Part shown: positions 1 through 64,000 of the stretch, one piece after another
How the letters are laid out: each line of letters opens with the position of its first letter
How positions within the stretch are numbered: position 1 is the stretch's first letter
Assembly (NCBI GenBank): GCA_003136395.1
Contig: PLEH01000283.1
Span: 5,208-69,207 of the forward strand
Source: Phenylobacterium sp.
Lineage (GTDB): Bacteria; Pseudomonadota; Alphaproteobacteria; Caulobacterales; Caulobacteraceae
Direction: 5' to 3'
Length of the DNA stretch: 64,000 nucleotides
Position numbers and translations under genes: made by a program
Notes under the pieces: model-generated
The model's database searches: none
Seen by the model: only the letters and a program-made list of their open reading frames with translations
What the model was told of the DNA's origin: nothing

Positions 1-2643
1 GATCTCGAGCCCGGCGCCCTCTACGAGGCCCTGGCCATCGCCGATATCCAGGCTGCGGCCGACCAGTTCCGCCCGGTCTATGACCGGCTGGGCGGCGCGG
101 ACGGCTATGTCAGCCTGGAGGTCTCGCCCTACCTGGCGATGGACACCGAGGCCACGATCGCCGAGGCCCGACGGCTCTGGCGCGCCGTGGACCGGCCGAA
201 CCTGATGATCAAGGTCCCGGGGACCGACGCCGGGACGCCCGCCATTCGCCAGCTGATCGGCGAAGGCCTCAACATCAACGTCACCCTGCTGTTCGGCCTG
301 GACGCCTACCTGGCGGTGGCCGACGCTCATATGGCGGGCCTGGAGACCCTGATGGCCGCCGGCGGCGATTTCTCCCGCGTCCGCGGCGTGGCCAGCTTCT
401 TCGTCAGCCGCATCGACACCCAGATCGACCAGGCGATCGACCGACGCCTCGCAGCGGGCGCGGGCGTGCAGGCGGGCCATCTGAAAGCCCTCCGCGGCAA
501 GGTCGCCATCGCCAACGCGAAGGTCGCCTATCAGCGCTATCTGGAGATGCTCGAGACGCCACGCTGGCAAGCGCTGGCCGCGGCCGGAGCCGCGCCACAA
601 CGGCTGCTGTGGGCCTCTACCGGGACCAAGGATCCGGCCTATTCGGACATCCTCTACGTCGAGACCCTGGTCGGCCCCGACACCATCAACACCATGCCGG
701 TCAAGACCCTGGACGCGTTCCGCGACCATGGGACGGTGCGGCCGAGCCTCACCGAAGGACTAGATGCTGCGAACGCCGTCCTGGCCGACGCCGAGCGGCA
801 GGGCCTGGACCTGGACGGCGTGACCGATCGCCTGGTGGTCGACGGCGTGCGGCAATTCGCCGAGGCCTTCGACAAGCTGCTGGCCGCCGTGGCGTTCAAA
901 CGCGCCGAGATTCTGGGCGCTCGCCAGAACCGACAGGCGATCACCCTGCCGTCCGGCCTGCAGGGGTCGGTGGATGAGGCGTCGGAGCGGGCGCGGGCGG
1001 AGGGGTGGGGTCGGCGCCTGTGGGCCGAGGATCCGACCCTGTGGACTGGCTCCAATGAGGCCGAAGGGCTGGGTTGGCTCGCGGCCGCGCGGGGCGCGAC
1101 GGTCGACCTCGGGGCGCTGGAGGCTTTCCAGGCCGAGGTGAAGGCCGACCATTTCGCCCATGCGGTGCTATTGGGCATGGGCGGGTCGAGCCTGGGCCCC
1201 GAAGTCCTGGCCGAGACGTTTGGGGCGCAGCCCGGGTTTCCGACGCTGCTGGTGCTCGACTCCACCGATCCCGCCCAGATCCGCCGCCTCGAAGCCCAGA
1301 TCGATCCAGCCACAACCCTGTTCATCGTCGCCAGCAAGTCCGGTTCGACGCTGGAGCCCGACCTGCTGCATCGGTATTTCTTCGAGGTCGCCACCGCAGC
1401 GCTGGGCGAGGCCGAGGCGTCCCGCCATTTCATCGCCATCACCGACGCCGGCTCCCCCCTTGAGGAGACCGCCAGGCGCCAGCGCTTTCGCCGGATCTTC
1501 CCGGGCCTGCCCAAGGTCGGCGGCCGATATTCCGTGCTCACCAATTTCGGCATGGTCCCCGCCGCGGTCATCGGCCTCGACCTGGGCGGCTTCCTGAGCG
1601 CGAGCCAGGTCATGGCGCGCGCGTGCGGACCCAGCGCCCCGCCAGCCGCCAACCCCGGCGTCCAGCTGGGTCTCGTGCTGGGCGCCGCGGCCAAGGCAGG
1701 TCGCGACAAGGTCACCATCCTGGCGTCCGAAGGGATCGCTGGCCTAGGGGCCTGGCTGGAGCAATTGCTCGCCGAGTCCACCGGCAAGGGCGGCCGGGGT
1801 CTCATCCCCGTCGATGCCGAGCCCTGCGGCGCGTGGGAGGTCTATGGTCCGGACCGCCTCTTCATCGACATCCGGCTCGCCGGCGACCCCGCGCCGGAGC
1901 GCGACACGCTCGTCCAGGCCCTCGTGGACCGCGGCCACCCCGTCGTGCGCATCACCTTGGCCAGCGGTGACACGCTCGGACAGGAGTTCTTCCGCTGGGA
2001 GATGGCCACGGCGATCGCCGGGGCGGTGATCGGCCTCAATCCGTTCGACCAGCCCGACGTGGAGGCCAGCAAGGCCAGGACCCGCGACCTGACCGATGCC
2101 TACGAGCAGACCGGAGACCCGCCGCCCGTCGAGCCGATCGCGCGCGGCGACGGGCTCGCCCTCTTCGCCGATGCGCGCAACGCCGACGCCCTTCGCCAGT
2201 CCGCCTCGCGCGCCGCCGTCGAGGCCATTCTCGCGGCGCATTTCTGCCGCGCCCATGACGGCGACTACATCGGATTGCTGGCCTATCTGGATCGCAGCCC
2301 CGAGCACATCGCCGCGCTGCAGGAGGTGCGAAGCTTCATTCGAGATCGCAAGCAGCTGGCCACGGTTCTGGGCTTCGGCCCGCGTTACCTGCATTCCACC
2401 GGCCAGGCCTACAAAGGCGGGCCCAACGCCGGCGTATTCCTGGAAATCACCGCCCAGCCTACCGACGACATCGCCGTCCCGGACCGCCACTTGAGCTTCG
2501 GCGTCGTCGAGGCGACGCAGGCGGCTGGCGACCTGGAGGTCCTGGCGGAGCGCGGCCGGCGCGTCCTGCGGCTCGATCTGGGCCGCGACATCGAAGGCGG
2601 CTTGCAGCGGATGGCGCGCGTCGTCGAGCGCGCCTTGAGTTGA
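1..2643 (+). CDS. Bifunctional transaldolase / glucose-6-phosphate isomerase (5'-partial)
   Basis: Frame open from base 1 ([13 protein letters not shown]); transaldolase motifs [28 protein letters not shown]; PGI half [29 protein letters not shown]. Confidence 0.92.
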
Positions 2644-2662
2644 TGGATCGAGGATAGAAGCC

Positions 2663-3646
2663 ATGCAGGTAGGCGTCATCGGACTGGGCCGCATGGGCGG
2701 CAACATCACCCGACGGCTGATGGCGGGAGGCCACCGGTGCGTGGTCTACGACCGCGACCCGGCGGCGGTCGCCAAGCTCGCGCAGGACGGCGCGGCCGGC
2801 GCCCGAGACCTCCCCGACCTGGTGAGCCAACTCCACACGCCCCGCGCCGTCTGGGTGATGCTGCCGGCCGGCGAGCCAACCGACGCCACCGTCACCACGC
2901 TCGGTGAGCTTATGGGCTCTGCCGACACCGTGATCGACGGCGGCAACACCTTTTACCGCGACGATATCCGCCGGGCGAAGGCGCTGTGGCCCAGGGGTGT
3001 CACCTATATCGACGTCGGCACCTCCGGCGGCGTCTGGGGGCTGGAGCGCGGCTACTGCATGATGGTCGGCGGAGATCCGGCCGCGGTCGCGCGGATCGAT
3101 CCGATTCTCGCCACCCTGGCCCCCGGCGTCGGCCAGATCTCGCGCACCCGCCGGCCGGTCGGCTCGGACCCGCGGACCGAGCAGGGCTACATCCACGCCG
3201 GGCCCGTGGGCGCCGGCCACTTCGTCAAGATGGTCCACAACGGCATCGAGTACGGTCTCATGCAGGCCTATGCCGAAGGCTTCGACATCCTGCAGAACAA
3301 GGCCTCCGAAGCCTTGCCTGAGGATGAGCGCTATGACCTCAACCTCACTGATATCGCTGAGGTCTGGCGCCGCGGCAGCGTGATCTCGTCGTGGCTGCTC
3401 GACCTCACCGCCCAGGCGCTCGCCGGCGACGAGCGGCTGGCGGGATACACCGGCGCGGTCGACGACAGCGGCGAAGGCCGCTGGACCATCGATGCGGCGA
3501 TCGAGGAAGCCGTCCCCGTCAACGTCCTCTCCGCGGCGCTCTTCGCCCGGTTCCGCTCCCGAGAGGCGCATACCTTCGGCGAGAAACTGCTCTCGGCCAT
3601 GCGCTTTGGCTTCGGCGGCCACGTGGAACCGGCGGCCGAGGGATGA
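2663..3646 (+). CDS. gnd: 6-phosphogluconate dehydrogenase, decarboxylating (short YqeC type)
   Basis: IGLGRMG Rossmann, [29 protein letters not shown]. Confidence 0.93.
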
Positions 3647-5181
3647 CCCCTAAGCGTCAGGCGGCCAGGGCGCGGCGCGTCCCGCCAGCCCCGCCGTGCG
3701 TGATGGTGATCTTCGGCGCGGGCGGCGACCTGGCCAAGCGCCTGCTGGCGCCGGCGCTCTGCAACCTGGCGCAGGCCGGGCGCCTCGACGGCGGCTTCAA
3801 GGTGCTTGGGGTCGATCACAACGCCAAGGACGATGCCGCCTTCGCCGCCGGCCTTGGCGCCTTCCTGCGCGAGCTCGCCGCCGAGGGCGACGGGGCGTCC
3901 GGCCCCACCAAGGTCGCGGCCACGGCCTGGAAATGGCTGGAGGAGAGGCTGTTCTACCAGGCCGGGGATTTCGAGGACCCGGCGACCTATTCGGCGCTCG
4001 CCGCCCGCCTCGCGGCGCTTGGCGGCCAGGGCGGCGGCAATGCGCTGTCCTACCTGGCCGTGGCGCCGCGGTTCTTCGGCGACATCGTCGAGCGCCTCGC
4101 CGGGGCGGGCCTGACCCGCGAGCCCAGGCGCGGCTTCCGGCGCGTGGTGATCGAGAAGCCGTTCGGGACCGATCTCGCCTCCGCCCAGGCGCTCAACGCC
4201 CGCCTCGGCAAATGCCTGGAGGAGCGTCAGATCTATCGGATCGACCACTTCCTGGGCAAAGAGACCGTCCGCAATATCCTGGTGACCCGGTTCGCCAACG
4301 GCGTGTTCGAACCCCTGTGGAACCGGCTGCACATCGACCACGTGCAGATCACCGCCGCGGAGACAGTCGGGGTGGAGGGGCGCGGCGGCTACTACGACCG
4401 CGCCGGCGCCTTGCGCGACATGGTCCCCAACCACCTGTTCCAGCTGCTGGCGATGACGGCGATGGAGACGCCGAACGCCTTCGAGGCCGAGGCCGTGCGG
4501 GCGGAAAAAGCCCGGGTGGTCGAGGCGGTGCAACTCCAGTCTTCGAGCGAGGCGCTGGCCAATTCCGTGCGCGGGCAATACCGCGCCGGCCAGGTGCAGG
4601 GCCACGAGGTCGCAGACTACCGACGCGAACCCCGGGTGGCGGCTCACAGCCGCACTGAGACCTACGTGGCGCTGAAGGTCACGATCGACAACTGGCGCTG
4701 GGCGGGCGTGCCGTTCTATCTGCGCACCGGCAAGGCCCTGGCGGCGCGGGACACGAGTGTCGCGATCCGGTTCAAGCGGGCGCCGGGGCGCCTGTTCGGC
4801 GCGTTCACGGGCTCGCCCGCCGCCAACACCCTGATCCTGCAGATCCAGCCGCATGAAGGCGTCTCGCTGGCCTTCGAGGCCAAGCGGCCTGGCCCCGAGG
4901 TCGAGCTCGCGCCGGTCCGCATGGACTTCCGCTACGCCGACTATTTTGCAGCCGCGCCGGCCACGGGCTACGAGACGCTGCTCTATGACGCGATGATCGG
5001 CGACGCCACCCAGTTCGCCGGCGCCCGGGAGATCGAGTTCGCCTGGCGCGCGGTGGAACCGTTCCTGCAGGCCTGGGAAGATGGCGGCAGAGTCCACGGA
5101 TACGCCGCCGGCGCGGCGGGTCCGCGACAGGCCGACGATCTCATGGCCCGCGACGGCCGGGCTTGGCGGTCGATCGGATGA
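3643..5181 (+). CDS. zwf: Glucose-6-phosphate 1-dehydrogenase
   Basis: ATGA overlap with gnd; [33 protein letters not shown]. Confidence 0.93.
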
Positions 5182-6041
5182 CGACCCTCACGGAGCCCAG
5201 ACCCAAGGCCCGCGGCCCGATCGCGCTGCTGATCGCCGATGTGGATGGAACCCTGGTGACGTCGGACAAACTCCTGACGCCGGCTGCGATCGACGCAGCT
5301 CGCCGTCTGGGCGAGGCGGGGGTGGGCTTCACCATCGTCTCCAGCCGCCCGCCCAGGGGCATGGCGCCGATCGTCGAACAACTCGACATCACCCTGCCGT
5401 TCGCCGCCTTCAATGGCGGCAGCCTGGTGACGTCCAACTTGGAACTGATCAAGGCGCATCGCCTGCCGCAGGATGTGGCGCGCGCGGCGCTGGCTCTGTT
5501 GACGGCGCGAGGTGTGGACGCCTGGGTCTACGCCGACGGCGATTGGCGGGTGCGTGACCCGGCCGGGATCCGGGTTCCGCACGAGCGGGTCACGCTCGGA
5601 CACGGCCCGATGCAGGTCCAGGGTTTCGAAGACGTGATGGGACGTATCGACAAGCTGGTCGGCGTCTCGGACGACCCTGTGCTGTTGGCGTCGGTCGAGG
5701 CCGCAGCGCGACAGCTGCTGAACGCGAGGGCGACGATCAACCGCTCGCAGACCTACTATCTCGATTTCACCCATCCCAAGGCCAACAAGGGCGAGGCCGT
5801 CAGGAGCCTCTGCCAACGGATCGGCGTGGACCTTCGTCGGACCGCGGTGATTGGAGACATGATCAACGACGTGGCGATGTTCGCCCAGGCGGGCTTTTCC
5901 ATCGCCATGGGCAATGCCACGGCCGAGGTGAAGGCCCAGGCGACCGTGGTCGCCGAGACCAATGAAAACGACGGCTTCGCCAAGGCGGTGCACCGGTTCG
6001 TTCTGCGCCCAGCCGCCGCGGCCATGGGAGGACAGACGTGA
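5178..6041 (+). CDS. Cof-type HAD-IIB hydrolase
   Basis: DVDGTL motif I, NKG, GDMINDVAMF; ATGA overlap with zwf. Confidence 0.88.
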   Translation: MTTLTEPRPKARGPIALLIADVDGTLVTSDKLLTPAAIDAARRLGEAGVGFTIVSSRPPRGMAPIVEQLDITLPFAAFNGGSLVTSNLELIKAHRLPQDVARAALALLTARGVDAWVYADGDWRVRDPAGIRVPHERVTLGHGPMQVQGFEDVMGRIDKLVGVSDDPVLLASVEAAARQLLNARATINRSQTYYLDFTHPKANKGEAVRSLCQRIGVDLRRTAVIGDMINDVAMFAQAGFSIAMGNATAEVKAQATVVAETNENDGFAKAVHRFVLRPAAAAMGGQT

Positions 6042-6979
6042 CCCCGCGCATACAAGAGATCTTAAGTTGGTACGGCGCCGACAACCCAGGCACGCTGAGC
6101 AATCTGGCCCGTCTGTTGAACCATGGCCGGTTGGGCGGCGCCGGCAAGCTGGTGATCCTGCCGGTCGACCAGGGCTTCGAACACGGGCCAGCGCGGTCAT
6201 TCGCCCCAAATCCACCGGCTTACGACCCGCGCTATCATTTCGACCTGGCGATTGAAGCCGGCTGCAGCGCCTACGCCGCGCCTTTGGGGTTCCTGGAGGC
6301 CGGGGCCCGCGATTTCGCCGGCGAGATTCCGCTGATCCTGAAACTCAGCGCCGCCGACACCCTGCGCGGCGACAAGGACCCGAGCCAGGCCCAGATCGCG
6401 AGCGTGCAAGACGCCCTTCGATTGGGGTGCTGCGCCATCGGCATGACCATCTACCCCGGCTCCGCTCACGAACTGGAGATGTATGAACACCTGCGCGCTC
6501 AGGCAGAGGAGGCCAAACGCCAGGGGCTGGCGGTCGTCGTCTGGTCCTATCCCCGCGGCTCGTCCTTGAGCAAGGAAGGTGAGACCGCGCTCGATGTCGT
6601 CGGCTACGGTGTCCAGATCGCGGCCCAGCTTGGAGCCCACGTCATCAAGGTCAAGCTGCCGACCGCCCACCTCGAAGAGGCCGCCGCGCGCAAGGTCTAT
6701 GAGGACCTGCATATTCCGATCGCCACCCAGGCCGAACGGGTCCGCCATATCGTCGATTGCGCCTTCGCCGGCCGCCGCATCGTCATCTTCTCGGGCGGCG
6801 CGGCGGAGTTCGATGAGGACAAGCTGCTGGACGAAATTCGTTCGATCCATGCGGGCGGCGGCTTCGGCTCGATCCTTGGCCGCAACTCCTTCCAGCGGCC
6901 GAGAGCCGAGGCGTTGCATATGCTGGGCGCGGTGATGGATATCTATGCGGCGGCGCCGACCGCGGCCCGGACGCCATGA
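6038..6979 (+). CDS. fbaB: Class I fructose-bisphosphate aldolase (FbaB/DhnA family)
   Basis: [35 protein letters not shown]. Confidence 0.88.
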
Positions 6980-7143
6980 GCGCCGCCAAGTCGATCATCG
7001 TCGCGCCGTCGAACCTCTCGGCGGACTTTGGACGGCTGTCCGACGAGGTTCGGGCCGTGGATGCGGCCGACGCAGACTGGACCTATGTCGACGTCATGGA
7101 TGACCGCTTCGCGCCAAACATCACCATCGGGCCGGCACCCTAG
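6976..7143 (+). pseudogene. rpe: Ribulose-phosphate 3-epimerase N-terminal fragment (55 aa)
   Basis: Own translation: [55 protein letters not shown]; matches Rpe start (APSILSADF..HVDVMDGHFVPNITIGP) but truncated and both His replaced. Confidence 0.85.
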
Positions 7144-8492
7144 AAACGCCAGTTCAGGCCCGCGCCGAGCACGAAGGCGTCGCCGCTGACCGTGCCGCGC
7201 AGGGAAACGGGCGTGGCCACCGGCGTTCCGGCGAAGGCCACGTCGTTGCGGTTCACCCGGCTCTTGGCGAACGCAATGTAGTCGGCATTTATCTCGACCG
7301 TCGCGCCGCCCGAGAGCGTGTGGCTTGCCCCGAGTCCGAACAGCCACCGGTCGCCGTCGGGGACCCGCGTGCTGCGGCTGGCGTCAGGCGTCGGGGTCGG
7401 GTCGCGCTGCACGCCGCCGCGCAGGGTCCAGTCTGGCGCGAGCGCGTAGTCCGCGCCGAGCGCGACAGTCGTCGTGGACCGGTAGTCCTGCGGCGTGACC
7501 TGCGTGGCGCCGGCGAGTTTGACGGTGATGGCCCTAAACTGGCTCCAGTCGACCCGTTGGACCTGGGCGTTGAGCCACAGCCGGTCGGTCGCCTTCCAAC
7601 GGGCGCCGAGCGTCGCCATGGCGGGCGTGTTGAACGTCGCCGCACCGGCGGCCGCAAGGTCGGAGCCGGCCAGCGGACCGAGCAGCCCTGCGACCGATAC
7701 ATCACCGCGCAAGGTGTGGCCGATCTTCGAGCGGTAGCTGGCCGCAAGCGTCAGCCGGTCGCTCGGATGATATTGCGCGCCGGCGTCCCAGCCGTAGTCC
7801 CAGCCATGGCCGGACAGCCGCTGCAGCGCGTCGGGCGCGAGGGGCAAAAGGTTGGGCAGCGCCTGGGTCAGGGTCGCGCTCGCATATTGCGCGTCCAGGC
7901 CCAGGCCCAGATCGAGGTGATCGGACACACGCGCCGCGCCGAGGACTTCGACGTTGGCGTCGGTCACGCGTGACTTCAGCGCGTCGTAGCGCGTCCAACT
8001 CGCGCCGCCGTACTTGTTGGTGAAGTTGAACGGCGCGGTGACCGAAAATCCGATCGCAAAGCGGTCGCCCAGGGGATAGGCGACCCCGGCGCTGGGCGCG
8101 ACGCCCGGCTGCAGGGTCTTCGATTGCCGGGGCTGGCCGCCGACCGAGGCGGGTGACTGGCCCGGACGCTGAAGCGTCGATCCGGCGTCATCCACCCGAG
8201 CGTCAACCAGGATAGCCTGGCCTCCGACATAGGCCTGCGGGGTCCGAAGTTGCGCGATCGCCGCCGGGTTCCACCAGATGGACTCGACGCCAGTATCCGC
8301 CGTCTCTCCGGAATAGGCGCGACCGGCGCCGCGGGCGGACTGCTCTTGAATGTAGAAGCCCGCCGCGCTGGCCGGTGTGGCGGTCAGGCCGCCCAACCCG
8401 AGGCCGGCGCCGAAGAGCGCCGCCCAACCGACGGTCACCCAAGCCTTGGATCTTTGGCCGTCCGCGCGGCGTGTCGTTTCGGGGTAGTCCAT
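7140..8492 (-). CDS. OmpP1/FadL family outer-membrane transporter
   Basis: [32 protein letters not shown]-terminal LNWRF; ATG at 8492 has AGGA RBS. Confidence 0.88.
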
Positions 8493-8763
8493 GTGATCGT
8501 TCCTTTGGACTTGGAAGAGTCGTCTGTGACAGTCCTCACTCGCCACGCGTCGGCGGCGTCGGCGGCGCGGGCGAGACGGTGGTGCGTCGGCCAGCCTCGA
8601 TGTCGCGGAGGTGACGCGCCCGCGCGATCGCGGAACGTCGCCTCACCCGGCGCCGCACCGAACGACGCTCTGGAAGCGTGAGCGCCGGCCGCCCTTCACG
8701 TCGGTGAGCTTCGGAGGCGCCGCCGACGCACCGCACCTGATGAATTCCTTGTCCCACCTCATA

Positions 8764-8782
8764 TATATCGTGAGGCGATATA
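8764..8782. promoter_or_regulatory. AT-rich inverted repeat TATATCG-N5-CGATATA upstream of fadL; candidate operator
   Basis: Perfect 7-bp arms in an AT-rich patch. Confidence 0.3.
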
Positions 8783-9039
8783 ATTCAATGCAAAGGATAG
8801 AATGAGGCGCGGTTGGCCCGGGGAGGAGGCGCCGCGCGACTGTCAAACGGCGTCCAATCGGGACCCCCGATCGCCGCCTGAGAGCGACCCCCTTGGCGCT
8901 GATGTTTGCAGTCGCCCGGCGGCGTAGCGTGGAGCATTTGCGTAGTGCAGCGCCTCGCCGTCGGGCGCACCCGTCACGTTTGTTTCAGGAGCGGTTCTTG
9001 ACCCGCCAGCTATTGTTGTTTGTCTCGAAAATGTCGCAG

Positions 9040-9200
9040 TGGTGCGTGAGCCCAGCGACCACCTCGAAGGTGGCGTCCAGCTTGGAGGACCTCCGGTAGT
9101 TCGCCCCGCCTTTGCCAGCGTGGTGGACGAGGATGGTCGCGACCCCGGCGGATTTCATTCGCAGGAGGACGTGCAGCGCGGCCCGCGCGACCCTGAACAA
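9040..9200 (-). pseudogene. Remnant of AAA_25/RepA-like helicase-ATPase
   Basis: ATILVHHAGKGGANYRRSSKLDATF resembles the HHxxK..RGSS motif; no Walker A or start context. Confidence 0.5.
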
Positions 9201-9272
9201 GGCGTGGTCTGGATGCTCTCGAACACCCTTTCTGGCCCGCCGTCGGCGCGGCCGCGCCTCGGCTTTGCAGGG

Positions 9273-11549
9273 TCAAGGCGCCGGGCGGACGGGCACTGGC
9301 TGAGACAGTGTCTCGCGCGGCTTGGTCCAGAGCGAAAGATAGCCCAAAGCCACCGCGATGGTCAGCGGCGCGGCGCCGGCGAAGATGAAGACCAGGTCGC
9401 CGGGCATCCGTAGCCACTCCAGGGTGCGCGCCAGGGGCGTTGCGGTATAGGCGAGGCTGCGGGCATGCCAGTAGCCGTGTTCCACCACGTCCAGCACCTG
9501 CATGACGCCGCCCGGAAACAGGCTCAGCAGCACCATCAGCGCCAGGCCCGCATTGAGGCCGACGAAGGCGACACGGATGAGCTTCTCCAGCCTGGGCCAG
9601 ACCGCCTCTGACGCGGTCTCGCGCAGGACGAACACCATCAGTCCCGCGCCCAGCATGCCGAACACGCCCATCATCGCCGCGTGGCCGTGGTTGGGCGTGA
9701 GGATGGTGCCCACCTCGTAGTAGCTGACGATGGGGGTGTTGATCAGGAAACCGAACACCCCGGCGCCGAGGAAATTCCAGAAGCCGACCGCCATCAGGAA
9801 GAAGAAGGTCCAGCGATGGCGCTGAACGATGCCGTCGTCGCCACGCGTGACCTTGACGAAATCCCACGCGTCCAGGGTGATCAGAGTCAGGGGCACGACC
9901 TCCAGGGCCGAGAACACCGCCGAGATCGCCAGGTTGAGCTCGGTCTGGCCGGTCCAGTACCAGTGATGGCCGGTGCCGATCAGGCCGCCGCCGAAGTAGA
10001 GGATCGCATCCAGATAGATGGTGCGAAGCGCGCTGATCCGCTTCACCAGGCCCATTTCATAGAAGATCACCGCCACGATCACTGTGACGAAGAACTCAAA
10101 GAACCCCTCGACCCACAGGTGGATGATCCAGAACCGCCAAGCATCGACGATCGTGTAGTTGGTCTCGGCCCCAAAGAAGAGCGCCGGCAGGTAGAACAGC
10201 GGAATGGCGAAGGCGGCGATCAGGAAGAAGTTGGCGAACCCGCGCCGCTCGGGATCCTTCCGCGCCGGCGCAACGGCCCGCCAGATCAGGAAGAACCAGA
10301 ACAGCAGGCCCACGGCCAGCAGCACCTGCCAGAACCTGCCGATCTCGAGATACTCCCAGCCCTGGTCGCCCAGCCAGAACCACGACTTGGGCAACCATCC
10401 GGCCAGGGACGCCCATTCGCCCAGCAGGCTGCCCACGGCGACGACGGCGATCGCGACGAACAGGATGTTGATGCCCAGGGTCTGGCGGCGGGGGCTGTGC
10501 CGCCCGAGCAGCTCCGCGACGAACAGGGCGCCGCCCACATAGGAGGTGGCGATCCAGAAGATGGCGGTCTGCAAGTGCCAGGCGCGCAGCAGATTGCTGG
10601 GAAAGATCACCGTCAGATCAAGCCCGTAAAACGAACCTGGCTCCGCGCGGTAGTGCGCCACGCCCGCGCCGATCAGCGTCTGCCCCAGGAACAACAGGAC
10701 GGCCACCAGCATGAACTTCAAGGTGGCGCTCTGCGACCGGCTGAGGCGCCAGGCCGGCGGGGGCGAAGGCTCGCCATGCCAGCCCAGATAGTCGAACTTG
10801 CCGAAAGCCAGCAGCACAATGGCGGTGCCGCCCAGCAGGAAGATGAAGCTGGCCGCGCTCCACAGCAGCGCCGCGCCCACCGGATGATTGCCGGCCAGCG
10901 GGTCGTAGGGAAAGTTGTTGGTGTAGGAGTGCGTCGTGCCTGGCCTCTGGGTCACCGCGCTCCAGGCCGCCCAGGTGAAGAACGCCGTCAGATCGTGCAG
11001 TTCCTTCGGGTCGCTGACCGCCCGGACCGGCAGGCCGCCGTTTCCGGCCGGGACCTCGAAATACCGCTTCCAGAGAGCGATCTCGTTCTGAAAGGTCTCC
11101 GCGCCCGCGGGCAGCAGGGTCAGGGTGTCGGTGGCGGCGTCATAGCGGTTGACCTTGAGAAGGGCGGCGACCTCGCCGTCCACCGCGCCGCGCTGCACCA
11201 CATCCAGCGCCGCGTAGTCCTTCGAAAACCGGGTGCGCGCCGTGCGGGCCGCCAGGTCGACGGCCCAATCGTGCAGCACCGTCGCGCTGAAGTCAGGCCC
11301 CAGATAGCCGCCGTGGCCCCAGATGGTGCCGTTGTCCATCAGGCCATGCTTGAGGAAGACGGCCTGACCGTGCCGGACATCGTCGCCGGTGAACAGCACC
11401 GCGCCGGCCGGATCGGCCGTGCGCCCGGCCACCGGCGGCGCGTTCCTGTAGGCCGTGAAGGTCAGCAGGATCAGCACGCCGAAACCCAGGACGAACGTCA
11501 GGGCGACCGCGCGGCCCCACCAGGGCGACAGCTGCTGCGTCTCGGACAT
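9273..11549 (-). CDS. norB: Quinol-dependent nitric oxide reductase (qNor)
   Basis: RAWHLQ, HLWVEGFFE, GTGHHWYW, SALEVVPL, HGHAAMMG; N-terminal periplasmic domain with GTIWGHGGYLGPD. Confidence 0.93.
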   Translation of the reverse strand: MSETQQLSPWWGRAVALTFVLGFGVLILLTFTAYRNAPPVAGRTADPAGAVLFTGDDVRHGQAVFLKHGLMDNGTIWGHGGYLGPDFSATVLHDWAVDLAARTARTRFSKDYAALDVVQRGAVDGEVAALLKVNRYDAATDTLTLLPAGAETFQNEIALWKRYFEVPAGNGGLPVRAVSDPKELHDLTAFFTWAAWSAVTQRPGTTHSYTNNFPYDPLAGNHPVGAALLWSAASFIFLLGGTAIVLLAFGKFDYLGWHGEPSPPPAWRLSRSQSATLKFMLVAVLLFLGQTLIGAGVAHYRAEPGSFYGLDLTVIFPSNLLRAWHLQTAIFWIATSYVGGALFVAELLGRHSPRRQTLGINILFVAIAVVAVGSLLGEWASLAGWLPKSWFWLGDQGWEYLEIGRFWQVLLAVGLLFWFFLIWRAVAPARKDPERRGFANFFLIAAFAIPLFYLPALFFGAETNYTIVDAWRFWIIHLWVEGFFEFFVTVIVAVIFYEMGLVKRISALRTIYLDAILYFGGGLIGTGHHWYWTGQTELNLAISAVFSALEVVPLTLITLDAWDFVKVTRGDDGIVQRHRWTFFFLMAVGFWNFLGAGVFGFLINTPIVSYYEVGTILTPNHGHAAMMGVFGMLGAGLMVFVLRETASEAVWPRLEKLIRVAFVGLNAGLALMVLLSLFPGGVMQVLDVVEHGYWHARSLAYTATPLARTLEWLRMPGDLVFIFAGAAPLTIAVALGYLSLWTKPRETLSQPVPVRPAP

Positions 11550-11897
11550 GCGACTGCCTTCCTGAAGGTCAATGTTCGTCAAGGCCTGACAGCCACGCCC
11601 GCATAGCTTTCCCCGTTTGAAAGCACCGCCTCATCCTTGGACCAGAAAGGGCGCGGTCAATACGAACAGGAAGCGGATGACAACTCTGTTTGCGCCCTGC
11701 ACTTGGCGCGCGAAAACGGCCGAGTGCAACCAAAAGAGGCCGTGACTTCCAGTGACGGCGCCAAAGACCGTGACGAGGCTCACAGCGAGCATGATCTGAT
11801 GGAAGCGCTCCATCCGATCGAATGGAGCGCCTGTTGGCCAGCCCTGTGCGGAAGGCGAAGAAAAGCCGTTAGACTTCAATCCTAAGCCTTCCTCCCC

Positions 11898-12284
11898 TCA
11901 CGGGCTGAAAGCGATGCGCAGGGTGGCTACGATGCCGGCGGATGCGAGGGCGAGGCAGCCCAGGCGAACCGCAATCACCGCCGCGAACTTCACGTTCGAA
12001 TGGAGGTAGTCCTCGACCACCACCTGCAGGCCCAAGGCCGTGTGGTGGAAGAGGGCGAGCAGAAGCACGATCATCGCGAGGCTGGCGAGTGGTGTCTTCA
12101 GCCACCCGATGACGGTGGCGTAGTCGCCGCCGGCGTGGGCGATGATCGCGCCCAGGAACCACAGCGTCAGCGGCACAAGGGCGACGGCGGAAACGCGTTG
12201 CGCCCACCAGTGTTTAGCGCCGACCTTGGCCGATCCGAGCCCCTGAGCCCGCGCCAGGGGCGAACGCATGTCGCTGCCGTCCAC
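11898..12284 (-). CDS. sdhD: Succinate dehydrogenase membrane anchor subunit
   Basis: GLGSAKVGAKHWWAQRVSA, HTALGLQVVVEDYLH. Confidence 0.9.
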   Translation of the reverse strand: MDGSDMRSPLARAQGLGSAKVGAKHWWAQRVSAVALVPLTLWFLGAIIAHAGGDYATVIGWLKTPLASLAMIVLLLALFHHTALGLQVVVEDYLHSNVKFAAVIAVRLGCLALASAGIVATLRIAFSP

Positions 12285-12288
12285 GGTT

Positions 12289-12708
12289 CTATCTCACCCA
12301 GAGCAAGCTGACGGCCCATGCCGCAAGGGTGAGGCTCACGCTGCCCGCGACAACCGCCCATCCAGAGATGTAGATCGACCGCAGCTCGAAGCCGTGGACG
12401 GTGTCCCAGACCAGGTGGCGGATGCCGCCGCACAGGTGCATGAAGAACGCGAAGGTGAAGCCGAACAGCACGATCCGGCCACTCCAGGAAGCGACGACGC
12501 CGTGAACCTCGCCGTAGGCTCGCGGCCCCATGGCCGCCGCGGTCAGCCAGATGACCAAGCCAACGGCTCCGAGGCTCAAGGCCACGCCGGTGATCCGGTT
12601 GGCGATCGAGAGGACCGACGTCAATTGCGGTCGATAGATCTGGATATTGGGCGAGAGCGGCCGGGGCCGCCCGGTCGTCACGTCCGAAAGAGTTGGTCTT
12701 GAATCCAC
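12289..12708 (-). CDS. sdhC: Succinate dehydrogenase cytochrome b556 subunit
   Basis: RPLSPNIQIYRPQLTSVLSIANRITG, HLCGGIRHLVWD. Confidence 0.92.
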   Translation of the reverse strand: MDSRPTLSDVTTGRPRPLSPNIQIYRPQLTSVLSIANRITGVALSLGAVGLVIWLTAAAMGPRAYGEVHGVVASWSGRIVLFGFTFAFFMHLCGGIRHLVWDTVHGFELRSIYISGWAVVAGSVSLTLAAWAVSLLWVR

Positions 12709-12711
12709 GGG

Positions 12712-13551
12712 TCAGCCTTCCCGCTCGATGACCATCTTCTTGATCTCGGCGATCGCCTTGCCGGGATTCAAGCCCTTGGGACAGGTCCGGGTGCAGTTGA
12801 GGATGGTGTGGCACCGATAGAGGCGAAACGGGTCTTCGAGGATGTCGAGGCGTTCTTCCTTGGCTTCGTCCCGGCTGTCGGCCAGCCAGCGCCAAGCCTG
12901 CAGCAGGACGGCCGGACCCAGGAAGCGATCGCCATTCCACCAGTGGCTCGGGCAGCCTGACGTGCAGCAGAAGCAGAGGATGCACTCGTAGTAGCCGTCG
13001 ACCTGGCTTCGCTCCTGCGGCGACTGGAAACGCTCCTTCTCCGGCGTCGGTGTCGTGGCGTGGAGCCAGGGTTCGATCATCTCGTACTGGGCGAAGAGAT
13101 GGGTCGTGTCCGGCACCAGGTCCTTGATGACCGGCAGGTTCGCCAGCGGATAGATCGTCGCCGGCTTGCCCATGTCGGAGATGAACCGGGTGCAGGCCAG
13201 CCAATTGGTCCCGTCCAGGGTCATGGCGCACGATCCGCAGACGCCCTCGCGACAGGAGCGGCGAAAGGCCAGCGTCGAGTCCACCTTGTTCTTGATCCAG
13301 ATGAGCGCGTCGAGGACCATGGGCCCGCAGTCGTCGAGGTCCACCTCGAAGGTATCGATACGCGGATTGCCATCGAGCTCCGGGTTGTAGCGGTAGACCT
13401 CGAACGCCTTGATCCGCGATGCGCCCGCCGGCGCCGGCCAGGTCCGGCCCTTCTCGATGCGGGACTCCGGCGTCACCTTGAAGTCTCGCGGCACGGGAAA
13501 GCGCTTGAGCAGCGTGACGCGGGGGACCTGGTCCGAGGATTCGATGATCAT
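12712..13551 (-). CDS. sdhB: Succinate dehydrogenase iron-sulfur subunit
   Basis: [14 protein letters not shown] (2Fe-2S), [31 protein letters not shown]. Confidence 0.93.
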
Positions 13552-13653
13552 TGTCGCTACGCCCGAACTCAGCCGTCGCCCCCGAGCTACGAACTGGAGC
13601 GGAGAGCGGCGCCAGCCGAACGCCGTCTCCGTGCGTCGACGTTCAAGGAAGGT

Positions 13654-13680
13654 GGAACGGCGGCTCGCGCCGGCTGTTCC
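13654..13680. promoter_or_regulatory. Overlapping divergent sigma-T/EcfG-type promoters
   Basis: Minus strand GGAAC(13680-13676)-N16-CGTT(13659-13656) toward sdhB; plus strand GGAAC(13654-58)-N16-TGTT toward 13743. Confidence 0.6.
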
Positions 13681-13742
13681 GTTGTTGGCGTGTTATACCG
13701 CTTCCGAACCCATCGGCTCACGATATTTCTAAGGGGATCGTC

Positions 13743-14159
13743 ATGCCTGACGAAAAGCCCAGTTTCCCAGACTCTTTGCGGTTACGCGAAAGGGCGTTGT
13801 CGAGAGGGGACAACGAAGCCGGCGCGAGCCGCCAGGGACCGCAAGACGGCTCGATCTGCAGCACGGTCGAACCCCCGGACGTACCCCCGTTGAACAACGC
13901 CGAATTGGTGCAGCTACGGGTCCGGGTGATTGCGCTGGAGAACCTGGTGATCTCTTTGCTCGCCGTGGCCGGTGATCGCCAGATCGCTCTTGCCCGCGAG
14001 ATGGCGACCTACGTGGCGCCAAGGCCAGGCTTCACCCATCATCCGCTGACGATCCATGCGGCATCCCACATGATCGATCTCGTTGAACGCGCCGGGCCGT
14101 TTCGGTCTGCAAGCGGTGGCGAGCGGTCGCCGATCCGCGAGGCGCAGACCGATGGCTAA
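13743..14159 (+). CDS. Conserved hypothetical protein
   Basis: ATG after GGGG RBS; ELVQLRVRVIALENL..PRPGFTHHPLTIHAA; stop overlaps next gene. Confidence 0.65.
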   Translation: MPDEKPSFPDSLRLRERALSRGDNEAGASRQGPQDGSICSTVEPPDVPPLNNAELVQLRVRVIALENLVISLLAVAGDRQIALAREMATYVAPRPGFTHHPLTIHAASHMIDLVERAGPFRSASGGERSPIREAQTDG

Positions 14160-14367
14160 GCGACTGAAGGTGGGGGATCGGGTCAGTTGGAATTCGGAGG
14201 CCGGCCGCGTCAGCGGCACGATCATCCGGGTCCACGATCGCGACGTCGACTACAAGGGCCATACCCATCACGCGAGCCGCGAGACGCCACAGTACGAGAT
14301 CAAGAGCAGCAAGACCGATCACATCGCCATGCATCTGGGCGCTGCGCTGACGAAGCTGGGCGACTGA
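14152..14367 (+). CDS. DUF2945 / Hva1 TUDOR-like small protein
   Basis: KVGDRVSWNSEAGRVSGTI..PQYEIKSSKTDHIAMH. Confidence 0.82.
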   Translation: MAKRLKVGDRVSWNSEAGRVSGTIIRVHDRDVDYKGHTHHASRETPQYEIKSSKTDHIAMHLGAALTKLGD

Positions 14368-14418
14368 AACGACGCGAGGCGTCGAGGCTGCAACCGAGGT
14401 CAGATGAGGACATCGAGC

Positions 14419-14443
14419 GGAACATTCCTCCGTCAGCGGCGCT
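14419..14443 (+). promoter_or_regulatory. Candidate sigma-T/EcfG promoter for ferritin-like gene
   Basis: GGAAC-N16-CGCT, one mismatch to GGAAC-N16-CGTT. Confidence 0.35.
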
Positions 14444-14518
14444 TCGCGTTGAGGGATTGTCGCCGCGATGAACTCAACCTCCGTCAAGCGCCTTCCCAAC
14501 ATTCGCCCCGGAGGGATC

Positions 14519-15112
14519 ATGCCCGTAACCACCTCAAAGACAGTCGCGGCCTCAAAGACCGCCAAGCCGTTCCTCACCGATGTGAAAACCCTCAGGGATC
14601 GGGCGCGAAAGAACATCGCCGAAGGGGCCATGACCTGGACCTACAGAGGCGACCCCAAGCAGTCGATCGAGATCCTCCAATCGGTGCTGGCGACTGAAAT
14701 CGTCTGTGTCCTGCGCTACACAATGCACGCCGTCAGCGCTGCGGGGCTCTCCAGCGACAGCGTCAAGGCGGAGTTCGCCGAGCACGCCAAGGAGGAGCAG
14801 GAGCACATGATGGCCGTGGCGGAGCGCATCACCCAACTCGGTGGCGAGCCCAACTTCGATCCCAAGGGTCTGGCGAGCCGCTCGGTCTCGCAATATTCCA
14901 CCGGACCGAGCCTGGTCGATATGATCAAGGAAAACCTGATCGCCGAACGAATCGCCGTGGACCACTACCGCGAGCTGATCCGGTTCTTCGGCGACGACGA
15001 TCCGAGCACCAAACGCATGCTGGAATGGATCCTGTCCGTGGAGGAGGAGCACGCCGACGACATGCACGACCTGCTGGTCGCGCACGAGGGGCGACCCATG
15101 TTGCCCAAATAG
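14519..15112 (+). CDS. Ferritin-like (bacterioferritin-related) di-iron protein
   Basis: ATEIVCVLRY, EEQEH, AERIAVDHY, EEEH ferroxidase pattern; GGAGG RBS. Confidence 0.82.
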   Translation: MPVTTSKTVAASKTAKPFLTDVKTLRDRARKNIAEGAMTWTYRGDPKQSIEILQSVLATEIVCVLRYTMHAVSAAGLSSDSVKAEFAEHAKEEQEHMMAVAERITQLGGEPNFDPKGLASRSVSQYSTGPSLVDMIKENLIAERIAVDHYRELIRFFGDDDPSTKRMLEWILSVEEEHADDMHDLLVAHEGRPMLPK

Positions 15113-15139
15113 GCATCAGGTATCGCTGAGAGCTGTTCC

Positions 15140-16858
15140 ATGCCCGTGACTCCCGACCACCTGGAGGCCCTCCTAAGCCGCGCCGACGACCGCCTGCTCC
15201 TCAACCGCTGGCTGCCGCCGCAAGAAGGCATCGTCCCGCGCGTGCGCATCGGCCGGCGCTGGGTCAGCGTGCTGTGGGCGCTCCCAATCGGGGCCGCATT
15301 CCTGGTCGCCTTGATCGCCATCGCCCAGAGCCTGCGTGAACTTCCCGGCGTGCAGGCGTTCATCAAGGCCTATCCGGGCATCGCCCAGGGCGCTCCATCC
15401 ATCGATTCCGGTTTCCCCTGGTGGCTGCAGGTTCAGCACTTCGCCAACATGGTCTTCATGCTGTTCATCATCCGGGCGGGCGTGCAAATCCTGGCGGACC
15501 ATCCGAGACTCTACTGGAGGCGCGATTCCACGCCAGGGACCGACTGGTTCCGCTTCCAGAAGCCGGTCCCGAAGGGGCGGGTGTGGACGTCCAGGGACGA
15601 TTCCGTGACCATTCCGGCCTGGCTGGGCATTCCCGGCGTGCGCCATTCAATCGGCCTCGCCCGCTGGTGGCATTTCTCGATCAACCTGCTGTGGGTGATC
15701 AACGGTGTGCTCTTTTACGTCCTGCTGTTTTCCACCGATCAGTGGCGGCGTCTCGTACCGCTGACGTGGGGGGTGTTTCCGGCGGCGCTATCAACCACTC
15801 TCCAGTATGCGTCTCTGAACTTCCCCGTCGACCACAGTTGGACCCGCTACAACGGCCTCCAGCAGCTCAGCTATTTCGTCACCGTCTTCATCGCCGCGCC
15901 GGTCTCGATCGTCACGGGCCTGCTGCAGAGCCCGGCGATCTCGAACAGGCTGGGCGGGTTGGGCCGGCTGCTCAACCGGCAAGCGATGCGGTCGGTCCAT
16001 TTCATCTCCTTCGCGTGGTTCGTGTTCTTCATCCTCGGGCACGGGGTGATGGTGTTCGTCACCGGCCTGCGGGAGAACACCAACCACATGTTCGCCGGCG
16101 TCGAGAACGACACCTGGGCCGGGTTCCCGCTGTTCCTGTTGGCGATGGTCATCCTGGCGGCGGCGTGGCTCTTCGCATCGCCGCTCACGCTCAGGCACGC
16201 CCGCCTGGTGCAGCGCACCGGAGGCTTCATGATCGGCTGGCTGAAGGCGTTGGCCGAACACGGAGACCCCCGGTCCCAACTCAGCGATAAGGACATCTCG
16301 CCGTTCCTTTGGCCGAACGGCACGATGCCAGACTCAGCGGAGTATGACGCTCTGCTGGCGAACGATTTCGCCGCCTACCGGCTCCGCATCAGCGGGCTGG
16401 TCGAGGCTCCGCGGGCGTTTTCGCTGGCCGAACTCAAGGCCATGGCGAAGCAGGAACAGATCACCTGCCATTTCTGCATCCAAGGCTGGTCGGGCGTGGC
16501 CAAATGGGGCGGCGTTCCGATGCGCGAAATCCTGGAACTCGTGCGGCCGACGCCGGCGGCGCGCTATGTAGTCTTCTATTCACTGGCGGATGGCGCAGAC
16601 GGAGGCCGCTATTACGACGTCCACCAGCTGTTCAACATGCGTCACGATCTCACCATCCTGGCCTACGAGATGAACGGCGCGCCGCTCAACGTGCTCCATG
16701 GGGCGCCGCTCAGACTGCGCTGCGAGAACGAGCTGGGTTTCAAGATGGTCAAGTGGATCGCGGCGATCGAATTCGTCGACGACTTTGCCCACCTGGGCGC
16801 CGGCCAAGGCGGCTACAACGAGGATCATGAGTTCTACGGCTATCGAATGCCGATCTGA
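15140..16858 (+). CDS. Molybdopterin-dependent oxidoreductase fused to cytochrome b-like membrane domain (sulfite oxidase/MsrP family)
   Basis: Transmembrane N-half with ARWWHF, YNGLQQLSYF; Moco half HFCIQGWSG, LAYEMNG, HGAPLRL, GFKMVKWI. Confidence 0.82.
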   Translation: MPVTPDHLEALLSRADDRLLLNRWLPPQEGIVPRVRIGRRWVSVLWALPIGAAFLVALIAIAQSLRELPGVQAFIKAYPGIAQGAPSIDSGFPWWLQVQHFANMVFMLFIIRAGVQILADHPRLYWRRDSTPGTDWFRFQKPVPKGRVWTSRDDSVTIPAWLGIPGVRHSIGLARWWHFSINLLWVINGVLFYVLLFSTDQWRRLVPLTWGVFPAALSTTLQYASLNFPVDHSWTRYNGLQQLSYFVTVFIAAPVSIVTGLLQSPAISNRLGGLGRLLNRQAMRSVHFISFAWFVFFILGHGVMVFVTGLRENTNHMFAGVENDTWAGFPLFLLAMVILAAAWLFASPLTLRHARLVQRTGGFMIGWLKALAEHGDPRSQLSDKDISPFLWPNGTMPDSAEYDALLANDFAAYRLRISGLVEAPRAFSLAELKAMAKQEQITCHFCIQGWSGVAKWGGVPMREILELVRPTPAARYVVFYSLADGADGGRYYDVHQLFNMRHDLTILAYEMNGAPLNVLHGAPLRLRCENELGFKMVKWIAAIEFVDDFAHLGAGQGGYNEDHEFYGYRMPI

Positions 16859-17099
16859 GCGGAGGCGGTCCCGATGCGATTCAATAGCGCCCGCCGATTT
16901 GAGCCTGGCCGGTGTGTCGGGGAACTTGCCGTCTGGTTTGAAAGACTGTCGCGCAGGCTGCGTCGAACACGTCGCGCAACACCTCGGAAGACGGCCACGT
17001 CACTCTGACGAGCAGGGATATTGCTGAGCCGGGTCACCCCGTCAGATTGACTCTCGGGCGTCTGCTGTCCTGGAACCAAATCGCATAGCAGCCGTTGCG

Positions 17100-17134
17100 A
17101 GGGAGAAAGGATCGTAACACGATCCTTTCTCCCT
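17100..17134. repeat. Perfect 16-bp inverted repeat, 3-nt loop
   Basis: AGGGAGAAAGGATCGT-AAC-ACGATCCTTTCTCCCT; no U-tract on either side. Confidence 0.85.
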
Positions 17135-17363
17135 GGAGCTGGCGCGAGATGGGACGAGGCTGGACAATCCTGCGAAGTCTCTCCGACTCCGTCCCATTGA
17201 ACGCCGCAGAACACCTCTCGTCAGGCGGGGTTAGCTCAGGGACTCTCTCCGACCGGAAGGTATCCGGGAGGCAAGGTGGTGCGTTCCGGCTTCCTCGGAA
17301 TGCGGAGGGTGCTCCCGTTTTGGCCATCGACCTCAGCTATGCGGGCGGATGGCGGCCGCGGTC

Positions 17364-19163
17364 ATGAAGAACAAGCTTCTCCTCCTGGGCGGCGCACTGG
17401 CCCTGGCCGTCGTGGCGGGCTCCGGCGCACTCTATGTCTACTGGGACAAGGCGGTCCCGCTCGGGGGGCTGGCGGTAAACTATTTCCTGTCCCTGTCAGC
17501 GCCGGCCGGCACGACAACAACGGAACTGGCGGCGGCGTCGGCGGATGTTGGCCGGGGCGTCCAATCTGCTTCGTCCGCAGCGCGACTGCCAAGCTCAGCC
17601 GCTGGTGATTGGCCGAGCTACAACAAAACCCTCACGTCGGAGCGCTACTCGCAGCTCAGTCAGATAAACACAAAGAATGCCTCGAACCTAAGGATCATAT
17701 GTAGTTACGACACCAAACAATATACCAGTTTCGAGACCGGCTTGATCATGGTCAATGGCGCACTGATCGGCACAACCGAACATGATATATTCTCACTCGA
17801 TCCTGAGACCTGTCATCAGAATTGGCGGACCAGCGAAAATTATAAGCCCGCCAGCGTGCTCGCGGTCAATCGCGGCGCGGCCTACATGGACGGGTTGTTG
17901 TTTCGCGGCACCGAGGACGGGCGGGTGCTGGCTTATGACTTCAAGACCGGCAAGCGAGTCTGGGCCACGACGGTCGCGGACCCCAAGATCGGCGAATCGA
18001 CGCCCGCAGCTCCGATCGCCTGGAACGGTCTCGTGTTCATCGGCAATGCCGGTGGCGACAACAAGGGTGTGAAGGGGCGCATGTATGCGCTCGACGCAAA
18101 GACCGGCAAGATCGTGTGGGAGTTCTACCTGGTCCCCCGGACGGCCGGCGACCCCATCCGCGGGCCGCAGGGTAAGACGCCGCTCGACGGTTCAACATGG
18201 AACAACACTTCGAGCACACCGATTACCGGCGGGGCGACCTGGACGTCCTACACCCTCGACCCGAGCACGGGGTTTTTGTACGTACCCGGCGGCAATCCGG
18301 CGCCCGACTTCGCCACCGGCCCGCGCGAGGGCGGGAATCTCTATTCCGGATCCATTGTCGTGCTCGATGCGATGACCGGCGCCTACCGAAACCATTTCAA
18401 GCTTGTGCCCAAGGACTGGCACGACTGGGACGTCTCGACCGCGCCCTCGTTGATCCAGACGAAGGGCGGCAGGAAGCTCCTGTCGGTCGCGCCCAAGGAC
18501 GGACACCTCTATGGGTTCGATCTCGCCACCAACTCGATGCTCTATCGCACGCCGGTCACCCGGGTCGAGAATGTCGCCGAGCCTTTCGCCGTCGGCAAGG
18601 CTGTCCATTTCTGTCCAGGCACGGTGGGCGGCGCCGAGTGGAACGGCCCGGCCTACGACCCGCAGACCAACCTCATCCTCATCGGCGAGGTCGACTGGTG
18701 CGCCACGGTGAAGCTCCAGAACGACAAACAGATTCAGGCGGTGAAACCGGGCAAGCCGTGGTCCGCAATGGCGACGATCAACCCATACGCCACCTACGGC
18801 ACACCCGACTCGTTCGGACACTGGGCCGGTTGGGTCTACGCGGTCGATGCCGACACCGGCGCTTGGAAATGGCGGCTGAAGTCCAACTACCCGATCCAGA
18901 GCGGCATGACCCCGACAGCCGGCGGCATCGTGTTCTTCGGCGATATGGGCGGCAACTTCTACGTGGTCGACTCCCTCAACGGCCAGCGGCTCTGGGGAAA
19001 GAAGATCGGCGGAGCCATCGGTGGCGGCGTAATTACCTACACCGCGAACGGTGCGCAAAGGGTGGCTGTAGCGACGGGGTTCACCTCGATCCTTTGGCCG
19101 ACTGCGGTCGTACCCGGGAAGGTTGTTGTCCTCGGTCTCAGCGAGGCCGCCGCTCGCCAATGA
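17364..19163 (+). CDS. PQQ-dependent dehydrogenase (alcohol-dehydrogenase-like beta-propeller)
   Basis: DWPSYNKTLTSERYSQLSQIN, VNRG, tryptophan-docking repeats (AYDFKTGKRVW, ALDAKTGKIVW, AVDADTGAWKW), N-terminal anchor. Confidence 0.85.
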   Translation: MKNKLLLLGGALALAVVAGSGALYVYWDKAVPLGGLAVNYFLSLSAPAGTTTTELAAASADVGRGVQSASSAARLPSSAAGDWPSYNKTLTSERYSQLSQINTKNASNLRIICSYDTKQYTSFETGLIMVNGALIGTTEHDIFSLDPETCHQNWRTSENYKPASVLAVNRGAAYMDGLLFRGTEDGRVLAYDFKTGKRVWATTVADPKIGESTPAAPIAWNGLVFIGNAGGDNKGVKGRMYALDAKTGKIVWEFYLVPRTAGDPIRGPQGKTPLDGSTWNNTSSTPITGGATWTSYTLDPSTGFLYVPGGNPAPDFATGPREGGNLYSGSIVVLDAMTGAYRNHFKLVPKDWHDWDVSTAPSLIQTKGGRKLLSVAPKDGHLYGFDLATNSMLYRTPVTRVENVAEPFAVGKAVHFCPGTVGGAEWNGPAYDPQTNLILIGEVDWCATVKLQNDKQIQAVKPGKPWSAMATINPYATYGTPDSFGHWAGWVYAVDADTGAWKWRLKSNYPIQSGMTPTAGGIVFFGDMGGNFYVVDSLNGQRLWGKKIGGAIGGGVITYTANGAQRVAVATGFTSILWPTAVVPGKVVVLGLSEAAARQ

Positions 19164-19185
19164 CCGCTCAGACCGCGATAGCGCC

Positions 19186-19445
19186 ATGACCAAGCGGCCC
19201 CAGCCAGCGGTCGCTGTCTCGCAAGGCGGCTTCCTCTGGTGGCTGGAACTTCAGCACTTCGCCAGCATGGTCGTCATGCTGTTCATAATCCGGGCGGGTG
19301 TGCAGATCCTGGCGGGCCATCCGAGGCTCTACTGGAGGCGAAATTCCACGCCAGGGACGACTGGTTCCGGTTTCAGAAGCCGGTCCCGAAGGGCGCGACT
19401 GGACGTCCAGGGACGATTCCGCGGGTTGCCGCCGTCACGCTGAGA
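19186..19445 (+). pseudogene. Degenerate partial duplicate of the 15140 molybdoenzyme gene
   Basis: 19237-19420 is a near copy of ~15419-15605 (WWLELQHFASMVVMLFIIRAGVQILAGHPRLYWRR) with a 1-nt deletion after CCAGGGAC. Confidence 0.85.
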
Positions 19446-19665
19446 ACGCGTCAAGCTCAGGCGTCGCCGCAAACAGCGCGTGGCCTCTACGTCGGGTCGC
19501 GACCGTGACCTCACCTCGTGCAACCGAGACGTAGTCGGCGGTCGGATGCTGAGCCAGAACCTTCTGCGCCCAATCCGACGCCACGTCGTCCGAGGCGAGC
19601 GAATGCACCTCCAAAGAGATGGAGATGCCATCGCCTTTGCAGACATAGAAGATGTAGGTGTACAT
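19435..19665 (-). CDS. Small hypothetical protein
   Basis: 76-aa ORF with GGAGG RBS, protein-like composition. Confidence 0.55.
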   Translation of the reverse strand: MYTYIFYVCKGDGISISLEVHSLASDDVASDWAQKVLAQHPTADYVSVARGEVTVATRRRGHALFAATPELDAFSA

Positions 19666-19833
19666 CGAAATCCTCCCAGCCGCTTGAGCGGGAGCGTGGG
19701 GCTTGCCGGGCCGAGGCTCTCAGCCGCTGGCGCCCGAGGGCGTTTGCCAGCGATGTCGAAGCTTAACACACAATGGCGGGTGAGTCAGGAAACGGACTGG
19801 GCTAGCAGGGGCCGCGGTGGCGCAAGCGACCGC

Positions 19834-19941
19834 TGCCGACTGTCGGCTTACACCCTCGTCGAGAAGCTGCAGACCATCTCGACCAAATACCGCCGCCAGC
19901 GGGCGGACGGGTCGATGCCGCAGAATTTCCTGCGTCACTAG
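19834..19941 (+). pseudogene. Internal fragment of an AbiEii-like nucleotidyltransferase
   Basis: YTLVEKLQTISTKYRRQRADGSMPQNFLRH* resembles the EKL..RHxYD core, stop where YYD is expected. Confidence 0.6.
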
Positions 19942-20030
19942 GGGTGGTTTGACGTCGAGCCGATATGTCAAGGGAGGCTTGACGTTTTGGGGATAATCCA
20001 AACTGGACGCAGGTTTGAAATTCAGTCAAT

Positions 20031-20885
20031 ATGTCAAGTGTGGCTATACAAAACGACAGTAAGTTAAACCAGCTCCAAACCCTCCTTCCGGAGGGGATGG
20101 TGGTGGACGCTGCCTGGATGGAGCGTCACGGCTACTCGCGCCAGCTGCGCGGCCAGTACGTCTCCGCCGGCTGGCTGGAGCAGCCGGCCGGCCGCGTCTA
20201 CTGGCGTCCGCGTGGCGTCCTGGGCTGGGAAGCCGTCGTCGTCTCCCTGCAGACCCTCCTGGATCTGCCGCTGGTGGTGGGGGGCCGCACCGCCCTGCAG
20301 GTCCAGGGGGCGAGCCACTACCTCGCCCAGGAGATGCGCGAGGTTCACCTCTACGGTCCCGTGGCCCTTCCGACCTGGCTCGCCAAGCTCCCGCTCGGCG
20401 TGACCTTCCGACACCACAACAGCGACCGGCTGTTCAGGCCGGGGGCCTCTCCAAGCAGCCCCCTCAGCGCCGACTTCGAGGTCCACCGCCAAGCGGGCTG
20501 GAGCGCTGAGTCCGTCAAGGCCGTCCGCCAGGTTACCTGGGGCAGCTGGGACCTGCCGATGACGCTCTCCACACCGGAGCGGGCGTTCCTGGAGCTGTTG
20601 GACGAGCTGCCCGACCGGGACACGTTCCACGACGCCGACAAGCTGATGGAGGGCCTGTCCAACCTCAGCCCCCGACGCCTCACCCATCTGCTGACCGAGT
20701 GCCGCAGCGTGAAGGTGAAGCGGCTGTTCTTCTTTTTCGCCGACCGGCACCAGCACGCCTGGGCGAAGCACCTGCGCGCCGCCGACTTCGACCTGGGCGC
20801 TGGAAAGCGCGTGCTGGTCCGGGGCGGCAAGCTCGACCGGCGCTACCAGATCACCGTCCCAGAGGATCTCGATGGCCTATCGTGA
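20031..20885 (+). CDS. Type IV TA antitoxin, AbiEi family
   Basis: KLNQLQTLLPEGMVVDAAWM, GGRTALQVQGASHYL, STPERAFLELL, VKVKRLF, GKLDRRYQITVP. Confidence 0.87.
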   Translation: MSSVAIQNDSKLNQLQTLLPEGMVVDAAWMERHGYSRQLRGQYVSAGWLEQPAGRVYWRPRGVLGWEAVVVSLQTLLDLPLVVGGRTALQVQGASHYLAQEMREVHLYGPVALPTWLAKLPLGVTFRHHNSDRLFRPGASPSSPLSADFEVHRQAGWSAESVKAVRQVTWGSWDLPMTLSTPERAFLELLDELPDRDTFHDADKLMEGLSNLSPRRLTHLLTECRSVKVKRLFFFFADRHQHAWAKHLRAADFDLGAGKRVLVRGGKLDRRYQITVPEDLDGLS

Positions 20886-21807
20886 CCTCTATCAGCGGCA
20901 GGTCGCGCTGCTGATCCGCGTGCTGCCCTATGTGGCCGAAGAGACGGTCTTCGCCCTGAAGGGCGGCACCGCGATCAACCTCTTCGTCCGCGACCTCCCG
21001 CGGCTGTCCGTCGACATCGACCTGACCTACCTGCCGGTGGAACCACGCGACGTATCCCTGGCGGCCATCGAGGCGGCGCTGCTGCGGCTGGCTGACCGGA
21101 TCCGGGCCGCTATCGCCGGCGTGCAGGTCAGCCTCCACCGCCTGCAGCCGGACAACAGCGTCGACAAGCTGCTGATCCAGCTCGGCGTGACCCGCGTGAC
21201 CATCGAGGTGACTCCAGTCCTCCGAGGCTGTGTCTTCGACCCGGTGATGATGACGGTGACCGAACGGGTCGAGGCTGCGTTCGGATTTGCGGAAGCGCAG
21301 GTGGTGTCTTTCGCGGACCTCTATGCGGGCAAGATCGTGGCCGCCCTCGACCGGCAACACCCGCGCGATCTCTTCGACGTCCGGGACCTGCTCGCCCACG
21401 AGGGCCTGACGGGCGACCTGCGCGCAGCCTTCCTGATCTACCTGGTGAGCCACACGCGCCCGATGTCGGAGGTCCTGGCCCCGCACCCGAAAGACATCGC
21501 CCAGGCCTACGAGCGCAGCTTCGAAGGGATGACCGAGACGCCCGTCGCCCTCGACGACCTCATCGCCGCGCGGGCGGCGATCGTGGACGCGGCCGTCGGC
21601 GGGATGCCGGACGCCCATCGCCGGCTCCTGCTGTCCTTCGAGACGGGGGCGCCAGACTGGTCGCTGATCAACTTGCCGCAGGCCGCAGACCTGCCGGCCA
21701 TCGCCTGGCGGCTGCAGAACCTTGCGACCCTGACGCCGAAGCGCCGCGCGGAGCAGGTCGCGCGCCTGCAGGCGGTCCTCTATCCCGCCGGTTCCAGTTC
21801 CGGCTGA
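20872..21807 (+). CDS. Type IV TA toxin, AbiEii nucleotidyltransferase
   Basis: FALKGGTAINLF, PRLSVDIDL, GKIVAALDRQHPRDLFD; overlaps antitoxin. Confidence 0.9.
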   Translation: MAYRDLYQRQVALLIRVLPYVAEETVFALKGGTAINLFVRDLPRLSVDIDLTYLPVEPRDVSLAAIEAALLRLADRIRAAIAGVQVSLHRLQPDNSVDKLLIQLGVTRVTIEVTPVLRGCVFDPVMMTVTERVEAAFGFAEAQVVSFADLYAGKIVAALDRQHPRDLFDVRDLLAHEGLTGDLRAAFLIYLVSHTRPMSEVLAPHPKDIAQAYERSFEGMTETPVALDDLIAARAAIVDAAVGGMPDAHRRLLLSFETGAPDWSLINLPQAADLPAIAWRLQNLATLTPKRRAEQVARLQAVLYPAGSSSG

Positions 21808-21901
21808 GCCGGGACGTCCGCCTCGGCGCTGTCGTCCCCCGCGTGGCGCTTCACCGCGCAAATGATCTGAAACGTGAAGTCGGTCAGGCTTTCGTCTCAA
21901 A

Positions 21902-21979
21902 AACGGCCCCCGCTACTACTCGGCATTCGTTGTGGACCATGACGGTCACAGGCTGGAGGTGGTTTGTGAGCAGGCTTGA
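21902..21979 (+). pseudogene. C-terminal remnant of VOC/glyoxalase protein
   Basis: Own translation NGPRYYSAFVVDHDGHRLEVVCEQA*; typical YYxAFVxDPDGxxxE ending. Confidence 0.6.
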
Positions 21980-22184
21980 AGTAGCGCGAGACGAAGCTCC
22001 GCCACCCCATCAACCTTCAGCTTGCGGATGAACGAGACGCGCACCTCCGGCGCGTGGTTCGCCCGCAATAGAGGGGCCGTCGCGAATTTGGTTCAAGTCC
22101 TGCCGGGATTGTGCATGAAAATTAAATGAGAAAACTTGCATAATCAGCCAGAATTTCCTAACTTTGCGGGGAAGGAATTTGACG

Positions 22185-22859
22185 ATGACGGCGCTCAACG
22201 AGCTCAAGAAGCATCTGCGGCCCGGCCAGGTGTATCGGCGCAAGGACCTGGCGCGCTGGTCGACGGCCGTGGATCGGCATCTGCGGCAGTTGGTGGAGGA
22301 GGGACGGCTCGAGAAGGTGTCGGGCGGCCTCTATATGACGCCGCGCCAGACGCGGTTCGGTCCGGCGGCGGCGGAGCAGGAAGACCTGGTGGCCGCGTTC
22401 CTGGGTGACGACCGGTTTCTGATGGTCTCGCCCAACGCCTACAACGGGCTGGGGGTCGGGACGACCCAGCTTTACAACGTACCGGTGGTCTACAATCGCA
22501 AACGTCACGGGCGGTTCGAATTGGACGGCCGGCCCTATGATTTCCGGCAGCGGGCTTCGTTTCCCCGGCGGCTCAGTCGAGAATTCCTGCTGGTCGACCT
22601 GCTGCACAATGCGGACCGCCTGGCCGAAGAGCCCGGTCTCGTCCGCCGCCGGGCCTTGGAACAGGCGGGTACGCTGGATCCCAAGCGGCTGGCGAAGGCA
22701 GTGGACGACTTCGACTCCGCGCGGGTCCGCAGACTGTTGTCGCCGATCCTCGCCGGCGAGGATCGCCGCGGCGGCGGCATGAGCGTGATGCATGACCGAG
22801 GCGACTTTCGCGATCTGACCGCGGCGACGGCACGCGCAGCAGGGATCGACCCTGGCTAG
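22185..22859 (+). CDS. AbiEi-like antitoxin (winged helix) running in-frame into the start of a broken toxin
   Basis: LRPGQVYRR..VDRHLRQLV..KVSGGLY, SPNAYNGLGVGTTQLYN; last 26 aa from ATG 22779 (MSVMHDRGDFRDL..GIDPG*) resemble AbiEii N-terminus. Confidence 0.7.
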   Translation: MTALNELKKHLRPGQVYRRKDLARWSTAVDRHLRQLVEEGRLEKVSGGLYMTPRQTRFGPAAAEQEDLVAAFLGDDRFLMVSPNAYNGLGVGTTQLYNVPVVYNRKRHGRFELDGRPYDFRQRASFPRRLSREFLLVDLLHNADRLAEEPGLVRRRALEQAGTLDPKRLAKAVDDFDSARVRRLLSPILAGEDRRGGGMSVMHDRGDFRDLTAATARAAGIDPG

Positions 22860-22946
22860 CGAAAGACACGAGAAGGCATGGACGAATCGGGAATGGCACT
22901 GGCCGCGGAGCGGCGGAGGCTCAGTTTCGACATCAATCGCTGGTGG

Positions 22947-22966
22947 TGCTTCCCATAAGCTTCCCA
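22947..22966 (+). repeat. Tandem TGCTTCCCA-type repeats (11-bp period), left of att
   Basis: tgcttccca-taa-gcttccca; same motif at 23303-23321. Confidence 0.6.
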
Positions 22967-23111
22967 AATCGTCTTTGGCCCACTCCAGTTTCTCGACAAG
23001 AATGGCCATAACTAGAGGAAATATCATGAGAAGTGGCTTGGTTTAGGGTGGCTAGATCGAAGAAGGGACCTCAGCCGTCGCTAGGAGCGGGGTTTCACGA
23101 GGGGAAACTGG

Positions 23112-23147
23112 TGGTTCCCCAAGTGCTTGATTTCACTTGGGGAACCA
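23112..23147. terminator. 14-bp perfect hairpin abutting the tRNA-fragment 3' end
   Basis: TGGTTCCCCAAGTG-N8-CACTTGGGGAACCA. Confidence 0.6.
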
Positions 23148-23193
23148 TGGTGCCACGACAGGGATTCGAACCCTAGACCTCAGCCTTATCAAG
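23148..23193 (-). mobile_element. att site: 3' half of a tRNA
   Basis: Minus strand C-TTGATAA-GGCTG-AGGTC-TAGGG-TTCGAAT-CCCTG-TCGTGGC-A-CCA; T-arm and CCA intact, no matching 5' half; 180 bp from an integrase. Confidence 0.82.
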
Positions 23194-23302
23194 CCGGGTT
23201 GGAGCCTTTCTGATTTCACGATATTGTACGAAAAATCACTATAAATACATTGTGTTACCCACTTCATTTTTGCGATATTGTTCGCTAGAGTTTTCTCCAA
23301 TC

Positions 23303-23321
23303 TGCTTCCCATGTGCTTCCT
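23303..23321 (+). repeat. Tandem TGCTTCCCA-type repeats (11-bp period), right of att
   Basis: tgcttccca-tg-tgcttcct. Confidence 0.6.
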
Positions 23322-23372
23322 AACCTCGGTGAAATGCAGAGCAAGAAAACGCGGCCCACAGGATATTCGGCC

Positions 23373-24869
23373 ATGCTGGAGAAACGCGCGAAGTTGACCC
23401 GCAGGATCGTGGAGGGCGCCGAGCTGGGCGCCGGCGAACGGTTCATCTGGGACAGCGAGGTTTCGGGATTTGGGGTACGAATCCGCCCCAGCGGCCGCCG
23501 CGGCTATGTCTTGCAGTACCGCTTCGCCGGCCGGACACGTCGCTTTCAGATTGGAACCCACGGGTCCCCCTGGACGGTGGAGACCGCGCGAGACCGCGCC
23601 CGCATTCTGATGGGTCAGATCGCCGGCGGCGAGGACCCGCAAGATGCTAAGAATGGCTCCCGCAAGGAGCTCAATGTCGCTCAACTCTGCGACCTCTATC
23701 TGGCCGAAGGCCTGGCTACCTGCAAAGAGACCTCCGTGGCCTCGGCCCGGTCCGATATCGAAAACCACATCAAGCCCTTCCTCGGGACCAAGCGCGCCAG
23801 CCTGGTCAATCGCCAGGACGTGGACCAGCTCCTGGCCGCCGTCGCGGCCGGCAAGACCCGGCGCACAGTGAAGACCGGCAAGAAGCGCGGGCTCTCACGG
23901 GTGAAGGGCGGCAAGGGCGCCGCCAACTCCGCGGTGGTGACGCTGTCGGCGGCCATGGGCTTCGCGGTGGCCCGCGGCATCCGCCATGACAACCCGGCCT
24001 TCCGGGTGCGGCGGTTCCCGGAGAAGAAGCTCGAGCGCTTCCTGTCGCCCGCCGAGATCGCGCGATTGGGCGAGGCTCTCGCGGCGGCCGAGGCGATCGG
24101 GGTCGAGCTGCCGGCCGCCATCGCGGCCATCCGGCTCCTGATCCTCACCGGCTGCCGCAAGAACGAAATCCTCACTCTGCAGCGGGCGCACGTCGATGCG
24201 CACCACCGCTGCCTGCGGTTGCCCGACAGCAAGACCGGGGCGAAGATCGTCCATATCGGCCTACCGGCGCTCAAGGTGATCGAGGCCATCCCGGAGGTTC
24301 CTGGCAACCCCTACCTCCTGGTGGGCGCCTGGGACGTCGGCCACTTCGTGAACCTGCAGCGGCCGTGGGAGCGGATCCGCGCGGCGGCGGGCCTGGGGGA
24401 CGTGCGGCTGCACGATCTGCGCCACGCGTTTGCGAGCCTCGGCGCCGCGACCGGCGACAGCCTGCTGGTGATTGGGGCGCTGCTCGGCCACCGGAGCGCC
24501 AAGACCACCCACCGTTACGCGCACCTGGCCGAGCACCCGGTCAAGGATGCCGCTGACCGCATTTCAGCCGAGATGTCCCGGCTCCTGGGCGAAAAGGGGG
24601 AGGGCGAGGAGGTCGTGCACGACCCGTTTACGGCGACATCAACGCCAATCGACGATCCGCAAATGCAATCTCTGCTCGGAAGGGTGAGCCACACCCGGTG
24701 GCTCGATACCCAGGCCGCGGCGAACTACGTCGGGCTGTCGATCCCGACGCTTCACACGTACCGGTGGGCGGGCACGGGTCCGCCGAGCCGGAAGATCGGG
24801 CGCCGGATCGTCTATGCGCAGCCGGATTTGGACTCGTGGGTGGCTGGACGAGCTGAGGCCTCCACCTAG
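23373..24869 (+). CDS. int: Tyrosine integrase with N-terminal arm-binding domain and C-terminal excisionase-like HTH
   Basis: IWDSEVSGFGVRI arm domain; catalytic TGCRKNE, DSKTG, LHDLRH, LLGH, RYAH; tail WLDTQAAANYVGLSIPTLHTYRWAGTGPPSRKIGRRIVY. Confidence 0.92.
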   Translation: MLEKRAKLTRRIVEGAELGAGERFIWDSEVSGFGVRIRPSGRRGYVLQYRFAGRTRRFQIGTHGSPWTVETARDRARILMGQIAGGEDPQDAKNGSRKELNVAQLCDLYLAEGLATCKETSVASARSDIENHIKPFLGTKRASLVNRQDVDQLLAAVAAGKTRRTVKTGKKRGLSRVKGGKGAANSAVVTLSAAMGFAVARGIRHDNPAFRVRRFPEKKLERFLSPAEIARLGEALAAAEAIGVELPAAIAAIRLLILTGCRKNEILTLQRAHVDAHHRCLRLPDSKTGAKIVHIGLPALKVIEAIPEVPGNPYLLVGAWDVGHFVNLQRPWERIRAAAGLGDVRLHDLRHAFASLGAATGDSLLVIGALLGHRSAKTTHRYAHLAEHPVKDAADRISAEMSRLLGEKGEGEEVVHDPFTATSTPIDDPQMQSLLGRVSHTRWLDTQAAANYVGLSIPTLHTYRWAGTGPPSRKIGRRIVYAQPDLDSWVAGRAEAST

Positions 24870-25053
24870 AGGCCCGCAGCCGCCGCCTCCGTGATGGACC
24901 AGACGTCCGCTTCTGGCGCATGGCGGAACTTCGTTGGTAGCTCTGCTGGTAGTTCTCCGCCTGCACAGGTTGCCCCCAGGCGGTAGAGTGGGTCCTGCTA
25001 CCGCAGCCAAATCGGCTTGGAAGCCGCTGCAAAAAGATCAGCGGCTCGGATCG

Positions 25054-25299
25054 CTAGACGCCAACTCTGCGCGCTCGAACCCGCTGGAACTGCGGCGGGT
25101 CGCTTCTGAACTGTTCGGCGCGACCCAGCGAGGCGTTGCAGGACGGGCAGCGAACCTCATCCTGATCGGCGAGAGTTGCGCCAACTTCGACTTTCGCCCC
25201 ACACGGCTTGCACTTCCAGCTGGCGTCTGGAGACGAGGTCTGCGGCCGCGGCGGCGGATTCTTGAGATGCAGGACTGGTCGGCGAGGTGGCTCGGTCAT
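25054..25299 (-). CDS. Small zinc-ribbon protein
   Basis: WKCKPCG..VRCPSCN. Confidence 0.65.
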   Translation of the reverse strand: MTEPPRRPVLHLKNPPPRPQTSSPDASWKCKPCGAKVEVGATLADQDEVRCPSCNASLGRAEQFRSDPPQFQRVRARRVGV

Positions 25300-25492
25300 G
25301 TTGCTTCGTGATCGCGTCAGATGGGATCCGGCTCAAGATTCAAATCCGTAGCACTCAAGTCTGCCAAATCTGTTGATCGGCGGCGAGAGCCTGCGCGTGA
25401 TCGTGCGCGATCCATCTCGCCTCCCGTCGAACCTGGGCGGCCCCGGCGTCACTTGGACGCTGGTGGCGCCATCTACGCTGTCCACAAGCCTG

Positions 25493-25879
25493 TCAGTAAC
25501 GTCGCGTATCCTTCCTCGCGCGCAGCCCGATGCCGAGCGCTGCAAGGGCCAGCGCCGAAACACCGAGACCGACAAGCACAGGTGCGCCGTGGCCGCGGCG
25601 ATCCGCCGTCACAAGGAACCGGTGGAAAAGACCTCCATCCGCTGCCCACCAGGCGCCGCTCGGCTTATGAAATCCGTGGGATGGGAAGGTGGCGGCCGCA
25701 TCTCGGGCGAGGTTCGCCGCGTCGGACGCCGTGCGACTGGTGACGAGCGCCAGCGTTTTGGGCCTGGTCTTCCTAGGATCGTCCGAGATCTTCCACGTCT
25801 GCCGTATGACACTGAAGACGCGGCCGAGCGGCGCGCCGGAGGGGGTTCGCGAGCGCGAGCTCAGGAATCGATCGTGCAA
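25493..25879 (-). CDS. Hypothetical protein with C-terminal membrane anchor
   Basis: Hydrophobic tail VLVGLGVSALALAALGIGL followed by basic residues. Confidence 0.5.
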   Translation of the reverse strand: MHDRFLSSRSRTPSGAPLGRVFSVIRQTWKISDDPRKTRPKTLALVTSRTASDAANLARDAAATFPSHGFHKPSGAWWAADGGLFHRFLVTADRRGHGAPVLVGLGVSALALAALGIGLRARKDTRRY

Positions 25880-26001
25880 GGGTGCTGCCTGAACGGTTAT
25901 CGGAATGCCGCTGTGGGGGCTTCAACGCGCGAGCCATAGTCTCGACGCAGGAGGTGGCGGTATTTAGACAGCGCCACTTGGCGCTGTTGGGAGTTGGTTT
26001 C

Positions 26002-26316
26002 GTGCGGGCCTTTGTGGATCTCCAAGGCGCGTCCGGCGTCAGTTATCGTTTTCGCCTGGCTCCGGACGGAGTGGTGAGTTCGCCCATGGCCGGCAACTAT
26101 GCCTGCCTCCGCGAGGAGCAGGAGGGGTTCACGGTCCTGTCGGTGGAAGCGACCAATGACCTGTCGGCCGCCACCGCCGACTGGCGGCGAGTGGTCGCGA
26201 AACATCCGGCCACGCATCTCTACACACGCCTCAACGTCTCAGTCTCGGTTCGGGAGTCGGAGCAGCGCGACATCGCCGCCTACTACGAACTGCGGCATGC
26301 TCGGCGGACGGAGTAG
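26002..26316 (+). CDS. Conserved hypothetical protein
   Basis: GTG after GGGAG; FVDLQGASGVSYRF..AGNYA..THLYTRLNVS. Confidence 0.55.
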   Translation: MRAFVDLQGASGVSYRFRLAPDGVVSSPMAGNYACLREEQEGFTVLSVEATNDLSAATADWRRVVAKHPATHLYTRLNVSVSVRESEQRDIAAYYELRHARRTE

Positions 26317-26422
26317 CTGGAACTGGCCATTCGACCGGCGGGACGGGAGTTCCCATCCGGGAATGGGACGATGGATGTGACTTGGCATCGGCTGTAACGC
26401 CCTGCCCACCGGCTCTCGAACC

Positions 26423-27286
26423 TCAGGCCGCTCGGTCGAAGGGATAGCCCTCCTCGATCGGCAACAGAGGATCGCGCGACCACTCGTTCCAGGAACCGAA
26501 GTAGATTCGGACATCGGTCAGGCCCGCCTCTTCCAGGGCCACGAACGTGTTCGAGGCCCTCGCGCCCTTGAAACAATAGATGACGACCGGCGTGTCGCCG
26601 GTGAGGCCAACGGTGGCGCACTCGGCGAGGATCTCCTCGCGGGACTTGAACATCTGCCCCTGCGCAGTCGGCTTCATCATTCGATACCATTCAAGCCACA
26701 CGGCGCCAGGAATACGGCCTTTGCGGGGGCAGTAGTCCTTCCCATAGGGCGAGGAGCTTTCGCCGATCCATTCGTCCACGTCGCGGACGTCGAGCTTGAC
26801 GACCTTGGGGTCGGCGACGGCGGCCTTCATGCCGCTTAGGTCAACGATGATATGCCCGGTATCCTCACGGACTGGGAACGTTCTGGGTTGAGGTTGTGCC
26901 GGTTCCGTGGCGATCGGCAGGCCAGCCGCGCGCCAAGCCGCGAATCCGCCGTGGAGGACCTTGATCTTCGGATAGCCGAGGTGGCGGAGCAGCACATAGC
27001 CGCGACAGGACTGGCCGAAGCCGGTGGTCATGGACTGCTCATAGACCACTGCGGTCTCGGCGCCGCTCAAGCCGGCGTTTCCGAACGCCGTGGCGAAGGT
27101 GTCCCGGAGCGCCGACAGCCCCTCGGGCGTTGAAGTCGCCAGGTAGGTGAAAACCTCGTGCAGGTTCACGGCGCCCGAGATGTGGGCTTCGGCATGGGCG
27201 GAGGCGTCGCGCGTATCAATAATCACGACCGGTTCGCGGCCCATCATCTGAAAGAGCTCCTGGGGTGACACGAGAACCTGACCCAC
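26423..27286 (-). CDS. Two-domain sulfurtransferase (rhodanese)
   Basis: IDTR..HISGAV, LHGGFAAW, DVR..GRIPGAV, active loop YCFKGAR, GSWNEWS; GTG after GAGGAGG. Confidence 0.9.
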   Translation of the reverse strand: MGQVLVSPQELFQMMGREPVVIIDTRDASAHAEAHISGAVNLHEVFTYLATSTPEGLSALRDTFATAFGNAGLSGAETAVVYEQSMTTGFGQSCRGYVLLRHLGYPKIKVLHGGFAAWRAAGLPIATEPAQPQPRTFPVREDTGHIIVDLSGMKAAVADPKVVKLDVRDVDEWIGESSSPYGKDYCPRKGRIPGAVWLEWYRMMKPTAQGQMFKSREEILAECATVGLTGDTPVVIYCFKGARASNTFVALEEAGLTDVRIYFGSWNEWSRDPLLPIEEGYPFDRAA

Positions 27287-27691
27287 GGGCTTCCTCCTCG
27301 GCAATTGACGCGACAGGATGCGGCGGCGGTCGGTGCGCGCTTTGATCGGCGTCAAAATGCGCATGACAACTCACTGCCCGAGCCACATGGGTCTGCCAGC
27401 GCTCCCTATTGAACGGCTGCGGAGTGTCCCCGATCAGCCGCTGCGCCTCTTCGCGGGTCGTCGTGGTGCGAAGGCAGATGGGCGAGCTATTGCCGCGGTT
27501 GAACGGTACGAGCAGCCCATCCTGCTTGATCCCGAGCCGCGCGGCGGTCCCCCGCCGATCTTGAGCGCACGCGGCTTTGCTTTCGCCTCCGACATCTGTG
27601 GCCAGGAACCCCCGCCAACGCGGCACGTTAATGGAAATTGGGTGAGGCGAGATTTCGGCGAGTGGCCGGCCTTTATTCGAAAGTACAAATC

Positions 27692-28966
27692 ATGACCGCT
27701 TCAAAGCCCAACGTGCTCATCTTGGGTGGAAACTTCGCTGGGCTCGGCGCCGCGCAAAAGATTCGGCAATACGCAAAGGACAAGGTCGACATCACGCTCG
27801 TCGACCAGAAAGCCTATCTCGACTACATCCCCAACATCCCCCTGGAAATATTCGAAGGGCGCGATCCGGCGGTCACCATGCACATGGATCTGGTGGACGC
27901 GCTGGCGCGCGACGACATCACCTTCCGGCAGGCCGAAGTCGAAGCCATCGACGTGAAGGCCCAGAAGGTGACCGTGCGCCCGAGCGAACGGCCCGGCGCG
28001 CCAAGCTATGTGATGACCTACGATTATCTGGTGATCGCGCTGGGCGCGCGGCTGGCCTACGACGAGATCGAAGGGTTCGCGGAATACGGCCATACGGTCT
28101 CCGACGCCTTCCACGCCAATCGGTTGATCGAATTTCTCGAGAATGACTACAAGGGCGGGCCCATTGCGGTGGGCTCAGCGCGGTTCAAGCAGGGCTTAAA
28201 GGGAAAGCCCGACTGGCTGCCGATCGCACTGGCCGCCTGCGAGGGGCCGCCTGTGGAGGTGTCCCTCGCCCTGGCGCACTGGTTGCAAGAACATGACAAG
28301 GGCGGCCCCAAGAACATCACCCTCTTCACGCCCGGTGCGTTGATCGCAGAGGACGCCGGCGAAAAAGTCGTCAAACAGCTGCTCGACGCCGCCTCGTCCA
28401 TGGGCTTCAGCTATATCAACAACACCGAAGACATCACCCGGCTGACCGCGGAGGGGATCGAGTTCGCGAACGGTCAGAAGATCAAGTCCGAGCTCAAAAT
28501 CATCCTCCCGAACTGGGCGCCGCATGCGTTCCTGAAGGGCCTGCCGGTCAGCGACGAGGTTGGCTTCATCATTACCGACATGAAGATGCGTAACCCAGAC
28601 TATCCCAATGTCTTCGCCTGCGGCGACGCCGCGGCCATCACCGTACCGAAACTGGGCGCCATCGGTCACCAGGAGGCCGAAGTCGTCGGCCGTCAGATCG
28701 CCAAGGAGGTGGGCATGATGGAAGCCGAAAAGGCTGACGCGCCCTGGATGCCAGAGGTCATCTGCATCGGCGACATGGGCGGCGGCAAGGCCTTCTACAT
28801 CCACTCAAATTCTTGGTTTGGCGGGGATATCCAGGATCTGGAAATGGGCCGGCTGCCCTATGCTCAGAAGATGATCTACAAGGAGATGTTCTTCCGCAGT
28901 CACGGCAAGATCCCGAACTGGGGCCTGCCTCTGGCGAAGTGGTCCGCCGAAACGCTCAAGGCTTAG
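27692..28966 (+). CDS. Sulfide:quinone oxidoreductase-like flavoprotein resembling type V (Acidianus-like)
   Basis: ILGGNFAG, YDYLVIALGA, GSARFKQG, ACEGPPVE, VFACGD, TVPKLG, PEVICIGD. Confidence 0.75.
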   Translation: MTASKPNVLILGGNFAGLGAAQKIRQYAKDKVDITLVDQKAYLDYIPNIPLEIFEGRDPAVTMHMDLVDALARDDITFRQAEVEAIDVKAQKVTVRPSERPGAPSYVMTYDYLVIALGARLAYDEIEGFAEYGHTVSDAFHANRLIEFLENDYKGGPIAVGSARFKQGLKGKPDWLPIALAACEGPPVEVSLALAHWLQEHDKGGPKNITLFTPGALIAEDAGEKVVKQLLDAASSMGFSYINNTEDITRLTAEGIEFANGQKIKSELKIILPNWAPHAFLKGLPVSDEVGFIITDMKMRNPDYPNVFACGDAAAITVPKLGAIGHQEAEVVGRQIAKEVGMMEAEKADAPWMPEVICIGDMGGGKAFYIHSNSWFGGDIQDLEMGRLPYAQKMIYKEMFFRSHGKIPNWGLPLAKWSAETLKA

Positions 28967-29167
28967 CCTGCAGGCGTGGTGGCTCGCTGAAGGACGTCCG
29001 GCTGATCGAGGCCGAAGCTGGCGGCTGGACCAGATGGGTCCGCCTGGCCGACGGAGCCGCGACAGGCCACATTATAGAGTCGTCGCATATCCGGTCTGGA
29101 GCATTTTGCTGACTGCGTGGGGTAACGCTACCTAGTCTCGACTTTGGGCCTAGTGGCCGGCGCGGCC

Positions 29168-29320
29168 CGGATCAAGCGGGCCTACTCGACCACGCCGCCA
29201 AGTCGGTCGCCTGGTATCGCAAGGCCGCCCTGCAGCTTCTGGGACGGAGGCCATCTTTCGTCTTCCTGCTCCACGCGACGCGGGTGAATGCGGACAGCAT
29301 CGACCAACTGACCGACATTC
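29168..29320 (+). pseudogene. C-terminal fragment of polysaccharide deacetylase
   Basis: Own translation LDHAAKSVAWYRKAALQLLGRRPSFVFLLHATRVNADSIDQL; LLH motif. Confidence 0.55.
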
Positions 29321-29339
29321 CTCATGACCCACGCCTTGT

Positions 29340-29490
29340 CGCCTTCCAGCTTCTCCCCGATGACGAAACCCGTGGCCGGCAGATGGTGGCGTCGCAGTCC
29401 GGCCAACAGCTCTCTGGTGGTGACAGCCGCGAAGGGGGCCGCGTCACTTAGCAACATCGTCGGGATGTCGTCGAACGTGAGCGCGACGCC
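29340..29490 (-). pseudogene. N-terminal fragment of polysaccharide deacetylase
   Basis: VALTFDDIP..ELLAGLRRHHLPATGFVIGEKLEGD (TFDD motif). Confidence 0.65.
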
Positions 29491-29687
29491 TTCCCTCCCG
29501 GCTGTGCGCGCCGAGCATAGCGCAGCCGGTTGGCTGCAGAACGACCTCGAGATGACATAAAAGCCTAAGGAAGCGTACGATGCCGAGGTCTCGGAAGGCT
29601 GGTCGGGCGCGCGGCCCGCCCGAATGCCCCCGCCCTTAACCAGCAGCCGGTTTTGGCCTAGCCTTCCGACAATCTTTGGGGAGCGCC

Positions 29688-30572
29688 ATGGCGGACTGGG
29701 ACGGACGGGGCCTCGTAACGACGGCCTGGTTGGAGGAGAACCTCGCCGACCCCGACTTGCGGGTGTTCGACACGACGGTGCACCTGCGCCCAGCAACGCC
29801 GGGCCCGTACAGAATCGAAAGCGGCCGCGCCGACTACGAAGCCTCCCACGTGCGAGGCGCAGCCTTCCTGGACCTGGCCGTCGACCTGTCGAATCCCGAG
29901 GCTGCCCTGCCGTTCACCAGGCCGTCGCTGGACCGGCTCGCTCACGCGCTCGGCGATGCAGGCGTCAAACGTGGCTCGCGAGTTGTGGTCTACAGCACGA
30001 CGACGCCTATGTGGGCGACCCGGGTGTGGTGGATGCTGCGAGCCTCGGGCTTCGACGATGTCGCGGTGCTTGATGGCGGCTTTCCCAAGTGGATAGCCGA
30101 AGGGCGTCCCGTTGAAGCCGGCGCGCTGCGCTATGCGGCCGCCGATCTGTCGCTGGTCGCCCAGCCGGGCGCCTGGGCCGACAAGCACGCAGTTCTGGCG
30201 GCCATCGACGATGGCGCGGTGTGTACGATCAACGCCCTTTCGCCGAGCGTACACAGCGGCGAGTCGCCGACGAACTACGGCCGCAAGGGCCACATCAAGG
30301 GCAGCCGCAACGTGCCCTACGCCGCCCTGCTGAAGGCCGACGGCACGTACCAAGACGACGCGGAACTGCGCGCGCTTTTCGCGGGCGTCGGAGCGCTCGA
30401 GCGGCCGCGGGTCATCTGTTACTGCGGCGGCGGAATCTCCGCGACCATGGATGCGCTCGCACTGACACGGCTCGGCCACCCGTCCGTGGCAGTCTACGAT
30501 GGCTCGATGTCGGAATGGAGCCGTGACCCCGACCTCCCAATGGAAACCGGTTCCCAGACTTCTGCAGCCTGA
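29688..30572 (+). CDS. Two-domain sulfurtransferase (SseA/MST-like)
   Basis: LVTTAWL, HVRGAAFLD, LDGGFPKW, GHIKGS, active loop YCGGGISA, YDGSMSEWS. Confidence 0.9.
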   Translation: MADWDGRGLVTTAWLEENLADPDLRVFDTTVHLRPATPGPYRIESGRADYEASHVRGAAFLDLAVDLSNPEAALPFTRPSLDRLAHALGDAGVKRGSRVVVYSTTTPMWATRVWWMLRASGFDDVAVLDGGFPKWIAEGRPVEAGALRYAAADLSLVAQPGAWADKHAVLAAIDDGAVCTINALSPSVHSGESPTNYGRKGHIKGSRNVPYAALLKADGTYQDDAELRALFAGVGALERPRVICYCGGGISATMDALALTRLGHPSVAVYDGSMSEWSRDPDLPMETGSQTSAA

Positions 30573-30619
30573 GGTCGGGAAATTCAGATGGCGGACGGAG
30601 CACGTCCGCAATGGGTCGA

Positions 30620-30774
30620 GGCTGTGTAAAAACTCAGCCGACGCGATTTCCGGCGCAACAGCTTGCCCGCAGGTGCTCGCTTGGAGCTCTTTGCCGCAAT
30701 AGATCGCGGCGCAATGCGATTTGAGCGGCGGGACGTTGCGTGAGATTCTCGCCAAGGCGAGTTTCTACACAGCC
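30620..30774. mobile_element. 155-bp MITE with IS1182-type ends
   Basis: TIRs GGCTGTGTAAAAACTC / GAGTTTCTACACAGCC (15/16); TCGA direct repeats at 30616-19 and 30775-78; no transposase. Confidence 0.8.
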
Positions 30775-30932
30775 TCGACCCTGAGCGGTCGTTAGCCTAC
30801 TCGAATGGCCGACAGGTCCTGCGCCGACGATCGCCAACGGCAAATGTCAAACAACGGCTAAGGTCGGTAGCATCCGTTCAGACTGACAGCGACCGGCCGA
30901 CTCGGCCGCCGGCGCCATTGTCACCCCGGAAT

Positions 30933-31682
30933 TCAGCGGGCCCGAGGAATCCGAACGTCCTGTTCCACCATGCCGGCATTGGGTGTCTTGGCATCGGTGG
31001 CCACGATCCGCAGCTTGTAGCGGCCGGGCGCGGTCGCGGGCAGCGCGGCCTCGTACTCGCTGGTCCGACCGGTGAACCGCATGGGCGCGTGGGCCAGGAT
31101 CCGGGGTCCTTTCATGAGCGTCGCCTCGATACGGTAGTTCGCAGCGTCCCAAAGGCCGCCGGCCTCGATCGGACAACCGCACATCGGGGTGACCTTCGCC
31201 GTGACCTGCAAGGTCCCGTCGGCGGCTGGCGCGGCGGCCGGTTCGATCACTAGACCCGGAAAGCTCAGCACCAGGCCGTCGCCGGTGACGTCGCGGCCCG
31301 GGATGACCCACAGGGTGGACGAGACGTGGATCGCGGCTCCCGGCTTGCCCATGGGTCCTACGCCGTCGGCGCGGACCAAGGTCGGCTGCCGAAGATCGAG
31401 GACCGCGTCGAAGCCGGCGGCGTCCTTGTCAGACAGCGCCTCGCCGCGCTGCCGCGGGGCGCGCATGATCCGCGGCGTATCGCCGGCGCCGCCCCGCGTA
31501 AGGCCCTTCGCGAGCAGGGCTCCGGTTCGCGCATCGGTCAGCGTGATCTCGACCCCGCCCATGTGATCTCCGATGAACTTGGCGTCCAACGCTTGGGCGC
31601 GGACCATCACGTGGGTCGGCTCCGCGAGGGCGGCGGGCGCCAGCAGGGCGAGGGCCGCAGCGAAGGTGAGAGACTTGATCAT
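30933..31682 (-). CDS. Secreted conserved hypothetical protein with MCGCP motif
   Basis: Signal peptide MIKSLTFAAALALLAPAALA; VRAQALDAKFIG; 8 nt downstream of pdo. Confidence 0.75.
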   Translation of the reverse strand: MIKSLTFAAALALLAPAALAEPTHVMVRAQALDAKFIGDHMGGVEITLTDARTGALLAKGLTRGGAGDTPRIMRAPRQRGEALSDKDAAGFDAVLDLRQPTLVRADGVGPMGKPGAAIHVSSTLWVIPGRDVTGDGLVLSFPGLVIEPAAAPAADGTLQVTAKVTPMCGCPIEAGGLWDAANYRIEATLMKGPRILAHAPMRFTGRTSEYEAALPATAPGRYKLRIVATDAKTPNAGMVEQDVRIPRAR

Positions 31683-31690
31683 GACGCTTA

Positions 31691-32656
31691 TCAGACGGTG
31701 TTGAGGGGAATCTTCAGGTAGCGGACGCCGTTGTCTTCCGGCTCGGGAAGATGGCCGCCGCGCATGTTCACCTGCACAGAGGGCAGGATCAGCCTTGGCA
31801 TGTCCAGGGTCCGGTCGCGCGCCTGGCGCAGGGCGACAAAGTCGGCCTCGCTGACGCCCTCATGCACATGAAGGTTTTCGCGCCGCTCGGCGCCAATGGT
31901 GGTCTCCCAGGCATAGGTGTCGCGGCCGGGCGCCTTGTAGTCGTGGCAGAGGAAAACGCGGGTCTTGTCGGGGAGCGCCAGCAGTCGCTGGATCGAGGTG
32001 TAGAGTGTCGCGGCGTCGCCGCCGGGGAAGTCGCAGCGGGCCGTGCCGTAGTCCGGCATGAACAGGGTGTCGCCGACGAACGCCGCGTCGCCGATGACAT
32101 AGGCCAGACAGGCCGGCGTGTGGCCCGGGACATGAAGGGCTATCGCCTGCAGGCCACCGATCGCGAAGCGCTCGCCGTCCTGGAAGAGGTGGTCGAACTG
32201 GCGCCCGTCACGGGCGAAGTCCGGGCCGGCGTTGAACAGCTTTCCGAAGGTGTCCTGCACCCGCACGATCTTCTCGCCGATCGCCAGGCGACCGCCCAGA
32301 GTAGCCTGAAGATAGGGCGCGGCCGACAGGTGGTCGGCGTGGGCGTGGGTCTCCAGCTGCCAGACCACGTCCAGCCCCTCGGCCTGGACATAGGCGAGGA
32401 CCGCGTCGGCCGACCCGTGCGCCGTGCGGCCCGAGGCCGGATCATAGTCGAGCACGCTGTCGATGATGGCGCAGGCCTTCGACGCCGGGTCGCGCACCAC
32501 ATAGGTTACGGTGAAGGTCGCCTCGTCGAAGAAGGCCTTGACCTGCGGGCGTTGGGCCGGGGCGGCGACTCCGGCGTCAACGATCGCCACGGCGCTTGCC
32601 ACGGCCGCATCGGATAGGGAGGTCGGATCGCACATCGGAGAACTCGCAGGTTGCAT
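31691..32656 (-). CDS. Persulfide dioxygenase (ETHE1/Blh-like metallo-beta-lactamase fold)
   Basis: LETHAHADHLSA, PGHTPAC, GDTLFMPDYGTARCDFPGG, LCHDY, PSVQVNMRGG. Confidence 0.9.
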   Translation of the reverse strand: MQPASSPMCDPTSLSDAAVASAVAIVDAGVAAPAQRPQVKAFFDEATFTVTYVVRDPASKACAIIDSVLDYDPASGRTAHGSADAVLAYVQAEGLDVVWQLETHAHADHLSAAPYLQATLGGRLAIGEKIVRVQDTFGKLFNAGPDFARDGRQFDHLFQDGERFAIGGLQAIALHVPGHTPACLAYVIGDAAFVGDTLFMPDYGTARCDFPGGDAATLYTSIQRLLALPDKTRVFLCHDYKAPGRDTYAWETTIGAERRENLHVHEGVSEADFVALRQARDRTLDMPRLILPSVQVNMRGGHLPEPEDNGVRYLKIPLNTV

Positions 32657-32671
32657 CGGCGATAAATAACT

Positions 32672-32693
32672 TATATGCGAATATACGCAGATA
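32672..32693. promoter_or_regulatory. Palindromic operator copy 1 (pdo / tauE)
   Basis: TATATGC-gaatatac-GCAGATA. Confidence 0.7.
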
Positions 32694-32717
32694 CAAGTCG
32701 GATTGACGTTCGCCCTC

Positions 32718-33491
32718 ATGTCCACGTTCACGATCGTCTCAGCCCTGATGAGCGGCGCCCTCGTCGGCGCGCTGCTCGGCCTGTTCGGCGGCGGCGGCTC
32801 TGTGCTGGCGACGCCGCTGCTGCTGTATGTCGTGGGCATTCGCGACCCTCACGTGGCGATCGGCACCTCCGCCGCCGCCGTGGCCGTGAACGCCGCGATG
32901 AATCTGGTCGGTCACGGCCGGGGCGGACGGGTGAAGTGGCCGTGCGCGACAGTGTTTGCGGGCGCGGGCCTACTCGGGTCCTTCCTGGGTTCAAGCCTCG
33001 CCAAGGCCGTCGACGGCCAGAGGCTGCTGCTGTTCTTCGCCTTCGCCATGGCGGCTATCGCGGTCTCCATGCTTCGCCGGCCCAAGTCGGAAGGCGATCC
33101 CGAAGTCCGCATCACCTGGCCCCTGATCCTGAAGCTGGCGCCGGTCGGCGTGCTCACGGGCCTCGCCGCCGGCTTCTTCGGCATCGGCGGCGGGTTCCTG
33201 ATCGTTCCCGGGCTGATGGCGGCCACGGGCATGACGCTGGCCAATGCCGCCGCCTCGTCGCTGCTCTCGGTGGCGTTGTTCGGCGCGGCGACCTCGCTGA
33301 ACTACGCGATCTCGGGTCTCGTCGATTGGCCGATCGCCGGGCTGTTCATTCTCGGAGGTCTTGCCGGCGGCGCCTTAGGTGTACGCGGCGCCGGCGCGCT
33401 CGCCGCCCGCGCGCTCCTGGCGCGGCGGCTCTTCGCGTCGCTGGTCCTCGCCGTGGCCGTCTATGTGGCGTGGAGGGCGACCCACGGATGA
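32718..33491 (+). CDS. TauE/SafE sulfite exporter family
   Basis: GLFGGGGSVLATP, AIGTS, GFFGIGGGFLIVP. Confidence 0.9.
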   Translation: MSTFTIVSALMSGALVGALLGLFGGGGSVLATPLLLYVVGIRDPHVAIGTSAAAVAVNAAMNLVGHGRGGRVKWPCATVFAGAGLLGSFLGSSLAKAVDGQRLLLFFAFAMAAIAVSMLRRPKSEGDPEVRITWPLILKLAPVGVLTGLAAGFFGIGGGFLIVPGLMAATGMTLANAAASSLLSVALFGAATSLNYAISGLVDWPIAGLFILGGLAGGALGVRGAGALAARALLARRLFASLVLAVAVYVAWRATHG

Positions 33492-34102
33492 CCGGCTCCG
33501 AAAACAGCTGGGACAGGCGCTACGCGCAGCCGGACTACCTTTTCGGTCTCGAGCCGAATGCGTTCCTCGTCCGACAGTCCGCCCATCTGAAGCCTGGATC
33601 GAAGGCCCTGGCTGTCGCCGATGGCGAAGGCCGCAATGGGGTCTGGCTGGCTCAGCAGGGCCTGTCCGTCCTGTCGATCGACAACTCCCCGGTCGGCCAA
33701 GCCAAGGCTCGGCGATTGGCTGAGTCGCGCGGCGTGACGATGGCGTTCGAAGAGGCGAATCTCGAAACCTGGTCCTGGCCCGAGGCCGCCTTCGATCTCG
33801 TGGCGGCGATCTTCATCCAGTTCGCGCCGCCCGCCCTGCGGGCGCGGATCTTCGATGGCCTGCAGGCCGCGCTCAAGCCGGGCGGCGTTCTTCTGCTGCA
33901 AGGCTACCGGCCCGAGCAGATCGCCTACGGCACGGGTGGGCCCGCGGCGCCGCAGAACCTCTACACGGAGCCCATGCTGAGGGCGGCTTTCGCCGGCATG
34001 GATATCCTCGAACTCCGGTCACATGACTCGCCCATCCACGAGGGCAAGGGCCACGACGGGGTCTCGGCGTTGATCGACCTGGTCGCCCGGAAGCATGCCT
34101 GA
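33488..34102 (+). CDS. Class I SAM-dependent methyltransferase
   Basis: WDRRY..FGLEPN, LAVADGEGRNGVWLA, LKPGG; ATGA overlap. Confidence 0.88.
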   Translation: MTGSENSWDRRYAQPDYLFGLEPNAFLVRQSAHLKPGSKALAVADGEGRNGVWLAQQGLSVLSIDNSPVGQAKARRLAESRGVTMAFEEANLETWSWPEAAFDLVAAIFIQFAPPALRARIFDGLQAALKPGGVLLLQGYRPEQIAYGTGGPAAPQNLYTEPMLRAAFAGMDILELRSHDSPIHEGKGHDGVSALIDLVARKHA

Positions 34103-34793
34103 TCCGAAAACGCCCCGGAAGAACCTGCTGCAGCCGCGCCGAGAGGCCGGCGCCTCGTTGATCGCGCGCCATCCGAAGGCCTCCCTGGCGATCGCGGCGG
34201 CCGTGGGGCTCCTCGCATCCTATCTGATACGCGGCGGCTCGGACCGCCAGATCCTGCCGCTGACACCTGTCGTGGAGGCGGTTCTCAACGATCCGGAAAC
34301 GCCCCGGGTGGGATCGCCCGCCAGCCCGGTCACAATCGTCGTCTTCACGGATTACCAGTGTCCGATCTGCCGAGGGACCGACCCGGCGCTGGAACGGCTG
34401 CTGCGGCGTGACGGCCGGGTGCGTGTGATGTTCAAGGATTGGCCGATCCTGGGACCAGGGTCGCGCCTGGCGGCGCGCACGGCCCTGGCGGCGGATCGCC
34501 AGGGGCGTTACCTCGCCATGCACCGGGCGCTGATGGCGACCCGCCTGCCGCTGACGGAAGCCAACATGCCGACGATCGGCCGCGCCGCCGGCGTCGATTG
34601 GCCCCGGCTGACCGTCGATCTTGCGCGCGATGGCGTCGCGATCGACAGGTTGCTCGCCCGCCAATCCCAGCAGGCCTGGTCACTCGGCCTCGAGGGGACG
34701 CCGGCCTATCTCGTAGGTCCCCTCCTTGTGCGCGGCGGACTGGATGACCGGGCCCTTGCGCGCGCCATCGCCGAGGCTCGCCGTCGGGAGTGA
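34095..34793 (+). CDS. DsbA-family thioredoxin-fold protein
   Basis: FTDYQCPICR, KDWPILG, GTPAY. Confidence 0.85.
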   Translation: MPDPKTPRKNLLQPRREAGASLIARHPKASLAIAAAVGLLASYLIRGGSDRQILPLTPVVEAVLNDPETPRVGSPASPVTIVVFTDYQCPICRGTDPALERLLRRDGRVRVMFKDWPILGPGSRLAARTALAADRQGRYLAMHRALMATRLPLTEANMPTIGRAAGVDWPRLTVDLARDGVAIDRLLARQSQQAWSLGLEGTPAYLVGPLLVRGGLDDRALARAIAEARRRE

Positions 34794-34797
34794 GCGG

Positions 34798-36399
34798 CTA
34801 GGTCACGCTGCCGCTCGCCAGCGACAGGACGTTCGGGCAAAGCCTGAGGGGCGCGGGCCGATGGCTGACCATCACGACGCCCTGGCGGGTGCGGCCCAGC
34901 CGGCGGTCGAGCGCGGCCAGCAGCGCCGCTTCGGTCCCACGATCGAGGCCCTCCGTCGGTTCGTCGAGGAGCAGCCAGGGTGCGGGCCGCAAGTAAGCCC
35001 GCGCCAGCGAAAGCCTGCGCCGCTCGCCGCCCGAGAGCACTTCGCCGCCGTCGCCAATCCAGGTCTGCAGGCCTCGGGGCAGCCGCCGGACCCGGGCATC
35101 GAGCTGCGCGTCGGCCAAGGCGTCCCATAAGGCCGCGTCGTCAAGGTCCGGCGCCGCCAGCCGCAGGTTGTCCGCCACGGTTCCGGTCAGGAGACGCGCG
35201 TCCTGCGGCGCATAGGCGAATAGCGGACGCGCCCAACCTGTAGGGGCCTCCTCCAGGGGTCTGAGGCCGATGCGTACGCGGCCCGGGGGCGCGGCGCGCA
35301 GCCCTACAAGGGCCTCCAAGGTTCGCGTCTTGCCGACGCCCGATGGCCCGATGATGGCAAGCCGCGCGCCGGCCGCCAGTCGGTGGCCATCGATCTCAAG
35401 CGAAGCATCGGTCGGCGGTTCCGAAGGGACAGCGCCCGGATCGACCAGGACCCCGTCGAGGCGAGCGACCGCCTCCGTGTAGGCGCCCTTCTCCTGGCCC
35501 GCGCGCAGCAGGCCGGTGACCCCGTCCACGCCGGCGAGTGCTGCTAGCACCGAGAGGGCGGCGAAGGGCAGTGGCGCCCGCATCGACAGCGCCGCCACCA
35601 CGGCGATCGTCATGGCCGCGAGTCCGGCTTGCAGGAGGCCTAGCACCGCCTCGGCGTCGCGACGCCGCAAGCTGGCCCGCCCCAAGGCCTCATCGTGGAT
35701 CATGAGCGCCTCGACAGCCCGATGCGTCAGGTCGAAGCAACGCAGTTCCGGCGCGGCCAACAGGTAGGCGCCAAGGCCGTCCTTCAGCCGCCCGCCGGCG
35801 CGAAGCTGATCGCGTCCCGGGTCGCGGGTCAGATGACCGGCCAGGGTGTGACCTGCGGCGACCTGCAGGCCAAGGCCGGCGAGATAGGCGATCGCCGCCC
35901 AGATGGAGGCCAGGGCGATCGCCGCGACGGCGACGCCGGCGGCCGCCGTGGCCACCCAGGGCGCGGAGCGGCGGACGAACAGAGTTTCGATCGCGCCCAC
36001 GTCCTGCACCAGCCGCGCGGAGGCCTCGCCGGAGGACAGGCCCAGCGCCTGTTGCGGCGGCGCGGCCGCCAGGCCCGCGAAGAGAGCGGGGCGCAAGGCC
36101 GCCAGGGCGCGGAACGCCGCGCGATGCCCAAACAGGCGCTCGCCGTAGCGCCCGGCGGTTCGCACGATAGCCAGTCCTCGGAGCCCCGCGCTGGGCAGGA
36201 GGTAGTTGAAGGCCTGCACGGCCGCCGGCCCCGCCGCGCCCGCCAAGGCGGCGCCGGCGAGGAACCAGCCCGAAAGACCGAGCAGCAGGGTGGTCGCCGC
36301 CGCGGTGGCCGCGCCCGCCAGGCCGGCGATCAGCAGATCGCCTCGGCGCAGGCGCACCTGTCGCGCAAGGAACTCGCCGACCGGCGAGGGCGCGCTCAT
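34798..36399 (-). CDS. cydC: Thiol-reductant ABC exporter CydC
   Basis: LLGLSGWFL, RTAGRYGERL, GPSGVGKT, LSGGERRRL, LLDEP. Confidence 0.87.
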   Translation of the reverse strand: MSAPSPVGEFLARQVRLRRGDLLIAGLAGAATAAATTLLLGLSGWFLAGAALAGAAGPAAVQAFNYLLPSAGLRGLAIVRTAGRYGERLFGHRAAFRALAALRPALFAGLAAAPPQQALGLSSGEASARLVQDVGAIETLFVRRSAPWVATAAAGVAVAAIALASIWAAIAYLAGLGLQVAAGHTLAGHLTRDPGRDQLRAGGRLKDGLGAYLLAAPELRCFDLTHRAVEALMIHDEALGRASLRRRDAEAVLGLLQAGLAAMTIAVVAALSMRAPLPFAALSVLAALAGVDGVTGLLRAGQEKGAYTEAVARLDGVLVDPGAVPSEPPTDASLEIDGHRLAAGARLAIIGPSGVGKTRTLEALVGLRAAPPGRVRIGLRPLEEAPTGWARPLFAYAPQDARLLTGTVADNLRLAAPDLDDAALWDALADAQLDARVRRLPRGLQTWIGDGGEVLSGGERRRLSLARAYLRPAPWLLLDEPTEGLDRGTEAALLAALDRRLGRTRQGVVMVSHRPAPLRLCPNVLSLASGSVT

Positions 36400-38018
36400 G
36401 GAAGCCTCACGACGTGATCGGCGGCGGCGGCGAGCGTCTCGGAATGGGTCGCCACGATGATGGTCCTGTCCGGTGTGGCGGCGCGGAGGAGCGCGATGAT
36501 CTCAGCTTCCGCCGCCCGGTCGAGGTCGGCGGTCGGCTCGTCAAGCAGGAGGAGCGGTGCGGGCTTGAGCAGGGCCCGCGCCAGGGCAAGACGCCGCCGC
36601 TCCCCGCCGGACAGGCCCGATCCGCGTTCGTCGAGTTGGGTGTCCCCGGCCTGGCCGCGTCGCGCCAGGGCCGGCCCGAGGCCGACACGGTCGGCCATGG
36701 CGAGCGCGCGGTCGCGGGTAACGTCCTGTCCGGCCGCCATCAGGTTGTCAGTGATCGTGCCCGGCAGGAAGGCGGGCGCCTGGCCGGCCCATGCGGCGAG
36801 GCCGGCGAAGCCGCCGGTGTCGGCCAACCGAAGGGTGGCGACCTCAACGGACCCTGTCTCCAACGGGGTGAGGCCAAGGATCGCGGCCAGGAGGGAGGAC
36901 TTGCCGGATCCGGTCGGCCCAACGATGGCGGTCAGGGCGCCGGCCGGCGCCACCTCATCCAGCGGACCGATGACGAGGTCCCCGAACCGCAAGGTGAGAT
37001 TGCGCAGCCGCACCTCGGGGGCGACGTCCATGTTTATCGGCGCCAGGGCCGCCGGCGGCCCCGCGTCAAGCAAGGGGCGCAGCCGGGCCGCGGCGGCTTC
37101 GCCCAGGTGCTTTTCATGATAGGCGGCGGCGAGCTTGCGCAGCGGTGCGTAGAATTCCGGGGCCAGCGCCAGGGCAAAGAGGGCGCGCCGAAAATCCAGC
37201 GTCTCCGGGACCTTGAACGGCAGCAGTCCCAGCAGCGAGAAGCCGCAATAGACCGCGACCATGGCCACGGCCACAGCGGCGAAAAACTCCAACGCCGCCG
37301 TCGAGATGAAGGCGATGCGCAAGACGCCGAGGGTGCGGTTGCTGACGTCCTGGGCGGCCGCGGCGACCTTGGCGGTCTCGGAGGCTTCGGCCTGGAACGC
37401 CAGAATGACCGGCAGGGCCCGGACCCGGTCGACGAAATGACCGGAAAGTCTGGCCAGCGCGTCGAACTGGCGGGTCGCCTCGGCGCCGGCCGCGCCGCCG
37501 GCCAGGGACATGATCGCCGCCAAGGGGATCAGGGTCGCCAGCAGGATGGCGGCCGAGATCGGACTGGCCAGGGCGACGGCGGCGGCGATCAGCAGTGGCC
37601 CGATGCGGGCGTCGAGCGCGGCGGGCTGGAACTGACTGAAATAACCGTCGACCGCCTCGATCTCGTCGATGACGGCGCCGGTCGCCTCTCCGACCGAGGC
37701 CGGATCGCCGCGGCCGCGGCCAAGCACGACGGCCAGGGCCTCACGACGCATCCGCGCTTTGACCCGCAGCGCATGCCGGGCCGCGACCCTGGTGGCGGCC
37801 CATCCGGCCAGGGCGCGCGCGGTCAGGGCAGCGGCGAGGGCCACGAGCGCCGGCAAGGCGGCCCTATCGGTCAGCACCAAGGTCAGGCTCAGCGCGAAGG
37901 CCGCCGCGCTCGCGGCGTTGATCAGCATCAAGGCGAAGAGGGGCGTGGAAGGCGCATGAGCCGCGCGCCCACACACCTTGAGGAAGGCTCGGTTGGCGAC
38001 GGTGTCCACGACGGTCAT
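36396..38018 (-). CDS. cydD: Thiol-reductant ABC exporter CydD
   Basis: DGYFSQFQP, LRIAFISTAALE, APEFYAPLRKLAAAYH, GPTGSGKS, LSGGE. Confidence 0.87.
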   Translation of the reverse strand: MTVVDTVANRAFLKVCGRAAHAPSTPLFALMLINAASAAAFALSLTLVLTDRAALPALVALAAALTARALAGWAATRVAARHALRVKARMRREALAVVLGRGRGDPASVGEATGAVIDEIEAVDGYFSQFQPAALDARIGPLLIAAAVALASPISAAILLATLIPLAAIMSLAGGAAGAEATRQFDALARLSGHFVDRVRALPVILAFQAEASETAKVAAAAQDVSNRTLGVLRIAFISTAALEFFAAVAVAMVAVYCGFSLLGLLPFKVPETLDFRRALFALALAPEFYAPLRKLAAAYHEKHLGEAAAARLRPLLDAGPPAALAPINMDVAPEVRLRNLTLRFGDLVIGPLDEVAPAGALTAIVGPTGSGKSSLLAAILGLTPLETGSVEVATLRLADTGGFAGLAAWAGQAPAFLPGTITDNLMAAGQDVTRDRALAMADRVGLGPALARRGQAGDTQLDERGSGLSGGERRRLALARALLKPAPLLLLDEPTADLDRAAEAEIIALLRAATPDRTIIVATHSETLAAAADHVVRLP

Positions 38019-38033
38019 CGGGCTAGGAACACA

Positions 38034-38055
38034 TATTTGCGTATCTTAGCATATA
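38034..38055. promoter_or_regulatory. Palindromic operator copy 2 (cydDC / cydABX)
   Basis: TATTTGC-gtatctta-GCATATA. Confidence 0.7.
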
Positions 38056-38113
38056 TCGATATTGCGACGCGGTCGTCCCGGGTGTTGAGTGCTGCGAACT
38101 GAAGGACTGAGTC

Positions 38114-39682
38114 ATGTCTATGGATGTCGTCGAGCTCTCTCGGCTGCAGTTCGCCCTGACGGCCATGTACCACTTTCTGTTCGTGCCGCTGACGCTGGGA
38201 CTGTCGTTCCTGCTGGTCATCATGGAGAGCATCTATGTCATGACCGGTCGGCCGATCTGGCGGACCATCACCCGTTTCTGGGCGACGATCTTCGGCATCA
38301 ACTTCGTGCTCGGCGTCGCCACAGGCCTGACCATGGAGTTCGAGTTCGGGACCAACTGGTCCTACTACTCCCACTACGTCGGCGACATCTTCGGCGCCCC
38401 GCTGGCCATCGAGGGCCTGATGGCCTTCTTCCTGGAAGCCACCTTCGTCGGCCTGATGTTCTTCGGCTGGGAAAAACTCTCCCGGCGCGGCCACCTGTTC
38501 GTGACCTTCATGGTCGCCCTGGGTTCAAATCTCTCGGCGCTCTGGATCCTCATCGCCAACGGCTGGATGCAGAATCCGGTCGGCGCGGCCTTCAATCCCG
38601 ACACCATGCGGATGGAGGTCACCAACTTCCAGGAGGTGCTGTTCAATCCCGTCGCCCAGGCCAAGTTCGTCCATACGGTCAGCGCCGGCTATGTCACCGG
38701 CTCGGCGTTCGTCCTCGGCGTCTCGGCGATCATGCTGTTGAGCGGCAAGTGGCCGCGTGTCGCCAAGCGCTCCTTCGCGGTCGCCGCGGCATTCGGCCTG
38801 GCTTCGGCCCTCTCGGTCGTCGTGCTCGGCGATGAGAGCGGCTACACGCTCACAGACAATCAGAAAATGAAGCTCGCGGCCCTGGAGGCCATGTGGGAGA
38901 CCGAGCCCGCGCCAGCCGGCCTCACCGCCTTCGGCATCCCCAGCCTGAAGGATCGAAAGACCCACGCCGAGATCAAGATCCCCTATGTCCTGGGGCTGAT
39001 CTCGACCCGCAGTATCGACAAGCCGGTCGCCGGCATCTTCGAGCTGGTGGCCATCGCCGAGACCCGTGTCGAAGGCGGGGTGAAAGCCTATGACGCCCTT
39101 GAGCGACTGAAGGCCGCGCCGCTGGACCAGCTCGCGCGCGCCGACTTCGAGACCCATCGCCGCGACCTGGGCTACGGCCTGCTGCTCAAGCGTTATGTCG
39201 CCGATCCCCGCACCGCCGACGCTGCGACGATCCAGAAGGCCGCCTGGGACACCGTCCCCGACGTGCCGGTGATGTTCTGGCTGTTCCGGATCATGGCCGG
39301 GATCGGCTTCCTCCAGATCGCCGTCTTCGCCGCCGCCTTCGTGCTGGTGACGATGCGCAAGTGCGACACCAAGTGGATCCTGTGGACCGCCATGGCGATC
39401 ATGCCCTTGCCGTGGATCGCCATCGAATCCGGCTGGATGCTCTCCGAGCTTGGCCGCCAGCCCTGGGCCGTCGAGGGCGTGCTGCCGACCTTCCTGGGCG
39501 CGTCGAGCCTGACGGTGGCCCAGATCTGGACCACGATCGTCGGTTTCACCCTGCTCTACGGCGCCCTGGCCGTTGTCGAGGTCGGCCTGATCGTCCGGAC
39601 CATCAGGCGCGGCCCCTACGCACACCACGACCAGCCGGACGACTCTGCGGTGAACGTGATCCGCCTGGCGCCGGCCGAATAA
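38114..39682 (+). CDS. cydA: Cytochrome bd ubiquinol oxidase subunit I (long Q-loop)
   Basis: SRLQFALTAMYHFLFVP, FEFGTNWS, FFLEATF, QKMKLAALE, ELGRQPW. Confidence 0.95.
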   Translation: MSMDVVELSRLQFALTAMYHFLFVPLTLGLSFLLVIMESIYVMTGRPIWRTITRFWATIFGINFVLGVATGLTMEFEFGTNWSYYSHYVGDIFGAPLAIEGLMAFFLEATFVGLMFFGWEKLSRRGHLFVTFMVALGSNLSALWILIANGWMQNPVGAAFNPDTMRMEVTNFQEVLFNPVAQAKFVHTVSAGYVTGSAFVLGVSAIMLLSGKWPRVAKRSFAVAAAFGLASALSVVVLGDESGYTLTDNQKMKLAALEAMWETEPAPAGLTAFGIPSLKDRKTHAEIKIPYVLGLISTRSIDKPVAGIFELVAIAETRVEGGVKAYDALERLKAAPLDQLARADFETHRRDLGYGLLLKRYVADPRTADAATIQKAAWDTVPDVPVMFWLFRIMAGIGFLQIAVFAAAFVLVTMRKCDTKWILWTAMAIMPLPWIAIESGWMLSELGRQPWAVEGVLPTFLGASSLTVAQIWTTIVGFTLLYGALAVVEVGLIVRTIRRGPYAHHDQPDDSAVNVIRLAPAE

Positions 39683-39690
39683 GGACCCTG

Positions 39691-40842
39691 ATGATGCACA
39701 TCCCCCTCGACTACGAGACGCTGCGGGTCATCTGGTGGGGCCTGATGGGCGTGCTGCTGATCGGCTTTGCGCTCACCGACGGCTTCGACCTCGGCGTCGC
39801 CGCCCTGCTGCCCTTCGTCGCCCGCACGGACGGCGAACGGCGGATGGTGATCAACACCATCGGCGCGACCTGGGAAGGCAACCAGGTGTGGTTCATTCTT
39901 GGCGGCGGCGCGATCTTCGCCGCCTGGCCGTTCGTCTATGCGGTCAGCTTCTCCGGCTTCTACCTGGCGATGTTCGCGGTCCTCGCCTCGCTGATCCTGC
40001 GGCCTGTCGGCTTCAAGTATCGCTCCAAGCGGCCATCGAAGGCCTGGCGCACCACCTGGGACTGGGCGCTGTTCGCAGGCGGCTTCGTCCCGGCCCTGGT
40101 GTTCGGCGTGGCGGTCGGCAATGTCCTGCAAGGCATTCCCTTCCATCTCGATGACGATCTGCGCGCCACCTATACCGGGTCCTTCTTCGGCCTCTTCACC
40201 CCCTTCACCCTGGTCTGCGGCCTGCTCTCGGTCGCCATGCTGGTGACCCACGGCGCGGCCTGGCTGACCATCAAGGCCGAGCATGGCGCGGTGCGCGACC
40301 GGGCGCGCACCTTCGGCCAGATCGCGGCCTTGGCGGCCATCGTCCTGTTTGCGGCCGGTTACGCCTTCGTGGCCTTCGGCGGCCTGGGCTTCCGGATCGA
40401 CGGCGCCATCGATCCGGCCGGTCCCTCCAATCCGCTCCGCGCGGCGAGCCTCGCCGCGCCGGGCGGCTGGCTGACCAACTTCGCCACCTATCCGTGGATG
40501 TGGGTCGCGCCGGTCCTGGGCTTCGCCGGCGCGGCCGTCGCCCTGGTCGGCATCCGCGCCGGCAAGGAAGTGCCGGCCTTCGCCGGCTCGTCGCTCTCGG
40601 CGCTTGGCATCATCTCGACCGTCGGCCTGTCGATGTTCCCGTTCATCCTGCCCAGCAGCATCGATCCCAAGTCGAGCCTGACGGTCTGGAACGCGTCTTC
40701 CAGCCACATGACCCTCTTCATCATGCTCGTAGTCACCGTGGTTTTCCTGCCGATCGTGTTGGCCTACACCGCCTGGGCCTACAAGGTGATGTTCGGCCGC
40801 TCCTCGGTCGGCGCGCTCACCACCAACCCCGACCTCTACTAA
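39691..40842 (+). CDS. cydB: Cytochrome bd ubiquinol oxidase subunit II
   Basis: DGFDLGV, WEGNQVWF, LTVWNASSS. Confidence 0.95.
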   Translation: MMHIPLDYETLRVIWWGLMGVLLIGFALTDGFDLGVAALLPFVARTDGERRMVINTIGATWEGNQVWFILGGGAIFAAWPFVYAVSFSGFYLAMFAVLASLILRPVGFKYRSKRPSKAWRTTWDWALFAGGFVPALVFGVAVGNVLQGIPFHLDDDLRATYTGSFFGLFTPFTLVCGLLSVAMLVTHGAAWLTIKAEHGAVRDRARTFGQIAALAAIVLFAAGYAFVAFGGLGFRIDGAIDPAGPSNPLRAASLAAPGGWLTNFATYPWMWVAPVLGFAGAAVALVGIRAGKEVPAFAGSSLSALGIISTVGLSMFPFILPSSIDPKSSLTVWNASSSHMTLFIMLVVTVVFLPIVLAYTAWAYKVMFGRSSVGALTTNPDLY

Positions 40843-40854
40843 GGAGCGACACGC

Positions 40855-40974
40855 ATGTGGTACTTCACCTGGGTGCTGGGCTTGGGCCTTGCGGTCGCCT
40901 TCGGCATCCTCAACGGCATGTGGCACGAGTTCCATCTGGTCGATTCCGGCGATGACGGATCGGACGACGAATAG
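40855..40974 (+). CDS. cydX: Cytochrome bd subunit X (39 aa, absent from ORF track)
   Basis: Own translation MWYFTWVLGLGLAVAFGILNGMWHE..; AAGGAG RBS. Confidence 0.92.
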   Translation: MWYFTWVLGLGLAVAFGILNGMWHEFHLVDSGDDGSDDE

Positions 40975-41015
40975 CGCCCCTGCGCTTGTCGCAAGGTCTC
41001 GGCGAAGGGACAGAG

Positions 41016-41450
41016 ATGAGCTTCCATCGCATCCTCGTCGCCGTTGATAGCAGCCCGCTTTCAATCACTGCGGCCAGGACAGGCCTGGAGCTGGCGCGAG
41101 CGCTCGGCGCGGAGGCGGCGATCGTTCATGCGGTTGAGCCGCCCGTGGACCTTTCCGGTGAGATCGGAATTCCGGACGAGGTTCTCCTTGAAGTCGCGGG
41201 GCCAGAAACCGGGAAAATCATCGCCAGTCTCGAACGGAGCGCTGATCTCCCACCAAACACCTTACAGTTCATTCGGGTGGGTCATGCCCAGGAGGTCATC
41301 GGGCGCGTCGCGGCGGAATGGTCTGCCGACCTCATCGTGATCGGCAGCCATGGCCGCGGAGGGCTGGGACGGGTTCTGCTTGGCAGCGTCGCGGAAGCGG
41401 TCGTACGTCACGCGGCATGCCCCGTGCTCATCACCCGAAAGGTCGAATGA
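41016..41450 (+). CDS. Universal stress protein
   Basis: ILVAVDSS, ADLIVIGSHGRGG, LGSVAEAVVRHAACPVL. Confidence 0.92.
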   Translation: MSFHRILVAVDSSPLSITAARTGLELARALGAEAAIVHAVEPPVDLSGEIGIPDEVLLEVAGPETGKIIASLERSADLPPNTLQFIRVGHAQEVIGRVAAEWSADLIVIGSHGRGGLGRVLLGSVAEAVVRHAACPVLITRKVE

Positions 41451-43936
41451 CGCCGATACCGGCCGCCGCCAAGGAGCCGGTGGCCGCTTCGAGAAGCGCA
41501 TCTGCGATTCTGGCGGCTCTTGGCTCTGACCCCGGCGAGGGGTTGACGACGGCGGAGGCCGCCGCCCGGCTGGCCAGGGACGGCCCCAACGAGGTCGCGG
41601 AGCGAAAATCCCATCCCCTGATCGCCTTCGCGCGCAAGTTCTGGGGCTTGTCGGCCTGGATGATCGAGCTGATCGCGCTGATTTCGGGGTTCCTGCACAA
41701 GACCGCGGACCTCGGCGTCGCCCTGGGGCTGCTGGTCGTGAATGCGGTCCTGAGCTTCCTGCAGGAACAGCGTGCGTCGGCCGCCGTGACCGCCTTGCGA
41801 AGCCGGTTGCAGGTTACGGCGCGGGTGCTGCGCAACGGGGAATGGGCGGCGAGGCCAGCGCGCGACCTGGTCTGTGGGGACATCGTGCGCGTGCGATCCG
41901 GCGACTTCGTGCCGGCGGATCTTCAGCTTCTGGATGCGCGGCTCCGGGTGGACCAGTCGGCGCTGACCGGCGAGTCGCGGGAGGTCGAGAAGCAGGCCAC
42001 CGACGTCCTCCTTTCGGGCTCCATCGTCCGCGACGGCGAGGCCACAGCCGTTGTCACCGCCACGGGCGCTCGGACCCTCTACGGCCGGACGACCGAACTC
42101 GTCGAGAGCGCCCACCCCAAACTGCATGTGGAGGAGGTCGTCAGCCGCCTGGTGCGGTGGCTGCTGTTGATCGTCGGTGGCGCGGTCGCCGTCACCGTCG
42201 CTGTCTCGCTGATGCGGGGCGAACAGCTGCTCGAGATCCTGCCCCTCGCGCTGGTCCTTCTCATGAGCGCCATACCGGTGGCCCTGCCGGTGATGTTCAC
42301 GGTGAGCATGGCCTTCGGCTCGATGCAGCTCGCCCGCGTCGGCGTCCTGGTCACGCGCCTGAGCGCCGCCGAGGACGCCGCGACCATGGACGTGCTGTGC
42401 GCCGACAAAACCGGCACCCTGACCCTGAACCGCCTGAGCTTCGCCGGCGCCCGGCCGCAACCCGGGTTTTCGGTCGAGGACGTTGTGCGGTACGGAGCTT
42501 GGGCCTCCAACGCGGCGAACGCCGACCCCATAGACTTGGCCTTCATCGGTGCGGCCAAGGATCGGAAGCTGGTGATTGACCCGGCCAAGGTCCGGTCGTT
42601 CTCGCCGTTTTCCGCCAAGACCCGGCGGACCGAGGCGGTGATCGATGACAAGGGCCGGCAGGTGCGCGTGATCAAGGGCGCCCTGCGGACGGTCGCCAAG
42701 CTCGCGGGCCGCAAGCCGTCCGCCATCCAGGCCTTGGAGGCGGCGGCCGAAGCGGAAGCCCAGAAGGGGCGGCGCGCCCTGGCCATCGCGCGCGCGGACG
42801 CGGCGGGGAACCTGCGCCTGGTCGGACTGGCCTTCCTGTACGACGCGCCACGTCCCGACTCCCGGCAGCTCATCGATGAACTGCGCGCGCTGGGCGTGAC
42901 CGTGAAAATGTTGACCGGCGACGCCCTGCCCGTGGCGCGGGAGATCGCCACTGAACTCGGACTGGGCGCCATTGCGCGGGCTCCCGACCTGCGCGCCGCC
43001 CTGGGCGCGGGACCGGCCGGCGCGACCTCGATCGCGGCCGACCCCAGTGGGTTCGCCGAGGTGTTTCCCGAGGACAAGCACCTGATCGTCAAGAGCCTCC
43101 AGGATGAGGGACGCATCGTCGGCATGACCGGGGATGGGGTCAACGATGCGCCGGCGCTGCGGCAGGCGGAGGTGGGGATCGCGGTCAGCGGCGCGACCGA
43201 CGTGGCCAAGGGCGCCGCCAGCGTGGTGCTGACCACCGAGGGCCTCGGCGGAATCGTCGAGCTGGTGAAGAACGGCCGGGCGATCTACCAGCGTGTGCTC
43301 ACCTGGATCGTCAACAAGGTGAGTCGGACGATCCTCAAGGCGGGCTTCGTCGTGGTCGCCTACCTGGTCACCGGCCAGTTCGTCATCTCCGCCCTGGGGA
43401 TGGTGCTGATCGTGTTCATGACCGACTTCGTCAAGATCGCCCTCTCGACGGATCGAGTCCGACCCTCTCAGCAGCCGGAAACCTGGAACATCGGCCCCTT
43501 GGTCCGCGTCGCCGTGCTGATCGGCGGGCTGATGCTGGCCGAGGCGCTGGGACTGCTCGCGCTCGGCTGGCGGCTCTTCGATCTCGGCGCCAACGCCGGC
43601 CAGCTGCAGACCTTCACATTCCAGACGCTGCTGTTCTTCGCGTTATTCTCGATCGTGTCGATCCGCGAGCGGCGGGCCTTCTGGGCCTCCTGGCCGAGCA
43701 AGATCCTGGCCATCGCCTTGACCCTGGACGGCGCGGTCGGCTTGCTGATCGGCGTGACCGGCCTGGCGGAGCTGCGTCCGCTGCCGCTGGCGGCCACCGG
43801 TCTGATCGTCGCCTTCGCGCTGGTGTTCTCGCTGGGACTGAACGATCTGGCGAAGACCGCCATGATCGCGCGGGCTCTGCGCGCCGCGCCCTTGGCTCAG
43901 GCGCCCGCCAAACGTGGCGCCGGGCGCCGCCGCTGA
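41447..43936 (+). CDS. P-type ATPase, P3A plasma-membrane H+-pump-like
   Basis: DQSALTGES, IPVALP, DVLCADKTGTLTLN, MLTGD, GDGVNDAPAL; short fungal/plant PMA-like architecture. Confidence 0.82.
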   Translation: MTPIPAAAKEPVAASRSASAILAALGSDPGEGLTTAEAAARLARDGPNEVAERKSHPLIAFARKFWGLSAWMIELIALISGFLHKTADLGVALGLLVVNAVLSFLQEQRASAAVTALRSRLQVTARVLRNGEWAARPARDLVCGDIVRVRSGDFVPADLQLLDARLRVDQSALTGESREVEKQATDVLLSGSIVRDGEATAVVTATGARTLYGRTTELVESAHPKLHVEEVVSRLVRWLLLIVGGAVAVTVAVSLMRGEQLLEILPLALVLLMSAIPVALPVMFTVSMAFGSMQLARVGVLVTRLSAAEDAATMDVLCADKTGTLTLNRLSFAGARPQPGFSVEDVVRYGAWASNAANADPIDLAFIGAAKDRKLVIDPAKVRSFSPFSAKTRRTEAVIDDKGRQVRVIKGALRTVAKLAGRKPSAIQALEAAAEAEAQKGRRALAIARADAAGNLRLVGLAFLYDAPRPDSRQLIDELRALGVTVKMLTGDALPVAREIATELGLGAIARAPDLRAALGAGPAGATSIAADPSGFAEVFPEDKHLIVKSLQDEGRIVGMTGDGVNDAPALRQAEVGIAVSGATDVAKGAASVVLTTEGLGGIVELVKNGRAIYQRVLTWIVNKVSRTILKAGFVVVAYLVTGQFVISALGMVLIVFMTDFVKIALSTDRVRPSQQPETWNIGPLVRVAVLIGGLMLAEALGLLALGWRLFDLGANAGQLQTFTFQTLLFFALFSIVSIRERRAFWASWPSKILAIALTLDGAVGLLIGVTGLAELRPLPLAATGLIVAFALVFSLGLNDLAKTAMIARALRAAPLAQAPAKRGAGRRR

Positions 43937-43982
43937 TAGCATGGCCGGAATCGATCCGCCGCCACTTTGGAAGGTCTTGAAC

Positions 43983-44456
43983 ATGATGCGCCTGCTTGCC
44001 TTGGTCCTCGCGCTCAGCCTCGCGCCCGTCGTGGCCTTCGCCGCCCCGGCGGCGGACCCCATGACCGCACCGGTTCCACCGGGCTACTTCGCCTTCCAGG
44101 AGGTGGTCTACCAGAACGACGGCGGCGGGCCGGATGACCACGCCTATTTCGAGCGGCTGCTGCGACATGTCGCGGCGCACATCGAGGCGACCAACGGCCA
44201 GGTGGAGATCCGCGTCGTCAGCTTCGCGAGCGGCGTGAAGCTCTTCCAGATGGCCAAGACCGACGCCGCGCTCGCCGCCAGCCTCGACAAGCTGCGCGCC
44301 AAGGGTGTCCGGTTCATGCTCTGCCGCAACACCATGAAGGGCATGGGGCTGCGGCCGGAGGACCTCTACGGCGTCAAGGGCGAGGATGTGGTTCCCAGCG
44401 GGGTGGCCGAACTGGCCCGTCTGCAGGGGCTCGGCTACGTCTATATCCACCCCTGA
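43983..44456 (+). CDS. Exported DsrE/F-like protein
   Basis: Signal peptide MMRLLALVLALSLAPVVAFA; FMLCRNTM, VPSGVAELARLQ, GYVYIHP. Confidence 0.78.
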   Translation: MMRLLALVLALSLAPVVAFAAPAADPMTAPVPPGYFAFQEVVYQNDGGGPDDHAYFERLLRHVAAHIEATNGQVEIRVVSFASGVKLFQMAKTDAALAASLDKLRAKGVRFMLCRNTMKGMGLRPEDLYGVKGEDVVPSGVAELARLQGLGYVYIHP

Positions 44457-44462
44457 TCGGCG

Positions 44463-45410
44463 ATGACCAAGCCGCGGTTCGTCTTCGTCGCCATCGTCCT
44501 CTGCGCGATTGGGTTCGGCGCGGGGTTCGGCGTCCGCGCGCTCATGCAAGGGGCGGCGAAGCCTCGGCCGCTCGCGCCCCGGGCGTTTTCGCCGCCACCC
44601 GATACGGCGATCCCTGCGGGGCCCTTGGGTGAGGAGGTGGCCCTCGGCCGCCGGATCTTCACCGACACCGCCAAGGCCGCGCCGGGGTTCGTCGGCAACG
44701 ACCTCAAGTGCTCGAACTGCCATCTGGATGGCGGGCGGCGCGCCAACGCCGCGCCCCTATGGGCGGCCTACGGGCTCTACCCGCAGTACCGGACCAAGAA
44801 CGGCCACGTGAACACCTTCGCCGAGCGGGTGCAGGAGTGCTTCAAGTACAGCATGAACGGCAAGGCTCCGCCGGCGGGTGATCCGGTGCTGGTGGCGGTC
44901 GAAAGCTATGCCGCGTTCCTGGCCACCGGCGCGCCCCATGGCGCCAGGCTGCCCGGTCAGGGCTACCTGAAGCTGCCCAAGCCCGCCCTTCCGGCGGGCT
45001 ATGCGCGCGGTCAGGCGGTTTTCGCGGCGACCTGTGCGCGGTGCCACGGCGCCGACGGCGGCGGACAGCGCGCCGATGGCCAAGTGCTGTTTCCGCCGCT
45101 ATGGGGCGAGCGGTCGTACAACTGGGGCGCCGGCATGGCGGACATGCAGAACGCGGCCGGGTTCATCGCCGCGAACATGCCGCAGGATCATCCCGGAGCG
45201 CTCACCACCCAGCAGGCCTGGGACGTCGCGGCCTATATCGACGGAAAGCCTCGCCCGCAGGATCCGCGCTTCACCGGGTCGCTCGCCGAGACGCGGACGC
45301 GGTATCACGACACCCAGCAATCCGCCTACGGCAAGACCGTCGATGGCGTGCTGCTGGGTGGCGACAGGAGGGGAGGGCGGGCCTCGCGATCCGCCGCGTC
45401 CAAACTGTAG
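44463..45410 (+). CDS. tsdA: Diheme thiosulfate dehydrogenase TsdA-like cytochrome c
   Basis: CSNCH and CARCH; ERVQECFKYSMNG (catalytic Cys), PPLWGERSYNWGAGM, NMP. Confidence 0.8.
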   Translation: MTKPRFVFVAIVLCAIGFGAGFGVRALMQGAAKPRPLAPRAFSPPPDTAIPAGPLGEEVALGRRIFTDTAKAAPGFVGNDLKCSNCHLDGGRRANAAPLWAAYGLYPQYRTKNGHVNTFAERVQECFKYSMNGKAPPAGDPVLVAVESYAAFLATGAPHGARLPGQGYLKLPKPALPAGYARGQAVFAATCARCHGADGGGQRADGQVLFPPLWGERSYNWGAGMADMQNAAGFIAANMPQDHPGALTTQQAWDVAAYIDGKPRPQDPRFTGSLAETRTRYHDTQQSAYGKTVDGVLLGGDRRGGRASRSAASKL

Positions 45411-45426
45411 CGCGACCCGGTCGCGC

Positions 45427-45753
45427 CTACCTCGCGCGGTAGATGCCGCTGAGCGTCTCCAGCACCTGCACAGCAGCGGGATCGTCCAGGCGATAGTAGA
45501 TGGTCTGGCCTTCGCGGCGGGTGGCGACCACGCCCTCGGCGCGCATCTTGGCCAGATGCTGCGAGGCGGCCGACTGGGCCAGCTTGGCGTGGTCGGCGAG
45601 GTCTCCGACCGAGGTTTCGCCCTCAACCAGGCGGCACAGCAGCAGCAGTCTCTGTTCGCTCGCCAGGAGCTTGAGAAGGCGCGCTGCGGGACTAACGCAG
45701 CCTGCCAGGTCGGAGACGTCCTCGGTGACGACTTGGCTTGAGGTGGCGGTCAT
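45427..45753 (-). CDS. ArsR/SmtB regulator, BigR/SqrR-like, lacking the C-terminal Cys
   Basis: LKLLASEQRLLLLCRLVEGE, SQHLAKMR, TRREGQTIYY; ends GIYRAR. Confidence 0.85.
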   Translation of the reverse strand: MTATSSQVVTEDVSDLAGCVSPAARLLKLLASEQRLLLLCRLVEGETSVGDLADHAKLAQSAASQHLAKMRAEGVVATRREGQTIYYRLDDPAAVQVLETLSGIYRAR

Positions 45754-45819
45754 CTGCTTAATGTAGAAGATACGCATGCAAGATCAAGAACGGGCGCCGT
45801 CGCACGCGCGAGGCAGTGG

Positions 45820-48800
45820 TCATGCCGGCTTCCTTGGCAGCGGCACGCCATCATCGCGCAGGACCACATAGATCGCCGGGATCACCAGCACGGTGAGCAG
45901 GGTCGACGAGGCCAGTCCGAACAGCAGCGAGATCGCCAGGCCCTGGAAGATCGGGTCGGTCAGGATCACGGCCGCCCCGATCATGGCCGCCGCCGCCGTC
46001 AAGACGATCGGTTTGAAGCGGATCGCGCCGGCCTCCAGCAGGACTTCCCGCAATGAGCGCCCGGCGGTCTGGCTGTGACGGATGAAGTCCACGAGCAGGA
46101 TCGAGTTTCGGACGATAATGCCGGCGAGCGCGATGAAGCCGATCATCGAGGTGGCGGTGAACGGCGCCCGGAACAGGATGTGCCCGATGACGATGCCGAC
46201 CAGGGTCAGCGGAATCGGGGTCAGGATCACCAGCGGCAGGCGGAAGCTTTTGAACTGGGCGACGACCAGGACGTAGATGCCCAGGATGGCGACGCCGAAG
46301 GCGGCGCCCATATCGCGGAAGGTCACCCAGGTGATCTCCCATTCGCCGTCCCACAGCACGGTCGGCCGGCTCTCGTCGGTCGGCTGGCCGTGCATGCGGA
46401 TGTCAGGTTTGGGGACATCCTTCCAGTCGCCCTGACGGATGGCCTTGTCGACCGCCATCATGCCGTAGATCGGGGCTTCATAGGCGCCGGCGAGCTCGCC
46501 CATGATCATGTCCACGTCACGGCCGTCGCGGCGGAAGATATGGGTCGAGCCGGGCTCGTTCGAGGCCGTGGCGACCTCGCCCAGCGACACCAGCCGCCCC
46601 CCGGCCGGGCCTTGTGAGACCGCCACCGGCATAGCGGCCAGGCCCTCGCCCCAGCTGCGGGCCGATTGCGGCAGGCGCACGGAAATCTCCAGCGGATCGC
46701 GGCCCTCGCCGCGATGGGCGTAGCCGACCACCTGCCCACCCAAGGCCGCGGCGATCGAGTCATAGACGTCGCGGTCGCTGACCTTCAGCGCCTCCAGCCG
46801 GTCGCGGTCGGGAACCAGGCGTAGGCCGGGGCGGGGCTGGCCGTAGCTGTCGTCGATGTCGACGATGTAGGGCACCGAATGGAACGTGGCCTTGACCCGC
46901 TCGGCCACGGCCCGGCGGGTCTTGGCGTCAGGCCCGTAGACCTCCGCCAGCAGGGTCGCCATCACCGGCGGCCCGGGCGGCGCCTCGACCACCTTGATCG
47001 CCGCGCCGGCGGGCAGGGCGATCTTGGCGAGCTTCTGGCGCAGGTCGAGCGCGATGGCGTGGCTCGAGCGATGACGCTTGCCCTTGTCGGCCAGGGCGAC
47101 GGAGAGGTCGCCCATCTCCGGCCTGTTGCGCAGGTAGTAGTGGCGCACCAGGCCATTGAAGTTGAACGGCGAGGCCGTGCCGGCATAGGCGTCGATGGCG
47201 ACGACTTCCGGCAGGCCGCGGGTGACGATCGCCGCGTCGGCCAGGGCGCGCTGCGTGGCTTCCAGCGACGTGCCTTCCGGCATGTCGAGCACCACCTGCA
47301 GCTCCGACTTGTTGTCGAAGGGCAGCAGCTTCACGGTCACGGTCTTGGTGGCGAACATGGCGCAGGCCACGATGGTGGCGAGGCCAACCCCGATCAGGAA
47401 GGTCCAGGCGGACTTGCGCGTCCCGATCACCCGGGTGGCGACCTTGCGGTAGAGCGCGCCGAGCTTCCCTTCGTCGTGATGCCCGCCGCCCGCCGTCAGG
47501 GTCTTGCGGGCGAAGCGGACCATCAGCCAGGGCGCGATGACCACGGCCACGAAGAAGGAGAAGACCATCGCCGCCGAGGCGTTGACCGGGATCGGGGCCA
47601 TGTAGGGGCCCATGAGGCCGGAGACGAACAGCATCGGCAGCAGGGCCGTAACCACGGTCAGGGTGGCGACCACAGTCGGATTGCCAACCTCGGCCACGGC
47701 GTCGATGGCGGCGTCGACTCGGCTTCGACCGTCGGCCATGCCCCAATGCCGGGCGATGTTCTCGATCATAACGATGGCGTCGTCGACCAGGATGCCGATC
47801 GAGAAGATCAGGGCGAACAAGCTGACCCGATTGATCGTGTAGCCCAGGAGATTGGAGGCGAAGAGGGTCAGGAGAATGGTCGTCGGGATAACCACCGCGG
47901 TGACGCCCGCCTCGCGCCAGCCGATGGCGAAGCCGATCAGGACGACGATGGAGAGTGTCGCCAGCCCGAGGTGGAACAGAAGCTCGTTGGCCTTCTCGTT
48001 GGCGGTCGCGCCATAGTCGCGTGTCACCACCACGCTCAAACTGTCCGGCAACAGGGAGCCCTTTAGCGCCTCAACCCGCGCCAGCACGGCCTGAGATACG
48101 ACCACGGCGTTGGCGCCCTTGCGCTTGGCGATCGCCAGGCTGACGGCCGGCGCCTCGCTCCAGCCCTGGCCGGCGCGCGCGTAGCGCCAGGCCCGGGCCT
48201 GGTCCTCGCGCGGGCCCTCGATCACTTGAGCGACGTCGCGGACATAGACGCTCTCGCCCTTGGTGGAGGGTAGGGCGAGCAGGCCGATCTGGGTGGCGTT
48301 GGCCAGCGTCCGCCCGGCGGTGACATCGACGGCCTGGCCGCCGTTGCGCACCTGGCCCGCCGGGAACGCGCGATTGGCCTGGCGGATGGTGTCCATCAGG
48401 GCGCCGAGCGACACGCCGTGCTGCGCCAGCCGCGCGGGATCGGGCTCGACGCGGATCTCCTGGGGCCGGCCGCCGACGATGAAGGTCAGGCCGACATTGT
48501 CGACCTTGGCGACCTCGGTCCGGAGCTTGCCCGCCAGCTCGAAGAGCGCCTGGTCCGTCCACTGGCCCGTCGCGCCCGGCTTGGGCGACAGGGTCAGGAC
48601 AAGGCTGGGCACATCGTTGATGCCGCGCGTCTGGATCAGCGGCTCGGCGATCCCCGCCGGGATCCGGTCATAGTTGGCGCGGATCTTCTCATGGATGCGC
48701 ACGGCCGCGGCGTCCGGATCGGTCCCGACGTTGAAGCGGGCGGTGACCATGACCTGGTTGTCGTCGGCGAAGGTATAGACGTGCTCGACGCCGGCCACGC

Positions 48801-49032
48801 TCTTGACGATCGTCTCCAGCGGCTTGCCGACCAGTTCGACCGCGTCCGGCGCCCGCAGGCCAGGCGCGCCGACCATGATGTCGACCATGGGCACGCTGAT
48901 CTGCGGTTCCTCCTCGCGCGGGATCGAGACCAGCGCCAGCAGGCCCACGGCGATGGCCGCCAGCAGGAAGAGCGGCGTCAGCGGCGAGCGGATGGTCGCC
49001 CTGGTCAGCCGGCCGGAGAGACCGAGGTTCAT
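45820..49032 (-). CDS. RND efflux permease
   Basis: PREEEPQI, GILVDDAIV, GIIVRNSILL, RFKPIVLT. Confidence 0.92.
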   Translation of the reverse strand: MNLGLSGRLTRATIRSPLTPLFLLAAIAVGLLALVSIPREEEPQISVPMVDIMVGAPGLRAPDAVELVGKPLETIVKSVAGVEHVYTFADDNQVMVTARFNVGTDPDAAAVRIHEKIRANYDRIPAGIAEPLIQTRGINDVPSLVLTLSPKPGATGQWTDQALFELAGKLRTEVAKVDNVGLTFIVGGRPQEIRVEPDPARLAQHGVSLGALMDTIRQANRAFPAGQVRNGGQAVDVTAGRTLANATQIGLLALPSTKGESVYVRDVAQVIEGPREDQARAWRYARAGQGWSEAPAVSLAIAKRKGANAVVVSQAVLARVEALKGSLLPDSLSVVVTRDYGATANEKANELLFHLGLATLSIVVLIGFAIGWREAGVTAVVIPTTILLTLFASNLLGYTINRVSLFALIFSIGILVDDAIVMIENIARHWGMADGRSRVDAAIDAVAEVGNPTVVATLTVVTALLPMLFVSGLMGPYMAPIPVNASAAMVFSFFVAVVIAPWLMVRFARKTLTAGGGHHDEGKLGALYRKVATRVIGTRKSAWTFLIGVGLATIVACAMFATKTVTVKLLPFDNKSELQVVLDMPEGTSLEATQRALADAAIVTRGLPEVVAIDAYAGTASPFNFNGLVRHYYLRNRPEMGDLSVALADKGKRHRSSHAIALDLRQKLAKIALPAGAAIKVVEAPPGPPVMATLLAEVYGPDAKTRRAVAERVKATFHSVPYIVDIDDSYGQPRPGLRLVPDRDRLEALKVSDRDVYDSIAAALGGQVVGYAHRGEGRDPLEISVRLPQSARSWGEGLAAMPVAVSQGPAGGRLVSLGEVATASNEPGSTHIFRRDGRDVDMIMGELAGAYEAPIYGMMAVDKAIRQGDWKDVPKPDIRMHGQPTDESRPTVLWDGEWEITWVTFRDMGAAFGVAILGIYVLVVAQFKSFRLPLVILTPIPLTLVGIVIGHILFRAPFTATSMIGFIALAGIIVRNSILLVDFIRHSQTAGRSLREVLLEAGAIRFKPIVLTAAAAMIGAAVILTDPIFQGLAISLLFGLASSTLLTVLVIPAIYVVLRDDGVPLPRKPA

Positions 49033-50060
49033 TTCGCGGCCCCGGCCGGGGTCAGGACGTCGCCGGCCCGAAGTCCGGACAGGACCTCGACCGTGTTGGC
49101 GGACGGGCCGGCCGTGGTCTGGATGGGCGTCTCGGAAACCGTGTTGTCGGTGCGGACCAGGCGGACGTAGTCGATCCCAAAACGGGTGACGACATAGGTG
49201 CGGGGCACGACCAGCGCCTGGCGCTCGCCGACCTTGATCTGGGCGCGGACGCGCTGGCCGATCAGGTCCTGCGGCAGGCCCGCCGCGCTGACATCGGCGG
49301 TGACCTGGCCGCCGGTGACCGACGGATAGACCTGGGTGATCGTGCCTCGCGTGGCGACGCCGCGCAGGTCCTCGGCCGCCAGCTGGACGACATCGCCGAC
49401 CTTCAGGGCGCGGGCCTGGCCTTCGGGCAGTTCGATGCGCACCACCATCGGCCCGGCGGTGATCTTGGCGACCGTCTGGCCGGGCATGACGACGGAGCCG
49501 ATCGGGACGTCGGCGACCAGCACTCGGCCGGCGGCCGGCGCCAGGATCGCGCCCTGGGCGCCGAGTTCGGCGCTGGCGCCGCGCTGGGCGCGGGCCGCGG
49601 CAAGGTTGGCGTTGGCCGCCTTCGTCTGCGCCTCGACCTGGTCGAGCCGGGCCTGGGCGTAGACGCCGTGGGAGAAGAGATCGCGGGTGCGGGCGAGGTC
49701 AGCCTGGGCGCGGGCGGCTTCGGCCGCGGCGGCTGTGACCTGGGCGTCGAAAGCGCCGGTCTGCAGGGCGAGGCGGTCGTCTTTCACCCGGCCAATCACC
49801 TGGCCCTGGCGGACCGTGTCGCCTTCCTTGACACTCAAACTGACAAGCACGCCGGAGATCCGCGCGCGGGCCTCGGCCATGTCGCGAGTCGTGAGCGTCG
49901 CCGGGACCGGTTTCAGGTCGGCGACGGTCTGGGCCTGGACGGTCAGGCGGCCCGGGGCCGGCGCGGTCTGCGCGGCGGGGACGATGGGCTTGGAGTCCCC
50001 GCAGGCGCCCAGCAGCAAGGCCGCCCCTAAGGCGCTGATCAGATACGGCCGTGACGCCAT
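49029..50060 (-). CDS. RND periplasmic adaptor (lipoprotein)
   Basis: Lipobox LLGAC; VKEGDTVRQGQ lipoyl-like motif; APAAGRV. Confidence 0.88.
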   Translation of the reverse strand: MASRPYLISALGAALLLGACGDSKPIVPAAQTAPAPGRLTVQAQTVADLKPVPATLTTRDMAEARARISGVLVSLSVKEGDTVRQGQVIGRVKDDRLALQTGAFDAQVTAAAAEAARAQADLARTRDLFSHGVYAQARLDQVEAQTKAANANLAAARAQRGASAELGAQGAILAPAAGRVLVADVPIGSVVMPGQTVAKITAGPMVVRIELPEGQARALKVGDVVQLAAEDLRGVATRGTITQVYPSVTGGQVTADVSAAGLPQDLIGQRVRAQIKVGERQALVVPRTYVVTRFGIDYVRLVRTDNTVSETPIQTTAGPSANTVEVLSGLRAGDVLTPAGAAK

Positions 50061-50095
50061 GGTTCGCCCTCCCGAGCTGGTCTTGTGACTGACGG

Positions 50096-50425
50096 TTAGC
50101 CGGTAACCGTGGGCAGGCCGGCGGCCTTCCAGGCCGCGAGCCCGCCCGCGAGATGCGTTTCGACGGCCTGGTTTGCCTTGCGGCAATGGTCCACCGCCAT
50201 CGCCGAGCGCTTGCCGCCGGCGCACTGCAGGACAACGGTCTTGCCGCCGGCGTCGGGCAGGGCGGCCGGGTTGAAGGTCGAGAGCGGGACGTTCAGCGCG
50301 CCGTCGATCTTCTCGGCGGCGAACTCGTCCGGTTCGCGCACGTCGATCAACAGGATCTGATGGGCGTCGAGGGCGGCCTTCACCTGCTGCGGGGTGGGGT
50401 CCTTGGTCTTGGGGGCGCCGAACAT
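50096..50425 (-). CDS. Single-domain rhodanese
   Basis: LIDVREPDEF..KIDGA, QCAGGKRS, LAGGLAAW. Confidence 0.9.
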   Translation of the reverse strand: MFGAPKTKDPTPQQVKAALDAHQILLIDVREPDEFAAEKIDGALNVPLSTFNPAALPDAGGKTVVLQCAGGKRSAMAVDHCRKANQAVETHLAGGLAAWKAAGLPTVTG

Positions 50426-50453
50426 GCGGAGGACTCCTTGAGGGGGCGCGCGG

Positions 50454-50759
50454 TCAGGGGACCGCGCAGAACAGGCGGGACAGGGTCTCGACAACGGCGC
50501 GAGCCTGGCCGCCTTGCAGGCCGTAGTAGATGGTTTGGCCGTCGCGGCGGGCGGCGACCACGCCGTCCCGGCGCAGCAGACCCAGGTGCTGGGACGCCAG
50601 GCTTTCGCGCACGCCCAGCATCTCGGCGAGCGCGCCCACCGACTGCTCGCCGTCGAGCAGCGCGCAGACGATCATCAGCCGATGCGGGTTCGCCAGCGAC
50701 TTCAGCAAAGCGCAGGCGTCGTCGGCCGAGGCCTTCAGGGCGTGGGCTTGTAAATTCAT
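50454..50759 (-). CDS. BigR/SqrR-type persulfide-sensing ArsR repressor
   Basis: KSLANPHRLMIVCAL and C-terminal LFC (two-Cys signature); SQHL, RRDGQTIYY. Confidence 0.85.
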   Translation of the reverse strand: MNLQAHALKASADDACALLKSLANPHRLMIVCALLDGEQSVGALAEMLGVRESLASQHLGLLRRDGVVAARRDGQTIYYGLQGGQARAVVETLSRLFCAVP

Positions 50760-50766
50760 AGTTGCG

Positions 50767-50788
50767 TATATGCAGCTATTCACATATA
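50767..50788. promoter_or_regulatory. Palindromic operator copy 3 (repressor-rhodanese-RND / sqr operon)
   Basis: TATATGC-agctattc-ACATATA, 8 nt upstream of the repressor ATG. Confidence 0.7.
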
Positions 50789-50837
50789 TAGTCAAGCGAT
50801 CGAGACGATCACCCTAGGGACCAGGTCGGGACCCGCC

Positions 50838-50851
50838 GTGATCGATATCAA
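50838..50851 (+). promoter_or_regulatory. Candidate FNR/FixK box upstream of sqr
   Basis: GTGAT-CGAT-ATCAA versus TTGAT-N4-ATCAA, one mismatch. Confidence 0.45.
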
Positions 50852-50918
50852 AGTCAGCCTGTTGGAATTGGCGGAACGTCCCGTCGCAAACCGCAGGTGT
50901 CCGGAGGAGACAAACCAC

Positions 50919-52199
50919 ATGGCCAAGCCGCGCATAGTCATCCTGGGCGCCGGACTGGGCGGCGCGATCGCCGCCTTCGAGGTCAAGGACGCCGTCGGCG
51001 ACAAGGCCGAGGTCAGCGTCGTCTCCCAGGGCGACACCTTCCACTTCGTCCCGTCCAACCCGTGGGTCGCCGTCCATTGGCGCAAGCGCGAGGCCATCGA
51101 GGTCAAGCTGCCGCCGGTCTTCAAGAAGCGCGGCGTCGGCTTCTCGCCTGCCGGCGCCAAGCGGGTGCTTCCGGGCGAAAATCGCCTCGAACTCAATGAC
51201 GGGACGACGCTCGACTACGACTATCTGGTCATCGCCACCGGTCCGGACCTGGCCTTCGACGAGGTCCCCGGGCTTGGACCGCACGGCGGCTTCACCCAGT
51301 CGGTCTGCCATGTCGATCACGCCGAGATGGCCGCCGCAGCCTTCGACCGCTTTGTCGAAAACCCCGGCCCGATCGTGGTCGGGGCCGTGCAAGGCGCCTC
51401 CTGCTTCGGCCCGGCCTACGAATTCGCCATGCTGCTGGATACCGAGCTGAAGCGCCGCAAAATCCGCGACAAGGTGCCGATGACCTTCGTCACCTCCGAA
51501 CCCTACATCGGCCACCTGGGCCTGGACGGGGTCGGCGACACCAAGGGGCTGCTCGAGAGCGAGATGCGCGAGCGGCACATCAAGTGGGTCACCAACGCCA
51601 AGGTCGCCTCGGTCGAGGCCGGCATGATGCATGTCGAGGAAATCGCCGACGACGGTTCGGTGAAGGCCACCCATGACCTGCCGTTCGCCTTTTCGATGAT
51701 GCTGCCGGCCTTCCGGGGCGTCGCCGCCATGCGCGGGATCGAAGGCCTGACCAATCCGCGCGGCTTCATCGTCGTCGACAAGCACCAGCGCAATCCGACC
51801 TTTCCGAACGTCTTCGCACTTGGCGTCTGCGTGGCCATCGCGCCGACCGGCAAGACCCCGGTGCCCGTCGGCGTGCCCAAGACCGGCTTCATGATCGAGA
51901 GCATGGTCACCGCCATCGCCAAGAACCTGGGCCAGATCATCGGGGGTCAGCCGACCACCAACGAGGCGACCTGGAACGCCTTCTGCCTGGCGGACTTCGG
52001 GGACGGCGGCGTGGCCTTTGTCGCCCAGCCGCAGATCCCGCCGCGCAACGTCAACTGGTCGGCCGAGGGCAAGTGGGTCCATCTCGCCAAGGTCGCCTTC
52101 GAGAAATACTTCCTCGGCAAGATCAAGCGCGGCGAGAGCGAGCCCTTCTACGAAAAGCTGGTCCTGGACGTCATGGGCCTGCGCAAGATCAAGGGCTGA
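50919..52199 (+). CDS. sqr: Sulfide:quinone oxidoreductase, type I
   Basis: FVPSNPWVAV, QSVCH, GASCFGPAYEF, GVPKTGFMIE, CLADFGD, PQIPPRN; GGAGG RBS. Confidence 0.93.
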   Translation: MAKPRIVILGAGLGGAIAAFEVKDAVGDKAEVSVVSQGDTFHFVPSNPWVAVHWRKREAIEVKLPPVFKKRGVGFSPAGAKRVLPGENRLELNDGTTLDYDYLVIATGPDLAFDEVPGLGPHGGFTQSVCHVDHAEMAAAAFDRFVENPGPIVVGAVQGASCFGPAYEFAMLLDTELKRRKIRDKVPMTFVTSEPYIGHLGLDGVGDTKGLLESEMRERHIKWVTNAKVASVEAGMMHVEEIADDGSVKATHDLPFAFSMMLPAFRGVAAMRGIEGLTNPRGFIVVDKHQRNPTFPNVFALGVCVAIAPTGKTPVPVGVPKTGFMIESMVTAIAKNLGQIIGGQPTTNEATWNAFCLADFGDGGVAFVAQPQIPPRNVNWSAEGKWVHLAKVAFEKYFLGKIKRGESEPFYEKLVLDVMGLRKIKG

Positions 52200-52202
52200 C
52201 CC

Positions 52203-52664
52203 ATGCGCCAGTTCGTCTGCTCGGCCTGTGGCGCGGCCAATCGCGCGCCGGACGGCAAGGATCCCCTGGCGGCCAAGTGCGGTCGCTGCGGTGTGGCCTT
52301 GTTCACCGCCCATCCAACCGAGGTGGACGCCAAGGCCCTCAGCGCCCACCGCGCCTCCACCAAGGGCGCGGCGGTGCTGGTTGATGTCTGGGCGCCTTGG
52401 TGTGGCCCCTGCCGGGCGATGGCCCCGAACTACGCCGCCGCCGCCAAGAAGCTGGAGCCAGACGTCCGCCTCCTGAAGCTCAACTCGGAAGCCGAACCGC
52501 GGGCGTCCGCCGAGCTGGGCGTCTCCGGCATCCCGACGCTGCTGCTCTTCAAGGACGGCCAGGCCATCGCCCGTACGTCCGGACTGATGAGCGCCGATCA
52601 GATCGTCGCCTGGACGCGCCAGGCCTTGGCTCAGGCACAAGCACGAGCCCCCACAGGACGTTGA
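52203..52664 (+). CDS. trxC: Thioredoxin with N-terminal zinc finger (TrxC-like)
   Basis: CSACG..CGRC plus WAPWCGPC. Confidence 0.88.
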   Translation: MRQFVCSACGAANRAPDGKDPLAAKCGRCGVALFTAHPTEVDAKALSAHRASTKGAAVLVDVWAPWCGPCRAMAPNYAAAAKKLEPDVRLLKLNSEAEPRASAELGVSGIPTLLLFKDGQAIARTSGLMSADQIVAWTRQALAQAQARAPTGR

Positions 52665-52666
52665 AC

Positions 52667-52870
52667 ATGACTGTCGACCGTATGGTTTTCGCATTCGCCG
52701 GCCTGGTCATCCTTGCCGGCGTCGCGCTCGCGCACTTCGTCAATCCCTGGTGGATTCTCCTTTCCGCTTTCGCGGGCCTCAACATGTTCCAGTCGGCGTT
52801 CACCGGCTTCTGCCCCGCGGCGATGGTCTTCAAGAAGCTGGGGTTCAAACCCGGCCCCGCCTTCCGTTGA
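52667..52870 (+). CDS. DUF2892 / YgaP-like membrane protein
   Basis: GLNMFQSAFTGFCPA. Confidence 0.87.
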   Translation: MTVDRMVFAFAGLVILAGVALAHFVNPWWILLSAFAGLNMFQSAFTGFCPAAMVFKKLGFKPGPAFR

Positions 52871-52875
52871 TCCCG

Positions 52876-54132
52876 ATGCGCGCGCTCCTGGTCCTGGGGT
52901 TTGCGGCGGGCTTGGCCGCGCCGCAGAGCGCATTCGCCCTGTCGCTACAGGACGCGATCACGCTCGCCCAGCGCGCCAATCCCGCGGTCGCCCAATCCAA
53001 GGCGCAGACGGACGCGGCCGATGCGCGGTTGGCTGAGGCCCGGGCGGGACGCCTGCCCTCCCTCACGCTCTCCGGCGAAGCCGGGCAGGGGACCACGGAC
53101 TTGGGCGGGTTCTTCGGCTTCGGCCGCGCCGACGTGTCGCCGCGCGGCGCGGCCCTCGAACTGCGCCAGCCCTTGTTCACGGGTGGCGCGGTGAGCGCCG
53201 CGATCGAACGCTCCCGGCAGGGGCGTGACGCCGCCCTGGCCCAGGCCGGGGGCGCCAAGGCGCTGCTCGCGACCCAGGCGGCGGAGGCCTATGTCGCGGT
53301 CCTCGCGGCGCGGGAAATCCTGGCGCTAAACGTGGCGCAGGTCCGCCAGATGGGCGAGATCGCCGGGCAGGCGGAGTTGCGGTTCAAGGGCGGCGAGACC
53401 CCGCGCACCGACCTTGCCCAGGCGCAGGCCAGGCTGGCCGAAGCGCAGGCCGGCCTTGCGCGGGCCAGCGGCGACGTCGCCCGCACTCGCGCGCATTTCA
53501 TCTCCGTCGTGGGGGAGGAGCCGGAGAACCTGGAACCGCTGCCCGCGCCGCCCCCCATTCCGCCGTCGTTGGACGAGGCCATGGCCATGGCGTTGCAGAG
53601 CAGTCCGGCCCTTGTCGCCGCCCAGGCCCAGGCGCGCGCCGCCGACGCCGGGGTGCGCTACGCCCAGGCCGAGCGGTTTCCGAGCCTCGCCCTCACCGCC
53701 ACGGCCAGCAGCGCGCGCGACCAGTTCTTTCCGGGCTACCGGGCGGACGGTGTCACCGTTGGCGTGCAAGGGCGCTGGACGCTGTTTGCAGGCGGCTTGA
53801 TCAATGGCCGGGTCGACGAGGCCCGGGCCGGCGCGCGCGGCGCGCAATCGGCGGCGGATAGCGCGCGCGCCCAAGTCCGCGAGGCGGTCATCAGCGCCTG
53901 GGAGGATGTGCAGACGTCCCGGGCCCTGGTCGCGGCGGCCGCCGATCAGGCGAGCGCGGCGGCGAGCGCACTCGACAGTGTCCGCAACGAGGTCCGGGTC
54001 GGACAAAAGCCGACCCTCGATCTGCTCGACGCCGAACGCGAAGCGCTGGCGGCGCAATCTGCTGGGGTCGCCGCCCGAGGCGGCGCGGTCGCCGCGGCCT
54101 ATCGCCTGAACGCATTGCTCCATGCCGACTGA
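52876..54132 (+). CDS. TolC-family outer-membrane protein
   Basis: Signal peptide, LSLQDAITLA, PRTDLAQA, RVGQKPTLDLLDAE. Confidence 0.87.
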   Translation: MRALLVLGFAAGLAAPQSAFALSLQDAITLAQRANPAVAQSKAQTDAADARLAEARAGRLPSLTLSGEAGQGTTDLGGFFGFGRADVSPRGAALELRQPLFTGGAVSAAIERSRQGRDAALAQAGGAKALLATQAAEAYVAVLAAREILALNVAQVRQMGEIAGQAELRFKGGETPRTDLAQAQARLAEAQAGLARASGDVARTRAHFISVVGEEPENLEPLPAPPPIPPSLDEAMAMALQSSPALVAAQAQARAADAGVRYAQAERFPSLALTATASSARDQFFPGYRADGVTVGVQGRWTLFAGGLINGRVDEARAGARGAQSAADSARAQVREAVISAWEDVQTSRALVAAAADQASAAASALDSVRNEVRVGQKPTLDLLDAEREALAAQSAGVAARGGAVAAAYRLNALLHAD

Positions 54133-54237
54133 CCCCCCGTCGGTCCGGCACGATCAACGCGGTCAGCCGATCGGCTTGCCGTCCCTGCCAATAGCCTTGG
54201 GCCTGCCGTCAGGGTTGAGGAACGGCAGCAGGTACTT

Positions 54238-54319
54238 CTAGAGCGTTCGGCGCTCAAGTTGACGCGTAGCCATCGTGGCGGAAGTAGTTGGCGCATTCCT
54301 GTGGAGTGAAGGCGTCGAG
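54238..54319 (-). mobile_element. IS630-family remnant (transposase C-terminus and right end)
   Basis: Own translation LDAFTPQECANYFRHDGYAST*; followed by GAACGCTCTAG end. Confidence 0.7.
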
Positions 54320-54334
54320 GAAGGGCGGTCGCCT

Positions 54335-54757
54335 TCAGGCGGTTGAAGCGGTGTCTTGGGCGCGTCGGCGGATCGCGCCTTCCAAGGTCGTGGCGGCAGC
54401 CACCGTGTTGGAGATCGTCCCGTATTTGCGGACGTTGCGGTGCAGGAGATCAAGGCGCGCATCGTCCTCTTCGGTGTCCACGATCAGCTCATAGTCCACG
54501 CGCAGGATGAGGGGCGGCGCGTCCTGCCGGACGGCCGAGAGACGGACCTCCACCCCGCGAAGCTCGAATTTCAGCAAGGGCGTCACCCGCTCAATGCCCT
54601 TGATCATGCAGGCGGCGATCGAGGCCAGGAAGAGTTCGGCGGGATTGAACGCATCGCGGCGGCCGGCGACGTCGGTGTCCAGGACGACCGACGCATCCTT
54701 TGTTTTCGCAAGGCTCCCATGGGCGTCGATGCGCTCGGCGGTGACATTGTATTCCAT
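54335..54757 (-). CDS. OsmC-family protein with a single Cys
   Basis: FNPAELFLASIAACM; second Cys site reads KYGTIS. Confidence 0.82.
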   Translation of the reverse strand: MEYNVTAERIDAHGSLAKTKDASVVLDTDVAGRRDAFNPAELFLASIAACMIKGIERVTPLLKFELRGVEVRLSAVRQDAPPLILRVDYELIVDTEEDDARLDLLHRNVRKYGTISNTVAAATTLEGAIRRRAQDTASTA

Positions 54758-55377
54758 CTTCAATCCCAAAGGCCTTGAGCGCGCGATGGGGCCAAAGCCG
54801 CCAGGGCTGTATTCTCGCGCCGCTCGCCTAAATTGGTGACAGGGTCCAGAGACGCCATGACTGGCAAGGTCCTTGAGAACGGCGCAGAGAGCCCGGCCAA
54901 GGAAGCCAAGGAAGCCGTTCAGGGACGCGCAGAAGTCAAACCCAAACGCTGACGTGACCCTGACAGTCACCGACGATCCCGCCCGGGTCGTCGGTGATGT
55001 CGGCCATGGGGCGAGAGCGAACAGCGAACAGTGGGCGAGGGCCGACAAGCGGACGTTTCGATCCGATGGCCGCGCAAGCGGACCTTCTGAACGTCGGCTA
55101 GGGGTGGATATTCGCACCGGAGTCGTCGACTAGCCGTTCGAGCGCTATCTGACGGACCACGCCGATGGTCGAGGCTACAAGACGTGGATCGAAATCCCAG
55201 CAGCGTACGATCCCGCGGCAATCAAAGCGGCCTGTCAGGCGCGTCGCAAGCGCTCAGTCCTGGCCGAGCTGGTGCCGAAAGAATGATTTCGGCATCGTCC
55301 TCAGCGGGGCAAACTGCGCCTGGGCCTCGTCGGCACAGAGGCATGTGAACCCCGGTCAGAAAAGGGTTGAAGGCTGC

Positions 55378-55569
55378 TCAAGGCGGGGGCTCATTTGCAA
55401 TCCGCTCGCCGGTTGCGACCAGTCGCCGGCCACACCAGAGCTTATAGGCCCTGCCATTGGCGGCCGTCTTAGCGCGTGCTTCTCCCTCTTCATCGCTTGC
55501 GGCGACGAAAGCATCGCCTCCCTCCAGGTGACCATCAGCCCCGAAGCGATCAATCCGATAGTCAAACAT
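55378..55569 (-). CDS. Small hypothetical protein
   Basis: MFDYRI..AASDEE..LWCGRRLV. Confidence 0.5.
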   Translation of the reverse strand: MFDYRIDRFGADGHLEGGDAFVAASDEEGEARAKTAANGRAYKLWCGRRLVATGERIANEPPP

Positions 55570-55847
55570 GCAACCCCAAACGTTTAGCTCCCACGGAACC
55601 GCTGCGTGCGACGCGGTTCAGGATCAACCCGAACGACGCCGCGAGGTGAACTATGCCTCATCCATTTCTGTGCCTGCCTCTTTCCGACCTGGGACAGCGG
55701 CTATTCTTCGCGTCGCCAGCCACGGCACGGTTCAGTGAATGGTCGCCTCCGGGTATCGATAGACCTCGGTCCCTGCGTCCTGCAGAATTTGATACCCACA
55801 AGGACGACCCGAGCGGAATTCGAGCGTTGCATAGGGGAGCGCGCGGC

Positions 55848-56756
55848 ATGGACGACCTCCGGCATGAGTTCTTCGCCATGGGCTCGGACTGCATCATCTG
55901 CTTGCAGGGGTGCTCGTCGTCAGCCGCCCAAGCGACCGCTCGAAGCGCCGAGGCCGAGGTTCGCCGGATCGAATTGAAATTCTCGCGCTACCGGACCGAC
56001 AGTGAGCTCTCACGGATAAACGCTGTGGCCGCAGTCGGGGGAGAAACGACTGTCGATGCCGAGACTAGAGGGTTGATCGATTTCGCCCAGGCCTGTCACC
56101 GTAGGAGTGACGGCGCTTTCGACATCACCTCGGGATTGTTGCGAGCGGCCTGGGATTTCAAGGGCGCGTCCCTACCAACCCAGTCCGTGCTTGATGGGCT
56201 GCTCCCGCGCATCGGCATGGGCAAGGTGAAGCTGTCCGACCAGGGCGTCGCTTTTGCGCACGCCGGCATGGAGCTGGACCTCGGTGGGTTGGGCAAGGAA
56301 TACGCCGCCGACCGCGCCGCCGAGATCTGTGCGGATCTCGGCGCGGAGCACGGCTTTGTCGACCTCGGCGGAGACATCCGAGTGGTCGGTCCGCAGCTGG
56401 ACGGTCAACCCTGGCGGATCGGCATTCGCGACCCGCTCGATCCGGCGTTGCTGGTGGCTGAGGTAGAACTTCACAGTGGCGCGCTGGCGACCAGCGGAGA
56501 CTATGAGCGCTTTATCGAGGTCGATGGCCGGCGGTATTGCCACATCCTGGACCCGCGGACCGGGTGGCCGCGCGCCGGACTGTCCTCGGTTACTGTGATC
56601 ACCGACCGCTGCCTAGTGGCGGGAAGCCTTGCGACCTCCGCCATGGTCATGGGAGCCGACGGCCCGGCCTGGCTTCAGAACCTGGGTGTGCGCCACATCC
56701 TGGTCGATGATCACGGCGTGCGCACAGGGACCGAGCCCCTCATCCTCAGGCCTTGA
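55848..56756 (+). CDS. apbE: FAD:protein FMN transferase (ApbE) copy 1
   Basis: AMGS, FDIT, LDLGGLGKEYAAD, ATSGDYER, HILDPRTG; no lipoprotein signal. Confidence 0.9.
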   Translation: MDDLRHEFFAMGSDCIICLQGCSSSAAQATARSAEAEVRRIELKFSRYRTDSELSRINAVAAVGGETTVDAETRGLIDFAQACHRRSDGAFDITSGLLRAAWDFKGASLPTQSVLDGLLPRIGMGKVKLSDQGVAFAHAGMELDLGGLGKEYAADRAAEICADLGAEHGFVDLGGDIRVVGPQLDGQPWRIGIRDPLDPALLVAEVELHSGALATSGDYERFIEVDGRRYCHILDPRTGWPRAGLSSVTVITDRCLVAGSLATSAMVMGADGPAWLQNLGVRHILVDDHGVRTGTEPLILRP

Positions 56757-57153
56757 TATCGATCGTCGGCCCAAACGGGGGGCCAAGGGCATTGAGCGCC
56801 TGGGTGCTCGCATCGACGCTGCCTGCTGGCGCCGCCGGAGCGGCGGGGTCGGCGCGAAGCGAGGCCATCAGGCCGGTCATCACCGACACGAAGTCGGATT
56901 TCGAGACCGTCCCGGATCCCGTAGGATCGAGCTGAGAGAAGAGCGCATCGACGCCCTGGTTCTGGAAGACCGCGGGCGGGTTCTTGGTCGCGAAGGCGTT
57001 GGCGAACTGGGACTTGTCGATGCTTCCGGTTCCGGCAGCGTCCATCGAATCAAATAGGTTCGACATCTTCTGCTGGGGCGGCGCGCCATAGCTGGCGCCG
57101 GACACGGCGTGCGGCATGCTGGAGCCGCCGAGGCTCGAAATGTCCATGCTCAT
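56746..57153 (-). CDS. EF-hand domain protein
   Basis: DAAGTGSIDKSQF and DPTGSGTVSKSDF loops. Confidence 0.78.
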   Translation of the reverse strand: MSMDISSLGGSSMPHAVSGASYGAPPQQKMSNLFDSMDAAGTGSIDKSQFANAFATKNPPAVFQNQGVDALFSQLDPTGSGTVSKSDFVSVMTGLMASLRADPAAPAAPAGSVDASTQALNALGPPFGPTIDIKA

Positions 57154-57321
57154 CGGGGTCTTCCCTTTCGGAGATTGATGAGGGATCCGAATCCGATCCC
57201 GAATAAGTCATTCAAAGTAAATCAATGACTAAGTTTTGGGTGATTCATGAGAATTCAAACCGACACAATTCTGAATTGAAGCCGGAATGCTTGGACCGGC
57301 TCCGCATCGGAGTCACGGATA

Positions 57322-58266
57322 CTATCGCTGCCACCACGCCACGACGCCTTCTGCTTCAAGGAAAGCTTCCGCGTCCGCGCCATGCAGCATGGCCAGTGTT
57401 GAGATCAGACCGGCCTCCATGCAGGTTGGCGCAGCCACAGTGACCGAGCGCGGCGGATCGCGAACAGGCCAGCCCGTCCTGGGATCGAGAATGTGCCCGA
57501 AGCGGACGCCGTCACGGAGCAGATAACGCCGGGCGTCGCCGCTGGTGGTCAGTGCGCCGCTGGCGAGATCCAGCATGGCCTCGGCGGTGTTTGCGGTCTC
57601 GACGGACTCAATCGCGACGCGCCAGCGTGCGCCGTTCGCCCTGGGCCCAGACACCCGCAGGTCGCCGCCAAAATTCACCAGGAACGGTGCGGGGCTGGCT
57701 GCCTGGAGTTTCAGCACCGTCGTGTCGACGGCGTATTCTTTTCCCAGGCCCCCGAAGTCGATTTCCATCCCTGACGGCAGGGTGATCTCTGGGCGGTGCC
57801 AAGTGACGCGGTCCCAGCCGACGAACGGCAGAACGGCGGCGACCTCGGTCTCGGCCGGCACGTGATCCGACTGGTCGAAGCGCCAAACGCGCCGCAGGAC
57901 GCCTGACGTAATGTCGAAGCGGCCTTCGCTTAGCGCATGGAACTGCGCCGCGCAGTCCAGTAGCTCGGCCGTTTCCGAGTCCACCGTGACCGGCTGGCCG
58001 TTGGAGGCGTTGATCCTGGAGAGCAGGCTGTCGGCGCGATAGCGGCTATACTTGTATTCAATGCGAAGCGCCTCGGCCTGCGCCATCCCGCCGAGGCGCG
58101 CGGCCAGTGCGCGATCCGTCGTGTCGATGCGCACCTCGCAAGGCGAGCCCATGGCGCGAAAGGCCAGGACAAAGCCCCCGTCCATGGGCTGCAGCCCATC
58201 GGGCGGCGGAGCAGGGAGAGGACGCTGCGCGGAGGCGGACATGATCAGTAGAAGGCCATGGTCCAA
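57322..58266 (-). CDS. apbE: FAD:protein FMN transferase (ApbE) copy 2
   Basis: AMGSPC, FDITSG, IDFGGLGKEYAVD, TTSGDARR, HILDPRTG; no lipoprotein signal. Confidence 0.9.
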   Translation of the reverse strand: MDHGLLLIMSASAQRPLPAPPPDGLQPMDGGFVLAFRAMGSPCEVRIDTTDRALAARLGGMAQAEALRIEYKYSRYRADSLLSRINASNGQPVTVDSETAELLDCAAQFHALSEGRFDITSGVLRRVWRFDQSDHVPAETEVAAVLPFVGWDRVTWHRPEITLPSGMEIDFGGLGKEYAVDTTVLKLQAASPAPFLVNFGGDLRVSGPRANGARWRVAIESVETANTAEAMLDLASGALTTSGDARRYLLRDGVRFGHILDPRTGWPVRDPPRSVTVAAPTCMEAGLISTLAMLHGADAEAFLEAEGVVAWWQR

Positions 58267-59681
58267 CCCGCGAACACGCTCACCGCCTGGACACCGCTGA
58301 AGAAGTTCTCGTGCGCCAATCCTGGCACGACGCCCCCGGGTTGGGCGGAGCCGGTCTGCTTGTAGTCCTGGACCTGGAAATAGACCTCGCTCGACGGAAT
58401 ATCGAACTCGCTATGCCCGGTGATCGGAATTCCGACTTTCAGACCGTAGGTTTGCGCTTGGAACTTTCCCAACCGGCTGTCAGAGCTGGCAAATGCCGGG
58501 AGCGGTTGGCCGGCGATCAGATAGTCACGGAAGAAGTTCGCCGCCGTCTGGCTGTAGTAGCGGGCCAGGGGCTCCACATATAGCCAAGAGACCACTGGTA
58601 CGCGCTCCGACAATTCCGCGGTGACGGAGTTGACGCCCCAGCTGTCATGATAGAATCGGACCGACGCATCCGTGACGGTCGGGCCCCAGGCGACCTTGTT
58701 GCCGAAATAAACGCTCTGCCTCAGGCGCGAGCCCGGCCGGTTCTCATAGAGATATTGCGACGGCGCGCCGGTGACGGAATCCACGACGGACAGCACCCGG
58801 TAGGGGTCGGTCTGGTACCCATTGGACTCGCCGACCGTATAATTCAGTTGCGCCAGCCAGTAGCGGTTGACCACCTGGGTCACACCCAGCACCGCGCTCG
58901 TGACGGTCTTGGTTCGGGCGGGACCCTTGGCGTCGGCGCTCATCACCGTGAAGGGCGTGGGCGTGCCAAAGAACGGATTCGACCGGTCGTATTCGAATTC
59001 AGCAGAGATCGAGGCCGTGGTGTTGTGCTGGTTGAAGTCCTGTGACAGGCCGGCGTTGCCCGAATAGGAGCGATAGTCGCGTTCAGTCGAAGCGCTTCCC
59101 CCGAAGGACAGACGCCCGCCGTCCCAAACAGGCGTGGCGTATCCCAGATCGACGGCCGTTCGGAGGTCCCTGAATCCGGCGTCGACGGGCAGGGTATTAG
59201 CGGGCGTCACATACTGTCGTGCAACGGTTCCTGTTCCAGGGATGGTGACCAGGGTGCTGCCGCCGGAAGAGCCAGTGACGGTCGCTGTGGTTCCCGGCGC
59301 ATGAGCAGGCGTGGTGAAAGTCTGCGGGCCCGTCCACGGTGCGGCGCCGTTAGGCGTGGCGCCGGTCAGGGTGTCGACGGTGAAACGGCCCGTCAGGACG
59401 GCGCCGCTGCTGCCGTTCACGGTCACGCTGACGACCGGTTCAGTCGCTTTCACCCGTCCGCCGGATTCGCTGTAGAAAAGGACCGCGGCATTGAGGCGGG
59501 TCAGACCCACATCGCTTTGGGTGTCGTCGTTGACGCCGACCCTCGGCGCGGCGGCGTCCGGCGGCGCGTCCGCCGCCGGGCTCAGCGCCTGCGCTTGCGC
59601 GCAGGTCGCCGCGAGGAGGTTGGCGGTCAGAAGACCGAGAGCCTGGGCGATGCGGCCCCGCCGCGGCGGGGTCAATTGCAT
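58245..59681 (-). CDS. DUF3570 outer-membrane beta-barrel protein
   Basis: Signal peptide, LFYSESGGRVKATEP, DTLTGATPNGA, YENRP, SSDSRLG, terminal F-Y. Confidence 0.8.
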   Translation of the reverse strand: MQLTPPRRGRIAQALGLLTANLLAATCAQAQALSPAADAPPDAAAPRVGVNDDTQSDVGLTRLNAAVLFYSESGGRVKATEPVVSVTVNGSSGAVLTGRFTVDTLTGATPNGAAPWTGPQTFTTPAHAPGTTATVTGSSGGSTLVTIPGTGTVARQYVTPANTLPVDAGFRDLRTAVDLGYATPVWDGGRLSFGGSASTERDYRSYSGNAGLSQDFNQHNTTASISAEFEYDRSNPFFGTPTPFTVMSADAKGPARTKTVTSAVLGVTQVVNRYWLAQLNYTVGESNGYQTDPYRVLSVVDSVTGAPSQYLYENRPGSRLRQSVYFGNKVAWGPTVTDASVRFYHDSWGVNSVTAELSERVPVVSWLYVEPLARYYSQTAANFFRDYLIAGQPLPAFASSDSRLGKFQAQTYGLKVGIPITGHSEFDIPSSEVYFQVQDYKQTGSAQPGGVVPGLAHENFFSGVQAVSVFAGWTMAFY

Positions 59682-59923
59682 CCGCAACCGCCGCCGACGA
59701 AGCTGCGGCCGCCGCTCGCGCCCTCTTTGCTGAAGTAGCTGTGCTCCAGCGCGGCCATCAGGTCGGGGTGGGTGTTCAGCTGCATCGACTTGCGGGCCAT
59801 CAGGTCGTGGTCCCAGGCCGCTGGCCCGACGCTGGCGCAGGCGCTGAGAATCCCGCCGACGCACAACAGGGCAATGCCCAGGCCGGCGCGTGCGCGCGCC
59901 CGGCGGCGGCCGTCATTTTGCAT
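59672..59923 (-). CDS. DUF4266 lipoprotein
   Basis: Lipobox LSAC; YFSKEGASGG..GGGCGCN. Confidence 0.87.
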   Translation of the reverse strand: MQNDGRRRARARAGLGIALLCVGGILSACASVGPAAWDHDLMARKSMQLNTHPDLMAALEHSYFSKEGASGGRSFVGGGCGCN

Positions 59924-60359
59924 TGAGAAGCTCCGAGATATGGGCCTCGTAGAGAGGCATTTGGTCTGGGAAGAAGCCGCTGTGGACGTAGCGGACGCGG
60001 CCATCGGCGCCGATCACCACGGAGGTCGGCATGGCTTTCACATTGAAGGTCCGGGCGATGCCGCCGGTGGTGTCGTAGACGATGGGAAGGTTGCTGCCGG
60101 CCTCACGCAGGAAGGCGTCGGCCTTGGTGCGGTCATGGTCGACGTTGACCGCCAGCAGAACGAAGTTGCGGCCCGCGTAGTAGCTCTGCAGCTTCTCGAG
60201 GAAGGGGAACGAGAGTTTGCAGGGCGCACACCAGGACGCCCAGAAGTCGAGGTAGACGACCTTGCCGTGGTACTGACTCAGGTCGAGAGCGGCCGAAGGC
60301 GCTGCATGTGCGACATGCCCCCCGACGGAAACCATCGCGATCACCGTAACTAAGGCCAT
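59913..60359 (-). CDS. TlpA-family disulfide reductase
   Basis: GKVVYLDFWASWCAPC, MPTSVVI. Confidence 0.9.
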   Translation of the reverse strand: MALVTVIAMVSVGGHVAHAAPSAALDLSQYHGKVVYLDFWASWCAPCKLSFPFLEKLQSYYAGRNFVLLAVNVDHDRTKADAFLREAGSNLPIVYDTTGGIARTFNVKAMPTSVVIGADGRVRYVHSGFFPDQMPLYEAHISELLNAK

Positions 60360-60624
60360 CCCGCGAAAGCTCGGCTTCGGGACTGTCGCGCGGCGACCAT
60401 GAACGGATAGGCCACGCAGCGCGCCGCCCGGAAAGGGCCAAGTTCGGCGACCTAACACTGCCATACTGGAATCCAACTCAGCTTAGGACGCCCCCGCCCA
60501 AGAGCCACTTCCACCCACCGACGACGCGCCCGTCCGGGCGCCTCAAAGAAAAAGCGCAGCCGTAGGCGGAAGGCATTGAACCGGTGCGAGTGTTGGCATC
60601 CCGCGTCGTCTAGGACTGGGCTGA

Positions 60625-61113
60625 TTGCGAAGGAGCCAGAGCTTGAGAGTCGGGAGCCTATGGCGGGTTGGGTTGTTGGCGGCCCTCGCCATCGGAGGAA
60701 GCTCGGGAGCCGTCGCTGCGGACGGGCCGCCGCTCCCGGGGTACTGGGAACTCACCAACACCTGGATCTTCGTTGTGCACTTCAAGACGGTGGACCGAAA
60801 ATGCTTCACCGCCGCCGATGTGGCCGGCGTGCTGCAGGGGCCCAGCAACTCTCACTACGCCTGCACCTATCCGTTTCGAGAGGTCGGCGACGGGCGCCTT
60901 TCGCTCAAGGGGACCTGTGTCGAAAAGCACGGTCAGGTCGCCGAGATCGCGGCCCAGGGAACCTATGAGCCCACCGCCTTCAAGTTGACGGCGCGCCTGC
61001 GCACCCGCATCGCCGGCGTGCCGCTTTCTGGGGTGGGTACGACCGACGCGCATCGCCTGAGCGAGACTTGCCCGCCGACGGAGGCAAAGCCCGCACTTCC
61101 TGCCGCGCGCTGA
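60625..61113 (+). CDS. DUF3617-like exported protein
   Basis: Signal peptide, PGYWELT, paired cysteines. Confidence 0.62.
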   Translation: MRRSQSLRVGSLWRVGLLAALAIGGSSGAVAADGPPLPGYWELTNTWIFVVHFKTVDRKCFTAADVAGVLQGPSNSHYACTYPFREVGDGRLSLKGTCVEKHGQVAEIAAQGTYEPTAFKLTARLRTRIAGVPLSGVGTTDAHRLSETCPPTEAKPALPAAR

Positions 61114-61119
61114 CGCCGC

Positions 61120-62661
61120 TCATCGGCCCTTCAGCCTCGCCCACTGGGATCGGGCGGCGGCGTCGCGCCGGCCGATCTGCGAGCAGGAGCCGGAAAATCC
61201 GCGTCCGGCGAACAGATGGAGCTCCAGTTCCAGCCGGCCCCGCCGGCCAAACCTGGCGACCTGCAAGGGGTCGACGCGCGCGAAACATCTGCCAATGCGC
61301 TGAAGGCCATCCTGGAGGTCTTCCGGCTTCACGATGATGAGGGCATCGTGGCCGACGAGCGACCCGCGGGGATAGGTGTCCGCAAATCCACGCGGATCGT
61401 CGGAAAGCACCACGACAGGCACGCGATCCCCGAGGGCGGAGGTTATCCGGCCCGCCTCGTTCCACTTCATCGAGACCACGAACGCCCCCGGCTGGCGCAG
61501 CAACGTAGTCACCGGCGGCGTGGGCGCCAGTTGGTCCCACGACACCAATTCAAGGGTGGGATCACCCTTCGCGAAGGTCCTCGGCCAGGTCGCGCCGACC
61601 CAACCCGTCGCGGCGCAACTGATCAGGAGCCCCCAAACCGCCAGGAGCAGCGCCAGGGACACGACCGCCCAGGTCCTCGGCCATCGATGAGCGGCGGCGG
61701 CCCGCTCCAGTTGATCGCCCATGACCGGCATGAGGAACAGCCAGGCCGGCATCGACCAGTGCGGAAGGGCGGCCTGCCCCCAGATCGGGGTGACGGCGAA
61801 GACGACAATGCCCGGCAGGCTCAACATGAGGCACAGCCAGCGTCGGCTGTCGCCGGGCCCGGCGCGGACGGCCCTGCCTCCGGCCAGCGCCAGGGGCACG
61901 AAGATCCAGGGCAGGAGCAAGACCATCTGACCCAGGGCCGCGCTGAGCGCCGCGGAAGGGCGCAGGCCATGGGCCGGCGCCGCCCGCGCGCCCTGGAATG
62001 CGAACGACGCCCATGCGTTTTGTGCGTTCCAGATCAGGACCGGGGAAACAGTCGCCGCGGCCACCAGTGCGGCCACATAGGGCGCGGGGCGCCTCAACCA
62101 GGATCGCCCCGGCGGGGTGCTGAGCAGGAAGCCGGCGAGCCCAAGTCCGAAAAGCACCGCTTGATATTTCGACAGGCCAGCCAGCCCGACCCACAAGCCG
62201 ATCCGCAGCCAGGTCCAGGTGCGGGGCGCGCCGAGTTGATCGTCGCCTTGCGCGGGGAACAGCAGGTGGGCGAGATCGCGCCCTGCGGCCAGCAGGCAGA
62301 AGATCAAGGGGCCGTCCGGCAAGACCCACGAGCTTGCAGCCGCCGTGAAGAACCCGGAGAGGTTCAGAGTCAGCAGCGCCCACAGCGCGGCCCTTGGCCC
62401 GAATAACTGGCGCGTCAGATCGAACAGCAGCCATGAGGTTCCGGCGAAAATCAGGATGAACGGAAGGCGGGCCAAACGGCCGTACCCGAGCAGGGGGCCG
62501 AATGCATGGACGATCCAGATGTGCAGCGGCGGATGGTCAAAATAGGAGAGCTGCAGATGATGGGCGATCGCCAGAGTGTAGGCCTCGTCGACCCCCAGTC
62601 CCAGAAGCGCGGCGGACGCCAGGCGCAGGATCGTGAAGGCCGCGATCAGACCAGCGGCCAT
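61120..62661 (-). CDS. GT39 / ArnT-like membrane glycosyltransferase
   Basis: DEAY, YFDHPPL, PDGPL, LAGLSKY, PVLIWNAQNAWASFAFQ; start uncertain. Confidence 0.83.
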   Translation of the reverse strand: MAAGLIAAFTILRLASAALLGLGVDEAYTLAIAHHLQLSYFDHPPLHIWIVHAFGPLLGYGRLARLPFILIFAGTSWLLFDLTRQLFGPRAALWALLTLNLSGFFTAAASSWVLPDGPLIFCLLAAGRDLAHLLFPAQGDDQLGAPRTWTWLRIGLWVGLAGLSKYQAVLFGLGLAGFLLSTPPGRSWLRRPAPYVAALVAAATVSPVLIWNAQNAWASFAFQGARAAPAHGLRPSAALSAALGQMVLLLPWIFVPLALAGGRAVRAGPGDSRRWLCLMLSLPGIVVFAVTPIWGQAALPHWSMPAWLFLMPVMGDQLERAAAAHRWPRTWAVVSLALLLAVWGLLISCAATGWVGATWPRTFAKGDPTLELVSWDQLAPTPPVTTLLRQPGAFVVSMKWNEAGRITSALGDRVPVVVLSDDPRGFADTYPRGSLVGHDALIIVKPEDLQDGLQRIGRCFARVDPLQVARFGRRGRLELELHLFAGRGFSGSCSQIGRRDAAARSQWARLKGR

Positions 62662-62830
62662 CTGCAGCGCGGACAGCGATCCGAGGCCGGATCTGCGCTG
62701 ACCGACATCGAATCCGGTCGCAACGGGAGCGACCACCGTCACTGCGGGAGCTTCGGCATGGCTTTTTGAAATTCCTAATGCACCTGACGGTCGCCAGAAC
62801 ACGACGACAGGCGGTTCGATGCGCCTCACG

Positions 62831-63496
62831 TCATTCGCGCGGCACCATGTCGGCCAGGACTGATCCCCTGCCGCCGGCTTGGTAGTCCGCCTTGATCCCC
62901 GCGGGATCGTAGGTTGGACTCTCGATCCACCCCGTGAAGGTCTGGCCATCGGCGCGGTCTGACAGGTAGCGCTCGAACAGGTAGTCGAGGATGCCGGTGC
63001 GGCTGTGCTTCAGGTGGAGGTACTTCAGATCGAGTTGCCGCATGGCGGTCGGAATGTCCTCCCCCAGACGAAAGTGCACGTAGAGCGCGCTCATCAGGCT
63101 GGCGCGGTCCGCACCGGACTTGCAATGGACAAGCACCGGGTACTCGAGGGTTTCGAACAGGGCCTTGGCCGCTAAGAGTTGCGCGCGGTCGGGCGCGTCG
63201 CGCGACGTCAAGGTGAAGTTGACGAGCTTCAGGCCCAGCATAGCGCAGGCGTCCGTCTCCAGTGCATAGAAACTCGCATCGAAGCCGCCGCGAAGATTGA
63301 CGACGGTGCGGATCCCGCGCCGCTTCCAGGCGCGCAGCTGGTGGGGCCAGGGCTGATTACTGCGGACGAACTCGTTCGACACCCAGTGCGCGTTCTGGAA
63401 TCCCAGGCGCAGATAGGCGTGATCGCGCCACAGAAAGTCGAGATAGGCCGCCAGCCTGTTGCGCCACGTCGTCAGATCAAATTCCCGCACATCCAC
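62831..63496 (-). CDS. Tyrosine/dual-specificity phosphatase family protein
   Basis: VLVHCKSGADRAS (HCX5R), VVNLRG. Confidence 0.85.
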   Translation of the reverse strand: MDVREFDLTTWRNRLAAYLDFLWRDHAYLRLGFQNAHWVSNEFVRSNQPWPHQLRAWKRRGIRTVVNLRGGFDASFYALETDACAMLGLKLVNFTLTSRDAPDRAQLLAAKALFETLEYPVLVHCKSGADRASLMSALYVHFRLGEDIPTAMRQLDLKYLHLKHSRTGILDYLFERYLSDRADGQTFTGWIESPTYDPAGIKADYQAGGRGSVLADMVPRE

Positions 63497-63643
63497 CTCG
63501 TCGCGACCGGCCCGACCACTAGCACAGAGGCTGCGAAACGCGTCTGGGCGCCGCCAGGTCGCACTGATGTTGAGGGGGTCGGTCCGGCGCGTCGTCTTTG
63601 GCGTACGTGGCGCTCAGGGGCGGGTCGCCGCTGGAGCTATCCC

Positions 63644-64000
63644 ATGTCTGGTCTTGACTGGGGCGCGATCGAACGCGCCCGACTTGTTCGCAATCCCTTC
63701 GATCACGTCGCCATAGCCCAGGTGCTGGCGCCGGATTGCGCCGCGGCGATCCCCGGACAGTTTCCGCAGATCCGCAATTCGGGGTCCTACTCCCTTGCTG
63801 ACGCGCCGCCAGGTCGCGCGCTTGAGGCTGTGATCGACGACCTCATGTCGGACCGCTTCAGGTCGAACATGGCGAGGCTGTTCGACATGGACCTGGAGGA
63901 TCGACCGGCCACGGTCACCCTCAGGGGCCAATGCGCGGAACGCGACGGCCGCATCCACGTCGACTCCAAAAGCAAGGTGCTGTCGCTGCTGATCTATCTC
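63644..64000 (+). CDS. 2OG-Fe(II) oxygenase (3'-partial)
   Basis: Own translation MSGLDW..PFDHV..RDGRIHVDSKSKVLSLLIYL; HxD motif; GGAG RBS. Confidence 0.75.
   Translation, partial: MSGLDWGAIERARLVRNPFDHVAIAQVLAPDCAAAIPGQFPQIRNSGSYSLADAPPGRALEAVIDDLMSDRFRSNMARLFDMDLEDRPATVTLRGQCAERDGRIHVDSKSKVLSLLIYL

Follow-up and report, generated by a model that had tools for sequence, protein, structure and literature searches.

The locus analysed here raises the question of what an exported protein with only two cysteines does next to a cytoplasmic persulfide dioxygenase (PDO). The protein, whose cysteines form a Cys-Gly-Cys motif, is referred to below as the CGC protein, and its gene lies in a 64,000-nucleotide stretch of a Phenylobacterium sp. 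contig (PLEH01000283.1), which is referred to as the window. An earlier note on this DNA had described an uncharacterised periplasmic protein, co-transcribed with PDO, and had put it forward as a carrier of sulfane sulfur or a metal-binding partner.

The gene and its operon

The following features were assigned around the gene.

30933..31682, minus strand: gene of the exported CGC protein, 249 amino acids plus stop (open reading frame list and translation; homologue clusters, see below)
31623..31682, minus strand: predicted signal peptide, residues 1–20, with M-I-K, a hydrophobic core and an A-L-A cleavage motif (sequence reading; modelled N-terminal helix 2–19)
31173..31181, minus strand: codons of C168-G169-C170, the family signature, in the B-C loop of predicted domain 2 (sequence; conservation in homologues)
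31683..31690, minus strand: 8-nt spacer from the PDO stop to the CGC-protein start (sequence)
31691..32656, minus strand: predicted PDO, a Blh-type dioxygenase domain without the rhodanese half (Pfam Lactamase_B, NCBIfam NF040641, intergenic sequence)
32672..32693, no strand: putative SqrR-type operator copy 1, a 22-bp palindrome between the divergent PDO and TauE genes (DNA pattern search)
32703..33491, plus strand: TauE/SafE sulfite exporter, in divergent orientation to PDO-CGC (Pfam PF01925, E of 6e-46)
45439..45753, minus strand: ArsR-family regulator of the HlyU/YgaV/SqrR/BigR group (tblastn, 71% identity to the ArsR of locus L018)

Homologues at 28–93% identity in hundreds of genomes and metagenomes indicate that the CGC reading frame is a real gene. 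Its predicted product begins with M-I-K, followed by 16 hydrophobic residues ending in A-L-A and then by E-P. Read from the sequence, this N-terminus has the form of a classical signal peptide of the Sec/SPase I type, and neither a twin arginine nor a lipobox Cys is seen in it. The hydrophobic segment is kept across the homologues of a 62-member alignment, in keeping with the clean signal peptide claimed by the earlier note. The count of cysteines given there is also exact: the protein has two, C168 and C170, both within M-C-G-C-P. Likewise, the PDO stop codon (31691-31693) and the ATG of the CGC gene (31680-31682) are separated by the 8 nt previously reported. No strong Shine-Dalgarno sequence was seen on inspection of this spacer, so translation of the CGC gene is likely to be coupled to that of PDO.

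The best NCBIfam match of the PDO is NF040641 (Blh), which it matches over the dioxygenase half with an E-value of 3e-113; the absent rhodanese half keeps this match below the cut-off. The PDO start is likely to be the ATG at 32656, whereas an alternative longer reading frame of 382 residues would run through the operator. The predicted operator copy 1 is AT-rich and is located 16 nt upstream of this likely start, which places the PDO-CGC pair downstream of it, as the earlier note had described. A second copy is present at 38034-38055, giving a window total of two where none is expected by chance. Operator-like sites are also found upstream of PDO in seven homologous loci (L048, L050, L052-L055 and L058), and the operon link to PDO is shared by a whole clade of Caulobacter and Phenylobacterium, in which this operator is present as well.

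The reference used in the tblastn search, the ArsR of L018, adjoins TauE-PDO-CGC in its own locus. A further ArsR regulator of the SqrR/BigR group is encoded in the window at 50445-50738, and the L071 orthologue of the regulator at 45439..45753 matches the structures of SqrR (PDB entries 6O8K/13CT) and BigR (3PQJ) with E-values of 1e-15 to 1e-17. By these sequence relationships, the ArsR protein encoded at 45439..45753 is the probable repressor acting at the putative operator. A DsbA-like gene and CydDC are present on the same island as the CGC gene.

The BigR-Blh operon of Xylella and Agrobacterium and the SqrR regulon of Rhodobacter capsulatus combine an ArsR repressor that senses persulfide with Blh/PDO and TauE-like membrane proteins. 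Like these systems, the window has an ArsR regulator of the SqrR/BigR/YgaV/HlyU group and a palindromic operator, together with genes for a Blh-type dioxygenase and, in divergent orientation, TauE. In contrast to Blh, the PDO lacks the rhodanese half, and we know of no exported CGC protein with two Ig domains in the operons of this kind described so far. To judge from its sequence, the locus is a BigR-Blh/SqrR-type operon with an extra, facultative exported member.

A conserved and unannotated protein family

An exhaustive HMMER search assigned 559 clusters at 50% identity to the CGC family (E ≤ 1e-3), 122 of them with E ≤ 1e-30, and the clusters span at least seven phyla. Among 185,579 species genomes, a pattern scan built on an alignment of 12 CGC sequences picked out 365 relatives. 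The alphaproteobacterial carriers comprise Caulobacter, Phenylobacterium, Hyphomicrobiaceae, Sphingomonadales and Parvibaculum; the others belong to the Gammaproteobacteria, Balneolota, Bacteroidota, Ignavibacteriota, Acidobacteriota, Nitrospirota and Thermodesulfobacteriota. The distribution is patchy, with the gene present in 15 of 200 sampled genomes of Caulobacteraceae and 6 of 401 sampled genomes of Pseudomonadota.

Conservation was mapped on an alignment of 62 diverse members that are 28–50% identical to the query. C168, G169 and C170 are each at least 90% conserved, and the CxC motif is kept in 61 of the 62 homologues, down to 28% identity, so that the motif passes the conservation check that the earlier note had proposed for it. 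Extra cysteines outside the signal peptide are absent in most homologues. W178 is invariant, and the other conserved positions are K35 (in D-A-K-F-I-G), G64, G67 and T69 (in G-x-T-G-D-T), P128-G129 and N235-x-G237. At residue 167, next to the motif, M, L, I, V, A and G all occur, and the 62 aligned sequences show neither a conserved His nor a conserved Met as a ligand.

The CGC protein matches no family in Pfam (E ≤ 0.1) or NCBIfam. Searching the 62 homologues against Pfam at E ≤ 1 (25 families listed) gave scattered weak matches to Ig domains, none of them meaningful, the look-alikes including Moricin, Big_6, Gmad2 and YtkA. A sequence-profile search of the PDB with the family returned only noise at E > 0.09, and the ESM Atlas returned only the unnamed clusters of the protein itself, with no common Pfam family. 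A DUF4198/nickel-uptake label (PF10670), carried over from UniRef (a Caulobacter K31 homologue) and the ESM Atlas, was rejected for want of support in Pfam, as PF10670 does not figure in the list of 25 families obtained with the 62 homologues. Literature searches found no paper or experiment on any member of the family, and a paper on DMS in Methylophaga (PMC6548844) does not mention it. Sequence comparison places the CGC protein in a conserved, unannotated family of undescribed function, and the label 'uncharacterised' given to it earlier is apt.

In two representatives of the family the module is fused to a PF00144 serine hydrolase, with the domains in opposite order; one of these two fusions occurs on five contigs. 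Both were found through the representative search only; a search for longer, fused forms starting from the CGC query returned none.

Predicted structure

The AlphaFold2 model of the CGC protein, computed from the alignment of CGC homologues, has a mean pLDDT of 96.3 and a pTM of 0.89 and comprises two seven-stranded β-sandwiches.

31260..31622, minus strand: domain 1, residues 21–141, modelled as a seven-stranded Ig-like sandwich (AlphaFold2 model)
30936..31259, minus strand: domain 2, residues 142–249, modelled as an FnIII-like sandwich (AlphaFold2 model; FnIII/Ig structural matches)

The mature periplasmic form is best explained as a protein of 229 residues with an Ig-like and an FnIII-like domain. 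Domain 1 carries the conserved loops D-A-K-F-I-G (residues 33–38) and G-x-T-G-D-T (residues 64–69), and domain 2 carries the CGC loop, W178-D179 and N235-x-G237. In the strand order of the model, the CGC motif lies in the B-C loop of domain 2, with N235 and G237 in the F-G loop. The B-C and F-G loops of FnIII domains sit at the N-terminal end of the domain, and by strand topology the conserved A-B and C-C' loops of domain 1 are located at its C-terminal end, facing domain 2. Since the CGC and F-G loops would face domain 1 and the A-B and C-C' loops would face domain 2, the conserved residues of both domains are predicted to converge on the interdomain elbow, a position derived from the strand topology.

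Foldseek against the PDB and two VIA-align searches returned generic Ig/FnIII matches, tied at Z-scores of about 9–10, which include cytokine-receptor modules, Ig domains of GH2 enzymes and an S-layer protein. Cox11, SoxY/Z, nDsbD and PCuAC are absent among the listed fold matches, which are tied generic Ig matches. Structure prediction, another of the checks proposed in the earlier note, yields a confident two-domain model but one whose fold is so common that it is uninformative on function.

The overall architecture is similar to that of the cytokine-receptor homology module (EpoR, PRLR and domains D2-D3 of gp130), in having two tandem FnIII-type domains that meet at an elbow (whole-length Foldseek E of about 1e-4; Z-scores of 9.6–10.1 for domain 2). 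Cytokine receptors bind their ligand at the interdomain elbow, and the conserved loops of the CGC protein map to the positions that form this site. The resemblance is purely architectural (8–16% identity and a TM-score of about 0.3) and implies no evolutionary or functional relation.

The nearest functional analogies are nDsbD, SoxYZ and Cox11, none of which is related in sequence to the CGC protein. nDsbD (PF11412) is a periplasmic Ig-like sandwich that has as its only chemistry a redox-active Cys pair in the loops at one end, and is a precedent for a dithiol relay on an Ig fold. It differs from the CGC protein in the spacing of its cysteines (CxxxxxC, as against CxC); moreover, the CGC protein has two domains and no known source of electrons in the membrane. 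There is no Pfam match to nDsbD, which is also absent among the best 50 structural matches, all of them tied generic Ig matches. SoxYZ is, like the CGC protein, a periplasmic pair of Ig-like sandwiches, which carries sulfur species including S-sulfonate on a Cys. However, the SoxY Cys is located in a C-terminal GGCGG arm, whereas the CGC motif is internal and the C-terminus of the CGC protein is unrelated and without Cys. Membership of the SoxY (PF13501) or SoxZ (PF08770) families was rejected on the lack of a Pfam match and of a C-terminal Cys.

Cox11/CtaG (PF04442) shares with the CGC protein the combination of an Ig-like fold and a Cys-x-Cys motif outside the cytoplasm. Unlike Cox11, which is a membrane-anchored single domain, the CGC protein is predicted to be soluble and to have two domains, and its gene has no link to cytochrome oxidase genes. 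Homology was rejected: aligning the family alignment with the Cox11 of the same genome by hhalign gave a probability of 0.2% and an E-value of 0.25, and there is no Pfam match.

Gene neighbourhoods across genomes

Neighbourhoods were compared for the best 80 of the 365 genome relatives. In a Pfam census of the 147 immediate neighbours at these 80 loci, the metallo-β-lactamase (MBL)/PDO family is by far the commonest (15), followed by short-chain dehydrogenases (6), aldo-keto reductases (AKR) and methyltransferases (5 each). PDO lies within 5 kb of the CGC gene in 16 of the 80 loci and is directly adjacent to it on the same strand in 13.

The gene order differs between lineages (arrowheads give the direction of transcription). 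It is TauE< / PDO> CGC> in Caulobacter and Phenylobacterium (the seven loci with operator-like sites), with PDO-CGC spacers of about 8–15 nt as estimated from match coordinates, and TauE< ArsR< / PDO> CGC> in L103, where the spacer is about 65 nt. The order AKR> CGC> PDO> is found in Hyphomicrobiaceae (L091, L092, L110 and L115), PDO< / ArsR> rhodanese> TauE> CGC> in a Sphingomonas (L102), and CGC> / TauE< sulfurtransferase-SQR< PDO< in L086, where the sulfurtransferase and SQR are fused. Only 1 of the first 14 Caulobacteraceae loci repeats the TauE-PDO-CGC layout. On a maximum-likelihood tree of the 80 CGC proteins, the presence of PDO requires 8 parsimony changes, at least 5 of them forced by well-supported branches, and the linkage is therefore not one inherited block.

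Other sulfur genes recur beside the CGC gene. An ArsR gene of the SqrR/BigR/YgaV type lies directly upstream of it in L067 and L071. Genes of the SorA/SorB sulfite dehydrogenase are divergent from it in L098 (NCBIfam matches), and genes that cluster with SorA/SorB stand beside it in a second Terriglobia locus (L106) and in a gammaproteobacterial locus (L100). A TauD-like taurine dioxygenase is encoded directly upstream in L100, and the gene of a TsdA-like cytochrome adjoins the CGC gene in L106. Sulfite is released by PDO and TauD, exported by TauE and oxidised in the periplasm by SorAB, which makes it the common denominator of these partners.

Recognisable sulfur genes are present at about 22–24 of the 80 loci. 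The Nitrospirota locus L127 was left uncounted, as its neighbouring ArsR does not clearly belong to the SqrR group. The earlier note would have counted a majority of homologues outside sulfur clusters as a refutation, and this is the pattern seen: at about 70% of the 80 loci no sulfur gene is recognisable close to the CGC gene, and what surrounds it there is specific to the lineage. A PDO match (E ≤ 1e-60) is present in 8 of the 15 CGC-carrying Caulobacteraceae genomes, as against 60 of the 185 others, which is a weak difference, the genomes being related; the remaining 7 carriers have no PDO match at this threshold. The complete genome G024 has ArsR>CGC and lacks a PDO match, and several close PDO orthologues have no adjoining CGC gene. 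The link between the CGC gene and sulfur genes centred on sulfite goes far beyond chance, yet it is not obligatory, and the CGC protein is a facultative accessory rather than a core member of the pathway.

Genes of thiol redox chemistry are found near some homologues. In three Methyloceanibacter loci the gene immediately upstream encodes a YkuD L,D-transpeptidase, and such genes are also found near the CGC gene in L078, L083 and L130. The distant homologue P0210 is preceded, at a distance of 4 nt, by the gene of an exported nDsbD-like protein that has the typical pair of cysteines. Other homologues are flanked by genes of a 1-Cys Prx (without a signal peptide in L038 and L087), OsmC, an AhpD-like CMD, or a TlpA-DUF4266-DUF3570-ApbE cluster. 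Together, the flanking redox genes and the YkuD and nDsbD leads point to a more general thiol redox chemistry of the envelope, in which the rival substrate would be a damaged protein thiol.

Proposed function

The reading that we favour, with a probability of roughly 0.4, is that the CGC protein is a periplasmic acceptor of reactive sulfur. Its gene is the second in a two-gene operon with PDO, which would be repressed via the putative SqrR-type operator, and the protein would act in the periplasm on reactive sulfur produced by the island. To judge from the gene neighbours, the likeliest species would be sulfite, made by PDO and exported by the divergent TauE. The Cys-Gly-Cys pair, which would sit at the interdomain elbow with Lys, Asp, Thr, Trp and Asn as its conserved neighbours, may cycle between a dithiol and a strained disulfide and capture sulfite as Cys-S-sulfonate, or sulfane sulfur as persulfide. 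The captured species would be buffered or handed on, sparing periplasmic disulfides and thiols. It is in this form that we infer the chemistry, the substrate and the partner proteins. Among the points in favour of this reading are also thiol-redox leads, namely the nDsbD-like gene upstream of P0210 and the DsbA-like gene and CydDC of the island.

The sulfane-sulfur carrier of the earlier note survives in part: the recurrent linkage to sulfur genes in unrelated lineages speaks for a sulfur carrier, whereas the theme of the neighbours (PDO, TauD, TauE and SorAB) is sulfite. Against an acceptor of reactive sulfur stand the roughly 70% of the 80 loci outside sulfur clusters and the carriers without a PDO match. 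Moreover, a disulfide binds sulfite reversibly, the proposed relay lacks a defined acceptor downstream, and SoxY was not found in the host genome (92% complete).

A more far-reaching version, which we consider doubtful, is that the CGC protein founds a new periplasmic sulfur-relay family with an Ig fold and a Cys-x-Cys motif. Sulfite (or sulfane sulfur) from the cytoplasmic PDO or TauD would arrive through TauE and would be passed to SorAB-type oxidation or detoxified. If true, such a relay would be an unrecognised periplasmic arm of heterotrophic sulfide oxidation, analogous to SoxYZ in its chemistry and unrelated to it. The SQR-PDO-rhodanese pathway is described as cytoplasmic or membrane-bound and as ending in the export of sulfite or thiosulfate, and to our knowledge the periplasmic fate of sulfite in bacteria without Sox is poorly defined. 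With a Cys-Gly-Cys that looks reactive and the repeated company of PDO, TauE, TauD and SorAB, the CGC protein is a concrete candidate for a periplasmic sulfite step, and it provides a first functional clue to an unannotated family that numbers several hundred sequence clusters. In the periplasm, it may supply a part that has been missing from bacterial sulfide detoxification.

The alternative that survives best, although we hold it to be unlikely, is that the protein guards the thiols of other periplasmic proteins. The CGC motif would then act as a thiol-disulfide oxidoreductase, comparable in function to DsbG/DsbC supplied by DsbD, and remove sulfenic, persulfide or S-sulfonate modifications from envelope enzymes with a single Cys, such as L,D-transpeptidases. 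Its recruitment to sulfur islands would be due to the damage that sulfide and sulfite do to thiols and disulfides of the periplasm. Such a role accounts for the majority of homologues that stand outside sulfur clusters, and the fusion of the module to PF00144 serine hydrolases in two domain orders is in its favour, as are the nDsbD-like gene upstream of P0210, the YkuD genes in and beyond Methyloceanibacter, and the OsmC, 1-Cys Prx, AhpD-like CMD and TlpA genes that adjoin some homologues. However, L,D-transpeptidase genes are numerous in Alphaproteobacteria, which weakens their adjacency in three lineages, the nDsbD lead comes from one lineage, and the Prx adjoining L038 and L087, having no signal peptide, is cytoplasmic. 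In addition, the predicted fold is not thioredoxin-like, and the sole strongly recurrent neighbour of the family is PDO.

Binding or chaperoning of a thiophilic metal in the periplasm, likeliest Cu(I), by the CxC thiolates, perhaps at a dimer interface, appears quite improbable. Cox11 holds copper with a CFCF motif on an Ig-like fold, and the CGC protein parallels it in fold and motif. Domain 2 also weakly resembles the copper protein CrdA (Z-score of 9.2, tied with dozens of unrelated Ig domains), YtkA-like domains are among the weak Pfam look-alikes, and RND pumps are encoded near some loci. These points are set against the absence of a conserved His or Met, the variability of residue 167, the hhalign result with the Cox11 of the same genome, and the absence of any recurrent copper-homeostasis gene from the 147-neighbour census. 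Moreover, the recurrent partners PDO and TauD are cytoplasmic and beyond the reach of a periplasmic chaperone. With neither supporting gene context nor a conserved His or Met ligand, the metal-binding partner suggested by the earlier note has little in its favour.

It is equally improbable that the protein is a non-catalytic binding or scaffolding module of the envelope, with a structural CGC motif and a gene that is merely carried along with PDO when sulfide islands move. Such a role would suit the FnIII/Ig folds, which serve generically for binding, and the highly variable gene neighbourhood, but a Cys-x-Cys disulfide is strained and rarely structural, and CxC is the best-conserved feature of the family. 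Linkage to PDO, TauE, SorAB or TauD is found in at least 5–9 separate lineages and in different gene orders, for which hitch-hiking on one island is inadequate.

Boundaries of the PDO-CGC pair in the window

The immediate surroundings of the gene for the exported Cys-Gly-Cys protein (CGC gene) and of the persulfide dioxygenase gene (PDO) 5' of it contain the following features.

30602-30792, large inverted repeat inside the 360-bp gap between the CGC gene and a convergent rhodanese gene
30637-30654, minus strand, weak terminator-like hairpin (n=1)
31691-32839, longest ORF of PDO (382 aa)
33491-34102, SAM-dependent methyltransferase gene (203 aa), after the sulfite exporter gene TauE

The longest PDO frame crosses the 22-bp operator and overlaps the start of TauE; the start codon is likely the ATG at 32656, giving a 321-aa product, or the ATG at 32635. 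On the 3' side of the CGC gene, the inverted repeat has 34-nt arms, 85% complementary and spaced 123 nt apart, and may either terminate transcription in both directions or represent a small repeat element.

The methyltransferase may be part of the same module as the CGC gene. Its orthologues in three homologous loci, with 74–79% identity, are divergently oriented, adjoining the CGC gene in L051 and L056, and the PDO-CGC pair in L058.

Other partners of CGC homologues

At L100:7114-8714, in a gammaproteobacterial metagenome-assembled genome (MAG), a TauD-type taurine dioxygenase gene is directly followed by the CGC gene. Divergent from these two lie genes clustering with SorA and SorB, the periplasmic sulfite dehydrogenase, of locus L098. 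The arrangement would amount to one pair that produces and oxidises sulfite and lacks PDO.

In L043:167-1445, an exported nDsbD-like protein of 167 aa, with a Cys-x5-Cys motif close to its C-terminus, is encoded 4 nt before the start of the gene for the CGC homologue P0210. On a metagenome contig (L038:2008-6765), a TlpA-DUF4266-DUF3570-ApbE cluster and a 1-Cys peroxiredoxin gene precede the gene for homologue P0125. A cluster of this TlpA type is also present on the island of the window (55848-60359), approximately 25 kb from the CGC gene.

The CGC module is also fused to a PF00144 serine β-lactamase-like hydrolase in P0141 (L129:4001-6043) and P0177 (L130:4001-6130), with both domain orders represented. 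P0177 is found on five contigs and is followed on its 3' side by genes for a GT4 glycosyltransferase and a YkuD L,D-transpeptidase.

Decayed loci

Three loci, L064, L015/L017 (genome G166) and L049, look decayed. In Caulobacter sp. DWR3-1-2, both the PDO and CGC ORFs are truncated, and in G166 the CGC gene is broken up over two frames that overlap. A second CGC copy in one MAG has only a C-terminal remnant of PDO before it.

Follow-up and report, generated by a model that had tools for sequence, protein, structure and literature searches.

Three 22-bp palindromes, each located in a divergent promoter gap of the window (the whole 64-kb stretch of DNA analysed), probably represent operators of a BigR/SqrR-type repressor of the ArsR family and would define a persulfide-responsive regulon into which a cytochrome bd (cyd) module has been inserted. 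The repressor is most likely ArsR1 (50454–50759), possibly with its paralogue ArsR2 acting alongside. The island carrying them, a mobile one for sulfide detoxification, comes from a Caulobacteraceae bacterium of peat. Presence of the same 22-bp site at its genes for sulfide oxidation and for the sulfide-resistant cytochrome bd points to a persulfide sensor as the predicted direct regulator of the oxidase. We also lean, if only slightly, towards viewing the locus as a mobile 'sulfide-proof respiration' cassette, in which a single persulfide-sensing ArsR protein would directly gate cydABX and its assembly exporter cydDC via an operator that would also serve sqr, pdo, tauE and the genes of an RND pump.

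Palindromic sites in the divergent promoter gaps

A search of the window with the pattern TATATGCNNNNNNNNGCATATA, allowing up to two mismatches, yielded exactly three matches (32672–32693, 38034–38055 and 50767–50788) with one mismatch each, as compared to 0.01 matches expected from whole-window dinucleotide shuffles. A sequence-only reading of this DNA had named TATATGC-N8-GCATATA with one mismatch at precisely these three places, and had put each of them between divergent operons. Pfam and NCBIfam assignments agree with the latter: (i) an MBL-fold persulfide dioxygenase (−) and TauE (+) flank site 1 (pdo|tauE), (ii) CydDC (−) and CydABX (+) flank site 2 (cydDC|cydABX), and (iii) ArsR-rhodanese-MFP-RND (−) and SQR-Trx-OMP (+) flank site 3 (arsR1-rhd-RND|sqr). 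With the same arms and spacers varied from N0 to N20, three matches were obtained at N8 only; the four single matches at N0, N6 and N10 all fall on sites 1 and 3 themselves, due to ATAT periodicity. In this control of the 64-kb window, arms arranged as direct repeats gave at most 1–2 matches at any spacing and everted arms gave none.

A weight matrix trained solely on the arsR1|sqr and tauE|pdo sites of relatives, i.e., on neither window nor cyd sites, yielded the family consensus TATATKCG-N6-CGMATATA and ranked site 1 (35.7 bits), site 3 (30.2 bits) and site 2 (25.2 bits) as the top three of the window. The third rank of the cyd site with a matrix devoid of cyd training upholds the assignment of all three sites to one motif class. 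The core initially proposed, ATGC-N8-GCAT, has no exact match at any of the three sites, and the consensus given here describes the family better. No other non-overlapping position of the window exceeded 17 bits, and the matrix did not find the motif in the other promoter gaps of the window. The sites form AT-rich islands in DNA of 67 % GC; when each gap was dinucleotide-shuffled on its own, thereby keeping its AT-richness, 0 of 20,000 shuffles reached the observed score in any of the three gaps. A strict sigma-70 scan called no promoter in any of them. When 2.55 Mb of sequence from related loci were surveyed, 85 matches reached at least 22 bits; 82 of them immediately precede the starts of arsR1, sqr, pdo, tauE, cydA/D, trx, rhd or MFP genes, the other three being unannotated and none lying inside a gene.

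Site 1 (32672–32693; TATATGCGAATATACGCAGATA), the best match of the window, recurs between tauE and pdo in 14 loci of Caulobacteraceae and is likewise kept in L164, L166, L169, L170 and L172. Site 3 (50767–50788; TATATGCAGCTATTCACATATA) has orthologous counterparts at a fixed distance of −29 to −8 from the ArsR1 start codon in about 45 loci (Caulobacteraceae, Acidocella, Dongia, Acidiphilium and others). All Caulobacteraceae orthologues retain the flanking TTGACT, the spacing and ATACGCAACT-ATG. This conservation suggests a minus-strand arsR1 promoter composed of a −35 box TTGACT (50790–50795) and a −10 box CATATA (50767–50772), the latter being identical with an operator arm, at a spacing of 17 nt. 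Since the ATG follows 7 nt past the −10 box, a leaderless mRNA is implied, and the promoter is apparently leaderless. The true start of arsR1 is ATG 50759; the TTG at 50795 given in the list of open reading frames falls inside the predicted −35 box.

A weaker fourth copy (45751–45772), also part of the sequence-only reading, does exist as the sixth-best position of the window (16.6 bits, four mismatches) and overlaps the likely ArsR2 start (ATG 45753) and the −10 region. This block is kept in relatives, yet coincides with the conserved arsR2 promoter TTGATC-N16-TACATT-N6-ATG and may be conserved for the −10 box and start codon alone. Its function as an operator is uncertain.

Gene content of the island

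Downstream of the minus-strand side of site 1, pdo (31691–32635, −) encodes an MBL-fold persulfide dioxygenase (Pfam Lactamase_B) with an NCBIfam match of 409 bits (NF040641) to the dioxygenase part of Blh and a start conserved in relatives. It is accompanied by orf249 (30933–31682, −), a secreted protein for which neither a Pfam nor an NCBIfam match was obtained and which is syntenic in L008, L009, L012, L014 and L164. The opposite side comprises tauE (32718–33491, +; sulfite/thiosulfate exporter family, Pfam TauE 5.7e-46), a TehB-like SAM-dependent methyltransferase (33488–34102, +; weak NCBIfam TehB match) and a DsbA-like thiol:disulfide oxidoreductase (34095–34793, +; Pfam DSBA).

Next to site 2, cydD (36396–38018, −; Pfam; NCBIfam TIGR02857 431 bits, cut-off 435) and cydC (34798–36399, −; NCBIfam CydC models 265–275 bits, below their cut-offs) encode products which are both divergent, as judged from these scores. 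Encoded on the other strand are CydA (38114–39682, +; Pfam Cyt_bd_oxida_I 1.4e-166), CydB (39691–40842, +; Pfam Cyt_bd_oxida_II 1e-102) and the 39-aa CydX (40855–40974, +; ORF MWYFTWVLGLGLAVAFGILNG...), whose 39-aa orthologues in L164 and L166 match PF08173. The three proteins CydABX together with the ABC exporter CydDC make this a locus of the cytochrome bd-I type. Cargo genes assigned by Pfam follow 3′ of cydX on the same strand (40986–45410, +): a usp gene (40986–41450), a P-type cation ATPase (about 41447–43936), a DsrE-like protein (about 43983–44456) and a TsdA/SoxA-like dihaem cytochrome c (44463–45410).

At site 3, arsR1 is followed on the minus strand by a single-domain rhodanese (50096–50425; Pfam PF00581, start MFGAPKT), an RND membrane-fusion (periplasmic adaptor) protein (49029–50060; Pfam HlyD_D23/HlyD_3, 343 aa, the same length as its counterparts in L001 and L172) and an RND efflux permease (45820–49032; Pfam ACR_tran 5e-140). 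The plus strand carries sqr (50919–52199; start MAKPRIV) for a sulfide:quinone oxidoreductase-like flavoprotein (Pfam Pyr_redox_2, weak NCBIfam match to SQR type III), a TrxC-like thioredoxin with an N-terminal Zn-ribbon (52203–52664; Pfam Thioredoxin, Zn_ribbon_Thio2) and a TolC-like outer-membrane factor (52750–54132; Pfam OEP 5e-58), the start of which is probably at 52876. The regulon had been described as consisting of six operons; six directions of transcription can indeed be counted, but this is not a count of mapped transcripts. Contigs from peat metatranscriptomes are fragmentary.

The regulators ArsR1 and ArsR2

ArsR1 (50454–50759, −; 101 aa) is a BigR/SqrR/HlyU-like dithiol regulator, in line with the persulfide sensor that had been presumed at 50454. 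Its PDB matches are HlyU 4k2e (2.4e-22, the best), BigR 3pqj and SqrR 6o8k, and its two cysteines, in ..LMIVC.. (alpha2) and ..RLFC.. (C-terminal helix), align with the pair of HlyU 4k2e and are invariant in all orthologues listed. The dithiol persulfide sensors of the SqrR/BigR/HlyU type constitute cluster 4 of the ArsR sequence similarity network (SSN) and carry one cysteine in alpha2 (LxxLC) and one in the C-terminal helix (PMC10054925). The ArsR1 translation contains no alpha3N CxC (its alpha3 region, GEQSVGAL, is devoid of cysteine), and the alpha5 region QARAVVETLSRLFC lacks a His/Asp metal-ligand pattern.

ArsR2 (45427–45753, −) has its own conserved promoter and SqrR 6o8k as closest PDB match (1.4e-20). 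The copy in the window keeps the alpha2 cysteine only, reading ETLS where most orthologues read ETLC. Both proteins belong to the ArsR/SmtB winged-helix family (HTH_5 PF01022: ArsR1 6.1e-10, ArsR2 2.4e-12) and pass the cut-off of the NCBIfam HTH_metalloreg subfamily (77.9 and 87.1 bits, respectively, vs 55). Among NCBIfam models, ArsR1 scores best with BigR, but the scores against the BigR equivalog NF040642 (ArsR1 88.8, ArsR2 78.7 bits) stay below its cut-off of 155 bits; both proteins are thus BigR-like rather than BigR proper. The SQH recognition helix is common to both, so ArsR2 may bind the same sites. Pfam assignments revealed no DNA-binding regulators other than ArsR1 and ArsR2 among the island genes between 29 and 54 kb.

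Conservation of the cyd site

Site 2 (38034–38055; TATTTGCGTATCTTAGCATATA) is the weakest of the three, being off consensus at left-arm position 4, and a second register overlaps it (38042–38063, 17.1 bits). Aligned with site 1 in reverse complement, it is identical at 19 of 22 positions, spacer included. In the closest island-type relatives, L164–L170 (CydA 87–91 % identical), the element is kept in place, 81–86 nt upstream of the cydA ATG, with variable flanks. It also aligns with elements in L084, L122, L118 and L119, the one in L084 being a weak site; in L172, which possesses the whole island, it is degraded (four mismatches, below 12 bits). A site of at least 20 bits, 70–121 nt upstream of the ATG, is present in 15 of 93 cydA loci, and sulfur genes are neighbours in 10 of these 15 loci vs 18 of the 78 without it. 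Most other cydDC|cydAB gaps of similar CydA identity contain no such site. The cyd sites follow a sub-consensus of their own, TA(T/A)TTGCG...AGCATATA, the conserved TTGCG of which could be a −35 box and not operator sequence. In L173 and L174, chromosomal cydA is preceded by palindromes of the type AATATTC-N8-TAATATT, and neither sulfur genes nor ArsR1 were found within 10 kb. Similar palindromes ahead of chromosomal cydA in other Phenylobacterium genomes suggest that the link reaches past the island.

Predicted regulation and alternative explanations

For DNA binding, repression and inducer we infer the following course. In the absence of reactive sulfur, the reduced ArsR1 dimer would reside on TATATKCG-N6-CGMATATA; the bound site would span core elements of back-to-back promoters and block RNA polymerase both ways. 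At arsR1|sqr, the operator would fill the 17-bp spacer and hold the −10 boxes of leaderless arsR1 and of a mirrored sqr promoter, assuming the transcription starts predicted here. Once SQR oxidises sulfide, the resulting persulfides or polysulfides may bridge the two conserved cysteines, as expected of dithiol sensors that form a tri- or tetrasulfide, and thereby release the repressor from DNA. The joint derepression would comprise the putative operons sqr-trx-tolC, arsR1-rhd-MFP-RND, pdo-orf249, tauE-methyltransferase-dsbA, cydDC and cydABX (plus any downstream cargo), so that the cell would switch on its sulfide-insensitive quinol oxidase in one package with the oxidation of sulfide and the export of sulfite/thiosulfate. 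Historically, an older ArsR1 island, which presumably moves on conjugative or integrative elements, may have received the cyd module between its tauE and arsR2 genes.

It appears rather unlikely that the cyd site is owned by another regulator, i.e., ArsR2 or a cyd-dedicated ArsR-type factor encoded elsewhere, with ArsR1 serving arsR1|sqr and pdo|tauE only and the bd genes responding to, e.g., oxygen or redox state and not to persulfide. The separate cyd sub-consensus fits such a division, as do the chromosomal cydA palindromes of L173 and L174 without adjacent sulfur genes and the SQH helix of ArsR2, whose window copy is devoid of the usual second cysteine. Moreover, a third, Cys-poor type of ArsR (without the alpha2 cysteine) adjoins cydC in sphingomonad-type loci (L002, L003, L114, L118), and thus a different regulator could own cyd sites. 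However, no third regulator is encoded near cyd in the window or in the closest relatives, the matrix derived from arsR1|sqr and tauE|pdo alone still detects the cyd sites, the identity of site 2 with inverted site 1 extends into the spacer, and cydA-upstream sites are enriched beside sulfur genes.

The other two explanations question the role of the regulator or of the palindrome itself. HlyU being the best PDB match, and the sites being AT-rich in 67 % GC DNA as is typical of targets of nucleoid silencers, ArsR1 might act like HlyU as an activator or anti-silencer of AT-rich island promoters, with persulfide turning the genes off. This is very improbable, since the operator fills the stretch between the −35 and −10 boxes of the conserved arsR1 promoter, as expected of a repressor site, and sqr, pdo, tauE and rhodanese are the set repressed by BigR, SqrR and YgaV and induced by sulfide; shutting off sulfide detoxification as persulfide rises would be physiologically senseless. 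Just as little probability is given to the idea that the palindromes merely reflect core promoters or UP elements shared across an AT-rich mobile island, with the dyad read by no dedicated protein. The right arm CATATA does double as −10 box at arsR1, TTGCG of site 2 resembles a −35 box, and the weak fourth copy coincides with the −10 box and start codon of arsR2. On the other hand, promoters are characterised neither by dyad symmetry nor by a strict N8 spacing, both arms are kept although one alone could serve as −10 box per direction, and the motif is absent from other promoter gaps of the window as well as from the majority of cydDC|cydAB gaps in loci with comparable CydA identity.

Relation to known systems

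The oxidase cytochrome bd is insensitive to sulfide, and induction of cydAB by sulfide is known from E. coli, M. tuberculosis and A. baumannii. If true, the proposed control would be the first operator-level mechanism for this long-observed induction, and the locus offers a testable, direct one. It represents a clean case in that a predicted operator of the SqrR type is situated in the cydDC|cydABX gap with a candidate sensor and the rest of the regulon nearby, and it would illustrate how, on a mobile element, a respiratory module comes under a stress regulon already in place, which is of relevance for soil and peat bacteria that have to cope with niches both sulfidic and micro-oxic. The idea is not as new as the sequence-only reading implied, as sulfide induction of cydAB is known and repression of cydAB by YgaV has been reported (PMC9774250, PMC11858517); the gain is incremental and not conceptual because the regulator family, the geometry of its operators and the physiology had all been described before.

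SqrR of Rhodobacter capsulatus (PDB 6O8K–6O8O, DNA complex 13CT) shares with ArsR1 the winged-helix ArsR fold and the cysteine pair in alpha2 and C-terminal helix, and has several operators per genome with sqr and rhodaneses among its targets. Its operator is a two-fold symmetric 22-bp duplex with the core ATTC-N8-GAAT (bioRxiv 10.64898/2026.05.15.721447; PMC9774250). The suggested resemblance in geometry holds, since the present sites are likewise two-fold symmetric over 22 bp with 4-bp cores 8 bp apart, the architecture of dithiol-sensor operators covering the regulator's own promoter, and in many orthologous arsR1 sites one arm literally reads ATTC. Differences concern the core (ATTC vs the half-site TATATKCG), the recognition helix (SQQ vs SQH), the distant sequence relation (E 1.8e-18), the location of the present regulator in a mobile island with a second paralogue, and the lack of a described cyd operator in the SqrR literature examined.

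BigR (biofilm growth-associated repressor) of Xylella/Agrobacterium and Acinetobacter (PDB 3PQJ) autorepresses an operon for a Blh-type dioxygenase and TauE-like membrane proteins. Its AT-rich palindromic 'BigR box' reportedly overlaps the −10 region (Barbosa and Benedetti, 2007). In contrast to the BigR system, ArsR1 scores below the equivalog cut-off, Pdo is devoid of the N-terminal sulfurtransferase part of Blh, and the predicted regulon additionally includes sqr, the RND pump and cyd; the sulfide induction of cydAB in A. baumannii is not attributed to BigR.

YgaV, the Escherichia coli SqrR/BigR homologue (PDB 3CUO), is a sulfide-responsive repressor of the ArsR family binding an ATTC-N8-GAAT-like site across its own −35/−10 region. 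In a ygaV mutant, cydAB expression is raised, and the authors state that YgaV represses the cytochrome bd genes (PMC9774250, PMC11858517), while regarding the mechanism of sulfide induction of cydAB as unknown (PMC9774250). The effect on cydAB stems from RNA-seq only, with no operator demonstrated at cydAB, whereas in the present case the cydDC|cydABX gap contains a clear, conserved predicted operator and the cyd genes themselves are physically located amid the predicted regulon.

HlyU of Vibrio cholerae and V. vulnificus (PDB 4K2E, 3JTH) is the closest solved relative of ArsR1 and possesses the same cysteine pair, in which formation of a tetrasulfide with persulfides abolishes DNA binding. 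It differs in being an activator/anti-repressor of toxin genes with an operator (AAATTAATTCAGACTAAATTAGTT) unlike the present site, whereas the predicted targets of ArsR1 are genes for sulfide detoxification and respiration, with the site in a repressor position.

Gene organization of the island

Gene calls by GC3, Pfam and NCBIfam bore out the gene labels assigned by the sequence-only reading in this stretch of about 67 % GC. On the left, orf249 (30933–31682) and pdo, the latter encoding the dioxygenase part of Blh (31691–32635), both on the minus strand, diverge from plus-strand tauE (32718–33491), a TehB-like methyltransferase gene (33488–34102) and a dsbA-like gene (34095–34793). Next, cydC (34798–36399) and cydD (36396–38018), on the minus strand, diverge from cydA (38114–39682), cydB (39691–40842) and cydX (40855–40974), followed, also on the plus strand, by usp, a P-type ATPase gene, a dsrE-like and a tsdA-like gene (40986–45410). 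A third block comprises, on the minus strand, arsR2 (45427–45753) and genes for an RND permease (45820–49032), an MFP (49029–50060), a rhodanese (50096–50425) and ArsR1 (50454–50759), and on the plus strand sqr (50919–52199), a trxC-like (52203–52664) and a tolC-like gene (52750–54132). The only DNA-binding regulators among these mapped genes are ArsR1 and ArsR2. The exporter genes are far more divergent than the oxidase genes: CydD and CydC share only ~50–55 % identity with their counterparts in other loci that have a ~80 % identical CydA, and neither exceeds the NCBIfam equivalog cut-offs. The window DNA is present in peat metagenomes; the peat metatranscriptome contigs, from relatives, were fragmentary and uninformative on transcription starts and operons.

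A shared palindrome in three divergent gaps

The predicted operator of a SqrR/BigR-type persulfide sensor (ArsR1 or ArsR2) would guard cydDC and cydABX in addition to sulfur genes, as supported by comparative evidence on one 22-bp element. The palindrome TATATGC-N8-GCATATA, claimed in the sequence-only reading for positions 32672 (site 1, pdo–tauE gap, 32672–32693), 38034 (site 2, cydD–cydA gap, 38034–38055) and 50767 (site 3, arsR1–sqr gap, 50767–50788), was recovered as exactly these three matches in 64 kb when up to two mismatches were allowed, each with one mismatch, versus 0.01 expected from whole-window dinucleotide shuffles. This pattern is genuine and far exceeds what chance would give. 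Among spacers of 0 to 20 bp tested with the same arms, three matches were obtained with N8 only; single stray matches at N0, N6 and N10 lie within sites 1 and 3 and result from the ATAT periodicity of these sites. Direct repeats of the arms gave at most 1–2 matches at any spacing in the window, and everted arms gave none. The exact core ATGC-N8-GCAT, also proposed from sequence, is absent from all three sites and has a single, unrelated match at 24547; thus, the conserved unit is longer and more degenerate than this 4+4 core.

A symmetrised weight matrix was trained on 39 distinct arsR1–sqr and 10 tauE–pdo sites from other genomes only, excluding the window sequence and every cyd site (consensus TATATKCG-N6-CGMATATA). 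Its scores were 35.7 bits for site 1, 30.2 bits for site 3 and 25.2 bits for site 2, followed by overlapping registers (19.9 and 17.1 bits) and the copy at arsR2 (16.6 bits), with no other position above 15 bits in the 64 kb. When every intergenic gap was shuffled alone with its AT-richness kept, none of 20,000 shuffles reached the observed site score in any of the three gaps. The motif was not found in the other gaps scanned (27365–27637, between a rhodanese and a second SQR-like gene; 29000–29700; 40800–41350; 52150–52800). Across the fetched related loci (2.55 Mb), 85 matches of at least 22 bits remained after merging, 82 of them at most 260 nt upstream of an arsR1, sqr, pdo, tauE, cydA/cydD, trx, rhd or MFP start, three unannotated and none inside genes.

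The motif also occurs at site 2 in an overlapping register shifted by 8 bp (38042–38063, 17.1 bits; 22.4 bits at 9928–9949 of the related locus L166), and a GATATTGC block downstream of it is kept in relatives. This register may bind another dimer or correspond to the -10 region of cydA.

Promoter context of the palindromes

Alignment of the 70 nt upstream of ArsR1 on the start codon places the palindrome at exactly -29 to -8 in ~45 orthologous loci from Caulobacteraceae, Acidocella, Dongia, Acidiphilium and unnamed Alphaproteobacteria. The context in Caulobacteraceae is cTTGACT, the 22-bp site ending in CGCATATA, CGCAACT and ATG, which suggests a sigma-70-type arsR1 promoter (TTGACT, 17-nt spacer, CATATA). 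On the opposite strand, a mirrored pair of TTGCGT (50762–50767) and TATATA (50785–50790), likewise 17 nt apart, would serve sqr, so that a single bound dimer would span the two -10 boxes together with the two spacers. In case of the tauE–pdo gap, 14 Caulobacteraceae loci share TAT(A/C)T(G/T)C(A/G)TATATTCGCATATA, with a conserved cTTG in front of it and TAnnTT at -10 distance behind it. Scans for strict sigma-70 consensus promoters and for terminators were empty in all three gaps; the promoter assignments are predictions from conservation. The right arm was also considered as a Caulobacter sigma-73 -10 element (GCTANAWC) and dropped, matching at 5 of 8 positions only.

Both arsR mRNAs appear to be leaderless, since the conserved -35/-10 elements are placed for transcription start at the ATG. 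In case of arsR1 (TTGACT-N17-CATATA-N7-ATG, window 50759–50795), the start codon lies 7 nt past the predicted -10; the arsR2 counterpart is TTGATC-N16-TACATT-N6-ATG (45753–45787). The longest-ORF starts (TTG at 50795, ATG at 45777) fall inside or upstream of these elements. A weak fourth operator copy had been proposed over the arsR2 start; the upstream block containing it is indeed conserved in relatives, yet it coincides with this predicted arsR2 promoter and may be either operator or promoter.

The two ArsR-type regulators

ArsR1 (101 aa from ATG at 50759) has HlyU (4k2e, 2.4e-22), BigR (3pqj), SqrR (6o8k) and YgaV (3cuo) as nearest solved structures, and its top NCBIfam model is BigR (88.8 bits, under the equivalog cut-off of 155). 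Its cysteine pair, in ..MIVC.. (alpha2) and ..RLFC.. (C-terminus), aligns with the persulfide-sensing pair of HlyU and is invariant across all orthologues recovered; the sequence shows no metal-ligand motif. Scanning species-representative genomes with ArsR1 yielded 80 loci, the 24 nearest of which (78–90 % identical) belong to Phenylobacterium or Caulobacter genomes and MAGs. ArsR2 is likewise SqrR/BigR-like, with serine replacing the second cysteine (ETLSGIY versus ETLCDIY in most orthologues). The second cysteine is also missing in a few other orthologues (L024–L027), and an N-terminal cysteine (LAGCVSP) is kept in ArsR2 of the window and in several orthologues lacking the second one. It may form an alternative sensing pair, or ArsR2 may be a non-inducible paralogue. 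Covariation of the recognition helix (SQH or SQQ) with the half-site showed no clear pattern across orthologues.

The site at the cyd promoter and its possible regulators

The operator of SqrR is a 22-bp two-fold symmetric duplex with the core ATTC-N8-GAAT (bioRxiv 10.64898/2026.05.15.721447), and the footprint of YgaV, on a similar sequence, spans its own -35/-10 (PMC9774250). Sulfide induces cydAB in Escherichia coli, Mycobacterium tuberculosis and Acinetobacter baumannii (PMC7315123). Expression of cydAB is raised in a ygaV mutant and YgaV represses the cytochrome bd genes according to the authors, who consider the mechanism of sulfide induction unknown (PMC9774250). No operator of the SqrR/BigR family at a cyd promoter was found in the literature. 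The regulatory kind is already known, and a direct, conserved predicted operator at the cytochrome bd locus is a modestly novel but useful addition.

Loci for comparison were collected by a CydA scan of metagenomes and from contigs of the closest CydA proteins. Upstream of cydA, L164/L165 (CydA 91 % identical) carry TATTTGCGCATCTTAGCATATA (23.1 bits), L166–L168 (89 %) an element identical to that of the window (25.2 bits), L169 (89 %) TAATTGCG..AGCATATA (17.2 bits) and L170 (87 %) AATATGCGTAATTGCGCAAATA (25.2 bits). The element of L164–L170 precedes the cydA ATG by 81–86 nt, with flanks that vary by locus. Related elements occupy the same aligned place in L084 (83 %, weak), L122 (72 %, 36.9 bits) and L118 and L119 (74–76 %, ~28 bits). 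Most cydDC–cydAB loci with 76–81 % identical CydA have a ~400-bp gap with negative scores, and a Bordetella locus (85 %) has no site. Altogether, 15 of 93 cydA loci possess a site scoring 20 bits or more, invariably 70–121 nt from the ATG. Within the fetched DNA, sulfur-metabolism neighbours accompany 10 of these 15 versus 18 of the 78 loci that lack one (Fisher's exact test, p=0.0016, the loci being phylogenetically non-independent). In L170 (9114–12862), cydABX directly follows tauE without cydDC; its palindrome is located 86 nt upstream of cydA, and its pdo–tauE site scores 38.9 bits.

Three observations leave room for the rival reading in which the cyd sites belong to another ArsR-type factor. 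In L172, a Phenylobacterium MAG with the whole island in 16 kb, the degraded cyd element reads TAATTGCGCATCTAAGCAGGTA, with four mismatches, and strong sites occur in the pdo–tauE gap (38.6 bits) and the arsR1–sqr gap (29.0 bits). Two Phenylobacterium loci with chromosomal cydA (L173/L174, from GCA_046291545.1 and GCA_041916435.1) carry AATATTC-N8-TAATATT upstream, and neither a sulfur gene nor an ArsR gene lies within 10 kb. Finally, sphingomonad-type loci encode a third ArsR type directly beside cydC, without the alpha2 cysteine and with an SQQ helix.

This third type (L002, i.e., plasmid pISP1, 6288–6662; L003, 2324–2698; L118, ~6300–6705; L114, ~3250–3624) often follows a peroxiredoxin gene, and its C-terminal tail ends in ..FARIL. 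Well-formed palindromes of the type (A/T)ATATTC-N8-T(A/T/C)ATATT are located 72–84 nt upstream of cydA in L173 (9929–9950), L174 (9926–9947), L118 (9918–9939; sqr, pdo and tauE nearby) and L119 (2673–2694). Plasmid megablast revealed an analogous cyd-sqr-RND-pdo-tauE island on the sphingomonad conjugative plasmids pISP1 and pIBU218. Since their AT-rich elements differ and do not fit the matrix (5 bits at cyd), these islands were left out as support.

History and surroundings of the island

In most relatives, tauE and arsR2 adjoin convergently; they are separated by a cydDC–cydABX module in L164, L166, L172 and the window, where the module carries additional cargo. Type IV secretion and mobilisation genes border the islands of both L164 (VirB4/TrbE, VirB3 and TrbC at 704–3844) and L166 (MobA/MobL, TraG/VirD4-like and a T2SSE ATPase at 1–3833), indicating travel on conjugative elements. 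Cultured relatives with the island include Caulobacter sp. ErkDOM-C (NZ_CP183332.1) and DWR3-1-2. From this gene order and the mobility genes, the cyd module appears to have been inserted into a mobile ArsR1 regulon that is older than the insertion. The genes immediately left of the sulfur genes encode an AbiEi/AbiEii type IV toxin-antitoxin pair (20031–21807) and a tyrosine integrase with Arm DNA-binding and HTH_17 domains (23313–24869). GC drops to 0.60–0.63 at 22–24 kb, and this region (20031–24869) is likely the island boundary; a search of the whole window revealed no tRNA gene that would mark the island edge.

Between integrase and island, a two-domain rhodanese gene (26423–27364, minus strand) diverges from a gene for a second SQR-like flavoprotein (27638–28966, plus strand), their 273-bp gap lacking the operator (best 10.5 bits). 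Further respiratory and redox genes upstream of the island (9273–19163) encode a quinol-type nitric-oxide reductase (9273–11582), succinate dehydrogenase/fumarate reductase subunits (11898–13551), a molybdopterin oxidoreductase fused to a cytochrome b561-like domain (15140–16858), a PQQ dehydrogenase (17349–19163) and a ferritin-like protein.
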